A DNA stretch of 64,000 nt, taken from contig JASTWF010000048.1 of NCBI GenBank assembly GCA_030390025.1, forward strand, positions 1,736,001 to 1,800,000. The letters are read 5' to 3'. Positions 1 through 64,000 of this stretch are shown piece by piece. Under the pieces are notes generated by a model. It saw only the letters and a list, made by a program, of their open reading frames with translations, was not told the DNA's origin and did no database searches. Within the stretch, counting starts at the first letter, position 1, and every line of letters starts with the position of its first letter. Source of the stretch: Squalus acanthias. Taxonomy: Eukaryota. The position numbers were made by a program, and so were the translations under genes.

Positions 1-320
1 CCTCGCACTTCAGTTCCATTCCCTCCCCAGGAATATTGGAGAGAGCGGCGGGAGTCTGGCGGATCGTCTGCGAGTTCACATCTGGGAAAGAGACGGTGAG
101 AGGAAGAGATAAGTAAACAGGCGAATTCTCTGTTGTGGTGTTAAAAAGAATTAAAGAGCGAGAGAATGAAGGACAGAACGAAGGGAAGAATAGAAAAAAA
201 CGAAAGGAATAAAGAAAGAAGGAAAGAAATAAAGAGTAAAGAAAGTTTATTGAAAAAGACTATTGTTTGAAAAAGTCCCTTACATTGAAATAAGATCATG
301 AGACTCATTAACAGATACAT
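1..320 (-). CDS. TRBV: TCR V segment, family 1 (TRBV30-like), partial (3' part outside window)
   Basis: Leader exon 284-320 (MYLLMSLMILFQ, GTAAGG donor); V exon starts at 81 after CAG acceptor, VNSQTIRQTPAALSNIPGEGMELKCE. Confidence 0.85.
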
Positions 321-619
321 CTTTTATTTAAAAGATTTACTTTTAAAAATGAAATCAGCGAAAACAAGAGCGTTGAGTCTCGTGAGGATCCAACCCGCTC
401 TTTTCAAATCATTGACGAGCGGAAGGAAGTGATGCAGGCCACGCCCTCTCTGATTGACAGCATCGCTCATCCACTCCTACGCTGATTGACAGACCCGCCC
501 CACTCTCTGAAACATAGTCCCGCCCCCCACGCTGATTGACAGACCCGTCCTCACTCTCTGATACATAGTCCCGCCCCCCACGCTGATTGACAGTCCAACC
601 CCTACCTCTCTGTTTGGCA

Positions 620-1510
620 GTAAGGAGAGCAAACGGGAGCAGGTAGTTGCAGTGTTGAGCTAAACAACTTACGTGAATGAGAAAAAACAGCGACAGGTAG
701 ATTTTAACGTGGAACGTGGGCAAGTATGAGGCCAACCACTGGGGGCCTAAGGAGGAAACATCAGTGTATTTTCTAACTGATGAGAAGCTGGAAAATGTCG
801 AGGAGCAAAGAGATTTCGTTGGCCCGGTACACAAATCAATAAAAACCAGGAGACAGGTGCAAAACTGAATCAAACAGCTTAATGCAATGTTGGCCTTGAT
901 GTCAAGGAGGCTGGAATACAAAAGGGAGGAAGTTATGCTTCAGTTGGGCAGAGCTCTGTCAGACTCCAAGTGGCAAACTAGGTTCTGTTCTGGGGAACGC
1001 ACCTCAGGAAGGACGTTTTGGTCTTGCAGGGAGTGCAAGGCAGATTCACCAGAATGCTTAGAGGGTTAAATTATGAAGACAGGTGGCATAGAATATCCTT
1101 GTCTGCCCTTGCATATACAAGATTGAGGTATGAACTGATTTAGTCTTTTGAGGTTAAAAGGTGTTGTTAGGGTAAACAGAATGAAAGTATGTCCACTGGT
1201 GGCGGAGTCCAAAACAACGGGGCATAACTTTACAGTGAGAGCTAAGCCTTTCTCGCGTGAGGGCAGGAAGCAGTTCTTCACACAAAGGGCAGTGAGAAAC
1301 TTCAATTCTCTGCCCGAAAACGATGTGGGTGCTGGCGGTCAATTGGAGATTTCTTTACCGAGATTGATAGATTTTTTCTTTAATTAGTTAGCAAATCAAG
1401 AGATAGGGAGCAAAAGCGGGTCGATGGATTTAAGTTAAGTTACAGCTATGATCCAATTGAATGGCGAAGTCGGGTTGACGAGCTGAATGGCCTCCTCCTG
1501 TTCCTGTCTT
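620..1510 (+). mobile_element. Degraded CR1-like LINE 3' fragment
   Basis: Remnants of LEYKxxEVMLQL and FFTQRAVxxWN motifs plus the gctgaatggcctcctcctgttcc tail. Confidence 0.75.
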
Positions 1511-1554
1511 TCTATTAAACCATGTTCCAGGCACTGAAATCTTTCATGGTCCTA

Positions 1555-1572
1555 GAGCGCCCTCTGCTGTCC
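1555..1572 (-). promoter_or_regulatory. CTCF-like site
   Basis: Minus strand GGACAGCAGAGGGCGCTC vs consensus GGCCASYAGRKGGCRSY. Confidence 0.7.
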
Positions 1573-1610
1573 TTGTGGAGAAACACAGCGTCAGTCGACA
1601 AAAAACCACC

Positions 1611-1822
1611 NNNNNNNNNNNNNNNNNNNNNNNNNNNNNNNNNNNNNNNNNNNNNNNNNNNNNNNNNNNNNNNNNNNNNNNNNNNNNNNNNNNNNNNNNN
1701 NNNNNNNNNNNNNNNNNNNNNNNNNNNNNNNNNNNNNNNNNNNNNNNNNNNNNNNNNNNNNNNNNNNNNNNNNNNNNNNNNNNNNNNNNNNNNNNNNNNN
1801 NNNNNNNNNNNNNNNNNNNNNN
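1611..1822. other. Assembly gap (others at 7019-7249, 9759-9895, 37624-37767)
   Basis: N runs, mostly at low-complexity tracts. Confidence 0.99.
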
Positions 1823-2162
1823 TCGTTCTATCTTTCTGTCTTTGTGCCTTTCTTTCTCTATCCTTTTCTTTTTATTTCTCTATCACTATATCATTCTTTC
1901 CTTCATTACTTATATATTTAATTCCCTCTTTCTACCTTTTTTACATTCCTTCTTTCCTTTCTTTCTTTTTGCTTTGATTATTTGAGTTTGTTTTGCTCAG
2001 CCCCAACTCCACCTATCACTGAAAGGCAGTGACCTCGGCGGACTGAATGTGCTCAACACTTCAGACAGGACAGGTTGATGTTGTGCCCGAGCAACATATC
2101 CTTCTATTGCTTTCTCATTCTTATGTTTATGTAGTTCCCCTTAAATGCATCTGTGCTACTCG

Positions 2163-3231
2163 AAGTAACTGGCTATCTCAAAGAAGGCAGCGGGTGGTGG
2201 TGGATGGAAAATTTTCGGATTGGAGACCAGTTACCAGCGGTGTGCCACAGGGGTCGGTGCTGGGTCCTCTGCTGTTGTGATTTTTATCAATGACTTGGAG
2301 GAGGGGACTGAAGGGTGGATCAGTAAATTTGCTGATGACACCAAGATTGGTGGAGTTGTGGATGAGGTGGAGGGCTGTTGTCGGCTGCAAAGAAACATTG
2401 ATAGGATGCAGAGCTGGGCCGAAAAATGGCAGATGGAATTTAACCCTGATAAGTGCGAGGTGATTCATTTTGGTAGGGCAAATTTGAATAAGGAGTACAG
2501 AGTCAACGGCAGGGTTCTAAGGTACGTGGAGGAACAGAGGGATCTGGGGGTTCATATCCACAGATCTCTGAAGGTTGCCACTCAAGTGGATAGAGCAGTA
2601 AAGAAGGCCTATAGTGTGTTAGCGTTTATTAACAAGGGGTTTGAGTTTAAGAACCGTGAGGATATACTGCAACTGTACAGGACCTTGGTGAGACCACATT
2701 TGGAATATTGTGTGCAGTTCTGGTCACCTCACTATAAGAAGGACGTGGAAGCATTGGAAAGAGTGCAAAGGAGATTTACCAGGATGCAGCCTGGTTTGGG
2801 AGGGAAGGTCATATGAGGAAGGATTGAGGGAGCTTATGCTTTAATCTTTAGAGCGGAGGAGGATGAGAGGCGACTTAATAGAGGTTTATAAGATGATGAG
2901 GGGGATAGATAGAGTGGATGTTCAGAGACTATTTCCTCGGGTGGATGTAGCTGTTACAAGTGGGCATAACTATAAGGTGCATGGGGGGAGATATAGAGGG
3001 GATGTCCGAGGTAGATTTTTTACTCAGAGAGTGGTTGGAGTGTGGAATGGACTGCCTGCTGTGATAGTGGAGTCGGACACTTTAGGAACTTTCAAGCGGT
3101 TATTGGATAAGCACATGGAGCACACCAGAATGATAGGGAGTGGGATAGCTTGATCTTGGTTTCGGACAATGCTCGGCACAACATCGAGGGCCGAAGGACC
3201 TGTACTGTGCTGTACTGTTCTATGTTCTATG
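2163..3231 (+). mobile_element. Young 5'-truncated CR1-like LINE (RT C-terminal half)
   Basis: [29 protein letters not shown] with two frameshifts; (TTCTATG)n tail; inserted in an older antisense LINE. Confidence 0.92.
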
Positions 3232-3452
3232 ACGCAAACATTCCCTGTTGTAGCGAGTTCAACGTTCTCGCCATTCTCTGAGTAAAGAAGTTTCTCCTGA
3301 ATTCCCTATTTTAATTTATCTTATATTTATGTCCCCGAGCTTTGGTCTTTCCCACATGTGGAAACATTTTCGATACATCGATCCTGTTGAAACCGTTTCA
3401 TAATTTTCGCTTTCAGCTTACCACTCAGTCTTCTCTTTTCTAGAGAAAGCAG

Positions 3453-3777
3453 CCTTCCCCGGGTATTGTCCGTGCCGGAACATGTTAGGGTTACCGATAG
3501 TCTTCACAGAGCATTTCAGTTCCACACGCTCCCGAGGTAATTTGAAGACAGCGGCGGGACTCTGGCGGATATTCTGCGAGCTCACATCTAGTATAGAGAC
3601 GGGGAGAGGAAGAGGTCAGTAAACAGGGACATTCGGGCATTGGGAAAAGTGAGCAAGAGCGAAAGAAAGAAAGTGACATAGAAAAAAAGTAAGTAAATTG
3701 TGATTGTTAGCAATAATTATTGTTATAAAAATTTTCTTAAGGTTAAACGTGTTCAGCAGTCCCAGTAACAGATAGTT
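3453..3777 (-). pseudogene. TRBV: 3'-truncated family 1 V pseudogene
   Basis: V exon 3587 to about 3453 stops after QYPGK; conserved Trp lost; leader lacks ATG and GT donor; no RSS. Confidence 0.8.
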
Positions 3778-3959
3778 ATTTTATTTCAATGTTTACTTCC
3801 AATGAGGGAATGAGCGAGAGCAGGAACTTTCACTGTTGCGAGGAGCCAAAGCGCGCTTTTCAAATCATTGAGAGAAACATGAAAAGCTTAAGGAAGCAAT
3901 AAAGGGATGGTTAGATCCCCTGTCTCCAGTTCAACCAATCGGAATCGACGTGTTTGCCA

Positions 3960-4122
3960 ATGTCTCCCCTTGTTTATCACTGTCTCTCAATCTCTCATTC
4001 TCTCTCTCTCTCTCTTTCTCTCGTGTATCTCTCAATGTTCCTCCGGCTCTCTTTATCTCTCTCTGAAACATTCATTGTCTGGCTGTATATGTTTCAGCAT
4101 CTCCCGCTCTCTCTCTCTGTCA

Positions 4123-4159
<37 letters not shown>

Positions 4160-4375
4160 GTCTCTCTGCCTGTCTCTTTCTCTTTCTCTCTGTCTCCCTT
4201 TCAATCGCTTTCTCTTTCTCTCTCGCTATCTCTTCCTCTCTCTTTCTCTATCTCTCACTCTTTATTTCTCTCTTTCATCTCTCTCTCTCTCTTTCTCTAT
4301 CTCTTTGTCTTTGTCTCTCTCACTCCCTCATTCACTAACTCACTCTCTTGCTCTCTCTCTCTCTCTCTCTCACTT
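3960..4375. repeat. (CT)n/(GT)n compound microsatellite
   Basis: Direct inspection; degenerate paralog at 57470-57745. Confidence 0.9.
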
Positions 4376-4812
4376 GAAACAAACTGCATTGAAAGGTAAA
4401 TGTGCGCTGATCAGAACTGGTCTCCAGACTCAGACAGTGGAGCAGGAGTGAGAGATACGCGGTCCCACAGCCCCGCACATCCATCACCCTCCGCCCCTCC
4501 TGATTCTTCCACAAATGCAAGGATTGGTTACTGGTTGCAGGGCGGGGAAGACGTATCACGTCAGACAACACGCCTCACCATCTTGTCCACAGCCATTTAA
4601 TGAGGGGAGGGGAGAGCAGGGAATATGGGATGCGAGGGGAAGGGGAGGAAGGAGTAGGAGAGAGTAGAGGAGAGGAGTGGAAGGATTGAAGGAGAAAGTA
4701 TGCACTGAACTAATATCTAGTGCTGCCACATGGTGGCGGAAATGGAGCACTGAACTCCCAGACGTCCGCTGCAGGTTTTTGTAGCGGGGAAGCCGCTTTC
4801 TCAAACGCTGTG

Positions 4813-5737
4813 CGGTACTACAAGCACAGTAATAGACAGCGGTGTGAGACGGAGAGGCGGCGCTCAGTTCCAAAGTAAACAGCGTAGCGCTGCTTCTTTC
4901 GGCCTTAAAAGACTCGGTCGTGTACTTCGTAACATCACCTGCTCCAACAGAAGTGAAAAGAGCTTCTAATGCCCGGTCGGGTTGTTGTCTGTACCAGAGC
5001 ATAAAGCTATAGCCAGTATTCGTCAGCGTGCAACTGAACGTGCTCGACTTTCCTGCTCCAATCGATAGGACAGAAGGCGACTGCTCCACGTACGAGGCGA
5101 GTATTCCTGTCGAACGCAACATCGATTAGTTTCTTGTTTATGTCAATAATTAATTAGAGCGCGGACTACAGAGACAAAGAACTTCCATTCATAAAGCGCC
5201 ATTCACGACTTCAGAAACTCACAAAGCTCTTTACAACCAATGAAGTACTGATTAAAGTGTAATCATTGTTGTAATGTAGGAAAGGAGACAGCCAATTTCA
5301 GCACAGCAAGCTCCCACATACTGCATTGAAATAAATAACCAGTACATCTTGTTTTTGGTATTTGTTGTGGGGTTAATGTTGGACCAGAACATCGGCGACA
5401 ACTTCACTGATTTTCTTCTTCCAATAGTGCCCTGGGATCATGTATGTGCACCTGAGAGGGCAGCACGGTCGAACACATTATCCGAAAGAAAGAACCTCCG
5501 AAAGTGCAGCACTCCCTCAGTGCTGGTCTCGGGAGTGCCAGCATAGATTTTGTGCTCAAGTCTCAGGAGTAAGACACGAACCCAAAACCTCTGATTCAGA
5601 GGCAAGGTTTCTACCAGCTGAAAATAAGTTGACATTATAGTACATTTTTCTACAAAGACCTCTGCATAAGTTTGTTAGTTTGACTTACGTGGGATCAGTG
5701 CCACCATCAACGTTAGATAATGAGGTTCATGAAACAT
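4813..5737 (-). CDS. TRBV: TCR V segment, family 2 (TRBV6-like), apparently functional
   Basis: Leader 5689-5737 (MFHEPHYLTLMVALIP, GTAAGT); V exon 4813-5106 open with C..WYRQ..YYCACS; RSS CACAGCG 4806-4812, 23 bp, ACAAAAACC 4774-4782. Confidence 0.9.
5185..5635 (-). mobile_element. tRNA-derived SINE (DeuSINE/SacSINE1-like) in the family 2 V intron
   Basis: Minus-strand head with A box TCAGCTGGTAGA and B box GGGTTCG; L2-like tail; paralog at 58530-58980. Confidence 0.7.
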
Positions 5738-5848
5738 GATTTATTCATTCGACACTGGCTCGCTGTTTGATCGAGTGTAGCTCAATACCACGTTTAAAGG
5801 CAGTTTCTCTGTTGGATCTGATTAAATACGAAGCATCCGGTTGTAAAT

Positions 5849-5870
5849 GTCACTCTTACGTCACTTCCTG
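5849..5870 (-). promoter_or_regulatory. ETS/CRE composite (V-beta decamer-like) in family 2 promoter
   Basis: CAGGAAGTGACGTAAGAGTGAC about 115 bp upstream of the leader ATG; identical copy at 59195-59216. Confidence 0.65.
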
Positions 5871-8800
5871 TGTAAACCACGCTCTTTCCCATTCCTTCGG
5901 TAGTTTAGTTACTTCATAGAACCGTACAGCACAGCAGTTTAAGGAGAGAATTTAAAGAGGTGGTCAAAATTATGAATTATTTTGACAGACATGATAGGGA
6001 GAAACTATATCGCCTGGCAGGAAGGTCGTTAACCAGATGGCACAGATTTAAGATAATGGGCAAAAGAAACAGCGGGGAGATGAGGAAAGATAAACGTTAT
6101 TACACCGAGAGTTTTCATGATCTGGAATGCATTGCCTGAACGGGCAGTGGAACCAGTTTCATTAATATCTTTCAAAAGAAAATTGGATATCATCTTGAAA
6201 AAGAAAGAGAACACAGGTCTACGGGGAATGAGCAGGATAGCCGTACTAAATTGACAGAAGCGACCAAAACTAAGGGTCACAAATATAAGACAAACACTAA
6301 TAAATCTAACAGAGAATTCAGGAGTAATATCTTTACCCAAAGTGTGCTGGGAATGTAGAACTTGATACCACATGGAGTGGTTGAGGGAAATAGCATAAAT
6401 GCATTTAAGCGGAAGGTAGATAAGTATGTGAGGGAAGAAGGCATAGAAGGATATGATGATGGGGTAGTCGAAGAGTGGTGGGATGAAACCCGAGGGGGTC
6501 TCGTTTGGTAGGTCTTTCAAAGAGACGGCACAGGCTCGTTGGGCCGAATGGTCTCCTTCTGTGCTGTAGGATTTTATGCATCGATAAGACACGCAACATT
6601 GTTGGGACAAAGAGCTCTCCTGTTTCAGGCAGTGCGGGTTTCAGTTCCTGTGTGCTGAACGAGAATTCAAGGGTTACATTTTTTACTGGGTTGAATTCGC
6701 AGAATCATTGAGAAAGACATCAAAAGGCCCCTAGAGCCTGATAGAGAAGCGGCTAAACGGTTGTGAACAGATGCTGAAACCGCCGTCATGAGGCAGGTGT
6801 CCCGGTGACAAACGGATCTAGAGGCGCATCTCGACTTTGCACAGTGTAAAAGTTCGGTGACACGTTTAAGGGTTCTAAGATTAACAATTTCCTATTGGTA
6901 TGAGATAGTTCAACTTTGGGCAGAGAAGGTTAAGGGGAGAATTGATAATCAAACCATTAATACAGCATGTTTAATGATTAATAATCAATTCAATTCATCT
7001 AAGGTGACAGAGAGCAAGNNNNNNNNNNNNNNNNNNNNNNNNNNNNNNNNNNNNNNNNNNNNNNNNNNNNNNNNNNNNNNNNNNNNNNNNNNNNNNNNNN
7101 NNNNNNNNNNNNNNNNNNNNNNNNNNNNNNNNNNNNNNNNNNNNNNNNNNNNNNNNNNNNNNNNNNNNNNNNNNNNNNNNNNNNNNNNNNNNNNNNNNNN
7201 NNNNNNNNNNNNNNNNNNNNNNNNNNNNNNNNNNNNNNNNNNNNNNNNNAGATTTGCAAACCTTAGTTCTGTCTCATACAGCAACGCCATTTGAGGCCCC
7301 ACTGTATTCAGACTGCAGTTAACCCACCTCAGAGATACCTTTGGATGAGCTGGAACGTGAATGTCCACCTTTGTGTTTGTGTGTTTGTGTGTGCCTCGCT
7401 CTCACTCTCTGTTTCTACATCTATCACTCTCGCTGTCTTCTGAGACTCGCCAACACCTGGAAGTGAAACAGGAATGAACAGCAAAGAGAGACATTTATTT
7501 CCCCAGAAATAAGACACACTGACCTATTTAATTATTAGCTGTTCCGTGACTGCTATTCCTTTGTCTCGCAGTCGCCTTTTTTTTATTGTAATCGATTTGG
7601 TCCCTGCATTTTCACTTAAGTCTAATTCAGGTGATTACATGGCCTATTACTGTAGCTTGAGAGAATCAATTTCATCTGGTGGGGAGAGTCCCGAACAAGG
7701 GGGCACAATCTTCAAATTAGTGCCAGGCCGTTCAGGGATAATGTCAGGGAGCACTTCTGCAAACAAAGTGCAGTGGAAATCTGGAACTCTCTCCCCCAAA
7801 ATACTTTTGAGGTTGGAGGTCAATGGAATATTGCAAATTTATGATTGATAGTTTTATATTGGTAAGGGTATTCAGGGTTACGGAACCAAGGCAGGTAAAT
7901 GGATTTGAGATACATACCAGCCATGATCTAATTGGATGGCGGAACACGTTCGAGGGTCTGAGTCGCCTCCTCCTCTGTTCTTAGCAGTCACTTGCGATTT
8001 GGGACCTGCTGGGATTTAATCGATTCGTCAACAACAGCATAATCTCCTAAACCCTCAGGCACTTATGGTTATTTGGGAGCCGGCACATCCCTCTCTGATT
8101 GTAGGTAAGTAGAGCTGTTGGGAACAGGGAGTTGGAAAGGCGACATGGAAAGATTAAGTGAGTGGCCAAACCTGTGGAAGATGAAGTTTAATGTGGGAAA
8201 GTGTGAGATCATGCACTTTAGTCCAAAGAAAGAAAGGTGCCCAGTTACACAAATCAATAAACGCCAGTAAACAGGTACAAAAATGAAACAAAAAGGCAAA
8301 TGGAATGCTGTCCTTTATCTGAAGGAGTCTGGAATACAAAGCGAGCAAGTTGTGCTCCTGTCATATAGAGCCTTGGTCAGACAGTATCTGGAGTACTGAG
8401 TGTAGTCTGGGCACAGCACCTCAGGAAGGATGTGTTAGACTCAGAGCGGATCTAGTTCAGTTTCACCAGACTGATACCGGGGATTAGATGGTTAAATTAA
8501 GAGGGCAGGCTGAGGATCAATTGGAGCTTTCAAGTCTGAGATTGATCGATATTTGTTGGGTAAGTGTATCGAGGAATATGGAGCAAAGGTGATTAGATGG
8601 AGTTCAGACGCACATCAGCCGTGAACTCATGGAATGACTGATTAGGCTCGAGGGGCTGAATGACCGCCTCTTGTTTCTAATTAACAACTTGACCAGTTAC
8701 ACGGCATTCTCCTGTAGCTGTGTAAGTGGCCAAATTGCCAATTCCTGCTCCCATGTAGCAGGCTAGAGGGTCGTATGACTTCTTGCTGTTCCTCTGTAAC

Positions 8801-8968
8801 AGCCGCAATGGGATTGAATGGCCTCCTCATGCTCCTGTGTAGCTGGTTCGAAGGTCAAACTACCTAATCCTGTTCCTATGCAATAGGCTCAAGGGTAATG
8901 AATGACCTCCTCTTATTCCTATGTTTCTATCAAAACATATTCAATCAACAGTGTGGTTCATGGTCCTA

Positions 8969-8986
8969 GAGCGCCCTCTGCTGTCC
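8969..8986 (-). promoter_or_regulatory. CTCF-like site
   Basis: GGACAGCAGAGGGCGCTC. Confidence 0.7.
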
Positions 8987-9387
8987 CTGTGGAGAATGAA
9001 AACACAGTCAGTGTGTAAAATCCACCAGTCTTCTACTTTATTTCCTTTTTTCTATCTTTCTATCCTTCTTTCTGCCATTCTTTCTGTCTTTCTTTCGTTC
9101 TGTCTTTCTTTCCTTCCTCGTTTTTTCTTGATATCTATCTCTTTTTTTATACCGATCTAACTTTCACTCTATCATTCTCTACTTTATCTAAGTTAATGTT
9201 TCTTTGCACCTTCTCCGGTGCCTGTATATCTAATCTCTCACTTTTCTTCTAATGCATATCAAAAACGCGTTCGCTCTGTAAAACAAAACACAGCGGGAGG
9301 AAGCAACGCGCGGTGTTATCTTATGCAGGTGTCTGTTGCCGCCTTTGGGGTTTTTGTTCTGCTCCTCCATCTCTCTGAGTCACTGTG

Positions 9388-9964
9388 AAGACTCCAGGCG
9401 CAGTAATACACGGCCGAGTGATTTGCCCGCAGGCTGGAGGACTTCAGGTTGAACTCGTCATCTGTTGGTCGCTCGGCGGTAAAACCGTCCTCCGTCCCCT
9501 CTGCTTTTACACTTTGTACAACTAGGGAGTAAAAAATCAACTGCGGCTCCTTCCCCGGGTATTGTCGGTACCAGAACATGCGAATGTTACTGATGCCCTT
9601 CACAATGCATTTCAGATCCACTCCAACCCCGGGAATTTTGGAGACAGCAGCGGGAGTCTGGCGGATAGTCTGCGACTTCACATCTGGTGAAAGAAAGGGG
9701 GTGAGGAGGAGGTCAGTAAACAGGGACCCGCGGACAACGAGGAAATGAAGATGGTGAGNNNNNNNNNNNNNNNNNNNNNNNNNNNNNNNNNNNNNNNNNN
9801 NNNNNNNNNNNNNNNNNNNNNNNNNNNNNNNNNNNNNNNNNNNNNNNNNNNNNNNNNNNNNNNNNNNNNNNNNNNNNNNNNNNNNNNNNNNNNNNAACAT
9901 TAATTAATTTTTGTAATAGTCCCTTACAGTGAAACAAGATCATTAGACCCATTAACAGATACAT
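9388..9964 (-). CDS. TRBV: Family 1 V, apparently functional
   Basis: Leader 9928-9964; V exon 9388-9683 open; RSS CACAGTG 9381-9387, 23 bp, ACAAAAACC 9349-9357; assembly gap in intron. Confidence 0.9.
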
Positions 9965-10189
9965 CTTTTGCTGGAAGCTTTTCCCTTAATAATGAAAGGA
10001 GCGAGAACAGGGGAGTTGTGTTTTGTGAGGATCCAACCCGCTCTGTTCAAATCATTGAGGAAAACATGAAGAGCGTGAGGAAGTGATGCAGGTTTGGACA
10101 GCCTCGCCCCTCCCTCTCTGATTGGCAGCCCCGCACCGCCCTCTCTTATTGACAACCCCGGCTCTTCCTCTTTGATTGGCAGTAATTCC

Positions 10190-11055
10190 AACAGACGGGA
10201 TCTGAATGTGGCAATGGGGACACAGACAGATTAAATGAATGAACAACACAGAGGTAGATGAAGTTTAATGTGGGCAAGTGTGAGATCATCCACTGCCAAA
10301 CTAAGAAAGAGTATCAGAAAATGTTCTAAATGGTGAAAAGCTGGGAACTGTGGAGGTGCAAAGGGATTTAGGTTTCAAACTACACAAATCGCTCTCGGCC
10401 AGTAGACAGATACAAAAATCAAAAAGGCTAATGGAATGTTGGCCTTTCTCTCAAGGGTGCTGGAATACAGAAGAGAGAAAGTTATGCTTCAGTTGTACAG
10501 AGACCTGGTCAGACTCCATCTGGAACAGGACGTTCATTTCTGGGTAACACACTTCAGGGAGGATATATTGGCCTTGGAGGGAGTGCAGCGAAGATTCACC
10601 AGAATGATCCCGGGGATTACAGGGTTTATTATGAGGACAAATTACATAGACTAGGCTTGTATTCCATTGAGAACAGAAGATTAAGCAGTGATCCTACTGA
10701 GGTGTTGAAAATGTTAAAAGTATTGGAGACTGTAGATAGAGAGAAGATATTCCCTCTGGTGAGGGGCAGCCCAGAACTAGGGGTCATCAGCTGAGCATTA
10801 AAGCGAGGCCGATCAAGGGTCATATCTGGAGGCCCCTCTCGAAACAAAGGATAATGAAAATCTGCAGTTCTCTCGCCCAAAATTGCTGGTGAGGCCAGAA
10901 GTCAACTGGAGATTTCAAAACTTAGATTTCTGTTATCTAAGGGTATGAAGGGGTAGGGAACCAATGAGGGTAAATGGAGTTATGATTCAGATCAAACAGG
11001 ATCTGATTGAACGGCGGAGCGGCTCGAAGGGCTGAATTGGCTCCTTCTGCTCCGA
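10190..11055 (+). mobile_element. Degraded CR1-like LINE 3' fragment
   Basis: MLAFLSRVLEYRREKVMLQLYRDLVR...LEGVQRRFTRMIPG remnants. Confidence 0.8.
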
Positions 11056-11095
11056 ATAAACCATGTTCCAGGCATTGGTGGGTTTCATGGTCCTA

Positions 11096-11113
11096 GAGCG
11101 CCCTCTGCTGTCC
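11096..11113 (-). promoter_or_regulatory. CTCF-like site
   Basis: GGACAGCAGAGGGCGCTC. Confidence 0.7.
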
Positions 11114-11930
11114 CTGTGGAGAATGAAAACACCGCGCCAGTGGACAAAGACAACACGTCATCAGTGAATGAAAACCCAAACATCGTTTTACTTTCTTTCT
11201 TTCATTCATTCATTATTGCTACTTTTACTTCGTTTTTGCATTTGTTAATATTCTATTTTTTGGGGTCTGAACCAGTTTCACCTCCCCCTGACTGCGCTGG
11301 CACTCTGCTAACTGAATGTGCTCAATAATTCAGCACAGGATGGGTTGATATTGTATACTATCAGCACTGCCTTCTATTCCTTTCTCCCTCATGTGCTTAT
11401 CCCGCATTCCCTTAACTGTATCTGCGCCTTTCGCCTCAACTACTCATTTTGGTAGCGAGATCTGCATCCTCCCCACTCTCTGGGTAAAAAAGATTCTGCT
11501 GAATCCCCTAATGGATTTATTAGTGACTATCTCATATATAAGGCCACTAGTTTTGATCGTCCATACAATTGAAAATATCTTATCTAAGTCTACCCTCTAG
11601 AATCCCTTCCAGAATTATAAAGACCTCTATCAGGTCATCCCTCGGTCTTCTCTTCTTTAGAGTAAAGAGCCCCAGCCTGTTCAGCCTTTCCTGATAGTTA
11701 TAACCTCTCACTTTTGGTGTCATCCTAGTAAATATTTATTTTCTCCTCCTCCAGTGCCTCTATATCTAATCACTCAATTCGATACAGACCCATCTCTTCT
11801 TGTCCAAAACACGTAAACTCTACAATATAAACATAACCGCTCGAGGCACAGCGCGGTTTCATCATCCACAGGTGTTTCCGGACGCCTTTGGGGTTTTTGT
11901 TGAGCTCCTCCATCTCTCTGAGTCACTGTG

Positions 11931-12419
11931 AAGACTCCAGGCGCAGTAATACACGGCCGAGTGATTCGGCTGCAGGCTGGAGGAATTCAGGTTGAACTCG
12001 GAGTCTTTCGGTCGCTCGGCGGTAAAACCGTCCACCGCACTCTTTGGATCCACGTGATTGGTAGCCGTGGAGGAAAACATATTCTGCGGCTCCTTCCCCG
12101 GATATTGTCTGTACCAGTAAATAGTAGGCGTACTGGTGCCCTCCACATCGCACTTCAGTTCCACTCCATCCCCGGGAAATCTGGAGACAGCGGCGGGAGT
12201 CTGGCGGATAGTTTTCGAGTTCACTTCTGGGAAAGAGACAGGGAGAGAGGAGGAGGTCAGTAAATTGGAATATTATGGGGAAGGGGAGAAAAATAAAGAA
12301 GGGAAGGAGGAAAGAAGAAAGAAAGAGAGAAAGAGAAAAGGAAGTTTATTAACAATAATTGTTTCTGTTCAAAGTCCCTTACGGTGAAACAAGATCATCA
12401 GACCCAGTAACAGATACAT
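11931..12419 (-). CDS. TRBV: Family 1 V, apparently functional
   Basis: Leader 12383-12419; V exon 11931-12226 open; consensus 23-RSS 11892-11930. Confidence 0.92.
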
Positions 12420-12719
12420 ATTTTATTTTAAGCTGTCCCGTCAATAAGTAAAGGAGCGAAAACAGGATCGTTGTGTGTTGTGAGGATCCAATCCGCTCTT
12501 CTGAAATCATTGAACAAAACATGAAGAGCAAAAGCAAGTGGTGCAGGTTTGGACAGCCCCGCCCCTCCCTCTATGACTGACAGCCCCGCCCCACCCTCTC
12601 TATTTGACAGACCCGCCCCCTCTCTGACAGAGAGCCCCGCCCCTCCCTCTCTGATTGACAGCTCCGCCCCTGCCTCTCTGATTGACAGCGTGCCCCTCCC
12701 TCTCTGAGAGGCAGTGAGT

Positions 12720-13790
12720 CGAGCAGCTGGGAGCTGGATGTTGCAAAGTGGCAGAGAAAGATTACTTGAATGAGCAAAGCAGTGACACTGACAGATGGAG
12801 TTTAATGTGGGCAACCGTGAGATCATCCCCTGTGCACCTAAGAATGATAGATCGGAATATTGTTCAAATGGCGATCAGCTAAAAAAAGTGCAAACCTAAT
12901 GATTGGCTGGCTTTTATCTCAAAGGGGGAGGAAGTTATCTTTCAGTTGTATAATGCTGTGATCAGACTCTGTCTGGAGAACTTCGTGCATCTCTGGAATT
13001 CTGGGCAATCTATATCTGGAAGGATATATTTGCCTTGAAGTGGGTGTCCGCATATTCACCAGAATGATAAGAGAGCAAAAAAGCTTAAATTATGAGAACA
13101 GGTTGTCAAAACTTTGCTTTATTCCCTTCAGGATAGAAGATTAAGAGATGAGCTTATTGAGGTGTTTGAGAATGTTAAAAGAATTCGAGTTGGTAGATTG
13201 AGAGAAACTATTCCCTCTGGTGAGGACAAAGGGAAATAACCTTAAAATTATAGCTAGGCCGTTCAGCTTTCATATCTGGAAGCACTTATTACACAAAGGG
13301 TAGTGGAAATCTGGAATTCCCTCACTCAGTTCACTGATGAGGTTAGAGTTCAATTGGAGATTCCAAAACTTAGATAGACCGATTTTTGTTAAGTAAGGGT
13401 ATCAAGGATTATGGTAACAACAGCAGGCATAAACGGGTCATTTTCGGGCTGGCAGGTTGTAACTAGTGGGGTACTTGGGCCTCAGCTATTTACAATCTAA
13501 ATCAAAGACATAGATGAGGAGGCCCAGTTTAATGTATACAAGTTTGCTGACGATACAAGGCTAGGTGGCAAAGTAAATTGTGAGGCGGACGCAAAGTGGC
13601 TGCGACGGGATATAGACAGGTTTAATAAGTGGACAAAATCGTGGAAGATGGAATATAATGTGGATTTAACCACTTTGGTAGGAAAAATAGAAAAGCAGAA
13701 TATTTTTCAAATGGTGGGAGACTGGGAAATGTTGGTATTCAGAGAGACGTCTGTGTCCTTGTACACGAATCACTGAAAGTTAACATGCAG
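12720..13790 (+). mobile_element. Nested CR1-like LINE fragments abutting the V pseudogene
   Basis: Degraded 3' piece followed by an RT core piece (KFADDT at about 13540) fused to V FR3. Confidence 0.75.
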
Positions 13791-14305
13791 GTTGAATTCG
13801 TTGCCAGTCGGTCGCTCGGCGGTAAAACCTCTGGATTCACACTTTGTGCAGTTAGGGAGTAAAACATCAATTCAGGCTCCTTCCCCGGGTATTGTCTGTA
13901 CCAATACATATACTGAGCACTTGTGCTTTCTCGAGTGCACTTCAGTAACACTCCATCCCCGGAAAATCTGGAGACAGCGGCGGGAGTCAGGCGTATAGTC
14001 TGCGAGTTCACACATGGGAAAGAGAGGGAGAGGAGTAGGTCGGTAAATTGGGACATCCGGGGCAATGGGAGAAAAAGAAAGAATGGAAGAAAGCAAGAAA
14101 GAAAGATAGAAAGAATGAATGAAGAAAAGAAATTAAAACGTAAAAGTAATTTTTTAACAAGAATTAATATCTGCACAATTGGAGAAAAAGAAATAAGGGA
14201 AAGAGGAAAGAAAGAAAGACGTAAAAGTAGTTTATTAACAAGAATTAATGTTTGATAAAATCCCTTACGGTGCAAGAAGAAAATAAGACCCAGCAACAGA
14301 TACAT
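13788..14305 (-). pseudogene. TRBV: Family 1 V pseudogene
   Basis: Leader 14269-14305; acceptor CAG changed to CAT; 13-nt frameshift deletion; FR3 end and RSS replaced by LINE sequence. Confidence 0.88.
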
Positions 14306-15195
14306 CTTTTACATGAAGTATATCCCTTAATAATGAAAGCTGCGAGAACAGGAGCGTGGAGTCTTGTGAGGAGCCAACCCGCTCTTTAAAAATCATTGAG
14401 GAACCCCTGAGCAGCGTCAGGAAGTGATGCAGAGTTGGACACGCCGCATCCAAGAGCGAACCAATCAGAATCGATGAGCTTTCTAATTACCAATGACGGA
14501 CTGGACCTTATGCCGTCAACATTCCCAACAATGGTGTCAATCGCTCGTTTATTGTTTGCTAATCAGAAATGAAATTATCCACGTCTGGAATCCCGATTAG
14601 CCACGTGTAGATTCCCAATTAGCCATACCTTGATTCCCAATTAGCCAAATGTGTGGCTAACACATGGACAACACTGGTCTACAGTAAGCCCTTTTGATAA
14701 CGTGAGGCAGTCGGTGCAACAATATCCGGGTCCCATCGGGCTGTTCATCAGTTCATCTCTTCTATTGCATGGTTGGGCCTATGACGATCAGGAGGCCACA
14801 AAGACTCGGCCTTGACTGGGGAACTTGCAAACGGCCCCACTGTACGCAGGCTGCAGTGAACCCGTTCCACATCAGAGATAACAGTCGCTGAGCTGGAACA
14901 TGAATGGTCACGGATATAGAGCTAAATCGAAGAGGAAATCATTTCCTAGGTCTCCTTAATGACCTTCATTATTGCAAATAAATGATATCAAGGGGTAAGA
15001 GGTAGAATTACAGATTAAAAGGATTAGCTGACGTAAGTGGATTAATGGCCTCCTCCCTTTCCTGTGTAAGAGGCTCGAGGGGCTGAATGGCCTCCTCCTG
15101 ATCCTGTGTAAGAAACTCATGGGGCTGAATGGCCTCCTCCTGCTCCTTTGTTCCGATTGAACCATGTTCCGAGCACTGGTGTGTTTCCTGGTCTA

Positions 15196-15213
15196 GAGCG
15201 CCCTCTACTGTCC
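15196..15213 (-). promoter_or_regulatory. CTCF-like site
   Basis: GGACAGTAGAGGGCGCTC. Confidence 0.7.
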
Positions 15214-15820
15214 CTGTGGCGAAAGAAAGCACAATGTCAGTGTATAAAAAGTACTTTTAATTTATTTCCCTCTTTCTACATTTCGTTCTACTTTTGGTTA
15301 ATATCGTTCTGCCTTTCTATCATTCTTTCCTTGTTTTCTCCACATTTATTTCCTTCTCTTTTTTCTCCCCTGCTTCCTTCCTGTCTTTTTCTTTATTTCG
15401 TTCTTCCATCATGTCTTCCTTTCTTTCAATCTTTCTTTATTTTTTTTCCTTTTTCTTCCCAGCTTACTTTCTTTCTTTTATAATTTCTATCTTCTTTACT
15501 TTCTATCTTTCTCTCCTTGGCCTAACCAATCAAACCCACTGATAATACTCCAAGACATGCGCCAGTCTGTTCAGAATTTCCTGATACTTTATAAACCTCT
15601 CAATTCTGGCATTATCTTTGTTAATCTTTCTTTGCACCTTCTCCAGTGCAGATATATATCTAATCTCTCACTTTAATTCTAACCCGTCAATTCTTCTTGT
15701 CAAAAGCATGTTCGCTCTGCCAAATAAACCCAACAGCACCGCGCGGTTTTATCTTAAACAGGTGTTTTCTGCCGCCTTTGGGGATTTTGTTGAGCTCCTC
15801 CATCTCTCTGAGTCACTGTG

Positions 15821-16206
15821 AAGACTCCAGGCGCAGTAATATACGGCCGAGTGATTCGCCTGCAGGCTGGAGGACTTCAGGTTGAACTCGTTTCCAGTCG
15901 GTCGCTCGGCGGTAAAACCGTCCACCGTCCCCTCTGGATTCAAGAGATTTGTACCCGTGGAATAAAACATAAATTGCGGCTCCTTCCCCGGGTATTGTCT
16001 GTACCAGAACATATACTTATTACTGGTGCTTTCCAGAATGCACTTCAGTAACACTACATCCCCGGGAAATCTGGAGACAGCGGCGGGAGTCTGGCGGATA
16101 GTCTGCGAATTGACATCTGGGAAAGAGACAGGGAGAGGAAGAGGTCAGTAAACAAGAACATTCTGGGTGTTGGAGCAATAAAGCAAAATAGCAAGAACGA
16201 AAGGAG

Positions 16207-16292
<86 letters not shown>

Positions 16293-16382
16293 GTAACGTA
16301 AAGGAAGATTATTAACAAGAATTAATGATTGAAAAAGTCCCTCACAGTGAAACAAGATAATCAGACTCAGTAACAGATACAT
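15821..16382 (-). CDS. TRBV: Family 1 V, apparently functional
   Basis: Leader 16346-16382; V exon 15821-16116 open; 23-RSS 15782-15820 with nonamer ACAAAATCC. Confidence 0.88.
16207..16291. repeat. (GAAA)n microsatellite in leader-V intron
   Basis: Pure tetranucleotide run; also at 25087-25172 and 57101-57183. Confidence 0.95.
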
Positions 16383-17088
16383 CTTTTACTTGAAGCGTTT
16401 CTCTTAATAATTGAAAGCAGCGAGAATAGGAGCGTGGAGTCTTGTGAGGAACCAACCCGCTCTTTAAAAATCATTGACGAAACCCTGAGCAGAGTGAGGG
16501 AGTGATGCAGAGTTGGTCACGCCCCTTCCTCCAGCGAACCAATCAGAATCGATGTGCTTGCTAATTACCAATGACTGACTGGACCTTATGCCGTTAACAT
16601 TCCCAACAACGGTGTCTGTCGCTCGTTTATTGTTCGCTAATCAGAAATGAAATTATCCACGTCTCTATTCCCGATTAGCCACATGTAGATTCCCAATTAG
16701 CCAAACCTTGATTCCCAATTAGCCACATGTGAATAGTGGCGAACACATGGACAACACTGGGCTAAAGTAAACCCTTTTGGTAACGTGTGGCCGTCGGTGC
16801 AACAATATCCGGGTCACAGCGGGCTGTTCATCTGTTCTATTGCATGGTTGGGTCTGTGACGATCAGGAGGACTCAAAGATTCGCCCTTGACTGGGGAACT
16901 TGCAAACGTCCCCACTGTATTCAGACTGCAGTGAACCCGTTCCACATTAGAGATAGCACTCGCTGAGCTGGAAGATGAATGGCCACGGATTTAGAGCTAA
17001 ATGGAAGAGGGGCTGAATGGCCTTCGCCCGTTCAAGTATCAGAGGCTCGGTGCGCTGAATAGCCGACTTCTGTTCCCGTGTTCCTATT

Positions 17089-17106
17089 GACCGCCCTCTA
17101 CTGTCC
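17089..17106 (-). promoter_or_regulatory. CTCF-like site (variant)
   Basis: GGACAGTAGAGGGCGGTC. Confidence 0.6.
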
Positions 17107-17715
17107 CTGTGGAGAAAGACAACACAATGTCTGTGTATAAAAAATAGTATTTTACTTACTTACCTTCTTTATATATTTCGTTCTATTTTTATTTCTATCT
17201 TTCTGCGTTTCTATCTTTCTTTCTTTTTTGTATTTTTCGTTCTATCCTTCTCCTTTTGTCTTTCTTGCTTCCTTACTTTCTTTCTTTCTTTCGTTCCCTC
17301 TTCCTTTATTTCTTTCTCTTTTTCTTCCTTTCTTTCTTTTATTTTTCCTATCTTCCTTTCTTTATATCTTTCTTCTGTACGCCTCCCCTAAAAAACAAAT
17401 TGTTAATCTTTAAGGACCTCTGTCATGTCACAACTCAGCCTTCTCTTCTCTGCAGTAAACAGTCCCAGCCTCTTCAGCCTGTCCTGATAGTTAGTACCTC
17501 TCAATTCTGATCTCATCCTTGTTAATCATTATTTCTACCTTCTCCAGTGCCTCTATAATTAATCTCTCACTTTTAATCTTCCTGTTGTCAAAATCACGTT
17601 CGCTCTGTAAAATAAACCCAACAGGACGCGGCACCGCGGGGTTTTACATTAAACAGTTGTTTCCTGCCGCCTTTGGGGTTTTTGTTGAGCTCCTCCATCT
17701 CTCTGAGTCACTATG

Positions 17716-18229
17716 AAAACTCCAGGCGCAGTATTACACGGCCGAGTGATTCGCCCGCAGGCTGGAGCACTTCAGATTGAACTTGTAGTCATCGGTCGCT
17801 CGGCGGTAAAACCGTCCACCGTTCGCCCTGGATCCACGGCATAGGTCGTCAAGGAGTAAAACATCAACTGCGGCTCCTTCCCCGGGTATTGTCTATAACA
17901 GGACATGCGATTGCTACTGTCCCCCTCCACATCTCACTTCAGTTCCACTCCATCCCCGGGAAATCTGGAGAAAGTGGCGGGAGTCTGGCGGATATTCTGC
18001 TAGTTCACGGCTGGGAAAGAGACGGGGAGAGGAGGAATTCAGTAAACGGTGTTATTTGTAAATATGGAGAAAGAAATAAAGAATGAAAGAAAAAAGGAAA
18101 GAAAGAATGAAAGAAAGTCAGAAAGAAAGAAGGAAAGAAGGACAGAAAGAAAGAGTAAAGGAAGCTAATTAACTAGATATATTGTCCCTTACGGTGGTGC
18201 AAAATTATAAGACCCAGTAACAAATACAT
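17716..18229 (-). pseudogene. TRBV: Family 1 V pseudogene
   Basis: First Cys codon is TGA, Trp is Cys, 1-nt deletion, TAA in YYC; heptamer CATAGTG 17709-17715. Confidence 0.9.
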
Positions 18230-19403
18230 CTTTTACTGGAAGCTTTTCTCTTAATAATGAAATGAGCGAGAACAGGAGAGTTGAGTCTTGTGAGGAGCCA
18301 ATCCGCTCTTTTCAAATCATTGAGGAAAACATGAAGAGCGTGAGGACGTGATGCAGGGTTGGACACGCCCCCTTCCTCCATCGAACCAAGCAGTATCTAT
18401 GTGCTTGCTAATTACCAATGACTGACTGGATCTTATGCCGTTCACATTCCCAGCAATGGTGCCCATTGCTCATTGTTTATTTACTAATCAGAAATGCATT
18501 AACGCACATCTGGATTCCCAGTCATCAACATCTGTATCCCAAGTTAGCCACATGTGACTAGTGGCGCACACATGAACAACACTCGTCTAAAGTAAGCCCT
18601 TCAGATAAGAAGAGGCAGTCGGTGCAACAATATCCGGGTCACATCGGGCTGCTTATCTGTTCTGCCATGTGGTTGGGCTCATTAATGGGCGTATGATGAC
18701 CAGGAGGAATCACAGACTCGCCCTTGACTGCGGAAATTGCAAACGGCCCCACTGTATTCCGATTGCCGTTAACCCGTTCCACATCAGAGATATTACTGGC
18801 TGAGCTGGAACGTGAATGGCCACGGATATAGAGCTAAATGGAACAGGGAATAATTTCCTAGGTGTGCTTAAAGACCCTCATTAATGCAAATAAAGTCCGG
18901 TTGTTGAGATATTATGTATTTTGAAAATAATCATATAATAGTGCAGCACAGAAGGAGGTCATTCGGCCCATGGAGTCTGCGCCGGATTTTTCGAAGAACA
19001 ATGCAGTTAGTCACACTCCGCCGCTCTTTCCCCATATCCCTGCAGTTTCGCTCCTACGAATATTTATCCAAGTCCCTTTTGAAATGTGGAACTCTCGCCC
19101 CCAAAATGCTGCGGATGCTGGGGGACAATTGGAGCACGCAAGGCTGAGTTGGATCGATTCATGTTGGGTTCGGATATCAAGGGATATGCAGCAAAGGCGG
19201 GTTAATGAGGTTGAATTACAGATTAAAAGGCAGAGCTGACGCAATGGAAGAATGGTCTCCTTTCAATTCCTATGTAAGAGGGACATGGGGCTGAAAGGCC
19301 TCCTCCTGTTCCTGTCTAACAGGCTCGAGGGGCTGAATGGCCTCCTCCTGTTCCTGTGATACGATTAAAACATGTTCCGGGCACTGGTGTGTTTCATGGT
19401 CTA

Positions 19404-19421
19404 GAGCACCCTCTACTGTCC
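19404..19421 (-). promoter_or_regulatory. CTCF-like site (variant, in V-less partial unit)
   Basis: GGACAGTAGAGGGTGCTC. Confidence 0.5.
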
Positions 19422-20090
19422 CTGTGGAGAAACAAAGCACAATGTCACTGCATGAAAAAGTACTTTTAATTACTTTCCTTCTTTCTATATTTCGTTCTTT
19501 CTTTTCAATATCTTTCTTTCCTTCTCATTTTTCTTCCCAGCCTCCAACCTTTGTTTTTCTTTATTTTGTTCTTACATTATTTCTTCCTTTCTTTACTTCT
19601 TTCTTTCTTTATTTCCCTAAATTCCTGTCTTTCTTTCGGGGCTCAGAGGGCTAATTGCTGAGGACAGGTTGCATAAACTTGGCTTGCATCCCCTTGAATT
19701 TTGGAGATTGAGGAGTGAACTGACTGAGGTGTTTCAAATGTTAAAATGATCCGATAGGGAAGATACAGATAAACTATTTCCTCTGGTGGGCGAGTCCAGA
19801 ACAGTCCCAAATGCGACTGAGGTACAAATCAGACATGATCGGATAGAACGGCTGAATGGCCTCCTCCCGTTCCTCTGTAAGAGGCTCGTGGGACTGAATG
19901 GCCTCCTCTTGTTCCTGTGACATAGGCTCGAGGGGCTGAATGGCCTCCTCCGGTTCCTGTGTAATTGGCTCGTGGGGTTGAATGGCCTCCTCCTGTTCCT
20001 GTGTAAGAGGCTCGTGGGGCTGAATGGCCTCCTCCTGTTCCTGTGTTCCGATTGAACCATGTTCCGGGAACTGGTGTATTCCTTGGTCTA

Positions 20091-20108
20091 GAGCGCCCTC
20101 TACTGTCC
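20091..20108 (-). promoter_or_regulatory. CTCF-like site
   Basis: GGACAGTAGAGGGCGCTC. Confidence 0.7.
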
Positions 20109-20746
20109 CTGTGGAGAAAGAAAGCACAATGTCAGTGTATTAAATAATTGTTTTAATTACTATCCTTCTTTCAACATTTCGTTCTATTTATCATTACTAA
20201 CGTTCTGCCTTTCTATCTTTCTTTCTTTTCACCAACATTCTTTCCTTTTCATTTTTCTTCCCTGCTTCCTTCCTTTCTTTATTCTTTATTTCCTTCTTTC
20301 ATTATTTATTTATTTCTGTCCTTCTAACTTTATTTATTTCCACTTCCATCCTATCTTTCAATATTTTATACTTTCTATCTTCCTTTCTTTCTATATTTCA
20401 TCACTACGCCTAACCTATCAACCCCATTGATAATATTTAAAGATCTTTGTCAGGTCAGCCCTCAGCCTTCTCTTTCAAAGAGAAAAGAGTTCCAGACTGT
20501 TCAGCATTTCCTGATTGCTTAAAACTCTCAATTCTGACATTGTCCTTGATATTCTTTATTTACACATTCTCCAGTGCCTCTATATCTAATCTCTCACGTT
20601 TATTCTAACCCGTCTCTTCTTGTTGTCAAAAACATGTTCGCTCTGCAAGATAAACCCAACAGCACTGCGCGGTTTTATCATAAACAGGTGTTTCCTGCCG
20701 CCTTTGGGGTTTTTGTTGAGCTCCTCCATCTCTCTGAGTCACTGTG

Positions 20747-21205
20747 AAGACTCCAGGCACAGTAATACACGGCCGACTGATTCGCCCGCAGACTGGAGGA
20801 CTTCAGGTTGAACTCGTTGTCATTCGGTCGCTCGGCTGTAAACCCGTCCACCGTCCCCTCTGGATTCACCTGATTGGTAGACCCGGAGTAAAACAGAAAC
20901 TGCGGCTCCTTCCCCGGGTATTGTCTGTATCAGTACATATACCTAGTACTGGAGCTTTCCAGAGTGCACTCCATCCCCGGGAAATCTAGAGACAGCGGCG
21001 GGAGTCTGGCGAATAATTTCCGAGCTCACGTCTGGGAAAGAGACATGGAGAGAGGAGGAGGTCAGTAAATTGGGACAAACGTGGCAATGGAAGAAAAGAA
21101 ATAAAGCAAGGCAGAACAACGTAAAAGTAGGTAATTAGCAAGAATTAATGTTTGAAAAAGTCACTTACGGTGAAACAAGATAATAAGACCCAGTAACAGA
21201 TACAT
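20747..21205 (-). pseudogene. TRBV: Family 1 V pseudogene with intact RSS
   Basis: 11-nt FR1 deletion and Trp to TGA; consensus 23-RSS 20708-20746; leader 21169-21205. Confidence 0.9.
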
Positions 21206-21799
21206 CTTTTACTTGAAGCGTTTATCTTAATAATGAAAGCAGCGAGAACAGGAGCGTGGAGTCTTGTGAGGAGCCAACCCGCTCTTTAAAATTCATTGAG
21301 GAAACCCTGAGCAGCGTGAGGGAGTGATGCAGAGTTGGACACGCCCCCTTCCTCCAGCGAAACAATCAGAATCGATGTGCGTGCGAATCACCAATGTCTG
21401 ACTTGACCTAATGCCGTTAACATTCCCAACAACGGTGTCTATCGCTCGTTCATTGTTTGCTAATCAGAAATGAAATTATCCACGTCTGGATTCTCGATTA
21501 GCCACATGTAGATTCCCAATTAGCCAAACCTTGATTCCTAATTTGGCACATGTGACTCGTGGCTAACACATGGACAACACTAGTCTAAGGTAAGCTCTTT
21601 TGTAACGTGAGGCAGTCGGTGCAACAATATCCGGGTCACATCGGGCTGTTCATCTGTTTTATTGCATGGTTGGGCCTATGACGATCAGGAGGACTCAAAG
21701 ACTCGCCCTTGACTGGGGAACCAGCAAACGACCACACTGTATTCAGACTGCAGTGAACCCGTCCCACATCAGAGATAACACTCGCTGAGCTGGAACATG

Positions 21800-23288
21800 G
21801 CTTTGATCTTTGGGTCCTCACTGTCCACGGGAATGATGCCAGAGGACTGGAGAGTGGCGAATGTTGTTCCTCTCTTCAAGAAAGGAAATAGGAATGACCC
21901 TGGTAATTATAGGCCGGTTAGTCTTACTTCGGTGGTTGGTAAGATAATGGAAAAGGTCCTGAGGGATAGGATTTATGACCATTTGGAAAGGGGCAACTTA
22001 ATCAGGGATAGTCAACACGGATTCGTGAAGGGTAAGTCTTGCCTAACAAATGTGATTGAATTCTTTGAGGAGGTAACTAAGTGTGTAGATGAAGGTAGAG
22101 CAGTTGATGTCGTATACATGGATTTTAGTAAGGCGTTTGATAAGGTTCCCCATGGTCGGCTCATGAAGAAAGTAAGGAGTTGTGGGATAGAGGGAAATTT
22201 GGCCGATTGGATAAGTAACTGTCTATCTCATAGAAGGCAGAGGGTGGTGGTGGATGGAACATTTTCGGACTGGAGATCAGTTACCAGCGGTGTGCCACAC
22301 GGGTCGGTGCTGGGTCCTCTGCTGTTTGTGATTTTTATCAATGACTTGGAGGAGGGGACTGAAGGGTGGATCAGTAAATTTGCTGATGACACCAAGATTG
22401 GTGGAGCAGTGGATGAGGTGGAGGGCTGTTGTAGGCTGCAAAGAGACATTGATAGGATGCAGAGCTGGGCCGAAAAATGGCAGATGGAATTTAACCCTGA
22501 TAAGTGCGAGGTGATTCATTTTGGTAGGGCAAATTTGAATAAGCATTACAGGGTCAACGGCAGGGTTCTGAGGAACGTGGAGGAGCAGAGGGATCCGGGG
22601 GTTCATATCCACAGATCTCTGAAGGTTGCCACTCAAGTGGATAGAGCAGTAAAGAAGGCCTATGGTGTGTTGGCGTTTATTAACAGAGGTTTTGAGTTTA
22701 AGAACCGTGAGGTTATGCTGCAACTGTACAGGACCTTGGTGAGACCACATTTGGAATATTGTGTGCAGTTCTGGTCTCCTCACTTTCGGAAGGACGTGGA
22801 AGCATTGGAAAGAGTGCAAAGGAGATTTACCAGGATGCTGCCTGGTTTGGGGGGGAGGTCTTATGAGGAAAGATTGAGGGAGTTGGGGCTTTTCTCTTTA
22901 GAGCGGAGGAGGATGAGAGGCGACTTAATAGAGGTTTATAAGATGATGAGGGGGATAGATAGAGTGGATGTTCAGAGACTATTTCCTCGGGTAGAGGCAG
23001 CTGTTACAAGGGGGCATAACTATAAGGTGCATGGGGGGAGATATAGAAGGGATGTCCGAGGTAGATTCTTTACTCAGAGAGTGGTTGGGGTGTGGAATGG
23101 ACTGCCTGCTGTGATAGTGGAGTCGGACACTTTAGGAACTTTCAAGCGGTTATTGGATAAGCACATGGAGCACACCAGAGTGATAGGGAGTGTGATAGCT
23201 TGATCTTGGTCTCGGACAATGCTCGGCACAACATCGAGGGCCGAAGGGCCTGTACTGTGCTGTACTGTTCCATGTTCTATGTTCTATG
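21800..23288 (+). mobile_element. Young 5'-truncated CR1-like LINE with uninterrupted RT ORF
   Basis: 468-aa ORF 21797-23203 (NYRPVSLTS, QHGF, YMDFSKAFDKVPH, FADD); (TTCTATG)n tail; interrupts a block that is contiguous in paralogous units. Confidence 0.95.
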
Positions 23289-23729
23289 AATGGCCACGAA
23301 TATAGAGCTAAATGGAAGAAGGAATAATTTCCTAGGTCTCCTTAATGACCCACATTATTCCCCAAAAATCTGGCTTTTGAGTAAATAAGTATTTTGAAAA
23401 ACTCATAAAATCGTAGAGTGGTGTAGCACAGAAGGAGGTCATTCGGCCCATGCAGTCTGCACTGGCTCTTTCGAAGAGCAATCTAGTTAGTCCCACTCAC
23501 CCGCTCTTTCCCCATATCCCTGCAGTTTTGCTCCTTCGAGTATTTATCCAATTCCCTTTTGAAATATGGAACTCTCGCCCCCAAAAGGCTGCGGATGCTG
23601 GAGGACAATTGGAGCTCGCAAGTCTGAGTTGGATCGATTCTTGTTGGGTTAGGATATCAAGGGATATACAGCAAAGGTGGGTTAATGAGTTTGAATTACA
23701 TATTAAAAGGCAGAGCAGACGCAAGTGAA

Positions 23730-24050
23730 TGAACGGCCTCCCCCCGTTCCTGTGTAACAGGCTCGAGCGGCTGAATGGCCTTCTCCTTTCCTGTGTAAGA
23801 GGCTCGTTGGGGGTAAATGGCCTCCTCCTTTGTCTGTGTAACAGGCTCGAGGGGCTGAATGGCCTCCTCCTGTTCCTGTGTAACAGGCTCGAGGTGCTGA
23901 ATGGTATCCTCCTGTTCCTGTGTAACAGGCTCGAGGTGCTGAATGGCCTCCTCCAGTTACTGTGTAAGAGTCTCGAGCAGCTGAATGGCCTCCTCCTGTT
24001 CCTGTGCAACAGGCTCGAGGGACTCAATGGTCTCCTCCTGTTCCTGTGCT
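23730..24050 (+). repeat. 42-bp minisatellite derived from the LINE 3' tail
   Basis: Tandem aggctcgaggggctgaatggcctcctcctgttcctgtgtaac; further arrays at about 8640-8930, 15040-15160, 19250-19360, 19850-20050, 26510-26760, 38680-38890, 40590-40750. Confidence 0.92.
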
Positions 24051-24093
24051 CCGATTGAACCATGTTCCGGGCACTGGTGTGTTTCATGGTCTA

Positions 24094-24111
24094 GAGCGCC
24101 CCCTACTGTCC
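24094..24111 (-). promoter_or_regulatory. CTCF-like site
   Basis: GGACAGTAGGGGGCGCTC. Confidence 0.72.
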
Positions 24112-24715
24112 TTGTGGGGAAAGAAAGCACAATGTCAGTGTATAAAAAAGGATTTCAATGACTTTCCTTCTTTCTATATTTCATTCTTTCTTTCTTTCCT
24201 CTTTCTTTCTTTCCTTCTCCTTTTTCTTGCCTGCCTCCATCCTTATTTTTTCTTGATTTTATTCTTACATTATTTCTTCCTTTCTTTCCTTCTTCCTGTA
24301 TTTATTTCCCTCTTTCTTCCTATCTTTCTTTCTTTTATTCTTTCAATCTTCCTTTCTTTCTATCTTTCTTCACTACGCCTAACCTAACAAATCCATTGAT
24401 AATATTTAAAGACCTCTGCCAGGTCACACCTCAAACTTCTCTTTTCTGGACAAAACAGCCCGAGCCTGTTCAGCATTTCCTGATAGCAAGAACCTCTAAA
24501 TTCTGGTGTCATCCTTGTTAATCTTTCTTTGCACCTTCTCCAGTGCCTCTATATCTAATCACTCAATTTTATTCTAACCCGTCTCTTCTTGTGGTCAAAT
24601 ACACGTTCGCTCTGCAAAATACACCCAACAACACCGCGCGGTTTTAACTTAAACAGATGTTTCCTGCCGCCTTTGGGGTTTTTGTTGAGCTCCTCCGTCT
24701 CTCTGAGTCACTGTG

Positions 24716-25087
24716 AAGACTCCAGGCGCAGTAATACACGGCCGAGTGATTCGCCCGCAGGCTGGAGGACTTCAGGTTGAACTCGTTCCAATTCGGTCGC
24801 TCGGCGGTAAAACCGTCCACCTTCCCCTCTGCAGTCACGCTTTGTACAGTTGTGGAGTAAAACATCAACTGCGGCTCCTTCCCCGGGTATTGTCTGTACC
24901 AATACATGTAAGAAGCACTGATGCCCTTCACATCGCACTTCAGGTCCACTCCCTCCCGAGCAGATTTGGAGATAGCGGCGGGAGTCTGTTGGATACTCTG
25001 CGAGTTCACATCTGGGAAAAAGAGGGAGAGAGGAGGAGGTCAATAAATTGTACCATTCTGGGAATGGGAGAAAGAAAAATAGTAGGA

Positions 25088-25171
<84 letters not shown>

Positions 25172-25258
25172 AAAAATAAAGAGGCTATTAACAAGATCTA
25201 TTTTTTGAAATAATCCCTTACGGTGAAACAAGATCATCAGCCCCAGTAACAGATACAT
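24716..25258 (-). CDS. TRBV: Family 1 V, apparently functional
   Basis: Leader 25222-25258; V exon 24716-25011 open; consensus 23-RSS 24677-24715. Confidence 0.92.
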
Positions 25259-25370
25259 CTTTCAATCGAAGCTTTTCTCTTAATAATGAAACGAGCGAGA
25301 ACAGGTTAGTTGTGTCTGGTGAGGATCCAACCCGCTCTTTTCAAATCATTGAGGGAAACATGAAGATCGT

Positions 25371-25385
25371 GAGGAAGTGATGCAG
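25371..25385 (+). promoter_or_regulatory. ETS plus CRE-like core of family 1 promoters (example copy)
   Basis: GAGGAAGTGATGCAG about 105-125 bp upstream of the ATG in most family 1 genes (e.g. 424, 10077, 14419, 29801, 37951, 46069, 50317). Confidence 0.6.
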
Positions 25386-25409
25386 GTTTGGAGAGTCCCG
25401 CAGTTAGCT

Positions 25410-25660
25410 CTCTGATTGACAAACAAAGCCCCTCCCTCTCTGACTGGCAGCACCGGCCATCCCCCCGTGGATTGACATCTCTGCCCCCCCACTCTGATTG
25501 ACAGCCCCGCCCCGCCCACTCTGATTGATAGCCCCGCCCCTCCCTTTCTAATTGACAGACAAAGCCCCTCCCTGTCTGATTGACAGCACCGCCCCTCCCT
25601 CTCTGATTGACAGCACCGCCCCTCCCTCTCTAATTGACAGCTCCGCCCCTCCCTCTCTCA
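25410..25660. repeat. About 30-bp promoter VNTR (TGATTGACAG plus GC box)
   Basis: Tandem ctgattgacagccccgcccctccctct units; shorter arrays at about 450-600, 10100-10180, 12550-12710, 27770-27850, 43365-43460, 46085-46190, 50335-50430, 54580-54680. Confidence 0.85.
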
Positions 25661-25679
25661 TTGGAATTGAATAGAGCAG

Positions 25680-26540
25680 AGGGAACAGGAAGTTCCAATG
25701 GGAATATAGACAGATTCAGTGAGTAGGCAAAACAGTTGCAGAGGGAGTTTAACGTGAGCTAGTACGAGGCCATGAACTTTGGACCTAGCAAAGCTCGATC
25801 AGAGTATTTTTAAAGGGTGAGAAACTACGACCCTTGGAGGAGCAAATGGATATGCTAGTCCATGCACAAAAATCACTAACAAATATTGGATTGGTAAAAA
25901 TAAAATCATTTAAAATGCTAATGGAATTTTCGTCCTTTATCTCAAGGGGCTGGAATACAGAGGGAAATAATTTATGCCTCAGTTGAACAGAGCCTTGGTC
26001 AGATTTCATCGGGAGTACTGCGTTCAGTTCTGGGCACAGCACCTCCGTAAGGATATATTAGCCTTGGATAGGGTTCAACGAAGATTTCCCGGAATGTTAG
26101 CGGGGCTTAGAGGGTTAATTAGAGAGGACAAATTTCATCAACGTGGCTTCGACTACCTTGAATATAAGAGATTCAGCGGTGAAGTCATTGAGGTCTTCAA
26201 AACGTTAAAATGAGTTGATAGGGTAGATAGAGATAAACTATCTCCTCTGGTGAGGGGAGTCCAGAACAAGGGGACAAAACCTTAAAATTAGAGCCAGGCC
26301 ATTCAGACGTGGCGTCAGAAAGCGTTTCTTTAAACAATGAGTCGTGCAAATCTGGAACACTCTCCTCCAAAATGTTGCTGAGGCTGGGGGTCAATTGCAG
26401 CCTTCAAGACAGAGATTGATAGATTTCTTGTTGGGTAAGGGTATCGAGGGACAGGGAGCAAAGGAGTTAAATCATGATCAGCCAGGATGTAACTGAATGG
26501 CGGAGCAGGCAGGAGGGGCTGAATGGTCTCCTCCTGTTAT
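25680..26540 (+). mobile_element. Degraded CR1-like LINE 3' fragment
   Basis: EYCVQFWAQHLRKDILALDRVQRRF remnants. Confidence 0.8.
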
Positions 26541-26811
26541 TTTGTAACTGGCTCGAGGGGCAGAATAGCTTCCTGTATTTTGGATATATGTAACAGGCTC
26601 GAGGGGCTAATTAGCTTCCCGTTTTTTAGATATATGTAACAGGCTCGAGGGGCTAAATAGCTTCCTGTTTTTTGGATATATGTAACAGGCTCGAGGGGCT
26701 AAATGGCCTCCTCCTGTTCGTGTGCAATAAGCTCGAGTGGCTGGATGACCTCCTCCTCTTTCTGTGCTCTTTTGAACCCTGCTCCAGGACACTGTTTGCT
26801 TCATGGTCCTA

Positions 26812-26829
26812 GAGCGCCCCCTGCTGTCC
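26812..26829 (-). promoter_or_regulatory. CTCF-like site
   Basis: GGACAGCAGGGGGCGCTC. Confidence 0.75.
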
Positions 26830-27129
26830 CTTTGGCGAAACAAAACAGAGTCAGTGGACAAAAACGAGGCCTTTTCCTGTTTCTGTTTCTAGATAGATAA
26901 AACCTCTCAGTTCTGGAATCATCCTTGTTAATCCTTCTTTCCTCCTTCTCCAGTGCCTCTATATTTAATCTCTCACTTTTATTATAACCCGTCTCTTGTT
27001 GTCAAAAACACGTTCGCTCTGTAAAAATAAAACAGCAGGTCGCGGCACCGCGCAATTCAACCCCCCACAGCTGTTTCCTGCCGCCTTTGGGGTTTTTGTT
27101 CAGCTCCTCCGTCTCTCTGAGTCACTGTG

Positions 27130-27638
27130 AATACTCCAGGAGCAGTAATACACGGCCGAGTGATTCGCCTGCAGGCTGGAGGACTTCAGGTTGAACTCGT
27201 TGTCATTCGGTCGCTCGGCGGTAAAACCGTCCACCGTCCCCTCTGGATTCACGTGATTGGTTACCGTGGAGTAAAACATACACTGCGGCTCCTTCCCCGG
27301 GTATTGCCTGTACCAATAGATGTAAGGGCTACTGGTGCCTTTCACAGTGCACTTCAGTTCCACTACCTCCCCAGACAATTTTGAGACGGCAGCGGGAGTC
27401 TGGTGGATAATCTGCGAGTTCCCGTCTAGGAAACAGACAAGAGAGGAGGGATTGAGTTAACGGGGATATTCAAGGCAATGTGGAAAGAAAGAAAGAAAGA
27501 ATGAGAGAAAAAAAGAAAGAAAGAAAGAATGAATGAAAGAAAGAAAGAATAACGTAAAGGAAGGTTATTAACAAGAATTAATGTTTGAAAAAGTCCCTTA
27601 CGGTGAAACAAGAACATCAGACCCAGTAACAGATACAT
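27130..27638 (-). CDS. TRBV: Family 1 V, apparently functional (ends CSWS)
   Basis: Leader 27602-27638; V exon 27130-27425 open; consensus 23-RSS 27091-27129. Confidence 0.9.
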
Positions 27639-28502
27639 CTTTCACTGGAAGCTATTCCTTTATTAATGAAAGGAGCGAGAACAGGAGAGTTGTGTCATGT
27701 GAGGCTCCAACCCGCTCTGTTCAAATCATTGTGGAAATCTGAAGAGCGTGAGGGAGTGATGCAGGTTTAGACAGTGCCGCCCCTCCCTCTCTGAATGGCA
27801 AACAAAGCCCCTCCCTCTCTGATTGACAGCACCGCTCATCCCCCCGTGGATTGAATCGCCCTTGACTGGGGAACTTGCAAACGGCCCCACTGTATTCAGA
27901 CTACAGTTAAACCGTTCCCCATCCGGGATAACACTCGCTGAGCTGGGACGTGAATAACCACGGATAGAGAGCTGAATGGAAGAGGGAATAATTTCCTGGC
28001 TGCCCTTAATGCCGTTATTCCCAATAAAGTCTGGCTGTTGAGAAATGATGTAATTTGAAAAACTCATAGATTCGTAGATTAGCGTAGCACAGAAGGAGAG
28101 CATTCGGCCCATGGAGTCTGCGCCGGCTCTTTCGAAGAGCAATCCAGTTAGTCCAACTCCCTCGCTCTTGCCCCATATCCCTGCAGTTTTGCTCCTTCCA
28201 GTATTTATCCAATTCCCTTTTGAAATCTGGAACTCTCGCTCCCAAAAGGCTGCGGATGCTGAGGGACGATTGGAGCTCGCAAGGCTGAGTTGGATCGATT
28301 CATGTTGGGTTAGGATATCAAGGGATATTCAGCAAAGGCGGGTTAATGAGCTTGAAATACAGATTAAAAGGCAGCGCAAACGCAATTGGATGAATGGACT
28401 TCTCCTGTTCCTATGAAAGAAACGCGTGCGGCTGATTGGCCTCCTCCTGATCCTGTGATCCGATTGAGCCATGTTCCGGGCACTGGTGTGTTCCATGCTC
28501 TA

Positions 28503-28520
28503 GAGCGCCCTCTACTGTCC
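28503..28520 (-). promoter_or_regulatory. CTCF-like site
   Basis: GGACAGTAGAGGGCGCTC. Confidence 0.7.
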
Positions 28521-29158
28521 CTGTGGAGCAAGAAAGCACAATGTCAGTGGAAAAAAAAAGGATTTTTAATTACTTTCCTTCTTTCTATATTTCGTTCTAT
28601 TTTTCTTTACTATCGTTCTGTCTTTCTATCTTTCTTTCTTTTCTCTATATTTCTTTCATTCTCTTTCTTCTTCCCTGCTTCCTTCCTTTCTTTTTTCTTT
28701 ATTTCGTTCTTTCATTATTTCTTCCTTTCTTTCCTTCTTCCTTTATTTATTCCCCATTTCTTCCTATCCATCTTCCTTTTATTCTTTCTGTCTTCCTTTC
28801 TTTCTATCTTTCTTCCCTACGTCTAACCCATCAAACCCATTGATAATATTTAAAGACCTCAGTCAGGTCACCACTCAAACTTCACTTTGCTTGTGAAAAC
28901 AGCCCGAGCCTGTTCATTATTTCCTGATAACTAGATCCTCTCAATTCTGGTGTCATTCTTGTTGATATTTCTATGCACCTTCTACAGTGCCTCTTTATCT
29001 AATATATCATTTTTATTTTAACCCGTCTCTTCTTGTTGTCAAAAACACGTTCGCTCTGTAAAATAAACCCAACTGCACCGCGCGGTTTTATCTTAATCAG
29101 GTGTTTCCTGCCGCCTTTGGGTTTTTGTTGAGCTCCTCCATCTCTCTGAGTCACTTTG

Positions 29159-29687
29159 AACACTGCAGGCGCAGTAATATACGGCCGAGTGATTCGCCTG
29201 CAGGCTGGAGGACTTCAGGTTGAACTCGTTGCCATTCGGTCGCTCGGCGGTAAAACCGTCCACCATCCCTTCTGGATTCACGTGATTTGTAGACCCGGAG
29301 TAAAAGAGTAACTGCGGCTCCTACCCCGGGTATTGTCTGTACCAGTACATAGTCTGAGTACTGGTGCTTTCCAGAGTGCACTTCAGTAACACTCCATCCC
29401 CGGGAAATATAGAGACAGCGGCGGGAGTCTGGCGGATACTCTGACAGTTCACATCTGGGAAAGAGACAGGGAGAGGAGGAGTTCAGTAAAATGGGGCAAT
29501 CGGACATTTGTGTGAAAAGAAATAAAGAAAGAGGGACAGAAAGAAAGAATAAGAAGAAAGAAAGAGGGAAAGAAAGAAAGCAAGCAATAAAGAAAGAAAG
29601 ACGTAAAAGTAGGTTATTAACAAGAATCAATGTCTGCAAAAGTCCCTTACGTTGAAACAAGAAAATCAGACCCAGTAACAGATACAT
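29159..29687 (-). pseudogene. TRBV: Family 1 V pseudogene
   Basis: In-frame TAG in FR2 (YPG*); heptamer CAAAGTG 29152-29158; leader 29651-29687. Confidence 0.9.
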
Positions 29688-30719
29688 CTTTTACTTGAAG
29701 CGTTTCTCTTAATAATTGAAAGGAGCGAGAACAGGAGCGTGGAGTCTTGTGAGGAGCCAGCCCGCTCTTTAAAAATCATTGAGGAAACCTTGAACAGCGT
29801 GAGGAAGTGATGCAGAGTTGGTCACGCCCCTTCCTCCAGCGAACCAATCAAAATCGATGTGCTTGCTAATTACCAATGACTGACTGGAACTTATGCCGTT
29901 AACATTCCCAACAACGGTGTCTATCGCTCGTTTATTGCTTGCTAATCGGAAATGAAATTATCCACATCTGGAATCCCGATTAGCCACAAGTAGATTCCCA
30001 ATGAGCCATACCTTGATTCCCAATTAGCCACCTGTGACTAGTGGCTAACACATGGACAACACTGGTCTAAAGTCAGCCCTTTTGTCAGGCAGTCGGTGCA
30101 GCAATATCCGGGTCACATCGGGCTGTTCATCTGTTCTATTGCATGGTTGGGCCTATGACGATCAGGAGGACTCAAAGACCCGCCCATGACTGGGGAACTT
30201 GCAAACGGCCCCACTGTATTCAGACTGCAGAGAACCCGTTCCACATCAGAGATGACACTCGCTGAGCTGGAACATCAATGGCCACGGATATAGAGCTAAA
30301 TGGAAGAGGAAATAATTTCCTAGTTGTCCTTAATAATCCTCATTAAAGCAAATAAATTCAGGCTGTTGATAAATTAGGTATTTTGAGAAAAATAATGGAT
30401 TCATAGAATAATGTAGCATTGAAGGATGTCATTCGGCCATGGAGTCCGTGCTGGCTCTTTCGAAGAGCAATCCAATTAGTTCCACTCCCTTGCTCTTTCC
30501 CGATATCGCTGAAGTTTTGCTTCTTGGAGTATTTATCCAATTCCCTTTTGAAATCTGGAACTCCCACCCGCAAGAGGCTGCGGATGCTGGGGGACAATTG
30601 GAACTCGCAAGGCTGAGTTGGATCGATTCATGTTGGGTTAGGATATCAAGGGATATGCAGCAACGGCGGGTTAATGAGGTTGAATTACAGATTGAAAGGC
30701 AGTACAGATGCAAGTGGAT

Positions 30720-31030
30720 GAATGGCCTCCTCCTGTTCCTTTGTTAGAGGCTCGATGGGCTGAATGGCCTCCTCCTGTTCCTGTATTAGAGGCTCGAGGG
30801 GGCTGAATGGCCTGCTCCTGTTCCTGTGTTAGAGGCTCGAAGGGCTGAATGGCCTCCTCCTGTTCCTGTGTTAGAGGCTCGAAGGGCTAAATGGCCTCCA
30901 CCTGTTCCTGTGTTAGAGGCTCTAGGGGCTGAATGGCCTCCTCCTGTTCCTGTATTAGAGGCTCGAAGGGCTGAATGGCCTCCACCTGTTCCTGTGTTAG
31001 AGGCTCGAAGGGCTGAATGGCCTACTCCTT
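30720..31030 (+). repeat. 42-bp LINE-tail minisatellite
   Basis: About 7 tandem units. Confidence 0.9.
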
Positions 31031-31181
31031 TTACGATTTCTTCTGGTCTTATGTTCATCGTGGGTAAATTGAGTTAATATACAGACCAGCCATGATCTGG
31101 TTGAACAGCGGAATGTCTCGAGGTGGCCGCCTTCTGTTCCATTAAACCATGTTACAGGCACTGGTGGGTTTCAAGGTCCCA

Positions 31182-31199
31182 GAGCGCCCTTTATTGTCT
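31182..31199 (-). promoter_or_regulatory. Degenerate CTCF-like site
   Basis: AGACAATAAAGGGCGCTC at the homologous position. Confidence 0.35.
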
Positions 31200-31434
31200 C
31201 TGTGGAGAAAGGAAGCACATTGCTGGTTCTGTAAGAACTCAAGAATCTTTGTACTTTCCTTCTTTCTTTCTTACTTACTTTCTTTCTTTCTTGCCTTCTT
31301 TCTGTCATTCATTCCTTCATTCTGTCTTTCCTTCTCTCTTTCTCTCTTATTTGTGTTTGATAATTTTATTTGTTGTGGTCAGTACCAGTTTCAACTATTG
31401 AAAACTTTTCCCTCTGCTGACTGCATGTGCTCAA

Positions 31435-31895
31435 CACTTCAGCCCAGGAAGGCTGGATGTTGTACCCTATCAACATCATCTTCTATTCCTTTCTCTCTCA
31501 CGCACTTCTCTAGCTTCCCCTTAACTGCATCAATGTTATTCGCCTCAACCACTCTCTGTGGTAGTGAGTTCCGTATTCTCTCCACTCTCTGGGTTACGAA
31601 ATTTCTCCTGAATTCCCTATTGAATTTATTAGTGACTATCTTATATTTATGGCCTTTAGTTTTGATTTTCCACACAAGTATGCGACCAAAAGTTGAGGCC
31701 TTAAATATAACTACATCTATGCTCTGAAAGCCGTTCATAATTTTTAAGACATCTATCAGGTCAATTCTTCGTTTCTCTTTTCTAGAGAAAGGAGACCCAG
31801 CCTGTTCAGGCTTTCGTGATAGTTCTAACCTTTCAATTCTGGTATCATCCTTGTTAATCTTTCTTTGCACCGTCTCCAGTGCCTCTATATCTAAT
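31435..31895 (-). mobile_element. Antisense CR1-like 3' fragments (also 11330-11770, 34245-34705)
   Basis: TKGHKYKI..FRRNFVTQRV..NSLPQ motif. Confidence 0.75.
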
Positions 31896-32058
31896 CACTC
31901 AATTGAATGTTAACTCCTCTCCTCTTCTTGTCAGAAGCAGGTTCGCTGTGTAAAATAAACCCAACAGGACCCTTCACCGCGCAGCTTTATCATCAACAGG
32001 TGTTTCCTGCCGCCTTTAGGGTTTTTGTTGAGCTCCTCCATCTCTCGGAGTCACTGTG

Positions 32059-32529
32059 CAGACTCCAGGCGCAGTAATACACGGCCGAGTGATTCGCCTG
32101 CAGGCTGGAGGACTTCAGGTTGAACTGGTTGCCATTCGGTCGCTCGGCGGTAAAACCGTTCACCGCCCCCTCTGGATTCACGGCACCCAACGAGTAAAAC
32201 ATCAACTGCGGCTCCTTCCCCGGGTCCTGTCTGTACCAATACATGTATCCGCTGCTAGCACCCTCCACGTCGCACTTTAGTTCCACTCCCTCCCCAATAA
32301 TATTGGAGAGAGCGGCGGGAGTCTGGCGGACCGTCTCTGAGTTCACGTCTGGGAATGAGACGGGGAGAGGAGGAGGTCAGTAAAGAGGAGCATTCTGGGT
32401 TGTAGGGAAAGGAAGATTAAATGAAAGAAAGACTGAACAAAAATGTAAAAGTAGGTTATTAGCAAGAATTAATATATGAAAAAGTCCCTTACGGTGAAAC
32501 AAGATAATAAGACTCAGTAACAGATACAT
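32059..32529 (-). CDS. TRBV: Family 1 V, apparently functional, CDR2 two codons shorter
   Basis: Leader 32493-32529; V exon 32059-32348 (290 nt vs 296) open; consensus 23-RSS 32020-32058. Confidence 0.9.
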
Positions 32530-33559
32530 CTTTTACTTGAAGCGTTTCTCTTAATAATTGAAAGCAGCGAGAACAGGTGCGTGGAGTCTTGTGAGGAGCC
32601 AACCCGCTCTTTAAAAATCATTGAAGAAACCCTGAGCAGAGTGAGGAAGTGATGCAGCGTTAGACACGCCCCTTCCTCGAGCGAACCAATCACAATCGAT
32701 GTGGTTGCTAATCACTAATGTCTGACTGGACCTCATGCCGTTAACATTCCCAACAACGGTGTTTATCGCTCCTTTATTGTTTGCTGATCGGAAATGAAAT
32801 TTTCCACGTCTGGATTCCCCATTATCCACATATAGATTCCCAATTAGCCATACCTTGATTCCCAGATAGCCACATGTGACTAGTGGCTAGCACATGGACA
32901 ACACTGGTCTAAAGTAAATCCTTGTGATAACGTGAGGCAGTCGGTGCAACAACATCCGGGTCACATCGGGCTGTTCATCTGTTCTATTCCATGGTTGGGC
33001 CTGTGACGATCAGGAGGAGTCAAAGATTCGCCCTTGACTGGGGAACTTGCAAACGGCCCCACTGTATTCAGACTACAGTGAACCCGTTCCACATCAGAGA
33101 TAACACTGGCTGAGCTGGAACATGAATGGCCACGGATATAGACCTAAATGGAAGAATAAATAATTTGCTAGGTTTCCTTAACGACACTCATTATTCCCAA
33201 AAAATCTGGCTTTTGAAAATTAAGTATTTTGAAAAACTCATAGAATCATAGAATAGTGTAGCTCAGAAGGAGGTCATTCGGCCCATGGAGTCTGCGCTGG
33301 CTCTTTCGAAGAGCAATCCAGTAAGTGCCACTCCTCCGCTCTTTCCCCATATCCCTGCAGTTTTGCTCGTTCGTGTATTTATCCAATTCCCTTTTCAAAT
33401 ATGGAACTCTCGCCCCCAAAAGGCTGCGGATGCTGGGGCACAATTGGAGCTCGCAAGGTTGAGTTGGATCGATTCATGTTGGGTTAGGATATCAAGGGAC
33501 ATGCAGCAAAGGCGGGTTAATGAGGTTGAATTACAGATTAAAAGGCAGAGCAGACGCAA

Positions 33560-33830
33560 GTGGATGAATGGCCTCCTCCTCTTCCTGTGTAACAGGCTCG
33601 AAGGGCTGAATGGCCTCCTCCTGTTCCTGTGTAACAGGCTCGAGGGGCTGACTGGCCTCCTCCTGTTCCTCTGTAACAGGCTCGAGGGTCTGAATGGCCT
33701 CCTCCTGTTTCTGTGTAACAAGCGCGAGGGGGCTGAATGGCCTCCTCCTGTTCCTGTGTAACAGGCTCGAGGGGCTGAATGACCTCCTCCTGTTCCTGTG
33801 TAACAGGCTCGAGTGCTGAATGGCCTACTC
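33560..33830 (+). repeat. 42-bp LINE-tail minisatellite
   Basis: About 6 tandem units. Confidence 0.9.
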
Positions 33831-33992
33831 CTTTGACTATTTCTTATGCTCTTATGTTCAACGTGGGTAAATTGAGTTAAAATACAGATCAGCCATGATC
33901 TGGTTGAACGGCGGAGTGTCTCGAGGTGACTGAATGGCCGCCTTCTGTTCCATTAAAGCATGTTACAGGCACTGGTGGTGTTCATGGTCTTA

Positions 33993-34010
33993 GAGCGCCC
34001 TCTATTGTCC
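33993..34010 (-). promoter_or_regulatory. CTCF-like site (variant)
   Basis: GGACAATAGAGGGCGCTC. Confidence 0.55.
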
Positions 34011-34869
34011 CTGTGGAGAAAGGAAGCACTTTGCGAGTGTGTAAGAACCCAATAATTATTGTACTTTCCTTCTTTCTTTCTTGCTTACTTTATTTCTTTG
34101 TTGCCTTCGTTCTGTCATTCATTCCTTCATTCTGTCTTTCCTTCTCTCTTTCTCTCTTATTTGTGTTTGATAATTTTATTTGTTGTTGGACGAACCAGTT
34201 TCACCTGTTAAAACCGTTTCCCTCTGCTGACTGAATGTGCTCAACACTTCAGCCCAGGAAGGCTGGATGTTGTACCCTATCAACATCACCTTCTATTCCT
34301 TTCAATCTCACGCACTTGTCTAGCTTCCCCTTAACTGCATCAATGGTATTCGCCTCAGCCACTCCCTGTGGTAGTGAGTTCCTCATTATCTCCACTCTCT
34401 GGGTAACGAAATTTCTCCTGAATTCCCTATTGGATTTATTAGTGACTATCTTATATTTATGGCCTCTAGTTATGCTTTTCCACACAGGTATGCGACCAAA
34501 ACTAGAGGCCTTAAATATAATTACATCTACGCTCTCAAAGCCCTTCATTATTTTAAAGACCTCTATCAGGTCAATTCTTCATCTTCTCTTTTCTAAAGAA
34601 AGGAGCCCCAGCCTGTTCAGCCTTTCATGATAGTTATAACCTCTCAATTCTGGTATCATCCTTGTAAATCTTTCTTTGCACCGTCTCCAGTGCCTCTATA
34701 TCTAATCTCTCACTTTTATGTGAACTCCTCTCGTCTTCTTGTCAGAAGCACGTTCGATCTGTAAAATAAACCCAACAGGACGCAGCACCGCGCAGCTTTA
34801 TCATCAACAGGTGTTTCCTGCCGCCTTTGGGGTTTTTGTTGAGCTCCTCCATCTCTCTGAGTCACTGTG

Positions 34870-35323
34870 CAGACTCCAGGCGCAGTAATACACGGCCGAG
34901 TGATTCAACCTCAGGCTGGTGGACTTCAGGTTGAACTCGTTGCCAGTCGGTCGATCGGCGGTAAAACCGTTCACCGCCCCCTCTGGATTCACGGCACTGG
35001 TACCCAACGAGTAAAACAGACACTGCGGCTCCTTTCCCGGGTCCTGTCTGTACCAATACATGTATCCGCTATTGGCGTCCTCCACGTCGCACGTTAGTTC
35101 CACTCCCTCCCCAGGGATATTGGAGAGAGCGGCGGGAGTCTGGCGGACCGTCTCTGAGTTCACGTCTGGGAAAGAGACGGAGAGAGGAGGAGGTCAGTAA
35201 ACAGGAGCATTCTGGGTTGTGGAGAAAGACAGAAAAACGTAAACGTAGGTTATTAACAAGAATTAATGTTTGAAAAAGTCCCTTACGGTGAAATAAGATA
35301 ACAAGACTCAGTAACAGATGCAT
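34870..35323 (-). CDS. TRBV: Family 1 V, apparently functional
   Basis: Leader 35287-35323; V exon 34870-35165 open; consensus 23-RSS 34831-34869. Confidence 0.92.
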
Positions 35324-36359
35324 CTTTTTCTTAAAGCGTTTCTCTTAATAGTTGAAAGCAGCGAGAACAGGATGTTGGAGTCTTCTGAGGAGCCAACCCG
35401 CTCTTTTCAAATCATTGAGGAAATCTTGATCAGATTGAGGGAGTGATGCAGATTTGGACACGCCTCCTTCCTCGAGCGAACCAATCAGAATCGATGTGCT
35501 TGCTAATCACCAATGACTTACTGGACTTTATGCCGTTAACATTCCCAACAAAGGTGTCCATCGCTCGTTTATTGTTTGTTCATCAGAAATCAAATTATCC
35601 ACGTCTGGATTCCCGATTAGCCACATGCAGATTCCCAAATAGCTATACCTTGATTCCCAAATAGCCACATGTGACGAGTGGCTAACACATGGACAACACT
35701 GGTCTAAAGTCAGCCCTCTTGATAACGTGAGGCAGTCGGTGCAACAATATCCGGGTCACATCGGGCTGTTCATCTGTTCTATTGCATGGTTGGGCCTATG
35801 ACGATCAGGAGGACTCAAAGACTAGCCCTTGACTGGGGAACTTGCAAACAGCCGCACTGTATTCAGACTGCAGTGAACCCGTCCCACATCAGAGATAACA
35901 GCCGCTGAGCTGCAACCTCAATGGCCACGGATAGAGAGCTAAATGGAAGAGGGAATAATTTCCTAGGTTTCCTTAATAACCCCCATTAATGCAAATAAAT
36001 TCAGGCTGTTAATAAATTAGGTATTTTGAAAAAATCATAGATTCATAGAGTAATGTAACATTGAAGGATGTAATTCGGCCAATCGAGCCTGCACAGCTCT
36101 TTCGAAGAGCAATCCAGTTAGTCCCACTCCCCCGCTCGTTCCCCATATCCCTGCAGTTTTTCTCCTTTGAGTATTTATCCAATTCCCTTTGGAAATATGG
36201 AACTCCCGCCCCCAAAAGGTTGCGGATGCTGGGGGACAATTGGAGCTCGCACAGCTGAGTTGGATCGATTCATGTTGTGTTAGAAGATCAAGGGATATGC
36301 AGCAAAGGCGGGTTAATGAGGTTGAAATATATATTATAAGACAGAGCAGATGCATGTGG

Positions 36360-36600
36360 ATGAATGGCCTCCTCCTGTTCCTGTGTAACAGGCTCGTGGG
36401 GCTGAATGGCCTCCTCCTGTTCCTGTGTAACAGGCTCGTGGGGCTGAATGGCCTCCTCCTGTTCCTGTGTTACAGTGTCGAAGGGCGGAATGGCCTCCTC
36501 CCGTTCCTGTGTAACAGCCTCGTGCGGCTGAATGGCCTCCTCCTGTTCCTGTGTAAGAGGCTCGTGGGGCTGAATGGCCTCATCCTGTTCCTGTGCACCG
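36360..36600 (+). repeat. 42-bp LINE-tail minisatellite
   Basis: About 6 tandem units. Confidence 0.9.
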
Positions 36601-36639
36601 ATTGAACCATGTTCCGGCACTGGTGTGTTTCATGGTCTA

Positions 36640-36657
36640 GAGCGCCCTCTACAGTCC
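36640..36657 (-). promoter_or_regulatory. CTCF-like site (variant)
   Basis: GGACTGTAGAGGGCGCTC. Confidence 0.6.
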
Positions 36658-37284
36658 CTGTGGAGTAAGAAAGCACAATGTCAGTGTATAAAAAAGTTCT
36701 TTTAATTACTTTCCTTCTTTCTATATTTATTACTATTTTTCTTTACTATCGTTCTCCCTTTGTATATTTCTTTCTTTCTTTTCTCTATCTTTCTTCCTTT
36801 CTCTTTTTTCTTTCCTGCTTCCTTCCTTTCTTTTTTATTTATTTCGTTCTTACATTATATCTTCCATTCTTTCCTTCTTCCTTTACTTATTTCCCTCTTT
36901 CTTCCTATCTTTTTTTCATTTATTCTTTCTATCTTTCTTCACTACGCCTAACCTATCAAACCCATTGATGATCTGTAAAGACCTCTGTCAGGTTACCCCT
37001 CAACCTTGCCTTTTCTAGAGAAAACAGCCTGAGCCTGTTCGGCATTTCTTGATACTTTAAACCACTCAATTCTGGCATTATACTTGTTAATCTTTCTTTG
37101 CACCTTCTCCAGTGCCTCTATATCTAATCTCCCACTTCTATTCTAATTCGGATATTCTTGTTGTCAAAAACATCTTCGCTCAGCAACATAAACCCAACAG
37201 CACTGCGCGGTTTTATCATAAACAGGTGTTTCCTGCCGCCTTTGGGGTTTTTGTTGAGCTCCTCCATCTCTCTGAGTCACTGTG

Positions 37285-37837
37285 AAGACTCCAGGCGCAG
37301 TAATACACGGCCGAGTGATTCGCCTGCAGGCTGGAGGACTTCAGGTTGAACTCGTTCCCATTCGGTCGCTCGGCGGTAAAACCGTCCACCGTCCCCTCTG
37401 GATTCACGCTTTGTACAGTTGGGGAGTAAAACATGAACTGCGGCTCCTTCCCCGGGTATTGTCTGTACCAGAACATGATTGCAGTGCTGGTGCCCTTCAC
37501 AGTGCACTTCAGGTCCACTCCCTCCCGAGTCAATCTGGAGACAGCGGCGGGAGTCTGGTGGATACTCTGCGAGTTCACATCTGGGAAAGAGACGGGGAGA
37601 GAGGAGGAGGTCATTAAATTGAGNNNNNNNNNNNNNNNNNNNNNNNNNNNNNNNNNNNNNNNNNNNNNNNNNNNNNNNNNNNNNNNNNNNNNNNNNNNNN
37701 NNNNNNNNNNNNNNNNNNNNNNNNNNNNNNNNNNNNNNNNNNNNNNNNNNNNNNNNNNNNNNNNNNNTGACAAAAATGAATGCTTGAAAAAATCCCTTAC
37801 GGTGAATCAAGATCATGAGACCCAGTAACAAATACAT
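37285..37837 (-). CDS. TRBV: Family 1 V, apparently functional
   Basis: Leader 37801-37837; V exon 37285-37580 open; consensus 23-RSS 37246-37284; assembly gap in intron. Confidence 0.9.
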
Positions 37838-38894
37838 CTTCTACTGGAAGCCTTTCTCTTAACAATGAAAGGAAAGAGAACAGGAGAGTTGAGTCTTGTG
37901 GGAGGCCAAACCCGCTCTTTTCAAATCATTGAGGAAAACATGAACAGAGTGAGGAAGTGATGCAGGGTTGGACACGCCCCATCTCCGATCGAACCAATCA
38001 GAATCAATGTGGTTGCTCATTAGCAATGACTGACTTGACCTCATGCCGTTATTATTCCCAACAGCGGTGTCTGTTTCTGATTGTCTATTTACTAATCAGA
38101 AATTCATTCATGCACATCTGGATTCCCAATTAGCCTCATCTGGATTCTCAGTTATTAATATCTTTATTCCAAGTTAGCCGCATGTGACTAGTGGCTAACA
38201 CATGGACAACACTGGTCTAACGTAAGCCCTTTTAATAACGTGAGGCAGTCGGTGCAACAAAATCCGGGTCACATCAGGGTGCTCATCTGTTCTATTCCAT
38301 GGTTAGGCCTATGACGTTCTGGAGGACTCAAAGACTCGCCCTTGACTGGGGAACTTGCAAACGGCCCCATTGTATTCAGTCTGCAGTGAACCCGTTCCAC
38401 ATCAGAGTTAGCACTCGATGAGCTGGAACATGAATGGCCACAGATATAGAGATTTCTGCGTGTGTTCTTAGTCAGAGATCTGAGCTCTGAGACTGTAGTG
38501 TTGAAGGTCCCGGAACTGGCGGGTGTAAAGGACAACGACCTTTACAATTCAGAAGAAACCACTGAATACACAATGCTTCGCCCCTCCCTCTCTGATTGGC
38601 CGCTCCACCCCTCCCTCTCTGATTTGCAGGAAGTGCAGTTGATGGGAGCAGAAAATTGCAAACGGGACATAGACATGTGTACTCGGCTCGTGGGGCTTAA
38701 TGGCCTCCTCCTGTTCCTATGTAACAGGGTCGAGTGGCTGAGTGGGCCTCCTCCTGTTCCTATGTAAAAGGGTCGAAAGGTAGAATGGGCCAACTCCTGT
38801 ACTTGTGTAACAAGCTCGAGGGGCTGAAAGGCCTCCTCCTGTTCCTGTGTAAAAAGCTCGAGGGGCTGAATGGCCTCCTACTATTCCTCATAAG

Positions 38895-40620
38895 AGATTG
38901 TTAGCTAACGTTGAAGGACAGGCAATTGAAGGCAAATTATTGACCTGATCATGGAATTGGCTGAGCGTCAGGAGACAGAGAGTTGAGATAATGGGCAGGT
39001 ACTCTAATTGGCATCATGTGACTAGTTGTTTCCCACAGGGATCTGTGTTGGGGCCTCATATCAAGTCACATATCAACGTTTTCCAATGACACAAAGATAG
39101 GGAGCATGGCACACAGAGTAGTGTCAGCATTGAATTACAAAGACATAATGGCCCAAAAATTAGTCCCGCTACGCGAGAGTACGCACTGTGTACTCTCGCG
39201 TATTCTGTCTCCAATTGCCGGTTTTCTGCATGCACTGCGCATGCGCTGAAAACTGGCACTTGGTGAATTCAAAAGGGATCGGTTCCTAGGTGAACCGCGT
39301 GTGCGCTACAGGCTGCGCGCACGCAGTGCACTTAGTGCTTTGAACGCGCAGGTAAGCATGGAACATTTTAGACATAAAGAAAGGAGGAGTAAGACCCTCT
39401 TTTAACAAGGTAAGTAGTTAATTAAGTATTATTTTGAATTTTTTTTAACAGGTATATCTTTTTTAGAGACTTTAAAGACAGGTAAGTTTATTTTTATAAC
39501 TTGTTAAAAGATTTTAAATTATTTCAAAAATTTAATTTTTTGTTTAAAATGGTTAATTTATTTAACTATACTTATTTTATTAATGTGATGGTTTTTTTTA
39601 AAATTTAATTGAGGTTTAGCTGTTCTATTGGGGGGTTATAGTATTCATAGCTTTCACAGCTGTGCTGTGAAAGCTATGAATGAAAGATGGTGTGCTGCCA
39701 TTGGCTCTAACTGAGTCACGTGATCCCACAGCTCGCACGAATTAACTACGCCTGTGGGATACGAAAGCCCTGCACAGCTGCTGTCCAGAACATCAAGTTC
39801 GTGCGTGCTGGGAATAAAAAAGCCAGCGCGCAGTGAGAGATCGCGGGGAAGCCTTACCCTCGCACGTAGGCTCACTCACTAATTTTTGGGCCATTAAAAG
39901 ATTAAGCGAGTGGGCAAAACTGCGGCAAATTGATTTCAATGTATGTAAGTGTGAGGTCATCCACTTTGGACGTGGAAAGGAATGATCAGAGAACTTTCTA
40001 AATGGTGAAAAGCTAGAAACAATGGAGCTCCAAAGAGACTTACGGCTCCATGTATATAGATCATTAAAATGTCAAGGACAGGTGCAGATCATTATCAAAA
40101 AGGCAAATGGAATTCTGGGTGTTATACCGAGATGACTAGGGAGTAGACGTTATGCTACAGCTTTACAAAGCGCTGGTTAGACCACAACAAGAGCACTGTG
40201 TTCAGTTCTGGGCACCATACCTTAGGATTTAACAGAATGATACATGGACGAGGAGTGATTACACAAACTTGGGGTTGTATTCCATAGAATTTAGAAGCTG
40301 TCAAGAAATTACAGGCAACTGATAGGGTAGATAGAGAGAAACTACCTCTGCTGGTTCGGGAGTCTTGGATAAGGGGACTTGGCGAGGTCTTTTGAGGCGT
40401 GATTTTAGCAAACATTTCTACATGCAAAGGGTGGCAGAAGTTAAAGCCTCTTCCACAAAGGGCGGCTGATGCTAGGTCAATTGTTAATTTCAAATCTGAG
40501 TTTGATAGATTTCTGTTAACCAAAGGTATTAAGAGATATGAGACAATGGCGGGCAATTGGAGTTAGGCAACAGTTCAGCCATGAACCCATTGAACAGGCT
40601 CAAGGGGCTAAAATGCCTGC
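38895..40620 (+). mobile_element. Degraded CR1-like LINE interrupted by a MITE
   Basis: PQGSVLGP remnant near 39030; LINE resumes after 39896. Confidence 0.7.
39148..39894. mobile_element. Non-autonomous DNA transposon (MITE) with 17-bp TIRs and probable TA TSD
   Basis: ATGGCCCAAAAATTAGT ... ACTAATTTTTGGGCCAT flanked by TA at 39146-47 and 39895-96. Confidence 0.85.
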
Positions 40621-40757
40621 TACTGCTCCTCTGAAAAAGCCTCGCACAGTGAATAGCCTCCTCCTGTTCTGATGCAACAGACTCGAGGAGGGCTAAACGA
40701 CCTCCTCCTGTTTCTGTGTAACAGACTCGAGGGTTGAGATGCTATCCTGCTTCTGTC

Positions 40758-42150
40758 ATAGAGTCATAGATTCTAGAGTCATAGATTCATAACTGCACAG
40801 AAGGAGGCCATTCGGCCCACCGAGTCCGTGCCGACTCACTGTAGGGCAATCTAGTCAGTCCCATTCCCCCGCTCTATCCCCGTAGCCCTGCAAGTTTATT
40901 TCCCTCAAGTGCCTATCCAGTCTCCCCTTTAAAACACTGAGTGTCTCCGCTTCCACCACTTCCATCGGCAGCGAGTTCCAGGTCCTCACCGCTCGCTGCA
41001 TAAACAAGATTTTCCTCACGACCCCCATGTATCTCTTGCCCATAACCTTAAATCTCTGTCCCCCTAGTCCTTGTAACATCAACTAGTGGGAACAGCCTTT
41101 CCCCGTCTAGCCTATCCAAACCCGTCATAATCTTGTACACCTCTATCAAATCACCCCTCAACCTCCTTTGCTCTAATGTAAACAAATCCAGCTTCTCCAA
41201 CCTGCCCTTGTAGATAAGATCCCCATTCCCGGAACCATTCTGGTAAATCTCCTCTGCAACCTCTCAAGGGACTTCACATCCTTCCTAAAGTGTGGTGACC
41301 AGAACTGAACTCAATACTCCAGTTGTGGCCTAACCAGCGCTTTATAAAAGGTTCAGCATAACTTCCCTACTTTTGTACTCAATACCTCTTTTTATGAAGC
41401 CCAAGATCTCATATGCTTTGTTAACCACTCTCTCAATATGTCCTGCCACCTTCAGGGACCTATGCACATTAACCCCCAGGTCCCTCTGTCCCTGCACACT
41501 CTTTAAAACAGTGCCATTAAGTGTATATTGCCTCTCTCTGTTCCTTCTGCCAAAATGCATCACATCACACTTCTCCGAATTATATTCCATCTGCCACTTG
41601 TCTGCCCATTCTGCCAGCCTTTCTATGTCCTGTTACAGTCGATTGGTATCATCATCACTGTTTGCCACTCCCCTAAGTTTGGTGTCATCGGTAAATTTAG
41701 AAATTCTACTCTGTATTCTAATATCCAGGTCATTTACATATATCAGAAAAAGCAGTGGCGCCAGCAGTGACCCTTGGGGAACACCACTGTCTACCATCCT
41801 CCAGTCTGAAAAATAGCCATTTACCACAACTCGCTGTTTTCTGTCCTTACGCCAATTCCTTATCCAAGCTGCCACTGACCCACCTCTTCCACGAGCCTCA
41901 ATTTTGTTAACCAGCCTTCTATGTGGTACTTTGTCAATCGACTTCCGAATATCCATGTAGACAACATCCATTGCATTCCCTTCATCAATGGTCCCTCTTA
42001 CTTCATCAAAAAATTCAATTAGATTAGTCCAAATATGATCTGCCTTTTACAAATCCGTGTTGGCTCTCCTTAATTAGCTTTATCCTCTCCAAGTGCCCTT
42101 TAACTTTTTCCTTGATTATTGTTTCTAAAACTTTAACCACCACTGATGTT
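40758..42150 (-). mobile_element. CR1-like LINE, RT region, antisense
   Basis: DVVYMD..DKVPH, SGVPQGS, KFTDDTK and EYKSREVML in minus ORFs; short tandem tail at about 40758-40790. Confidence 0.88.
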
Positions 42151-42711
42151 AAACCATATTACAAGCAACTGTGATTTTCAGGGCCCGAGCGCGCACTCTT
42201 TTCTCTCTGCGGAGAAAGAAAACACAGGATCAGTGTGTAAAATCCCAACAGTCTTTTAACTACCTTACCTTCTTTCTAACTTTTTTTCCTTGTTTCTTAC
42301 ATTTTTTCTCCCCTTCTTTCTTTCTTACTTTCTTTCTTACTATCTGTCTTTCTTCTTTCTTTCTTCTTTCTTACATTCTGTATTTCTTTCCTTCTACCAT
42401 CCTTTCTTTTCTGCCTTGTTCCTTTCTTTGTGTCATTCTATCTTTCTATCTTCCTTTTTTTGTTCCATCTTCCCTTCGTTCTATCGTTCTTCACTGCATC
42501 TAACTTAATCTTACTTTGCAACTTTTCAAATGCCTTTTTTGTCTTTTTCTCACTTTTATTCTAACTGGTCTCTTGATCTTGTCAAAAACCCGTTCGCTCT
42601 GCATCAAATAAAATCAACAGGACTCAGCGCAGCGCGGTTTTATCTCAAACAGGTGTTTCCTGCCGCCTTTGGGGTTTTTGTTCAGCTCCTCCATCTCTCT
42701 GAGTCACTGTG

Positions 42712-43232
42712 CAGACTCCAGGCGCAGTAATACACGGCCGAGTGATCCGGCTGCAGGCTGGAGGACTTCAGTTTGAACTCGTTGCCATTCGGTCGCTCGG
42801 CGGTAAAACCGTCCACCGCCCCCTCTGCAGTCACGCTTTGTACAACTGGTGAGTAAAACATCAACTGCGGCCCCGTCCCCGGGTCCTGTCTGTACCAGTA
42901 CATGGTACCGCTACTGGCGCCCTCCACCGTGCACTTTAGTTCCACTCCCTCCCCAGGAATATTGGAGAGAGCGGCGGGAGACTGGCGGACCGTCTCTGAG
43001 TTCACGTCTGGGAAAGAGACGGGGAGAGGAGGGGGTCAGTAAACAGGGGCATTCTGGGTTGTGGAGAAAGAAAGATGTAAAGAGCGAGAGAAAGAGAGAA
43101 TGAAGGAAACAACGAAGTAAAGAGAGCAAGAAAGAAAGACAGCAAGAGTAAAGAATGGTTATTAACAAAGATTATTGTTTGAAAAAATCACTTACATTGA
43201 AATAAGATTACGAGATTCAGTATCAGATTCAT
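42712..43232 (-). CDS. TRBV: Family 1 V, apparently functional
   Basis: Leader 43196-43232 (MNLILNLVILFQ); V exon 42712-43007 open; consensus 23-RSS 42673-42711. Confidence 0.9.
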
Positions 43233-43479
43233 CTTTTACTTTAAGCTTTACTTTGAACAATGAAATCAGCGAAAACAAGAGCGTTGAGTCTTGTATGGAT
43301 CCAACCTGCTCTTTTCAAATCATCCAGGAAACCATGTCGAGCGTAAGGAAGTGACGAATACTCCCCCCCTCTGATTGACAGCACCGCTCCTCCACTCCCA
43401 CGCTGATTCACAGCCCCGCCTCTCCCGCGCTGATTGACAATCCAGCCCCTCCCTCTCCGATTGGCAATAAGTGAGCAGA

Positions 43480-44350
43480 TGGGAGCAGGAAGTTGCAAAG
43501 GTGACCGAAACAGATTATGTGAATGAGCAAAACATTGGCAGGTGGAGTTTAATGTGGGCAAGTCTGAGGTCAGCCACGGTAGGCGGAAGGAAGACAGATC
43601 AGAGTGTTTTGTAACTGGTGAGAAGCTCGGAACTGTGCAGGAGCAAAGGCAATTAGTTGTTTAGGGACACACATCACTAAAAGTCAGGATAGAGCTGCCA
43701 AAAGGAATCAAAATGTCTAATGGGTTGTTGGCCTTTATGTCAAGGAGGCTGGAATACAAAAGTGAGGAAGTTATGCCTCAGTTGTGCAGAGCCCCGGTCA
43801 GACTCTGGAACACAACTTTCAGTTCTGGGCACCGCACCTCATGAAGGATACATTGACCTTGGAAGGATGCAACATAGATTCGCCTGAACGATACCGGGGC
43901 TGAGAGGGTTAAATTATGGGGGCAGGTTGCAGACACCAGGCTTGTATTTCCTTGAGTATAGAAGATTGAGGGGTGAACTGATTTCGCTTTTCTTAATGTT
44001 GAAAGGAGATTATAGGATAGAGAGATGGAGACTGAGTCCTCTGGTGGGGGAGTCCAGGACAACGAGGCATAACCTTACAATTAGTGCTGGGGTTTCAGGC
44101 TTGAGATTTGGAAGCACTTCTTCACAAAAAGGGTCGTGGAAATCTTAACACTTTCCCACGAAAGGCAATGGATGCTGGGGGTCAATCGAAGATTTGAAGA
44201 CTGAGATTAATAGATTTCAGTCTAGTTAGGGTGTGGCTAGATATGGAGTAAAGGCAGGTAGGTGGAGTTAAGATACAGATCAGATATAATCTAGTTGAGT
44301 GGCGGAGCGGGCTCGAAGGGCTGAATGGTCTCCTCCTGTTCCTGCGTTCC
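43480..44350 (+). mobile_element. Degraded CR1-like fragment co-duplicated with V units (also 46205-47085, 50450-51340, 54695-55585)
   Basis: LEYRRLRGELI..PLVGESRT motif repeated in four units. Confidence 0.8.
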
Positions 44351-44392
44351 TATTAAACCATCTTCCAGGCACTGGCGTGTTTCGTGATTCAA

Positions 44393-44410
44393 GAGCGCCC
44401 TCTACTGCCC
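44393..44410 (-). promoter_or_regulatory. CTCF-like site
   Basis: GGGCAGTAGAGGGCGCTC. Confidence 0.7.
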
Positions 44411-45446
44411 GTGTGGAGAACATCAATGCAAAATCAGTGTATGAAAACCCAAGTCTTTTTATTTGCTCTCTTTTTATTTTTCCATTATTATTTCCTTCTT
44501 TTCTTTCTTTCTTTCCCTCGGTCTTTCATTTCTTCATTTCTTCCTGCTTCTTATCTTTCTTTTCCCATTTGTTATTTGAATTTGTTTTGCTCAGAACCAG
44601 TTTCAACCACACTTTAAACCCAGTGCCCTCTGCTGACTGAATATGCTCAACAGTTCACCACAGGTTGGGTTGATGTTGGACCCTATCTTTTATTTATGAA
44701 GCCTACTTTTGCACTTCCACACAACAACAACTTGTATATATATAGCGCCTTTAACGTAGTCAAACGTCCCTCGTCGCTTCACAGGAGAGTTAGAAGAGAA
44801 AAATTCGAGACTGAGCCACAGAAGAGGAAATTAGGGCAGGTGACCAAAAGCTTGGTCAACGAGGAGGGCTTTAGGGAGCGTCTTAAACGAGGAAAGAGAG
44901 GTAGAGAGGCGGAGTGGAGTCGGGAGGGAATTTCAGAGCTTAGGGCCTAGGCAACAGAAGGCACGGCCACCGATGGTTGAGCGATTATAATCAGGGATGT
45001 TCAAGAGGGCAGAATTAGAGGAGTGCAGATATCTCAGGGGGATTTGAGGCTGAATGAGATTACAGAGTTAGGGAGGGCCGAGGCCATGGAGGGATTTGAA
45101 CACAAGAATGAGAATTATAATATCGAGCCTTCCTTTCATCTTTCTTACTTTCTGTCTTTCTTTCTTTCCATCATCCTTTCTTTTCTGCATTGTTTCTCTC
45201 TTTGTATCGTTCTATCTTTCAATCTTCCATTCTTTCTTTCATTCTTTCTTTTCAACTTTTCCAATGCCTTTTTTGTCTTTTTCTCATTTTAATGCTAAGC
45301 CGTCACTTCATCTTGTCAAAAACCCGTTTCACTCTGCATAAAATAAACCGAACAAGACTCAGCGCAGCGCGGCTTTAACTCAAACAGGTGTTTCCTGCCG
45401 CCTTTGGGGTTTTTGTTGAGCTCCTCCATCTCTCTGAGTCACTGTG

Positions 45447-45956
45447 AAGACTCCAGGCGCAGTAATACACGGCCGAGTGATTCGCCTGCAGGCTGGAGGA
45501 CTTCAGGTTGAACTCGTTGCCATTCGGTCGCTCGGCGGTAAAACCGTCCACCGTCCCCTCTGTAGTCACGCTTTGAACAACTAGGGAGTAAAACATCAAC
45601 TGCGGCCCTTTCCGCGGGTCCTGTCTGTACCAGTACATGTAACCGCTATTGGCACCCTCCACTTCGCACTTTAGTTCGACTCCCTCCCCAGTAAATTTGG
45701 AGACTGCGGCGGGAATCTGGCGGACAGTCTGTGAGTTCACGTCTGAGAAAGAGACAGGGAGAGGAGGAGGTCAGTAATCTGGGGCATTCTGGGTTGTGGA
45801 GAAACAAAGAAGTAAAGAACGAGAGAAAGAGAGAATGTAGGAAACAACGATGGAAAGAAAGAAAAGAAATAGTAAAGAAAGGTTATTGACAAACATCACT
45901 GTGTGAACCAATCACTTACATTGAAATAAGATCATGAGACTCAGTAACAGATACAT
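45447..45956 (-). CDS. TRBV: Family 1 V, apparently functional
   Basis: Leader 45920-45956; V exon 45447-45742 open; consensus 23-RSS 45408-45446. Confidence 0.92.
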
Positions 45957-47124
45957 CTTTTACTTTAAGATTTACTTTTAAAAATAAAATCAGCGAAAAC
46001 AAGAGCGTTGAGTCTTGTGAGGATCCAACACGCTCTTTTCAACTCTTTCAGGAAAACATGAAGAGTGTGAGGAAGTGACGCAGGCCCCCCGCCCCTCTCT
46101 GACTGACATCACCGCCCCTCCCACGCCCACGCTGGCTCACAGCCCCGCCCCTCCCACGCTGATTGACAGTCCAGCCCCTCCCCCTCTGTTTGGCAGTAAG
46201 TGGAGCAGACGGAGCAGGAAGTTACAAAGTTGCCTTAAAGAGCTTACGTGAATGACAAAAAATCAGCGGCAGGTAGAGTGTAACGTGGGCAAGTATCAGG
46301 TCATATACTGGGGGCCTGAGGAAGAAACATCAGAGTGTTTTCTAACTGATGAGAAGCTGGAAACTGTCGAGGAGCAAAGAGATTTAGTTGGCCCGGTACA
46401 CAAATCACTAAAAGCCAGGGTAGAGGTGCAAAAAGGAATCAAACAGCTTAATGCAATGTTGCCCTTTATGTCAAGCAGGTTGTAATACAAATGTGAGGAA
46501 GCTATGCTTCGGTTGTACAGAGCCCCGGTCAGACTCTGGAAGACTACTTTCAAGTCTGGGCACCGCACCTCAGGAAGGATACATTGACCTTGGAAGGAGT
46601 GCAACATAGATTCACCTGAACGATACCGGGGCTGAGAGGGTTAAATTATGGGGGCAGGTTGCATACACCAGGCTTGTATTTCCTTGAGTATAGAAGATTG
46701 AGGGGTGAACTGATTTCACTTTTCTTAATGTTGAAAGGAGATTATGGGATAGAGAGATGGAGACTGATTCCTCTGGTGGGAGAGTCCAGAACAACGAGGC
46801 ATAACTTTACAATTAGTGCTAGGGTTTCAGTGGTGAGATTAGGAAGCACTTCTTCACATAAAGTGTACTGGAAATCTTAACACTCTCCCACAAAAGGCTG
46901 TGGATGATAGTGTTCAATCGAAGATTTGAAGACTGAGATTAACAGATTTCAGTCGGGTTGGGGTGTGGCGGGATATGGAGTAAAGGCAGGTAGGTGGAGT
47001 TAAGATACAGATCAGTTATAATCTAGTTGAGTGGCGGAGCCGCCTCGAAGGGCTGAATGGTCTCCTCCTGTTCCTGCGTTCCTATTAAACCATCTTCCAG
47101 GCACTGGCGTGTTTCGTGATTCAA

Positions 47125-47142
47125 GAGCGCCCTCTACTGCCC
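47125..47142 (-). promoter_or_regulatory. CTCF-like site
   Basis: GGGCAGTAGAGGGCGCTC. Confidence 0.7.
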
Positions 47143-47454
47143 GTGTGGAGAACATCAAAGCAAAATCAGTGTTTGAAAACCCAAGTCTTTTTATTTGCTC
47201 TCTTTTTATTTTTCCATTATTATTTCCTTCTTTTCTTTCTTTCTTTCATTCCCTCGGTCTTTCATTTCTTCATTTCTTCCTGCTTCTTATCTTTCTTTTC
47301 ACGTTTGTTATTTTAATTTGTTTTGCTCAGAACCAGTTTCAACCACACTTTAAACCCAGTTCCCTCTGCTGACTGAATGCGCTCAACACTTCACCACAGG
47401 TTGGGTTGATGTTGGACCCTATCTTTTATTTCTGAAGCCTACTTTTGCACTTCC

Positions 47455-48290
47455 ACACAACAACAACAACAACTTGTATATGTGTAGCGCCTTTAAAGTA
47501 GTGAAACGTCCCTCGGCGCTTCACAGGAGAGTTAGAAGAGAAAAAATCGAGGCTGAGACACAGAAGAAGAAATTAGGGCAGGTGACCAAAAGCTTGGTCA
47601 ACGAGGAGGGCTTTAGGGAGCGTCTTAAACGAGGAAAGAGAGGTAGAGAGGCGGAGTGGAGTAGGATGGGAATTCCAGAGCTTAGGGCCTAGGCAACAGG
47701 AGGCACGGCCACCGATGGTTGAGCGATTATAATCAGGGATGCTCAAGAGGGCAGATTTAGAGGAGTGCAGATATCTCAGGGGGATTTGAGGCTGAATGAG
47801 ATTACAGAGATAGGGAGGGGCGAGGCCATGGAGGGATTTGAACACAAGAATGAGAATTATAAAATGGAGCCTTTGCTTAACAGGGAGCCAATGTTAGGAC
47901 ACGGGCAGCAGAGTTTTGGATGACCTCAAGTTTACGTTGGGTAGAACGTGGGATGCCAGGCAGGAATGCATTAGAATCATCAAGTCAACAGGTAACAACG
48001 GCATGGACGAGGGTTTCAGCAGCAGGTGAGTGGAGGCAGGGGCGGAGACGGGCGATGTTACGTAGGTGAAATTAAGTGGTCTTAATGATGGCACGGATAA
48101 GTGCCCGGAAGCTCATTTCGGGGTAAAATATGACACCAAGGTTGCGAACAGTCTGGTTCGGCCTCAGACAGATGCTATGGAAGGGATGGAGTCATTGGCT
48201 AGGGAACAGAGTTTGTGGCGGGGACCAAAGACAATGGCTTCAGTCTTCCCAATATTTAATTGGAGAAAATTTCTGCTCATCCAGCACTGC
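47455..48290 (-). mobile_element. L2-like LINE 3' fragment (also 44720-45130, 51705-52540, 55955-56790)
   Basis: FKSLHGLAPPYL...TIGGRA..GPKLWNS C-terminus; (GTT)n tail. Confidence 0.85.
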
Positions 48291-48699
48291 AAAGTGGAAA
48301 TATATTCTCTACCTCTAAGCTATCGAACCCCTTTCAGAATGTTGGCCTATCCTACGTTGAATATAGAAGATTCAGTGCTGAACTGATTGAGTTTTGTAAA
48401 TGTAAAAATCCGTTGATACGGTAGATAGAGAATAATTATTTCCTCTGTTGGGAGAGACCAGAATAGGGGGGAATAACCTTAAAGTTAGGATTAGATCGTT
48501 CAGGCGTTGTGTCAAAAACTACCTCTTCACACAATGGTTTTGGAAATATGGAACCGTTGAAGCAGAGGGTCAATGGGAGCTTTCAAGACTGAGATTGCTA
48601 AATATGTGTAAGCTTATTGAGGAATATGAAGCAAATGCGATTGGATAGAATGAAGATACACGTCAACCATGATCTAATTGGCTGACGGAGCAGACACGA

Positions 48700-49170
48700 A
48701 AAGCTGAATGGCCTCCTCTTCTTCCTATGTAACAGGCTCGAGGGGCTGAATGGCCTTCCACTGTTCCTATGTAACAGGTTCGAACAACTACATGGCCTCC
48801 TCCTGTTCGTATGTAACAAGCTGGAGAGGCTGAATGGGCCTCCTCTTGCTCCTGTGTAACAGGCTCGAGGGGCTGCATGGCTTCCTCCTGATCCTGTGTA
48901 CCAGGCTCGAGGTGCTGAATGGCTTCCTCCTGTTCCTGTGTAACAGGCTCGAGAGGCTGAATGGCCTTCTCCTGTTCCTGTGTAACAGACTCGAGTGGCT
49001 GAATGGCCTCCTCCTAATCCTGTGTAACAGGCTCGTGTGGCTGAATGAGCCTACTGCTGTTCCTGTGTAACAGGCTCGTGTGGCTGAATGAGCCTACACC
49101 TGTACCTGTGTACACGGTCCCAAGGGGGCTTAGTCGCCTTCTCCTGTTCCTATGTAACAGGCTGACCGGG
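48700..49170 (+). repeat. 42-bp LINE-tail minisatellite
   Basis: About 11 tandem units; duplicated at 52950-53420. Confidence 0.9.
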
Positions 49171-49699
49171 ACTGGATGACCTCCATCTATTCCATATTAA
49201 ATCATATTACAAGCAAACGTGGGTTTCATGGTCCTAGAGCTCCCGCTGTAGTCTCTGTGGAGAAAGAACACACAGTGTCAGTGTGTAAAAGCCCGAAAGT
49301 CTTTTTACTTCATTTCCTTCATTTTTTCTTTCTTTCCTTGTTTCTTACATTTTTTCTTCATGTCTTTCTTCCTTCCTTTCTGTCTTTCTTCTTTCTTACA
49401 TCTTTCTTACTTTCTGTATTCTTTCTTTCTTTCCATCATCCTTTCTTTTCTGCATTGTTTCTCTCTTTGTATCGTTCTATCTTTCAATCTTCCATTCTTT
49501 CTTTTCAACTTTTCCAATGCCTTTTTTGTCTTTTTCTCATTTTAATGCTAAGCCGTCACTTCATCTTGTCAAAAACCCGTTCACTCTGCATAAAATAAAC
49601 CCAACAGGACTCGGCGCAGCGCGGTTTTAACACAAGCAGGTGTTTCCTGCCGCCTTTGGGGGTTTTTGTTGCGCTCCTCCATCTCTCTGAGTCACTGTG

Positions 49700-50206
49700 C
49701 AGACTCCAGGCGCAGTAATACACGGCCGAGTGATTGGCCCGCAGGCTGGAGGACTTCAGGTTGATCTCGTTGCCATTCGGTCGCTCGGCGGTAAATCCGT
49801 CCACCGCCCCCTCTGCAGTCACGCTTTGAACAACTAGGGAGTAAAACATCAACAGCGGCCCTTTCCGCCGATCCTGTCTGTACCAGTACATGTAACCGCT
49901 ATCGGCGCCCTCCACTTCGCACTTTAGTTCGACTCCCTCCCCAGTAAATATGGAGACTGCGGCGGGAATCTGGCGGACAGTCTGCGAGTTCACGTCTGAG
50001 AAAGAGACGGGGAGAAGAGGTCAGGAATCATGTGCATTCTGGTTTGTGGAGAAACAAAGAAGTAAAGAACGAGAGAAGGAGAGAATGAAGGAATCAACGA
50101 TGGAAAGAAAGAAAAGAAATAGTAAAGAAAGTTTATGAACAAAGATTATTGTATGAACCAATCACTTACATTGCAATAAGATCATGAGACTCAGTAACAG
50201 ATACAT
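49700..50206 (-). CDS. TRBV: Family 1 V, apparently functional
   Basis: Leader 50170-50206; V exon 49700-49995 open; 23-RSS 49661-49699. Confidence 0.88.
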
Positions 50207-51379
50207 CTTTTACTTTAAGATTTACTTTTAAAATGAAATAGCGAAAACAAGAGCGTTGAGTCTTGTGAGGATCCAAGCCGCTCTTTTCAACTCTTTCAGG
50301 AAAACATGAAGAGTGTGAGGAAGTGATGCAGCCCCCCGCCCATCTCGGACTGACATCACCGCCCCTCCACACCCACGCTGGCTCACAGCCCCGCCCCTCC
50401 CACGCTGATTGACAGTCCAGCCCCTCCCTCTCTGTTTGGCAGTAAGTAGAGCAGACGGGAGCAGGAAGTTGCAAAGTTGCCCTAAACAGCTTATGTGAAT
50501 GACAAAAAAACAGCGGCAGGTAGAGTTTAACGTGGAACGTGGGCAAGTATGAGGTCATCCACTGGGGGCCTGAGGAAGAAACATCGGAGTGTTTTCTAAC
50601 TGATGAGAAGCTGGAAACTGTCGAGGAGCAAAGAGATTTAGTTGGCCAGGTACACAAATCACTAAAAGCCAGGATAGAGGTGCAAAAAGGAATCAAGGAG
50701 ATTAATGGAATGTAGGCCTTTATGTCAAGGAGGCTGGAATACAAAAGGGAGCAAGTTATGCTTCGGTTGTAACAGAGCCCCGGTCAGACTCTGGAACACT
50801 ACTTTCAGTTCCGGGCACCGCACCTCATGAAGGATACATTGATCTTGGAAGGAGTGCAAAATAGATTCACCTGAACGATACCGGGGCTGAGAGGGTTAAT
50901 TTATGGGGGCAGGTTGCATGCACCAGGCTTGTATTTCCTTGAGTATAGAAGATTGAGGGGTGAACTGATTTCACTTTTCTTAATGTTGAAAGGAGATAAT
51001 GGGATAGAGAGATGGAGACTGATTCCTCTGGTGGGAGAGTCCAGAACAACGAGGCATAACTTTACAATTAGTGCTAGGGTTTCAGTGTTGAGATTAGGAA
51101 GCACTTCTTCACATAAAGTGTACTGGAAATCTTAACACTCTCCCACAAAAGGCTGTGGATGATAAGGTTCAATCGAAGATTTGAAGACTGAGATTAACAG
51201 ATTTCAGTCGGGTTGGGGTGTGGCGGGATATGGAGTAACGGCAGATAGGTGGAGTTAAGATACAGATCAGATATAATCTAGTTGAGTGGTGGAGCGGGCT
51301 CGAAGGGCTGAATTGTCTCCTCCTGTTCCTGCGTTCCTATTAAACCATGTTTCAGGCACTGGCGTGTTTCGTGATCCAA

Positions 51380-51397
51380 AAGCGCCCTCTACTGCCC
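51380..51397 (-). promoter_or_regulatory. CTCF-like site
   Basis: GGGCAGTAGAGGGCGCTT. Confidence 0.7.
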
Positions 51398-52949
51398 GTG
51401 TGGAGAACATCAATGCAAAATCAGTGTATGAAAACCCAAGTCTTTTTATTTGCTCTCAATTCTTTTTCCATTATTATTTCCTTCTTTTCTTTCTTTCTTT
51501 CCCTCGGTCTTTCATTTCTTCATTTCTTCCTGCTTCTTGTCTTTCTTTTCCCATTTGTTATTTCAATTTGTTTTGCTCAGAACCAGTTTCAAACACCCTT
51601 TAAACACAGTGCCCTCTGCTGACTGAAAGCGCTCAACACTTCACCACAGGTTGGGTTGATGTTGGACCCTATCTTTTATTTCTGAAGCCTACTTTTGCAC
51701 TTCCACACTACAACAACAACAACTTGTATATGTGTAGCGCCTTTAAAGTAGTCAAACGTCCCTCGGCGCTTCACAGGTGAGTTAGAAGAGAAAAATTCGA
51801 GGCTGAACCACAGAAGAAGAAATTAGGGCAGGTGACCAAAAGCTTGCTCAAAGAGGAGGGTTTTGGGAGCGTCTTAAACGAGGAGAGAGAGGTAGAGAGG
51901 CGGAGTGGAGTAGGGAGGGAATTCCACAGCTTAGGGCCCAGGCAACTGAAGGCACGGCCACCAATGGTTGAGCGATTATAATCAGGGATGCTCAAGAGGG
52001 CAGAATTAGAGGAGCGCAGATATCTCAGGGGGACTTGAGGCTGAATGAGGTTACAGAGATAGGGAGGGGCGAGGCCTTGGAGGGATTTGAACACAAGAAT
52101 GAGAATTATAATATCGAGCCTTTGATTAACCGGGAGCCAATGTTAGGACACGGGCAGCAGAGTTTTGGATGACCTCAAGTTTACGTTGGGTAGAACGTAG
52201 GATGCCAGCCTGAAGTGCTTTGGAATCGTCCAGTCAACAGGTAACACCGGCATGGATGAGGGTTTCAGCAGCAGATGAGTGGAGGCAAGGGCGGTTGACG
52301 GGCGATGTTACGGAGGTGAAATTAAGTGGTCTAAGTGATGGCACGGAAAAGTGCCCGGAAGCTCATTTCGGGGTAAAATATGACACCAAGGTTGCGAACA
52401 GTTGGTTCGGCATCAGACAGATGCTATGGAAGGGATGGAGTCATTGGCTAGGGAACAGAGTTTGTGGCGGGGACCAAAGACAATGGCTTCAGTCTTCCCA
52501 ATATTTAATTGGAGAAAATTTCATCTCATCCAGCACTGCAAAATGGAAATATCTTCTCTACCTCTGACCTATCGAACCCCTTTCAGAATGTTCGCCTATC
52601 CTACGTTGAATATAGAAGATTCAGTGCTGAACTGATTGAGTTTTGTAAATGTAAAAATCCGTTGATACGGTAGATAGAGAAAAATTATTTCCTCTGTTGG
52701 GGGAGACCAGAACAGGGGGGGCTTAACCTTAAAATAGGATTAGATCGTTCAGGCGTTGTGTCAAAAACTACCTCTTCACACAATGGTTTTGGAAATATGG
52801 AACCGTTGAAGCAGAGGGTCAATGGGAGCTTTCAAGACTGAGATTGCTGGATATTTGTAAGCTTATTAAGGAATATGAAGCAATTGCGATTAAATACAAT
52901 GAAGATACACGTCAACCATGATCTAATTGGCTGACGGAGCAGACATGAA

Positions 52950-53420
52950 AAGCTGAATGGCCTCCTCTTCTTCCTATGTAACAGGCTCGAGGGGCTGAAT
53001 GGCCTTCTCCTGTTCCTATGTAACAGGTTCGAACAACTACATGGCCTCCTCCTGTTCGTATATAACAAGTTCGAGTGGCTGAATGGGCCTCTTCCTGTTC
53101 CTGTGTAACAGGCTCGAGGGGCTGCATGGCTTCCTCCTGATCCTGTGTACCAGGCTCGAGGGGCTGAATGGCCTTCTCCTGTTCCTGTGTAAAAGACTCG
53201 AGGGGCTGAATGGCCTCCTCCTATTCCTGTGTAACAGACTCGAGGGGCTGAATGGCCTCCTCCTGATCCTCTGCAACAGGCTCGAGGGGCCGGATGGCCA
53301 CCTTCTGTTCGTATGTAACAGGCTCGAGTGGCTGAATGATCCTACTCCTGTACCTGTGTACACGGTCCTAAGGGGGCTTAATCGCCTTCTCCTGTTCCTA
53401 TGTAACAGGCTGACCTGGAC
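52950..53420 (+). repeat. 42-bp LINE-tail minisatellite
   Basis: About 11 tandem units. Confidence 0.9.
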
Positions 53421-53484
53421 TGGATGACCTCCATCTATTCCATATTAAATCATATTACAAGCAAACGTGGGTATCATGTCCCTA

Positions 53485-53502
53485 GAGCGCCCTCTGTAGT
53501 CT
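53485..53502 (-). promoter_or_regulatory. CTCF-like site (variant)
   Basis: AGACTACAGAGGGCGCTC. Confidence 0.5.
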
Positions 53503-53941
53503 CTGTGGAGAAAGAACACACAGTGTCACTGTGTAAAAGCCCGAAAGTCTTTTTACTTCATTTCCTTCATTTTTTCTTTCTTTCCTTGTTTCTTACATTT
53601 TTTCTTCCTGTCTTTCTTCCTTCATTTCTGTCTTTCTTCTTTCTTTCATCTTTCTTCTTTCTGTCTTTCTTTCTTTCCATCATCCTTTCTTTTCCGCATT
53701 GTTTCTCTCTTTGTATCGTTTCATCTTTCAATCTTCCATTCTTTCTTTTCAACTTTTCCAATGCCTTTTCTGTCTTTTTCTCATTTAATGCTAAGCCGTC
53801 ACTTCATCTTGTCAAAAACCCGTTCACTCTGCATAAAATAAACCGAACAGGACTCAGCGCAGCGCGGCTTTAACTCAAACAGGTGTTTCCTGCCGCCTTT
53901 GGGGTTTTTGTTGAGCTCCTCCATCTCTCTGAGTCACTGTG

Positions 53942-54451
53942 AAGACTCCAGGCGCAGTAATACACGTCCGAGTGATTCGCCTGCAGGCTGGAGGACTTCA
54001 GGTTGAACTCGTTGCCATTCGGTCGCTCGGCGGTGAAACCGTCCACCGTCCCCTCTGTAGTCACGCTTTGAACAACTAGGGAGTAAAACATCAACTGCGG
54101 CCCTTTCCGCGGGTCCTGTCTGTACCAGTACATGGAACCGCTATCGACACCCTCCACTTCGCACTTTAGTTCGACTCCCTCCCCAGTAAATTTGGAGACA
54201 GCGGCGGGAATCTGGCGGACAGTCTCTGAGTTCACGTCTGAGAAAGAGACAGGGAGAGGAGGAGATTAGTATCCAGGGGCATTCTGGGTTGTGGAGAAAC
54301 AAAGAAGTAAAGAACCAGAGAAAGAGAGAATGTAGGAAACAACGATGGAAAGAAAGAAAGGAAATAGTAAAGAAAGGTTATTGACAAAGATTACTGTGTG
54401 AACCAATCACTTACATTGAAATAAGATCATGAGACTCAGTAACAGATACAT
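53942..54451 (-). CDS. TRBV: Family 1 V, apparently functional
   Basis: Leader 54415-54451; V exon 53942-54237 open; consensus 23-RSS 53903-53941. Confidence 0.9.
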
Positions 54452-55626
54452 CTTTTACTTTAAGATTTACTTTTAAAAATAAAATCAGCGAAAACAAGAG
54501 CGTTGAGTCTTGTGAGGATCCAACACGCTCTTTTCAACTCTTTCAGGAAAACATGAAGAGTGTGAGGAAGGGACGCAGCCCCCCGCCCCTCTCTGACTGA
54601 CATCACCGCCCCTCCACGCCCACGCTGGCTCACAGCCCTGCCCCTCCCACGCTGATTGACAGTCCAGCCCCTCCCTCTCTGTTTGGCAGTAAGTAGAGCA
54701 GACGGGAGCAGGAAGTTGCAAGGTTGACCTAAACAGCTGAAGTCAATGAGAAAAAATCAACGACAGGCAGCGTTTAACGTGGAACGTGGGCAAGTATGAG
54801 GTCATCCACTGGGGGGCCTGAGGAAGAAACATCAGAGTGTTTTCTAACTGATGAGAAGCTGGAAACTGTCGAGGAGCAAAGAGATTTAGTTGGCCAGGTA
54901 CACAAATCACTAAAAGCCAGGGTAGAGGTGCAAAAAGGAATCAAACAGCTTAATGCAATGTTGCCCTTTATGTCAAGCAGGTTGTAATACAAAAGGGAGG
55001 AAGTTATGCTTCGGTTGTACAGAGCCCCGGTCAGACTCTGGAAGACTACTTTCAAGTCTGGGCATCGCACTTCTGGAAGGATACATTGACCTTGGAAGGA
55101 GTGCAACATAGATTCACCTGAACGATACCGGGGCTGAGAGGGTTAAATTACGGGGGCAGGTTGCATACACCAGGCTTGTATTTCCTTGAGTATAGAAGAT
55201 TGAGGGGTGAACTGATTTCGCTTTTCTTAATGTTGAATGGAGATTATAGGATAGAGAGATGGAGACTGATTCCTCTGGTGGGGGAGCCCAGAACAACGAG
55301 GCATAACTTTACAATTAGTGCTAGGGTTTCAGTGGTGAGATTAGGAAGCACTTCTTCACATAAAGTGTACTGGAAATCTTAACACTCTCCCACAAAAGGC
55401 TGTGGATGATAAGGTTCAATCGAAGATTTGAAGACTGAGATTAATAGATTTCAGACGGGTTGGGGTGTGGCGGGATATGGAGTAAAGGCAGGTAGGTGAA
55501 GTTAAGATACAGATCAGATATAATCTAGTTGAGTGGTGGAGCGGGCTCGAAGGGCTGAATGGTCTCCTCCTGTTCCTGCGTTCCTATTAAACCATCTTCC
55601 AGGCACTGGCGTGTTTCGTGATCCAA

Positions 55627-55644
55627 GAGCGCCCTCTACTGCCA
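55627..55644 (-). promoter_or_regulatory. CTCF-like site
   Basis: TGGCAGTAGAGGGCGCTC. Confidence 0.7.
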
Positions 55645-56894
55645 TTGTGGAGAACGTCAATGCAAACTCAGTGTATGAAAACCCAAGTCTTTTTATCTGC
55701 ACTCTTTTTATTTTTCCATTATTATTTCCTGCTTTTCTTTCTTTCTTTCCCTCGGTCTTTCATTTCTTCATTTTTTCCTGCTTCTTTTTTGCTGTCTTTT
55801 CCCATTTGTTATTTGAATTTGTTTTGCTCAGAACCAATTTCAAACACCCTTTAAACCCAGTGCCCTCTGCTGACTGAATGTGCTCAACACTTCACCACAG
55901 GTTGGGTTGATGTTGGACACTATCTTTTATTTATGAAGCTACTTTTGCACTTCCACACAACAACAACAACAACTTGTATATGTATAGTGCCTTTAACGTC
56001 GTCAAACATTCCTCGGCGCTTAACAGGAGAGTTAGAAGAGAAAAATTCGAGGCTGAGCCACAGAAGATGAAATTAGGGCAGGTGACCAAAAGCTTGGTCA
56101 ACGGGGAGGGCTTTAGGGAGCGTCTTAAACGAGGAGATAGAGGTAGAGAGGCGGAGTGGAGTAGGGAGGGAATTCCAGAACTTAGGGCCTAGGCAACTGA
56201 AGGCACGAACACCGATGGTTGAGCGATTATAAACAGGGATGGTCAAGAGGGCAGAATTAGAGGAGTGCAGATATCACAGGGGGATTTGAGACTGAATGAG
56301 ATTACAGAGATAGGGAGGGGCGAGGCCATGGAGGGTTTTGAACACAAGAATGAGAATTATAAAATCGAGCCTTTGCTTAACCGGGAGCCAATGTTAGGAC
56401 AAGGGCAGCAGAGTATTGGATGACCTCAAGTTTACGTTAGGTAGAACGTGGGATGCCAGCCAGGAGTGCGTTGGAATCGTCCAGTCAACAGGTAACACCG
56501 GCATGGATGAGGGTTTCAGCAGCAGATGAGCTGAGGCAGGGGTGGAGACGGACGATGTTACAGAGGTGAAAATAAGTGGTCTTAGTGATGGCACGGATAA
56601 GTGCCTGGAAGCTCATTTCGGGGTAAAATATGACACCAAGGTTGCGAACAGTCTGGTTCGGCCTCAGACAGTTGCTATGGAAGGGATGGAGTCATTGGCT
56701 AGGGAACAGAGTTTGTGACGGGTACCAAAGTCAATGGCTTCAGTCTTGCCTATATTTATTTGGAGAAAAGTTCTGCTCATCCAGCACTGCAAAGTGGAAA
56801 TATCTTCTCTACCTCTAACCTCTCGAACCCCTTTTATAATTTAAAAGACCTCTAACAGGTCACTGCTCAGTCTTCTCCTTTCTAGAGAAAGGGG

Positions 56895-57100
56895 CCTCCC
56901 CCAGGTATTGTCGGTACCACAATATGTTAGGGTTACTGATAGTTTTCACAGTGCACTACAATTCCACATGATCCCGGGATAGTTTGGAGACAGCGCCGTG
57001 AATCTGGCGAATACTCTGCGAGTTCACGTCTGAGAAAGTGACGGGGAGAAGAAGAGGTCACTAAAAAGGGACATCCGGGAAATGGGGAATGAGAGATAGC

Positions 57101-57184
<84 letters not shown>

Positions 57185-57262
57185 GAGGTTGTTAACAATA
57201 ATTATTTTTTGAAAAAATCCCTGACGGTAAAACAAGATCATCAGACCCAGTAATAGATTCAT
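56895..57262 (-). pseudogene. TRBV: 3'-truncated family 1 V pseudogene (paralog of 3453-3777)
   Basis: Leader 57226-57262; V exon from 57029 with TAG before first Cys; truncated in FR2 at the same point as the 3.5-kb copy; no RSS. Confidence 0.85.
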
Positions 57263-58161
57263 CTTTTATTTAAAGCTTTGCATTTAATAACGGACGTGGC
57301 GAGGACAGGAGCTCTGTGTCTTGTGAGGAGCCAACCCGCGCTTGTCAAAGCATTGAGGAAAGCATGAAGAATATAAGGAAGCAATAGAGGGCAGGACACG
57401 CCCCCTTTCTCCAGTTCAACCAATCGGAATCGACGTGTTTGCCAATGTCTATCTCATTCTATCGCGCGCCCTTATCCTCTCTCTCTGTCTCGCTCTGTCC
57501 CCTTTCCTCTCCTTCTCTGTCCATCTGTCTCTCACTCTCTGGGTATCTCTCTATATCTGACTGTATGTGTGTCTCTCTGTATGGCTCTCTTTGTCTGCAT
57601 GGGTGTCTCTCTATCTGTCTGTCTGGCTGTGTATGTGTATGTCTCTCTCTGTCTCTCTCTTTCTCACTGTCACTCTCTCTCCCTCTGTCTTACCCTATCT
57701 CTCTATCTGTCTCCCTCGCTCATTCTCTATGTCTCTCTCTCTCTATTAAAAACACAGCTTTTAATTGTAAACGTGCGCTGACCAGAGCTGATCTCCAGAC
57801 ACAGACAGTGGAGCAGGAGTGAGAGATACGGGGTCCAATAGCCCCACACTACCAGTCCCCTCCGCTCCGTCTGATTTTTCCACAAATGCACGGATGGGTT
57901 ACTTGTTGAAGGGTGGGGATGACGTATGACTTCAGACGACACGCCTCACCTTCTGCTCCCCAATCATTTAATGAGCAGAGGGGAGAGGAGGGGGCGGGTG
58001 GAGTAGGAGAGTGGCAAGGAGGGGATGGGAAGGAGTGAATGAGAAAGGGAGCACTGAACTTCCATCTAGTGCTGTCATCTCGTGGCGGTAATGCAGAACT
58101 GAACTCCCATTCATCCGGTCCAGGTTTTTGCAGCTGGGGAGCCGCTTTCTCAAACGCTTTG

Positions 58162-59083
58162 CGGTACTACAAGCACAGTAATAGACAGCGGTGTGAGACG
58201 GAGAGGCGGCGCTCAGTTCCAAAGTAAACAGCGTATCGCTGCTTCTTTCGGCCTTAAAAGACTCGGTCGTGTATTTCGTAACAGCACCTGCTCCAACAGA
58301 ATAGAAAAGAGCTTCTAATGCCCGGTCGGGTTGTTGTCTGTACCAGTACATTTGGGGATAAGCAGTATTCGTCAGCGTGCATCTGAGCGTGGTCGACTCT
58401 CCTGCTCCAATCGATAGGACAGAAGGCGACAGCTCCACGTACGAGGCGAGTATTCCTGTCGAATGCAACATCGATTAGATTTTTATTTTTGTTAAAAATT
58501 GATTAGAGCGCTGACTGCATAGAAAAAGAACTTCCATTTAACAAAGCGCATTCACAACCTCAGAAAGTCACAAAGCTCTTTACAACCAATGAATTACTGA
58601 TTAAGGTGTATCATTGATCTAATGTAGGAAAGGAGACAGCCAATTTCAGCACAGCAAGCTACCTCATACTGCATTGAAATAAATGACCAGTACATCTGTT
58701 TTTTTGGTGTTTGTTGTGGGATTAATGTTGGCCCAGGACACTGGCGACAACTTCGCTGCTCTTCTTCCAATAGTGCCATGGGATCATTTACGTCCACCTG
58801 AGAGGGCAGCTCGGTTTAACTCCTTACCTGAAAGATGGCACCACCGAAAGTGCAGCACTCCCTCAGTGCTGGTCTCGGGAGTGTCAGCATAGATTTTGTG
58901 CTCAAGTCTCAGGAGTAAGACTCGAACCCAAAACCACTGATTCAGAGGCAAGATTTCTACCAGCTGTACAAGAGCTGACATTATAATGCATCATTCCCCA
59001 AAGGCTTCTGCATGAGTTTGTTACTTTCACTTACGTGGGATCAGTGCCACCGTCAATGTGAGATAATGACTTTCTTGAAACAT
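58162..59083 (-). CDS. TRBV: Family 2 V (TRBV6-like), open ORF but non-canonical heptamer
   Basis: Leader 59035-59083; V exon 58162-58455 open; RSS CAAAGCG 58155-58161, 23 bp, GCAAAAACC 58123-58131. Confidence 0.85.
58530..58980 (-). mobile_element. tRNA-derived SINE in the second family 2 V intron
   Basis: Same position and sequence as 5185-5635. Confidence 0.7.
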
Positions 59084-59194
59084 GTTTTATTCATTCGACA
59101 CTGGCTCGCTGTGTGATCGACTGTAGCTCAATACCATGTTTAAAGGCAGTTTGTCTGTTGGATCTGATTAAACAGGAAAGATCCGGTTGTAAAT

Positions 59195-59216
59195 GTCACT
59201 CTTACGTCACTTCCTG
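59195..59216 (-). promoter_or_regulatory. ETS/CRE composite in second family 2 promoter
   Basis: Identical to 5849-5870. Confidence 0.65.
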
Positions 59217-59789
59217 CGTAACCAACGCTCAAACCCATTCCTTCGCTCGTTCCGGAACTTCACAGATCCGTACAGCACTGAAGGTAAAGGAGAGAACTGA
59301 TAGAGCTGTTCTAAAATACGAATGGTCTTGATAGAGTTGATAGGGAGAAAGTATATCCAATGGCAGGAGAGTCCTTAAACACAGGGCACAGATTTAAGAT
59401 AATTGGCAATGGAACCAGTGGGGATATGAAGTGACATCGATTTTAATGCGCAGAGAGTTGTTATGATCTGGAATGCAGTGCCTGAAATGGCGGATGAAGT
59501 AGATTCAATAATAACTTTGAAAAGGGAATTGGATATAAACTCGTTAAGGAAAAATAAAGGGTGTTGGGTAAAGAGCAGGGGAGTGGGACTTAAAGGATTA
59601 GAGGGTCCAAAACTAGGGGCGTTATAAGATATACACTAATCAATCCAATAGGGAATTCAGGAATAAATCTTTACTCAAAGTGTGGTGAGAATGTGGGACA
59701 TGGTACCACGTGTAGTGTTGGGCCAAATAGCATCGTTGCATTTAAGGGGAAGCTAGAAATGTACATGAGAGAGAAAGGATTAGAAGGAT

Positions 59790-61192
59790 AAGTAAAAAAA
59801 AAAGACAACAAAAAATAACAAAAAGATTATTAAGAAAGGGAAAATAGATTATGAAAGTAAATTAGCAAAAAATATAAAAACAGATAGTAAGAGTTTGTAT
59901 AGTTATATAAAAAGAAAAATGGTGGCTAAAGTAAATGTTGGTCCCTTAGAGGATGAGACCGGGAAATTAATGGTGGGAAATATGGAGATGGAAAATACAC
60001 TGAATGAATATTTTGTATCAGTCTTTACAGTAGAGAACACTAAGAATATACCAACACTGGACAAACAGGGGGCTATGGGGGGGAGGAGCTAAACATGATC
60101 AAAATAACCAAGGAAGTGGTACTCGGTAAAATAATGGGACTCAAGGCGGGTAAATCACCTGGATCTGATGGCTTACATCCTAGGGTCTTGAGGGAAGTGA
60201 CGGTACGGATTGTGGATGCATTGGTAATCATTTTCCAAAACTCCCTGGACTCAGCAAAGATCCCAGCAGACTGGAAAACTGCTAATGTAACACCCTTATT
60301 TAAAAAGGGCAGTAGACAGAAGGCTGGAAACTATAGACCGGTCCTGGTGCACGAAACTCAAAATGTTAGTATGCAGGTGCAGCAACTGATTAAGAAGGCC
60401 AATGGAATGTTGGCTTTCATTGCTAGGGGGATGGAATATAAAAATAGGGAGGTATTGCTTCAGTTGTACAAGGTATTGGTGGGACCGCACCTGGAATACT
60501 GCATACAGTTTTGGTGTCCATACTTAAGAAAAGACATACTTGCTCTCGAGTCAGTACAAAGAAAGTTTACTCGGTTAATCCCGGGGATGAGGGGATGGAC
60601 ATATGAGGAGAGGTTGGGTAGATTGGGACTCTACTCATTGGAGTTCAGAAGAATGGGAGACGATCTTATTGAAATATATAAGATTGTGAAGGGGTTGGAT
60701 CGGGTGGATGCGGGGAGGATGTTCCCGATGATGGGTGAAACTAGAACTAGGGGGCATAGTCTTACAATAAGGGGCTGCTCTTTCAAAACTGATATGAGAA
60801 GGAACTACTTCACTCAGAGGGTGGTAGGTCCATGGAATATGCTGCCCCAAAAAGCTGTAGAAGCGACATCATTACATAAATTCAAAACAGAAATAGACAG
60901 TTTCCCAGAAGTAAAGGGAATTAAGGGTTACGGGGAGCGGGCAGGAATTTGGACATGAGTCTAGGTTCGGATCGGTCATGGCCCTGTGGGTAGCGTAGCG
61001 GGCCCAGGGGTCGTGTCGTCTGATCCTGCTCCTATTTCGTGTGTCCAATTCTGTTAGGTTCAGGAGATGGTTCTGTGATAGTAGATTGGCGGTTAGGATC
61101 AGATCAGACATGATCTTATTGAATGGCGGACCAGGCTCGAGGGGTCAATTGGCCTACTCCTGCTCCTATTTCTTATGTTCTTATGTTCTTAT
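59790..61192 (+). mobile_element. CR1-like LINE with internal deletion of the RT core
   Basis: ORF 60095-60958 jumps from NYRPV to LVHETQNV; (TTCTTATG)n tail at about 61170-61192. Confidence 0.88.
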
Positions 61193-61195
61193 ACA

Positions 61196-61330
61196 TCTCT
61201 TCACTTCACCTGACGAAGGAGCAGCGCTCCGAAAGCATGTGAATTCAAATAAAAATGTTTGACTATAACCTGGTGTTGTGCGACTTCTCACATTTGTCCA
61301 CCCCAGTCCAACACCGGCATCTCCACATCA
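61196..61330 (+). mobile_element. Possible Penelope-like element terminal fragment with hammerhead-like core
   Basis: CTGACGA-A-GGAGC-AGC-GCTCC-GAAA at 61210-61234 followed by AATAAA. Confidence 0.45.
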
Positions 61331-61334
61331 TATA

Positions 61335-61895
61335 AATTTACAGCACAGAAGGTGGCAACCTGGCACATCTTGTGCGTGCCGGCCGACGAAGAGCTATCCA
61401 CCCAAATGCCACTTTCCAGCACTTGGTCCACAGCCTTGTAGGTTACGGCACTTCAAGTGCATATCCAAGTACTTTTCAAATGTGACGATGGTTTTTGCAT
61501 CTACCACCCTTTCAGGCAGTGAGTTCCAGAACTTCACCACCCTCTGGGTGAAAATAAATTCTCCTCAAATCCCCTCTAAAACCTGCTACCAATTACTTTA
61601 AATCTATGTCCCCTTGTTATCGGCCCTTCTGCTAATGGAAACAGGTCCTCCCTATCCACTCTATCTCGGCGCCTCATAATTTTATACACCTCAATTAGGA
61701 CTCCCCTCAGCCTCCTCTTTCCCAAAGAAAACAATCCCAGCCTATCCAATGATTCCTCATAACTAAAATTCCCCAGCCACATCCTCGTAAATATCCTCTG
61801 CACACTCTCTAGTGCAATCACATCCTTCCTGTAATGTGCTGACCAGCACTGCACGCAGGATCTAGCTACGGCCTAACTAGTGTTTTATAAAGTTC
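61335..61895 (-). mobile_element. Antisense CR1-like 3' fragment
   Basis: YRKDVIALESVQRIFTRM..RRLRGVLIEVYKIM. Confidence 0.85.
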
Positions 61896-62064
61896 AGGTG
61901 GCCAAAAGTTTGATGAAAGAGGTACGTTATAAGAAGGAGAGAAGGTGGGATTCGTTGAAAGCGGGAATTCCAGATCTCAGGGATTATCCAGCTGAAAGCA
62001 CAGCCGCCAATGGTAGTTAACATCTGTATCACAAAATGCAAATTTGACTGGTGCAAGTTGTATG

Positions 62065-62680
62065 ACTCGTCGCTCATTTGGTAGCTCTCACGACTCTGAG
62101 TCAGAGGGTCGTGGGTTCAGGGCCCGCTCTAGGCACATAAGAACAAATATCTAGGCTGACACTCCTAGTGAGGTATTCAGGGGGCGCTACACTGTCGGAG
62201 GGGCAGTACTTCGGGAGCACTACACTGTCTGAGGGACTGTACTGATGGAGCGCTGCATTGTGGGAGGGGGCGTACTGAGAGAGTGCTGCACTGTTGGAGG
62301 GGCGATTCAGAGGGAGCGCTGCACTGTCGTAGGGGCAGTACTGAGGGAGCTCCGCACTGTCGGATGGGTAGTACTGAGGGAGGGCTGCACTGTCGAAGGG
62401 TCATTATTGAGCGAAAGCTGCACTGTGGGAGGGGCAGTACTGTGGGAGCGCTGCACTGTCGGAGGCGCAGTTTTGGTCAACATTTATCGCTCAACCAATA
62501 TCACTAAAACACTTTATCTGGTCTTTATCACATTGCTGTTTGTTGCAGGTGCTGTGCAAAGATTGGTTGCCGTCTTTTAAACAATACAACGGTGAGCAGA
62601 CTTCAAAGAACGTACTTCGATGGATGATATGTGTTTTGGGACGTCCTGAAGTCGTGAAAGACGCCGTAGAGATGCAAATT
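62065..62680 (+). mobile_element. tRNA-derived SINE with internal 33-bp tandem expansion
   Basis: A/B boxes at about 62072-62120; tandem gtactgagggagcgctgcactgtcggaggggca units at 62170-62470; L2-like tail. Confidence 0.75.
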
Positions 62681-62795
62681 AGTTCGCTCCTTTAGTGAGC
62701 TGCCTAGAGGGTGCTGGATCACAGCTGGCGATAAGCGCACGTTGAGAGGGTGTCAAGGTTTTTGTATCAGTCTGCGGCAAGTTTGTGTCGCTGTG

Positions 62796-63443
62796 CAATA
62801 CTCGCCGCACAGTAATAGGTCGCAGAGTCTGTCAGCTCGGAGCCTTCCAGCTGCAGACTGAACTGGTTCTTTGCTGGGTCGAGTTTCACTTTGAATCGAT
62901 TCTCGAAAACCGGCTCGCAGCTGCCGAACTCATTGCACATCCACTGTATTGCCTCTCCCACTTGCCTCCACCAGTGCATGGCATGGCTGCCCATGCTCGC
63001 TCCCTCCAAACTGCACATGAAAGTGAACGGCTTTCCCTGGGGAATAGCGGCCGCGGCTGGAGACTGGATCACAGTGGGTGCAGCCCGAACCCCTAGATGA
63101 GGTTTAAACAAAGAAAATATGTTAGAATCATAGAAGGAAGATCGTAGCATAAAATCGTCGAATTTTACTGCACAGAAGCAGACCATTCCGCTACTTTGAA
63201 AGAGCTCTCCAGTTATTCCCACTTCCCTACAGCCCTTCAAATACCCCCACCAATCCCAGCACTCAAGTATTGATCCAATTCCATTTTGGAAGTTATCATT
63301 GAATTTGGTTCCACTCGTATATCAATGCAATTTCTTTCTTTTACTGTTTGCAATTGATATGTCAATGCATTTTACTTACAACAGATCAAATGTCCGAGTG
63401 ATAAGGTGACCACGATTAAGAACATTCTCGCTGAGAAACACAT
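62796..63443 (-). CDS. Divergent TCR V segment, family 3 (TRDV2-like features), apparently functional
   Basis: Leader 63380-63443 (MCFSARMFLIVVTLSLGHLIC, GTAAGT); V exon 62796-63092 open ending DSATYYCAAS; RSS CACAGCG 62789-62795, 23 bp, ACAAAAACC 62757-62765. Confidence 0.88.
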
Positions 63444-64000
63444 CGCCCTTCCCCGGGGATGACAGGCAGCGTTACTTAGCGACAACGTGTCAGCTGTACA
63501 ATTGCTCTCCTCAACGGTGCTGCCACCGGTGGTGATGAATTACGCGGGAGGACTGAGCAGCCAATCGTCTGCTTGGACCACCCATGTCAACAGTATGAAC
63601 AAATGAGAAGCATTTCCTTTGATAGCATTGTTTATGCCAAATTATGTACGTAGGTGGAAGATCGTAGCGTCAAATCGTAGCATCTTACAGCGCAGAAGGA
63701 GACCATTCGGCCCATCGTGCCTGTGCAGGGTCTTTGAAAGAGCTGGCCAATTAGGCCCACTCCCCTGCTCTTTCCGCATAGACCTGAAACATTTATGTTT
63801 GGTAATACTAGGGAAATGGGCTGGGTTATAAAATCACTCTTTCTTACTGACTTGTCTGGCCTTCTGTCTTTCCCACTTTGCATTCCTTCTTTCTTTCTTT
63901 CCTTCTTTGCTTCTTCTTTCTATTCGACGTTTCTTTATGTCTGCTTTTCATCGGTCTTTCCTTCGTTCTGTCCCTTCCATTCGTTCTGTTCCATGTAGTC

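What the first reader, a model, noticed from the sequence alone, without database searches (positions are those of the whole stretch)
1555..55644. Uniformly oriented CTCF-like site beyond the RSS of almost every V: candidate loop-extrusion architecture in a cartilaginous-fish TCR locus
Seen: about 18 recognisable copies of GGACAG[C/T]AG[A/G]GGGCGCTC, plus decayed copies at about 42187 and 49237. All are on the minus strand, in a conserved block of about 70 bp that lies 0.26-1.0 kb past the nonamer of every family 1 V that keeps an RSS. The block survives although the TE content around it differs between units. Established: the motif matches the CTCF core (JASPAR MA0139), and in mouse Igh, V-associated forward CTCF elements impede cohesin extrusion and promote RAG access. 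Inference: the duplicating unit is promoter + V + RSS + oriented CTCF element pointing in the direction of V transcription (towards D-J-C if joining is deletional). That would push this control logic back to the origin of jawed vertebrates. I do not know of a description of this in sharks.
Basis: partly seen in the sequence, partly recalled or inferred. Interest (0 to 1): 0.85.

Follow-up and report, generated by a model that had tools for sequence, protein, structure and literature searches.

The report
CTCF-like site behind each shark V
Almost every V gene segment in this shark-like T-cell-receptor array is followed by a same-direction DNA motif that looks like a binding site for the genome-folding protein CTCF, as in mouse receptor loci, but sequence alone gives only modest evidence that the site is used.

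Summary
The 18-mer has 16 matches (≤2 mismatches; 0.01 expected). A profile finds 20 copies of a ~110-bp block, all on the minus strand. All 15 family-1 V segments that keep a 23-RSS are also on the minus strand and have a block 261-997 bp past the nonamer.

The core fits the published CTCF consensus with one mismatch in 13 of 20 copies.

Uniform orientation follows from tandem duplication alone. The core plus 10 bp on its 5' side changes at about 0.6-0.7 times the rate of flanking or spacer DNA (p 0.003-0.04). The core alone against the spacer gives p=0.14, and the RSS is far more constrained. Three pseudogene Vs keep good sites; two intact Vs have only decayed ones.

The block abuts a transposon in 19 of 20 copies. 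Three transposon 5' ends elsewhere in the window lack it. A genome-wide copy count and cross-species comparison could not be made.

First readers noted similar sites in other windows of this genome; those notes are unchecked. No paper on sharks turned up.

The parts
1493..1607 (-). block copy, core exact (1555-1572); N gap begins 4 bp upstream
8908..9023 (-). block copy, core exact; 362 bp past the nonamer of V with heptamer at 9387
11042..11150 (-). block copy, core exact; 778 bp past the nonamer of V 11930
15135..15251 (-). block copy, core exact; 568 bp past the nonamer of V 15820
17046..17146 (-). block copy, 1 mismatch, with a deletion between core and transposon; follows pseudogene V 17715
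19343..19460 (-). extra block copy without its own V (CpG changed to TpG in the core)
20029..20146 (-). block copy, core exact; follows pseudogene V 20746
24032..24150 (-). block copy, core exact (GGGGGCGC variant); 565 bp past the nonamer of V 24715
26751..26867 (-). block copy, core exact; closest to its RSS (261 bp past the nonamer of V 27129)
28441..28559 (-). block copy, core exact; follows pseudogene V 29158
31130..31227 (-). decayed block copy; the only block after intact V 32058
33940..34051 (-). block copy, 1 mismatch to the 18-mer; follows V 34869
36580..36696 (-). block copy, 1 mismatch to the 18-mer; follows V 37284
42147..42246 (-). heavily decayed block copy, the only one not followed by the transposon; the only block after intact V 42711
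44331..44450 (-). block copy (subfamily B); 997 bp past the nonamer of V 45446, about 0.92 kb upstream of the next V promoter repeat
47063..47182 (-). block copy (subfamily B), second block after V 49699
49193..49293 (-). decayed block copy, first block after V 49699
51318..51437 (-). block copy (subfamily B), second block after V 53941
53442..53541 (-). moderately decayed block copy, first block after V 53941
55565..55684 (-). block copy (subfamily B), downstream of a partial V unit at about 56.9-57.4 kb
44622..44636 (-). second CTCF-like site (TCAGCAGAGGGCACT), about 230 bp 5' of the subfamily B block; sister copies at 51608-51622 and 55859-55873 (1 mismatch each) and 47358-47372 (2 mismatches)
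4722..4736 (-). CTCF-like 15-mer (1 mismatch, at a fixed G) about 37 bp past the nonamer of a family-2 V; its homologue at 58071-58085 has 2 mismatches

Best explanation
Each V-beta-like unit of this tandem array carries, between its 23-RSS and the promoter of the next V, a roughly 70-bp host-derived block. The core of the block is a CTCF-binding element that reads 5'->3' on the V sense strand.

Shown here: the motif, its strand, its place in the unit, its inheritance by segmental duplication, and a mild excess of conservation.

Inferred: CTCF binds it in thymocytes. The co-oriented sites then slow cohesin loop extrusion and anchor contacts with oppositely oriented sites near D-J-C. That brings V segments to the recombination centre, as described for mouse Tcrb and Igh.

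Where a unit holds two blocks, one can decay.
For: - The 15-mer consensus with up to 1 mismatch gives 17 hits, all 17 on the V strand, against 0.33 expected. Thirteen of them are main-block copies.
- 15 of 15 RSS-bearing family-1 Vs have a block 261-997 bp downstream.
- In pairwise identity, the best-conserved non-coding 15-column window of the unit is the 3' half of the core: 0.878, top of 481 windows, against a spacer mean of 0.753.
- On a tree built from the flanks, the core plus 10 bp on its 5' side shows 1.17 changes per site against 1.92 in the flanks (p=0.003). The 12-bp 3' half shows 0.83 (p=0.003).
- Within the core, the seven fixed consensus positions took 7 changes and the seven degenerate positions took 11 (read from the per-column output).
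- The core CpG is kept in 18 of 20 copies. Non-coding CpGs beyond the first ~50 bp after the nonamer are kept in 4-11 of 15 units or 6-12 of about 20 blocks; two CpGs close to the RSS are kept in 15 of 15.
- In the two units where the first block has decayed (V 49699 and V 53941), a good second block lies downstream.
- Three transposon 5' ends outside V units lack the block (with no profile hit there).
- Cartilaginous fish have CTCF-orientation-biased TAD boundaries scored with the same motif model (PMC10115646, passages).
- In mouse Tcrb and Igh, all V-region CTCF sites point towards D-J-C (PMC5859386; PMC10772921).
Against: - Orientation and copy number are fully explained by tandem duplication of one ancestral unit.
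- Core19 against the post-RSS spacer is not significant (1.16 vs 1.50 changes per site, p=0.14). It ranks 59 of 477 windows by ML site rate, and a spacer patch near reference position 24550 is at least as conserved.
- The RSS is far more constrained (0.28 changes per site).
- The strongest between-subfamily conservation is in TTCTCCACAG just 5' of the core (0.96, against 0.84 for the core). That stretch is outside the CTCF motif.
- All 3 pseudogene Vs keep a site with at most 1 mismatch. Only 8 of 12 intact Vs do, and intact V 32058 and V 42711 have only decayed sites.
- The first consensus C is A, G or T in every main-block copy.
- There are no binding, methylation, Hi-C or cross-species data.
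- D-J-C is not in the window.
Confidence: 0.45

Rival explanations
1. Neutral passenger. One chance CTCF-like sequence sat in the ancestral V unit and was copied with it. Its apparent conservation reflects shared ancestry, local rate variation or gene conversion spreading out from the RSS region, not use by CTCF.
For: - All 20 copies lie in homologous unit context, with homologous upstream microsatellite and flank.
- Core19 against the spacer gives p=0.14. Other spacer windows are equally or more conserved in tree-aware measures.
- 4 of 20 copies are decayed, two of them behind intact Vs with no replacement.
- Pseudogene Vs keep perfect sites.
Against: - There is a local conservation peak over the core and its 5' flank, between a poorly conserved microsatellite and the transposon.
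- The 29 bp against the flanks gives p=0.003, and against the spacer p=0.04.
- The core CpG is kept in 18 of 20 copies.
- Changes fall more on the degenerate positions of the motif than on the fixed ones (11 against 7).
- Two further CTCF-like sites in other sequence contexts lie on the same strand: the second site in subfamily B units and the family-2 V site.
Confidence: 0.3
2. Transposon-borne element. The block is the end of a repeat family spread through the genome. It could be a 5' extension of the abutting 42-bp-repeat transposon, or the 3' end of a plus-strand retroelement whose tail is the adjacent (CTTT)n run. On this reading its link with V genes is an accident of one insertion. It might still bind CTCF, as SINE-borne sites do in mammals.
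For: - 19 of 20 copies abut the same transposon 5' end at the same junction.
- Read on the plus strand, the block lies directly before a (CTTT)n microsatellite, as a retroelement 3' end would.
- One block (19343-19460) occurs with the transposon but without a V.
Against: - Three transposon 5' ends outside V units (about 38.9, 40.7 and 61.2 kb) have no block upstream.
- The canonical transposon start seen at about 61.19 kb begins only some 35 bp after the core.
- No block copy lies outside V-unit context in the window.
- No Rfam family, including tRNA-type SINE heads, matches a block plus its flank.
- The test is weak, because only about 13 kb of the window is not V-unit DNA.
Confidence: 0.12
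3. A different functional element. The conserved TTTCTTTCTCCACAG|G is a 3' splice site of a non-coding exon of germline V-region transcripts, or the 29-mer binds another zinc-finger protein. On this reading the likeness to CTCF is incidental.
For: - The 10 bp 5' of the core are the most conserved part between subfamilies (0.96).
- They form a pyrimidine tract followed by CAG|G.
Against: - No conserved open frame follows: two of three frames hit a stop within 10 codons (read from the sequence).
- No good donor site follows.
- The pyrimidine tract may be the edge of the neighbouring microsatellite.
- No RNA data could be laid.
Confidence: 0.08

Closest known systems
V-interspersed CTCF-binding elements of mouse Tcrb
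   Same: It is the same kind of locus (V segments with 23-RSS, beta-like by recalled sequence features). [quoted passage not shown] In mouse there are 18 CBEs, all convergent to the CBEs that flank D-beta/J-beta (PMC10772921, passages; PMC5859386, Table 2 and text).
   Different: [quoted passage not shown] Here there is about one site per V every 2-5 kb, at 0.26-1.0 kb past the RSS. In 7 units it also lies about 0.9-1.15 kb upstream of the next promoter repeat. Binding is shown in mouse and is unknown here.
RSS-associated and upstream/intergenic CTCF sites of mouse and human Igh
   Same: The orientation bias with respect to V transcription is striking (>98% in mouse). The sites are inherited with V families, and the core written in that paper (GACCAGCAGGGGGC) is nearly the same as the shark GGACAGCAGGGGGC variant (PMC6746451, passages).
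   Different: [quoted passage not shown] Here the distance is 261-997 bp and variable, and conservation is far below that of the RSS. In mouse families 7183 and Q52, functional members have the site and non-functional ones typically do not. No such link is seen here. That paper covered mammals only: mouse, human, chimpanzee and rabbit.
CTCF-oriented TAD boundaries of the little skate
   Same: They show that the vertebrate CTCF motif model and the orientation code apply in a cartilaginous fish (PMC10115646, passages; bioRxiv 10.64898/2026.10.19.759930, passage).
   Different: Those are megabase-scale domain boundaries in fin tissue. Antigen-receptor loci do not appear in the passages I saw.

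Membership tests
V-associated CTCF-binding elements of antigen-receptor loci | Sequence match to the CTCF core consensus | tested here: met
   Up to 1 mismatch to CCASYAGRKGGCRSY gives 17 hits against 0.33 expected. 13 of the 20 block copies are among them, and 3 more have 2 mismatches. The consensus was seen in PMC6746451. No position-weight-matrix scan (MA0139) was run, because no matrix was at hand.
V-associated CTCF-binding elements of antigen-receptor loci | One orientation throughout the V array, the same as V transcription | tested here: met
   17 of 17 hits, 20 of 20 blocks and all V segments are on the minus strand. Tandem duplication predicts this without any function.
V-associated CTCF-binding elements of antigen-receptor loci | Sites point towards D-J-C, and oppositely oriented sites flank the recombination centre | not testable with these tools
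   There is no D, J or C in the window. No plus-strand hit has 1 mismatch or fewer.
V-associated CTCF-binding elements of antigen-receptor loci | CTCF and cohesin occupancy in developing lymphocytes | not testable with these tools
V-associated CTCF-binding elements of antigen-receptor loci | Core conserved above neighbouring duplicated DNA | tested here: inconclusive
   By pairwise identity it is the top window of 481. The 29 bp against the flanks gives p=0.003 and against the spacer p=0.04. Core19 against the spacer gives p=0.14, and its ML-rate rank is 59 of 477.
RSS-associated subclass of Igh CTCF sites | Fixed distance of about 17-19 bp (or 48 bp in human) from the nonamer | tested here: not met
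   The main block lies 261-997 bp from the nonamer. Only the weak family-2 sites, about 37 bp past the nonamer, resemble this class, and both have mismatches at fixed positions.
Transposon-borne CTCF sites | The motif lies inside the consensus of a dispersed repeat | tested here: inconclusive
   In the window, 3 of 3 transposon 5' ends outside V units lack the block. No genome-wide count was possible.

The most novel reading that the evidence does not exclude
A grid of one co-oriented CTCF site per V, spaced every few kilobases, is a working part of shark antigen-receptor loci. Unchecked first-reader notes report it in several other loci of this genome as well. If so, cohesin/CTCF loop extrusion was already used to present V segments to the RAG recombination centre in the common ancestor of jawed vertebrates.
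Probability: 0.35. Interest if true: 0.8.

Novelty: new member of a known kind. Interest (0 to 1): 0.55.

Why it matters
Co-oriented CTCF sites among V segments are a central part of current models of V(D)J recombination in mouse and human. In the papers I read, their conservation had been followed only within mammals. Loop extrusion with a CTCF orientation code is documented in a skate. Three searches found no paper that joins CTCF with shark or cartilaginous-fish antigen-receptor loci.

If these sites bind CTCF, the link between genome folding and antigen-receptor assembly dates to the origin of jawed vertebrates. This dense, regular array would also be a simple natural system for relating site quality to V usage. 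If they do not bind, the case warns that a tandem array can mimic an 'oriented architecture'.

Tried and rejected
Genome-wide copy number and cross-species conservation by reads. The look-up of sequencing runs listed 5 runs of the source organism (share of words 0.42-0.53) and 5 runs of five other coded organisms (0.04-0.10).

Host DNA in metagenomes. The block pattern and a transposon 25-mer used as a calibrator both found nothing, so the collection holds no usable shark DNA.

Rfam on one block plus its flank: no match.

Earlier findings searched by sequence: blank, which means nothing here.

Ideas rejected:
- The block as an RSS-like relic. Heptamer- and nonamer-like runs upstream of the core do not keep 12- or 23-bp spacing (read).
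- A TATA-type promoter. The TTTATA run is not conserved between subfamilies.
- An upstream CTCF module. As I recall that module, the positions where it would lie hold a pyrimidine run instead; this rests on recall and was not tested.
- The second site in subfamily B units as fully independent evidence. Its context is ancestral to the C and D subfamily units, where the motif's 3' half is degenerate.

I did not run a matrix scan with MA0139.

Supplements were closed. Tables S1 and S3 of PMC6746451 and the supplementary figures of PMC10115646 might refine the comparison of distances and motif scores.

Full report
WHAT IS THERE. Eight matches are exact, six have one mismatch and two have two. All are on the minus strand, and 0.01 are expected from shuffles. 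A profile built from those 16 finds 20 full-length copies of a block of about 110 bp (E 4e-16 to 7e-38). It also finds two weak partial hits. Everything is on the minus strand. The four extra copies, near 31180, 42190, 49240 and 53490, are decayed to different degrees.

THE V SEGMENTS. The window is a tandem array of V segments, all on the minus strand. Fifteen 'family-1' Vs have a 23-bp-spacer RSS: 13 with heptamer CACAGTG, one with CATAGTG and one with CAAAGTG. There are also two family-2 Vs, one family-3 V and several V fragments. The V exon is an immunoglobulin V-type domain. It matches PDB V domains down to E=2e-31, and the single database relative is a bamboo-shark protein carrying PF07686. 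Calling it beta-like rests on my recall of TRBV features and on other readers' unchecked notes. All 15 RSS-bearing family-1 Vs have a block 261-997 bp beyond the nonamer.

ASSEMBLY GAPS. None of the four N runs lies in a block or between an RSS and its block. One gap (1611-1822) starts 4 bp upstream of the first block, so that copy's upstream context is unknown.

ANATOMY OF THE UNIT. Read on the V strand, a unit runs in this order:
- promoter repeat, leader, intron with an (AAGA)n run, V exon and 23-RSS;
- a well-conserved 27 bp, then about 250 bp of spacer;
- a GAAA-rich microsatellite;
- the block;
- the 5' end of a transposon whose first 42 bp are often expanded into an array of 2.6-10.9 units;
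- transposon remnants and then the next promoter.

In seven units the block lies 0.91-1.15 kb upstream of the next V's promoter repeat (coordinates). The block could therefore be counted equally with the V before it or the V after it. Units between 45 and 57 kb carry two blocks. The first is a decayed one just after the V, and the second is a good one further on. One block (19343-19460) is a local duplicate without a V.

IS IT CTCF-LIKE? The consensus CCASYAGRKGGCRS is quoted in PMC6746451 (passage). With a final Y added and one mismatch allowed, it hits 17 times against 0.33 expected, and all 17 hits are on the V strand. Thirteen hits are main-block copies, and their single mismatch is always the first C. 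Three hits are a second site about 230 bp 5' of the subfamily B blocks. One hit lies about 37 bp past the nonamer of a family-2 V, with its mismatch at a fixed G.

The second site sits in a context that is ancestral to several subfamilies, but it is CTCF-like only in subfamily B. The family-2 homologue has two mismatches. These two add a little to the case that such motifs gather on the V strand, but they are weak evidence. I did not run a matrix scan.

IS IT PART OF A TRANSPOSON? Nineteen of 20 copies are followed at the same junction by the same transposon 5' end. Three 5' ends of that transposon family outside V units (about 38.9, 40.7 and 61.2 kb) have no block before them. The clean copy at about 61.19 kb shows that the element starts roughly 35 bp after the core. 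The block is therefore not part of that element's canonical end, and the insertion predates the expansion of the V family.

Read on the plus strand, the block lies directly before a (CTTT)n run, as the 3' end of a retroelement would. I cannot exclude that origin. Only about 13 kb of the window lies outside V units, so the in-window test is weak. The genome-wide test failed for lack of tools.

IS THE CORE CONSERVED MORE THAN ITS SURROUNDINGS? I ran four measures; the last item below adds two smaller observations.
- Pairwise identity over 15 aligned units: RSS 0.965, 27 bp after the RSS 0.892, V exon 0.827, core 0.828, spacer 0.753, block flanks 0.735-0.748, transposon 0.645. The best 15-column non-coding window of 481 is the 3' half of the core, at 0.878.
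- Parsimony changes per site on a tree of the 15 units: RSS 0.28, 10 bp 5' of the core 0.90, core19 1.16, V exon 1.18, spacer 1.50. Core19 against the spacer gives p=0.14. Core plus the 10 bp gives p=0.04.
- On 20 blocks, with the tree built from the flanks only: core plus 10 bp shows 1.17 against 1.92 in the flanks (p=0.003). The 12-bp 3' half shows 0.83 (p=0.003) and the 5' half 1.86.
- ML site rates: core19 ranks 59 of 477 non-coding windows, and the 29-bp window ranks 8 of 467. A spacer patch near reference position 24550 does as well or better.
- Two further observations. Between subfamily consensus sequences, the most conserved piece is TTCTCCACAG just 5' of the core (0.96), ahead of the core (0.84) and the 36 bp after it (0.77). 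The core CpG is kept in 18 of 20 copies. Non-coding CpGs beyond the first ~50 bp after the nonamer are kept in 4-11 of 15 units or 6-12 of about 20 blocks; two CpGs close to the RSS are kept in 15 of 15.

Taken together, there is a real local peak of conservation over a 29-bp stretch that includes the motif. Its rate is roughly 0.6-0.7 of neighbouring DNA. That is nothing like the constraint on the RSS, and the peak is not confined to the CTCF core.

DOES SITE QUALITY FOLLOW V QUALITY? Twelve of the 15 V exons are open. Three (17715, 20746, 29158) are pseudogenes. All three pseudogenes keep a site with at most 1 mismatch. Eight of the 12 intact Vs have such a site in their downstream interval, two more have a 2-mismatch site, and V 32058 and V 42711 have only decayed copies. 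This gives no support for V-by-V selection, though a locus-level role would not require it.

COMPARISON WITH WHAT IS KNOWN.
[quoted passage not shown] Conservation was followed in mouse, human, chimpanzee and rabbit (PMC6746451, passages).
- The shark block fails the fixed-distance feature of the RSS-associated class. It resembles the intergenic/upstream class.
- Skate TAD boundaries carry orientation-biased CTCF motifs scored with MA0139.1 (PMC10115646, passages). [quoted passage not shown]
- Three full-text searches that joined CTCF with shark, cartilaginous fish or elasmobranch and antigen-receptor terms found nothing on the subject. In one search only 15 of the 23 papers were listed. PMC10322711, on TCR-alpha evolution including a shark, does not mention CTCF.

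EARLIER NOTES OF THIS SCAN. First readers recorded similar co-oriented CTCF-like sites next to V segments in neighbouring windows and on other pieces of this genome. Some notes describe RSS-proximal sites in another V family and sites that flip with V orientation. These are unchecked titles from readers without tools. They are leads, not support. The only part I could test is the family-2 site in this window, and it is weak.

VERDICT. The pattern is real and matches the known mammalian arrangement in motif, strand and placement among V segments. Function is plausible: I put it at about 0.45, or about 0.35 for the full loop-extrusion reading. It is not shown. Duplication explains the uniformity, and the conservation signal is modest. 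The finding is a new member of a known kind if confirmed, and it needs binding data and a genome-wide copy count.

Noticed in passing
window, 27 bp after each family-1 nonamer, e.g. 24650-24676 (minus strand): A module directly after the nonamer (CCAAAGGCGGCAGGAAACACCTG) is better conserved than the CTCF-like core: identity 0.892 and 0.74 changes per site. Its E-box CANNTG is kept in 15 of 15 units, with variation only in the two middle bases (CACCTG 12, CAACTG 1, CATCTG 1, CAGCTG 1). It is a possible E-protein site next to the RSS.
   Followed up: partly
window, 10 bp 5' of each core, e.g. 24112-24121 (minus strand): TTCTCCACAG, a pyrimidine tract ending in CAG|G, is the most conserved piece of the block between subfamilies (0.96). 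It looks like a 3' splice site. No RNA data could be laid to test this.
   Followed up: partly
window, RSS of family-1 Vs, e.g. 24677-24715: The 23-bp spacer is almost invariant across units that differ by about 25% in neighbouring spacer DNA. 33 of the 39 RSS columns never change in 15 units.
   Followed up: no
window, about 45-55 bp past the nonamer, e.g. around 24625-24640: A CpG cluster (CCGCGCGG type) is kept in most units, and its central CpG in 15 of 15. A further spacer patch near reference position 24530-24565 has the lowest tree-aware rates of the non-coding unit. Neither is explained.
   Followed up: no
window 15044-15151, 19850-20046, 23730-24048, 30719-31029, 33565-33832, 36361-36595, 48703-49163, 52952-53411: The first 42 bp of the transposon that abuts the block are expanded into tandem arrays of 2.6 to 10.9 units, and the copy number differs between V units.
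   Followed up: partly
window 9759-9895 and 37624-37767: Two assembly gaps fall in leader introns, at the place where other units hold an (AAGA)n microsatellite (for example 25069-25182, 16193-16292, 57101-57184). The gaps probably mark unresolved simple repeats. This is inference only; the letters were not looked up.
   Followed up: no
window 4722-4736 and 58071-58085 (minus strand): Both family-2 Vs carry a degenerate CTCF-like 15-mer about 37 bp past the nonamer. The second V also has a degenerate heptamer (CAAAGCG). Other readers' unchecked notes describe intact sites at 20-37 bp in a 'family C' elsewhere in this locus.
   Followed up: partly
window 45110-44760 (minus strand reading): A SINE-like insertion between the microsatellite and the second CTCF-like site explains the long distance (997 bp) from the RSS of V 45446 to its block.
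   Followed up: no
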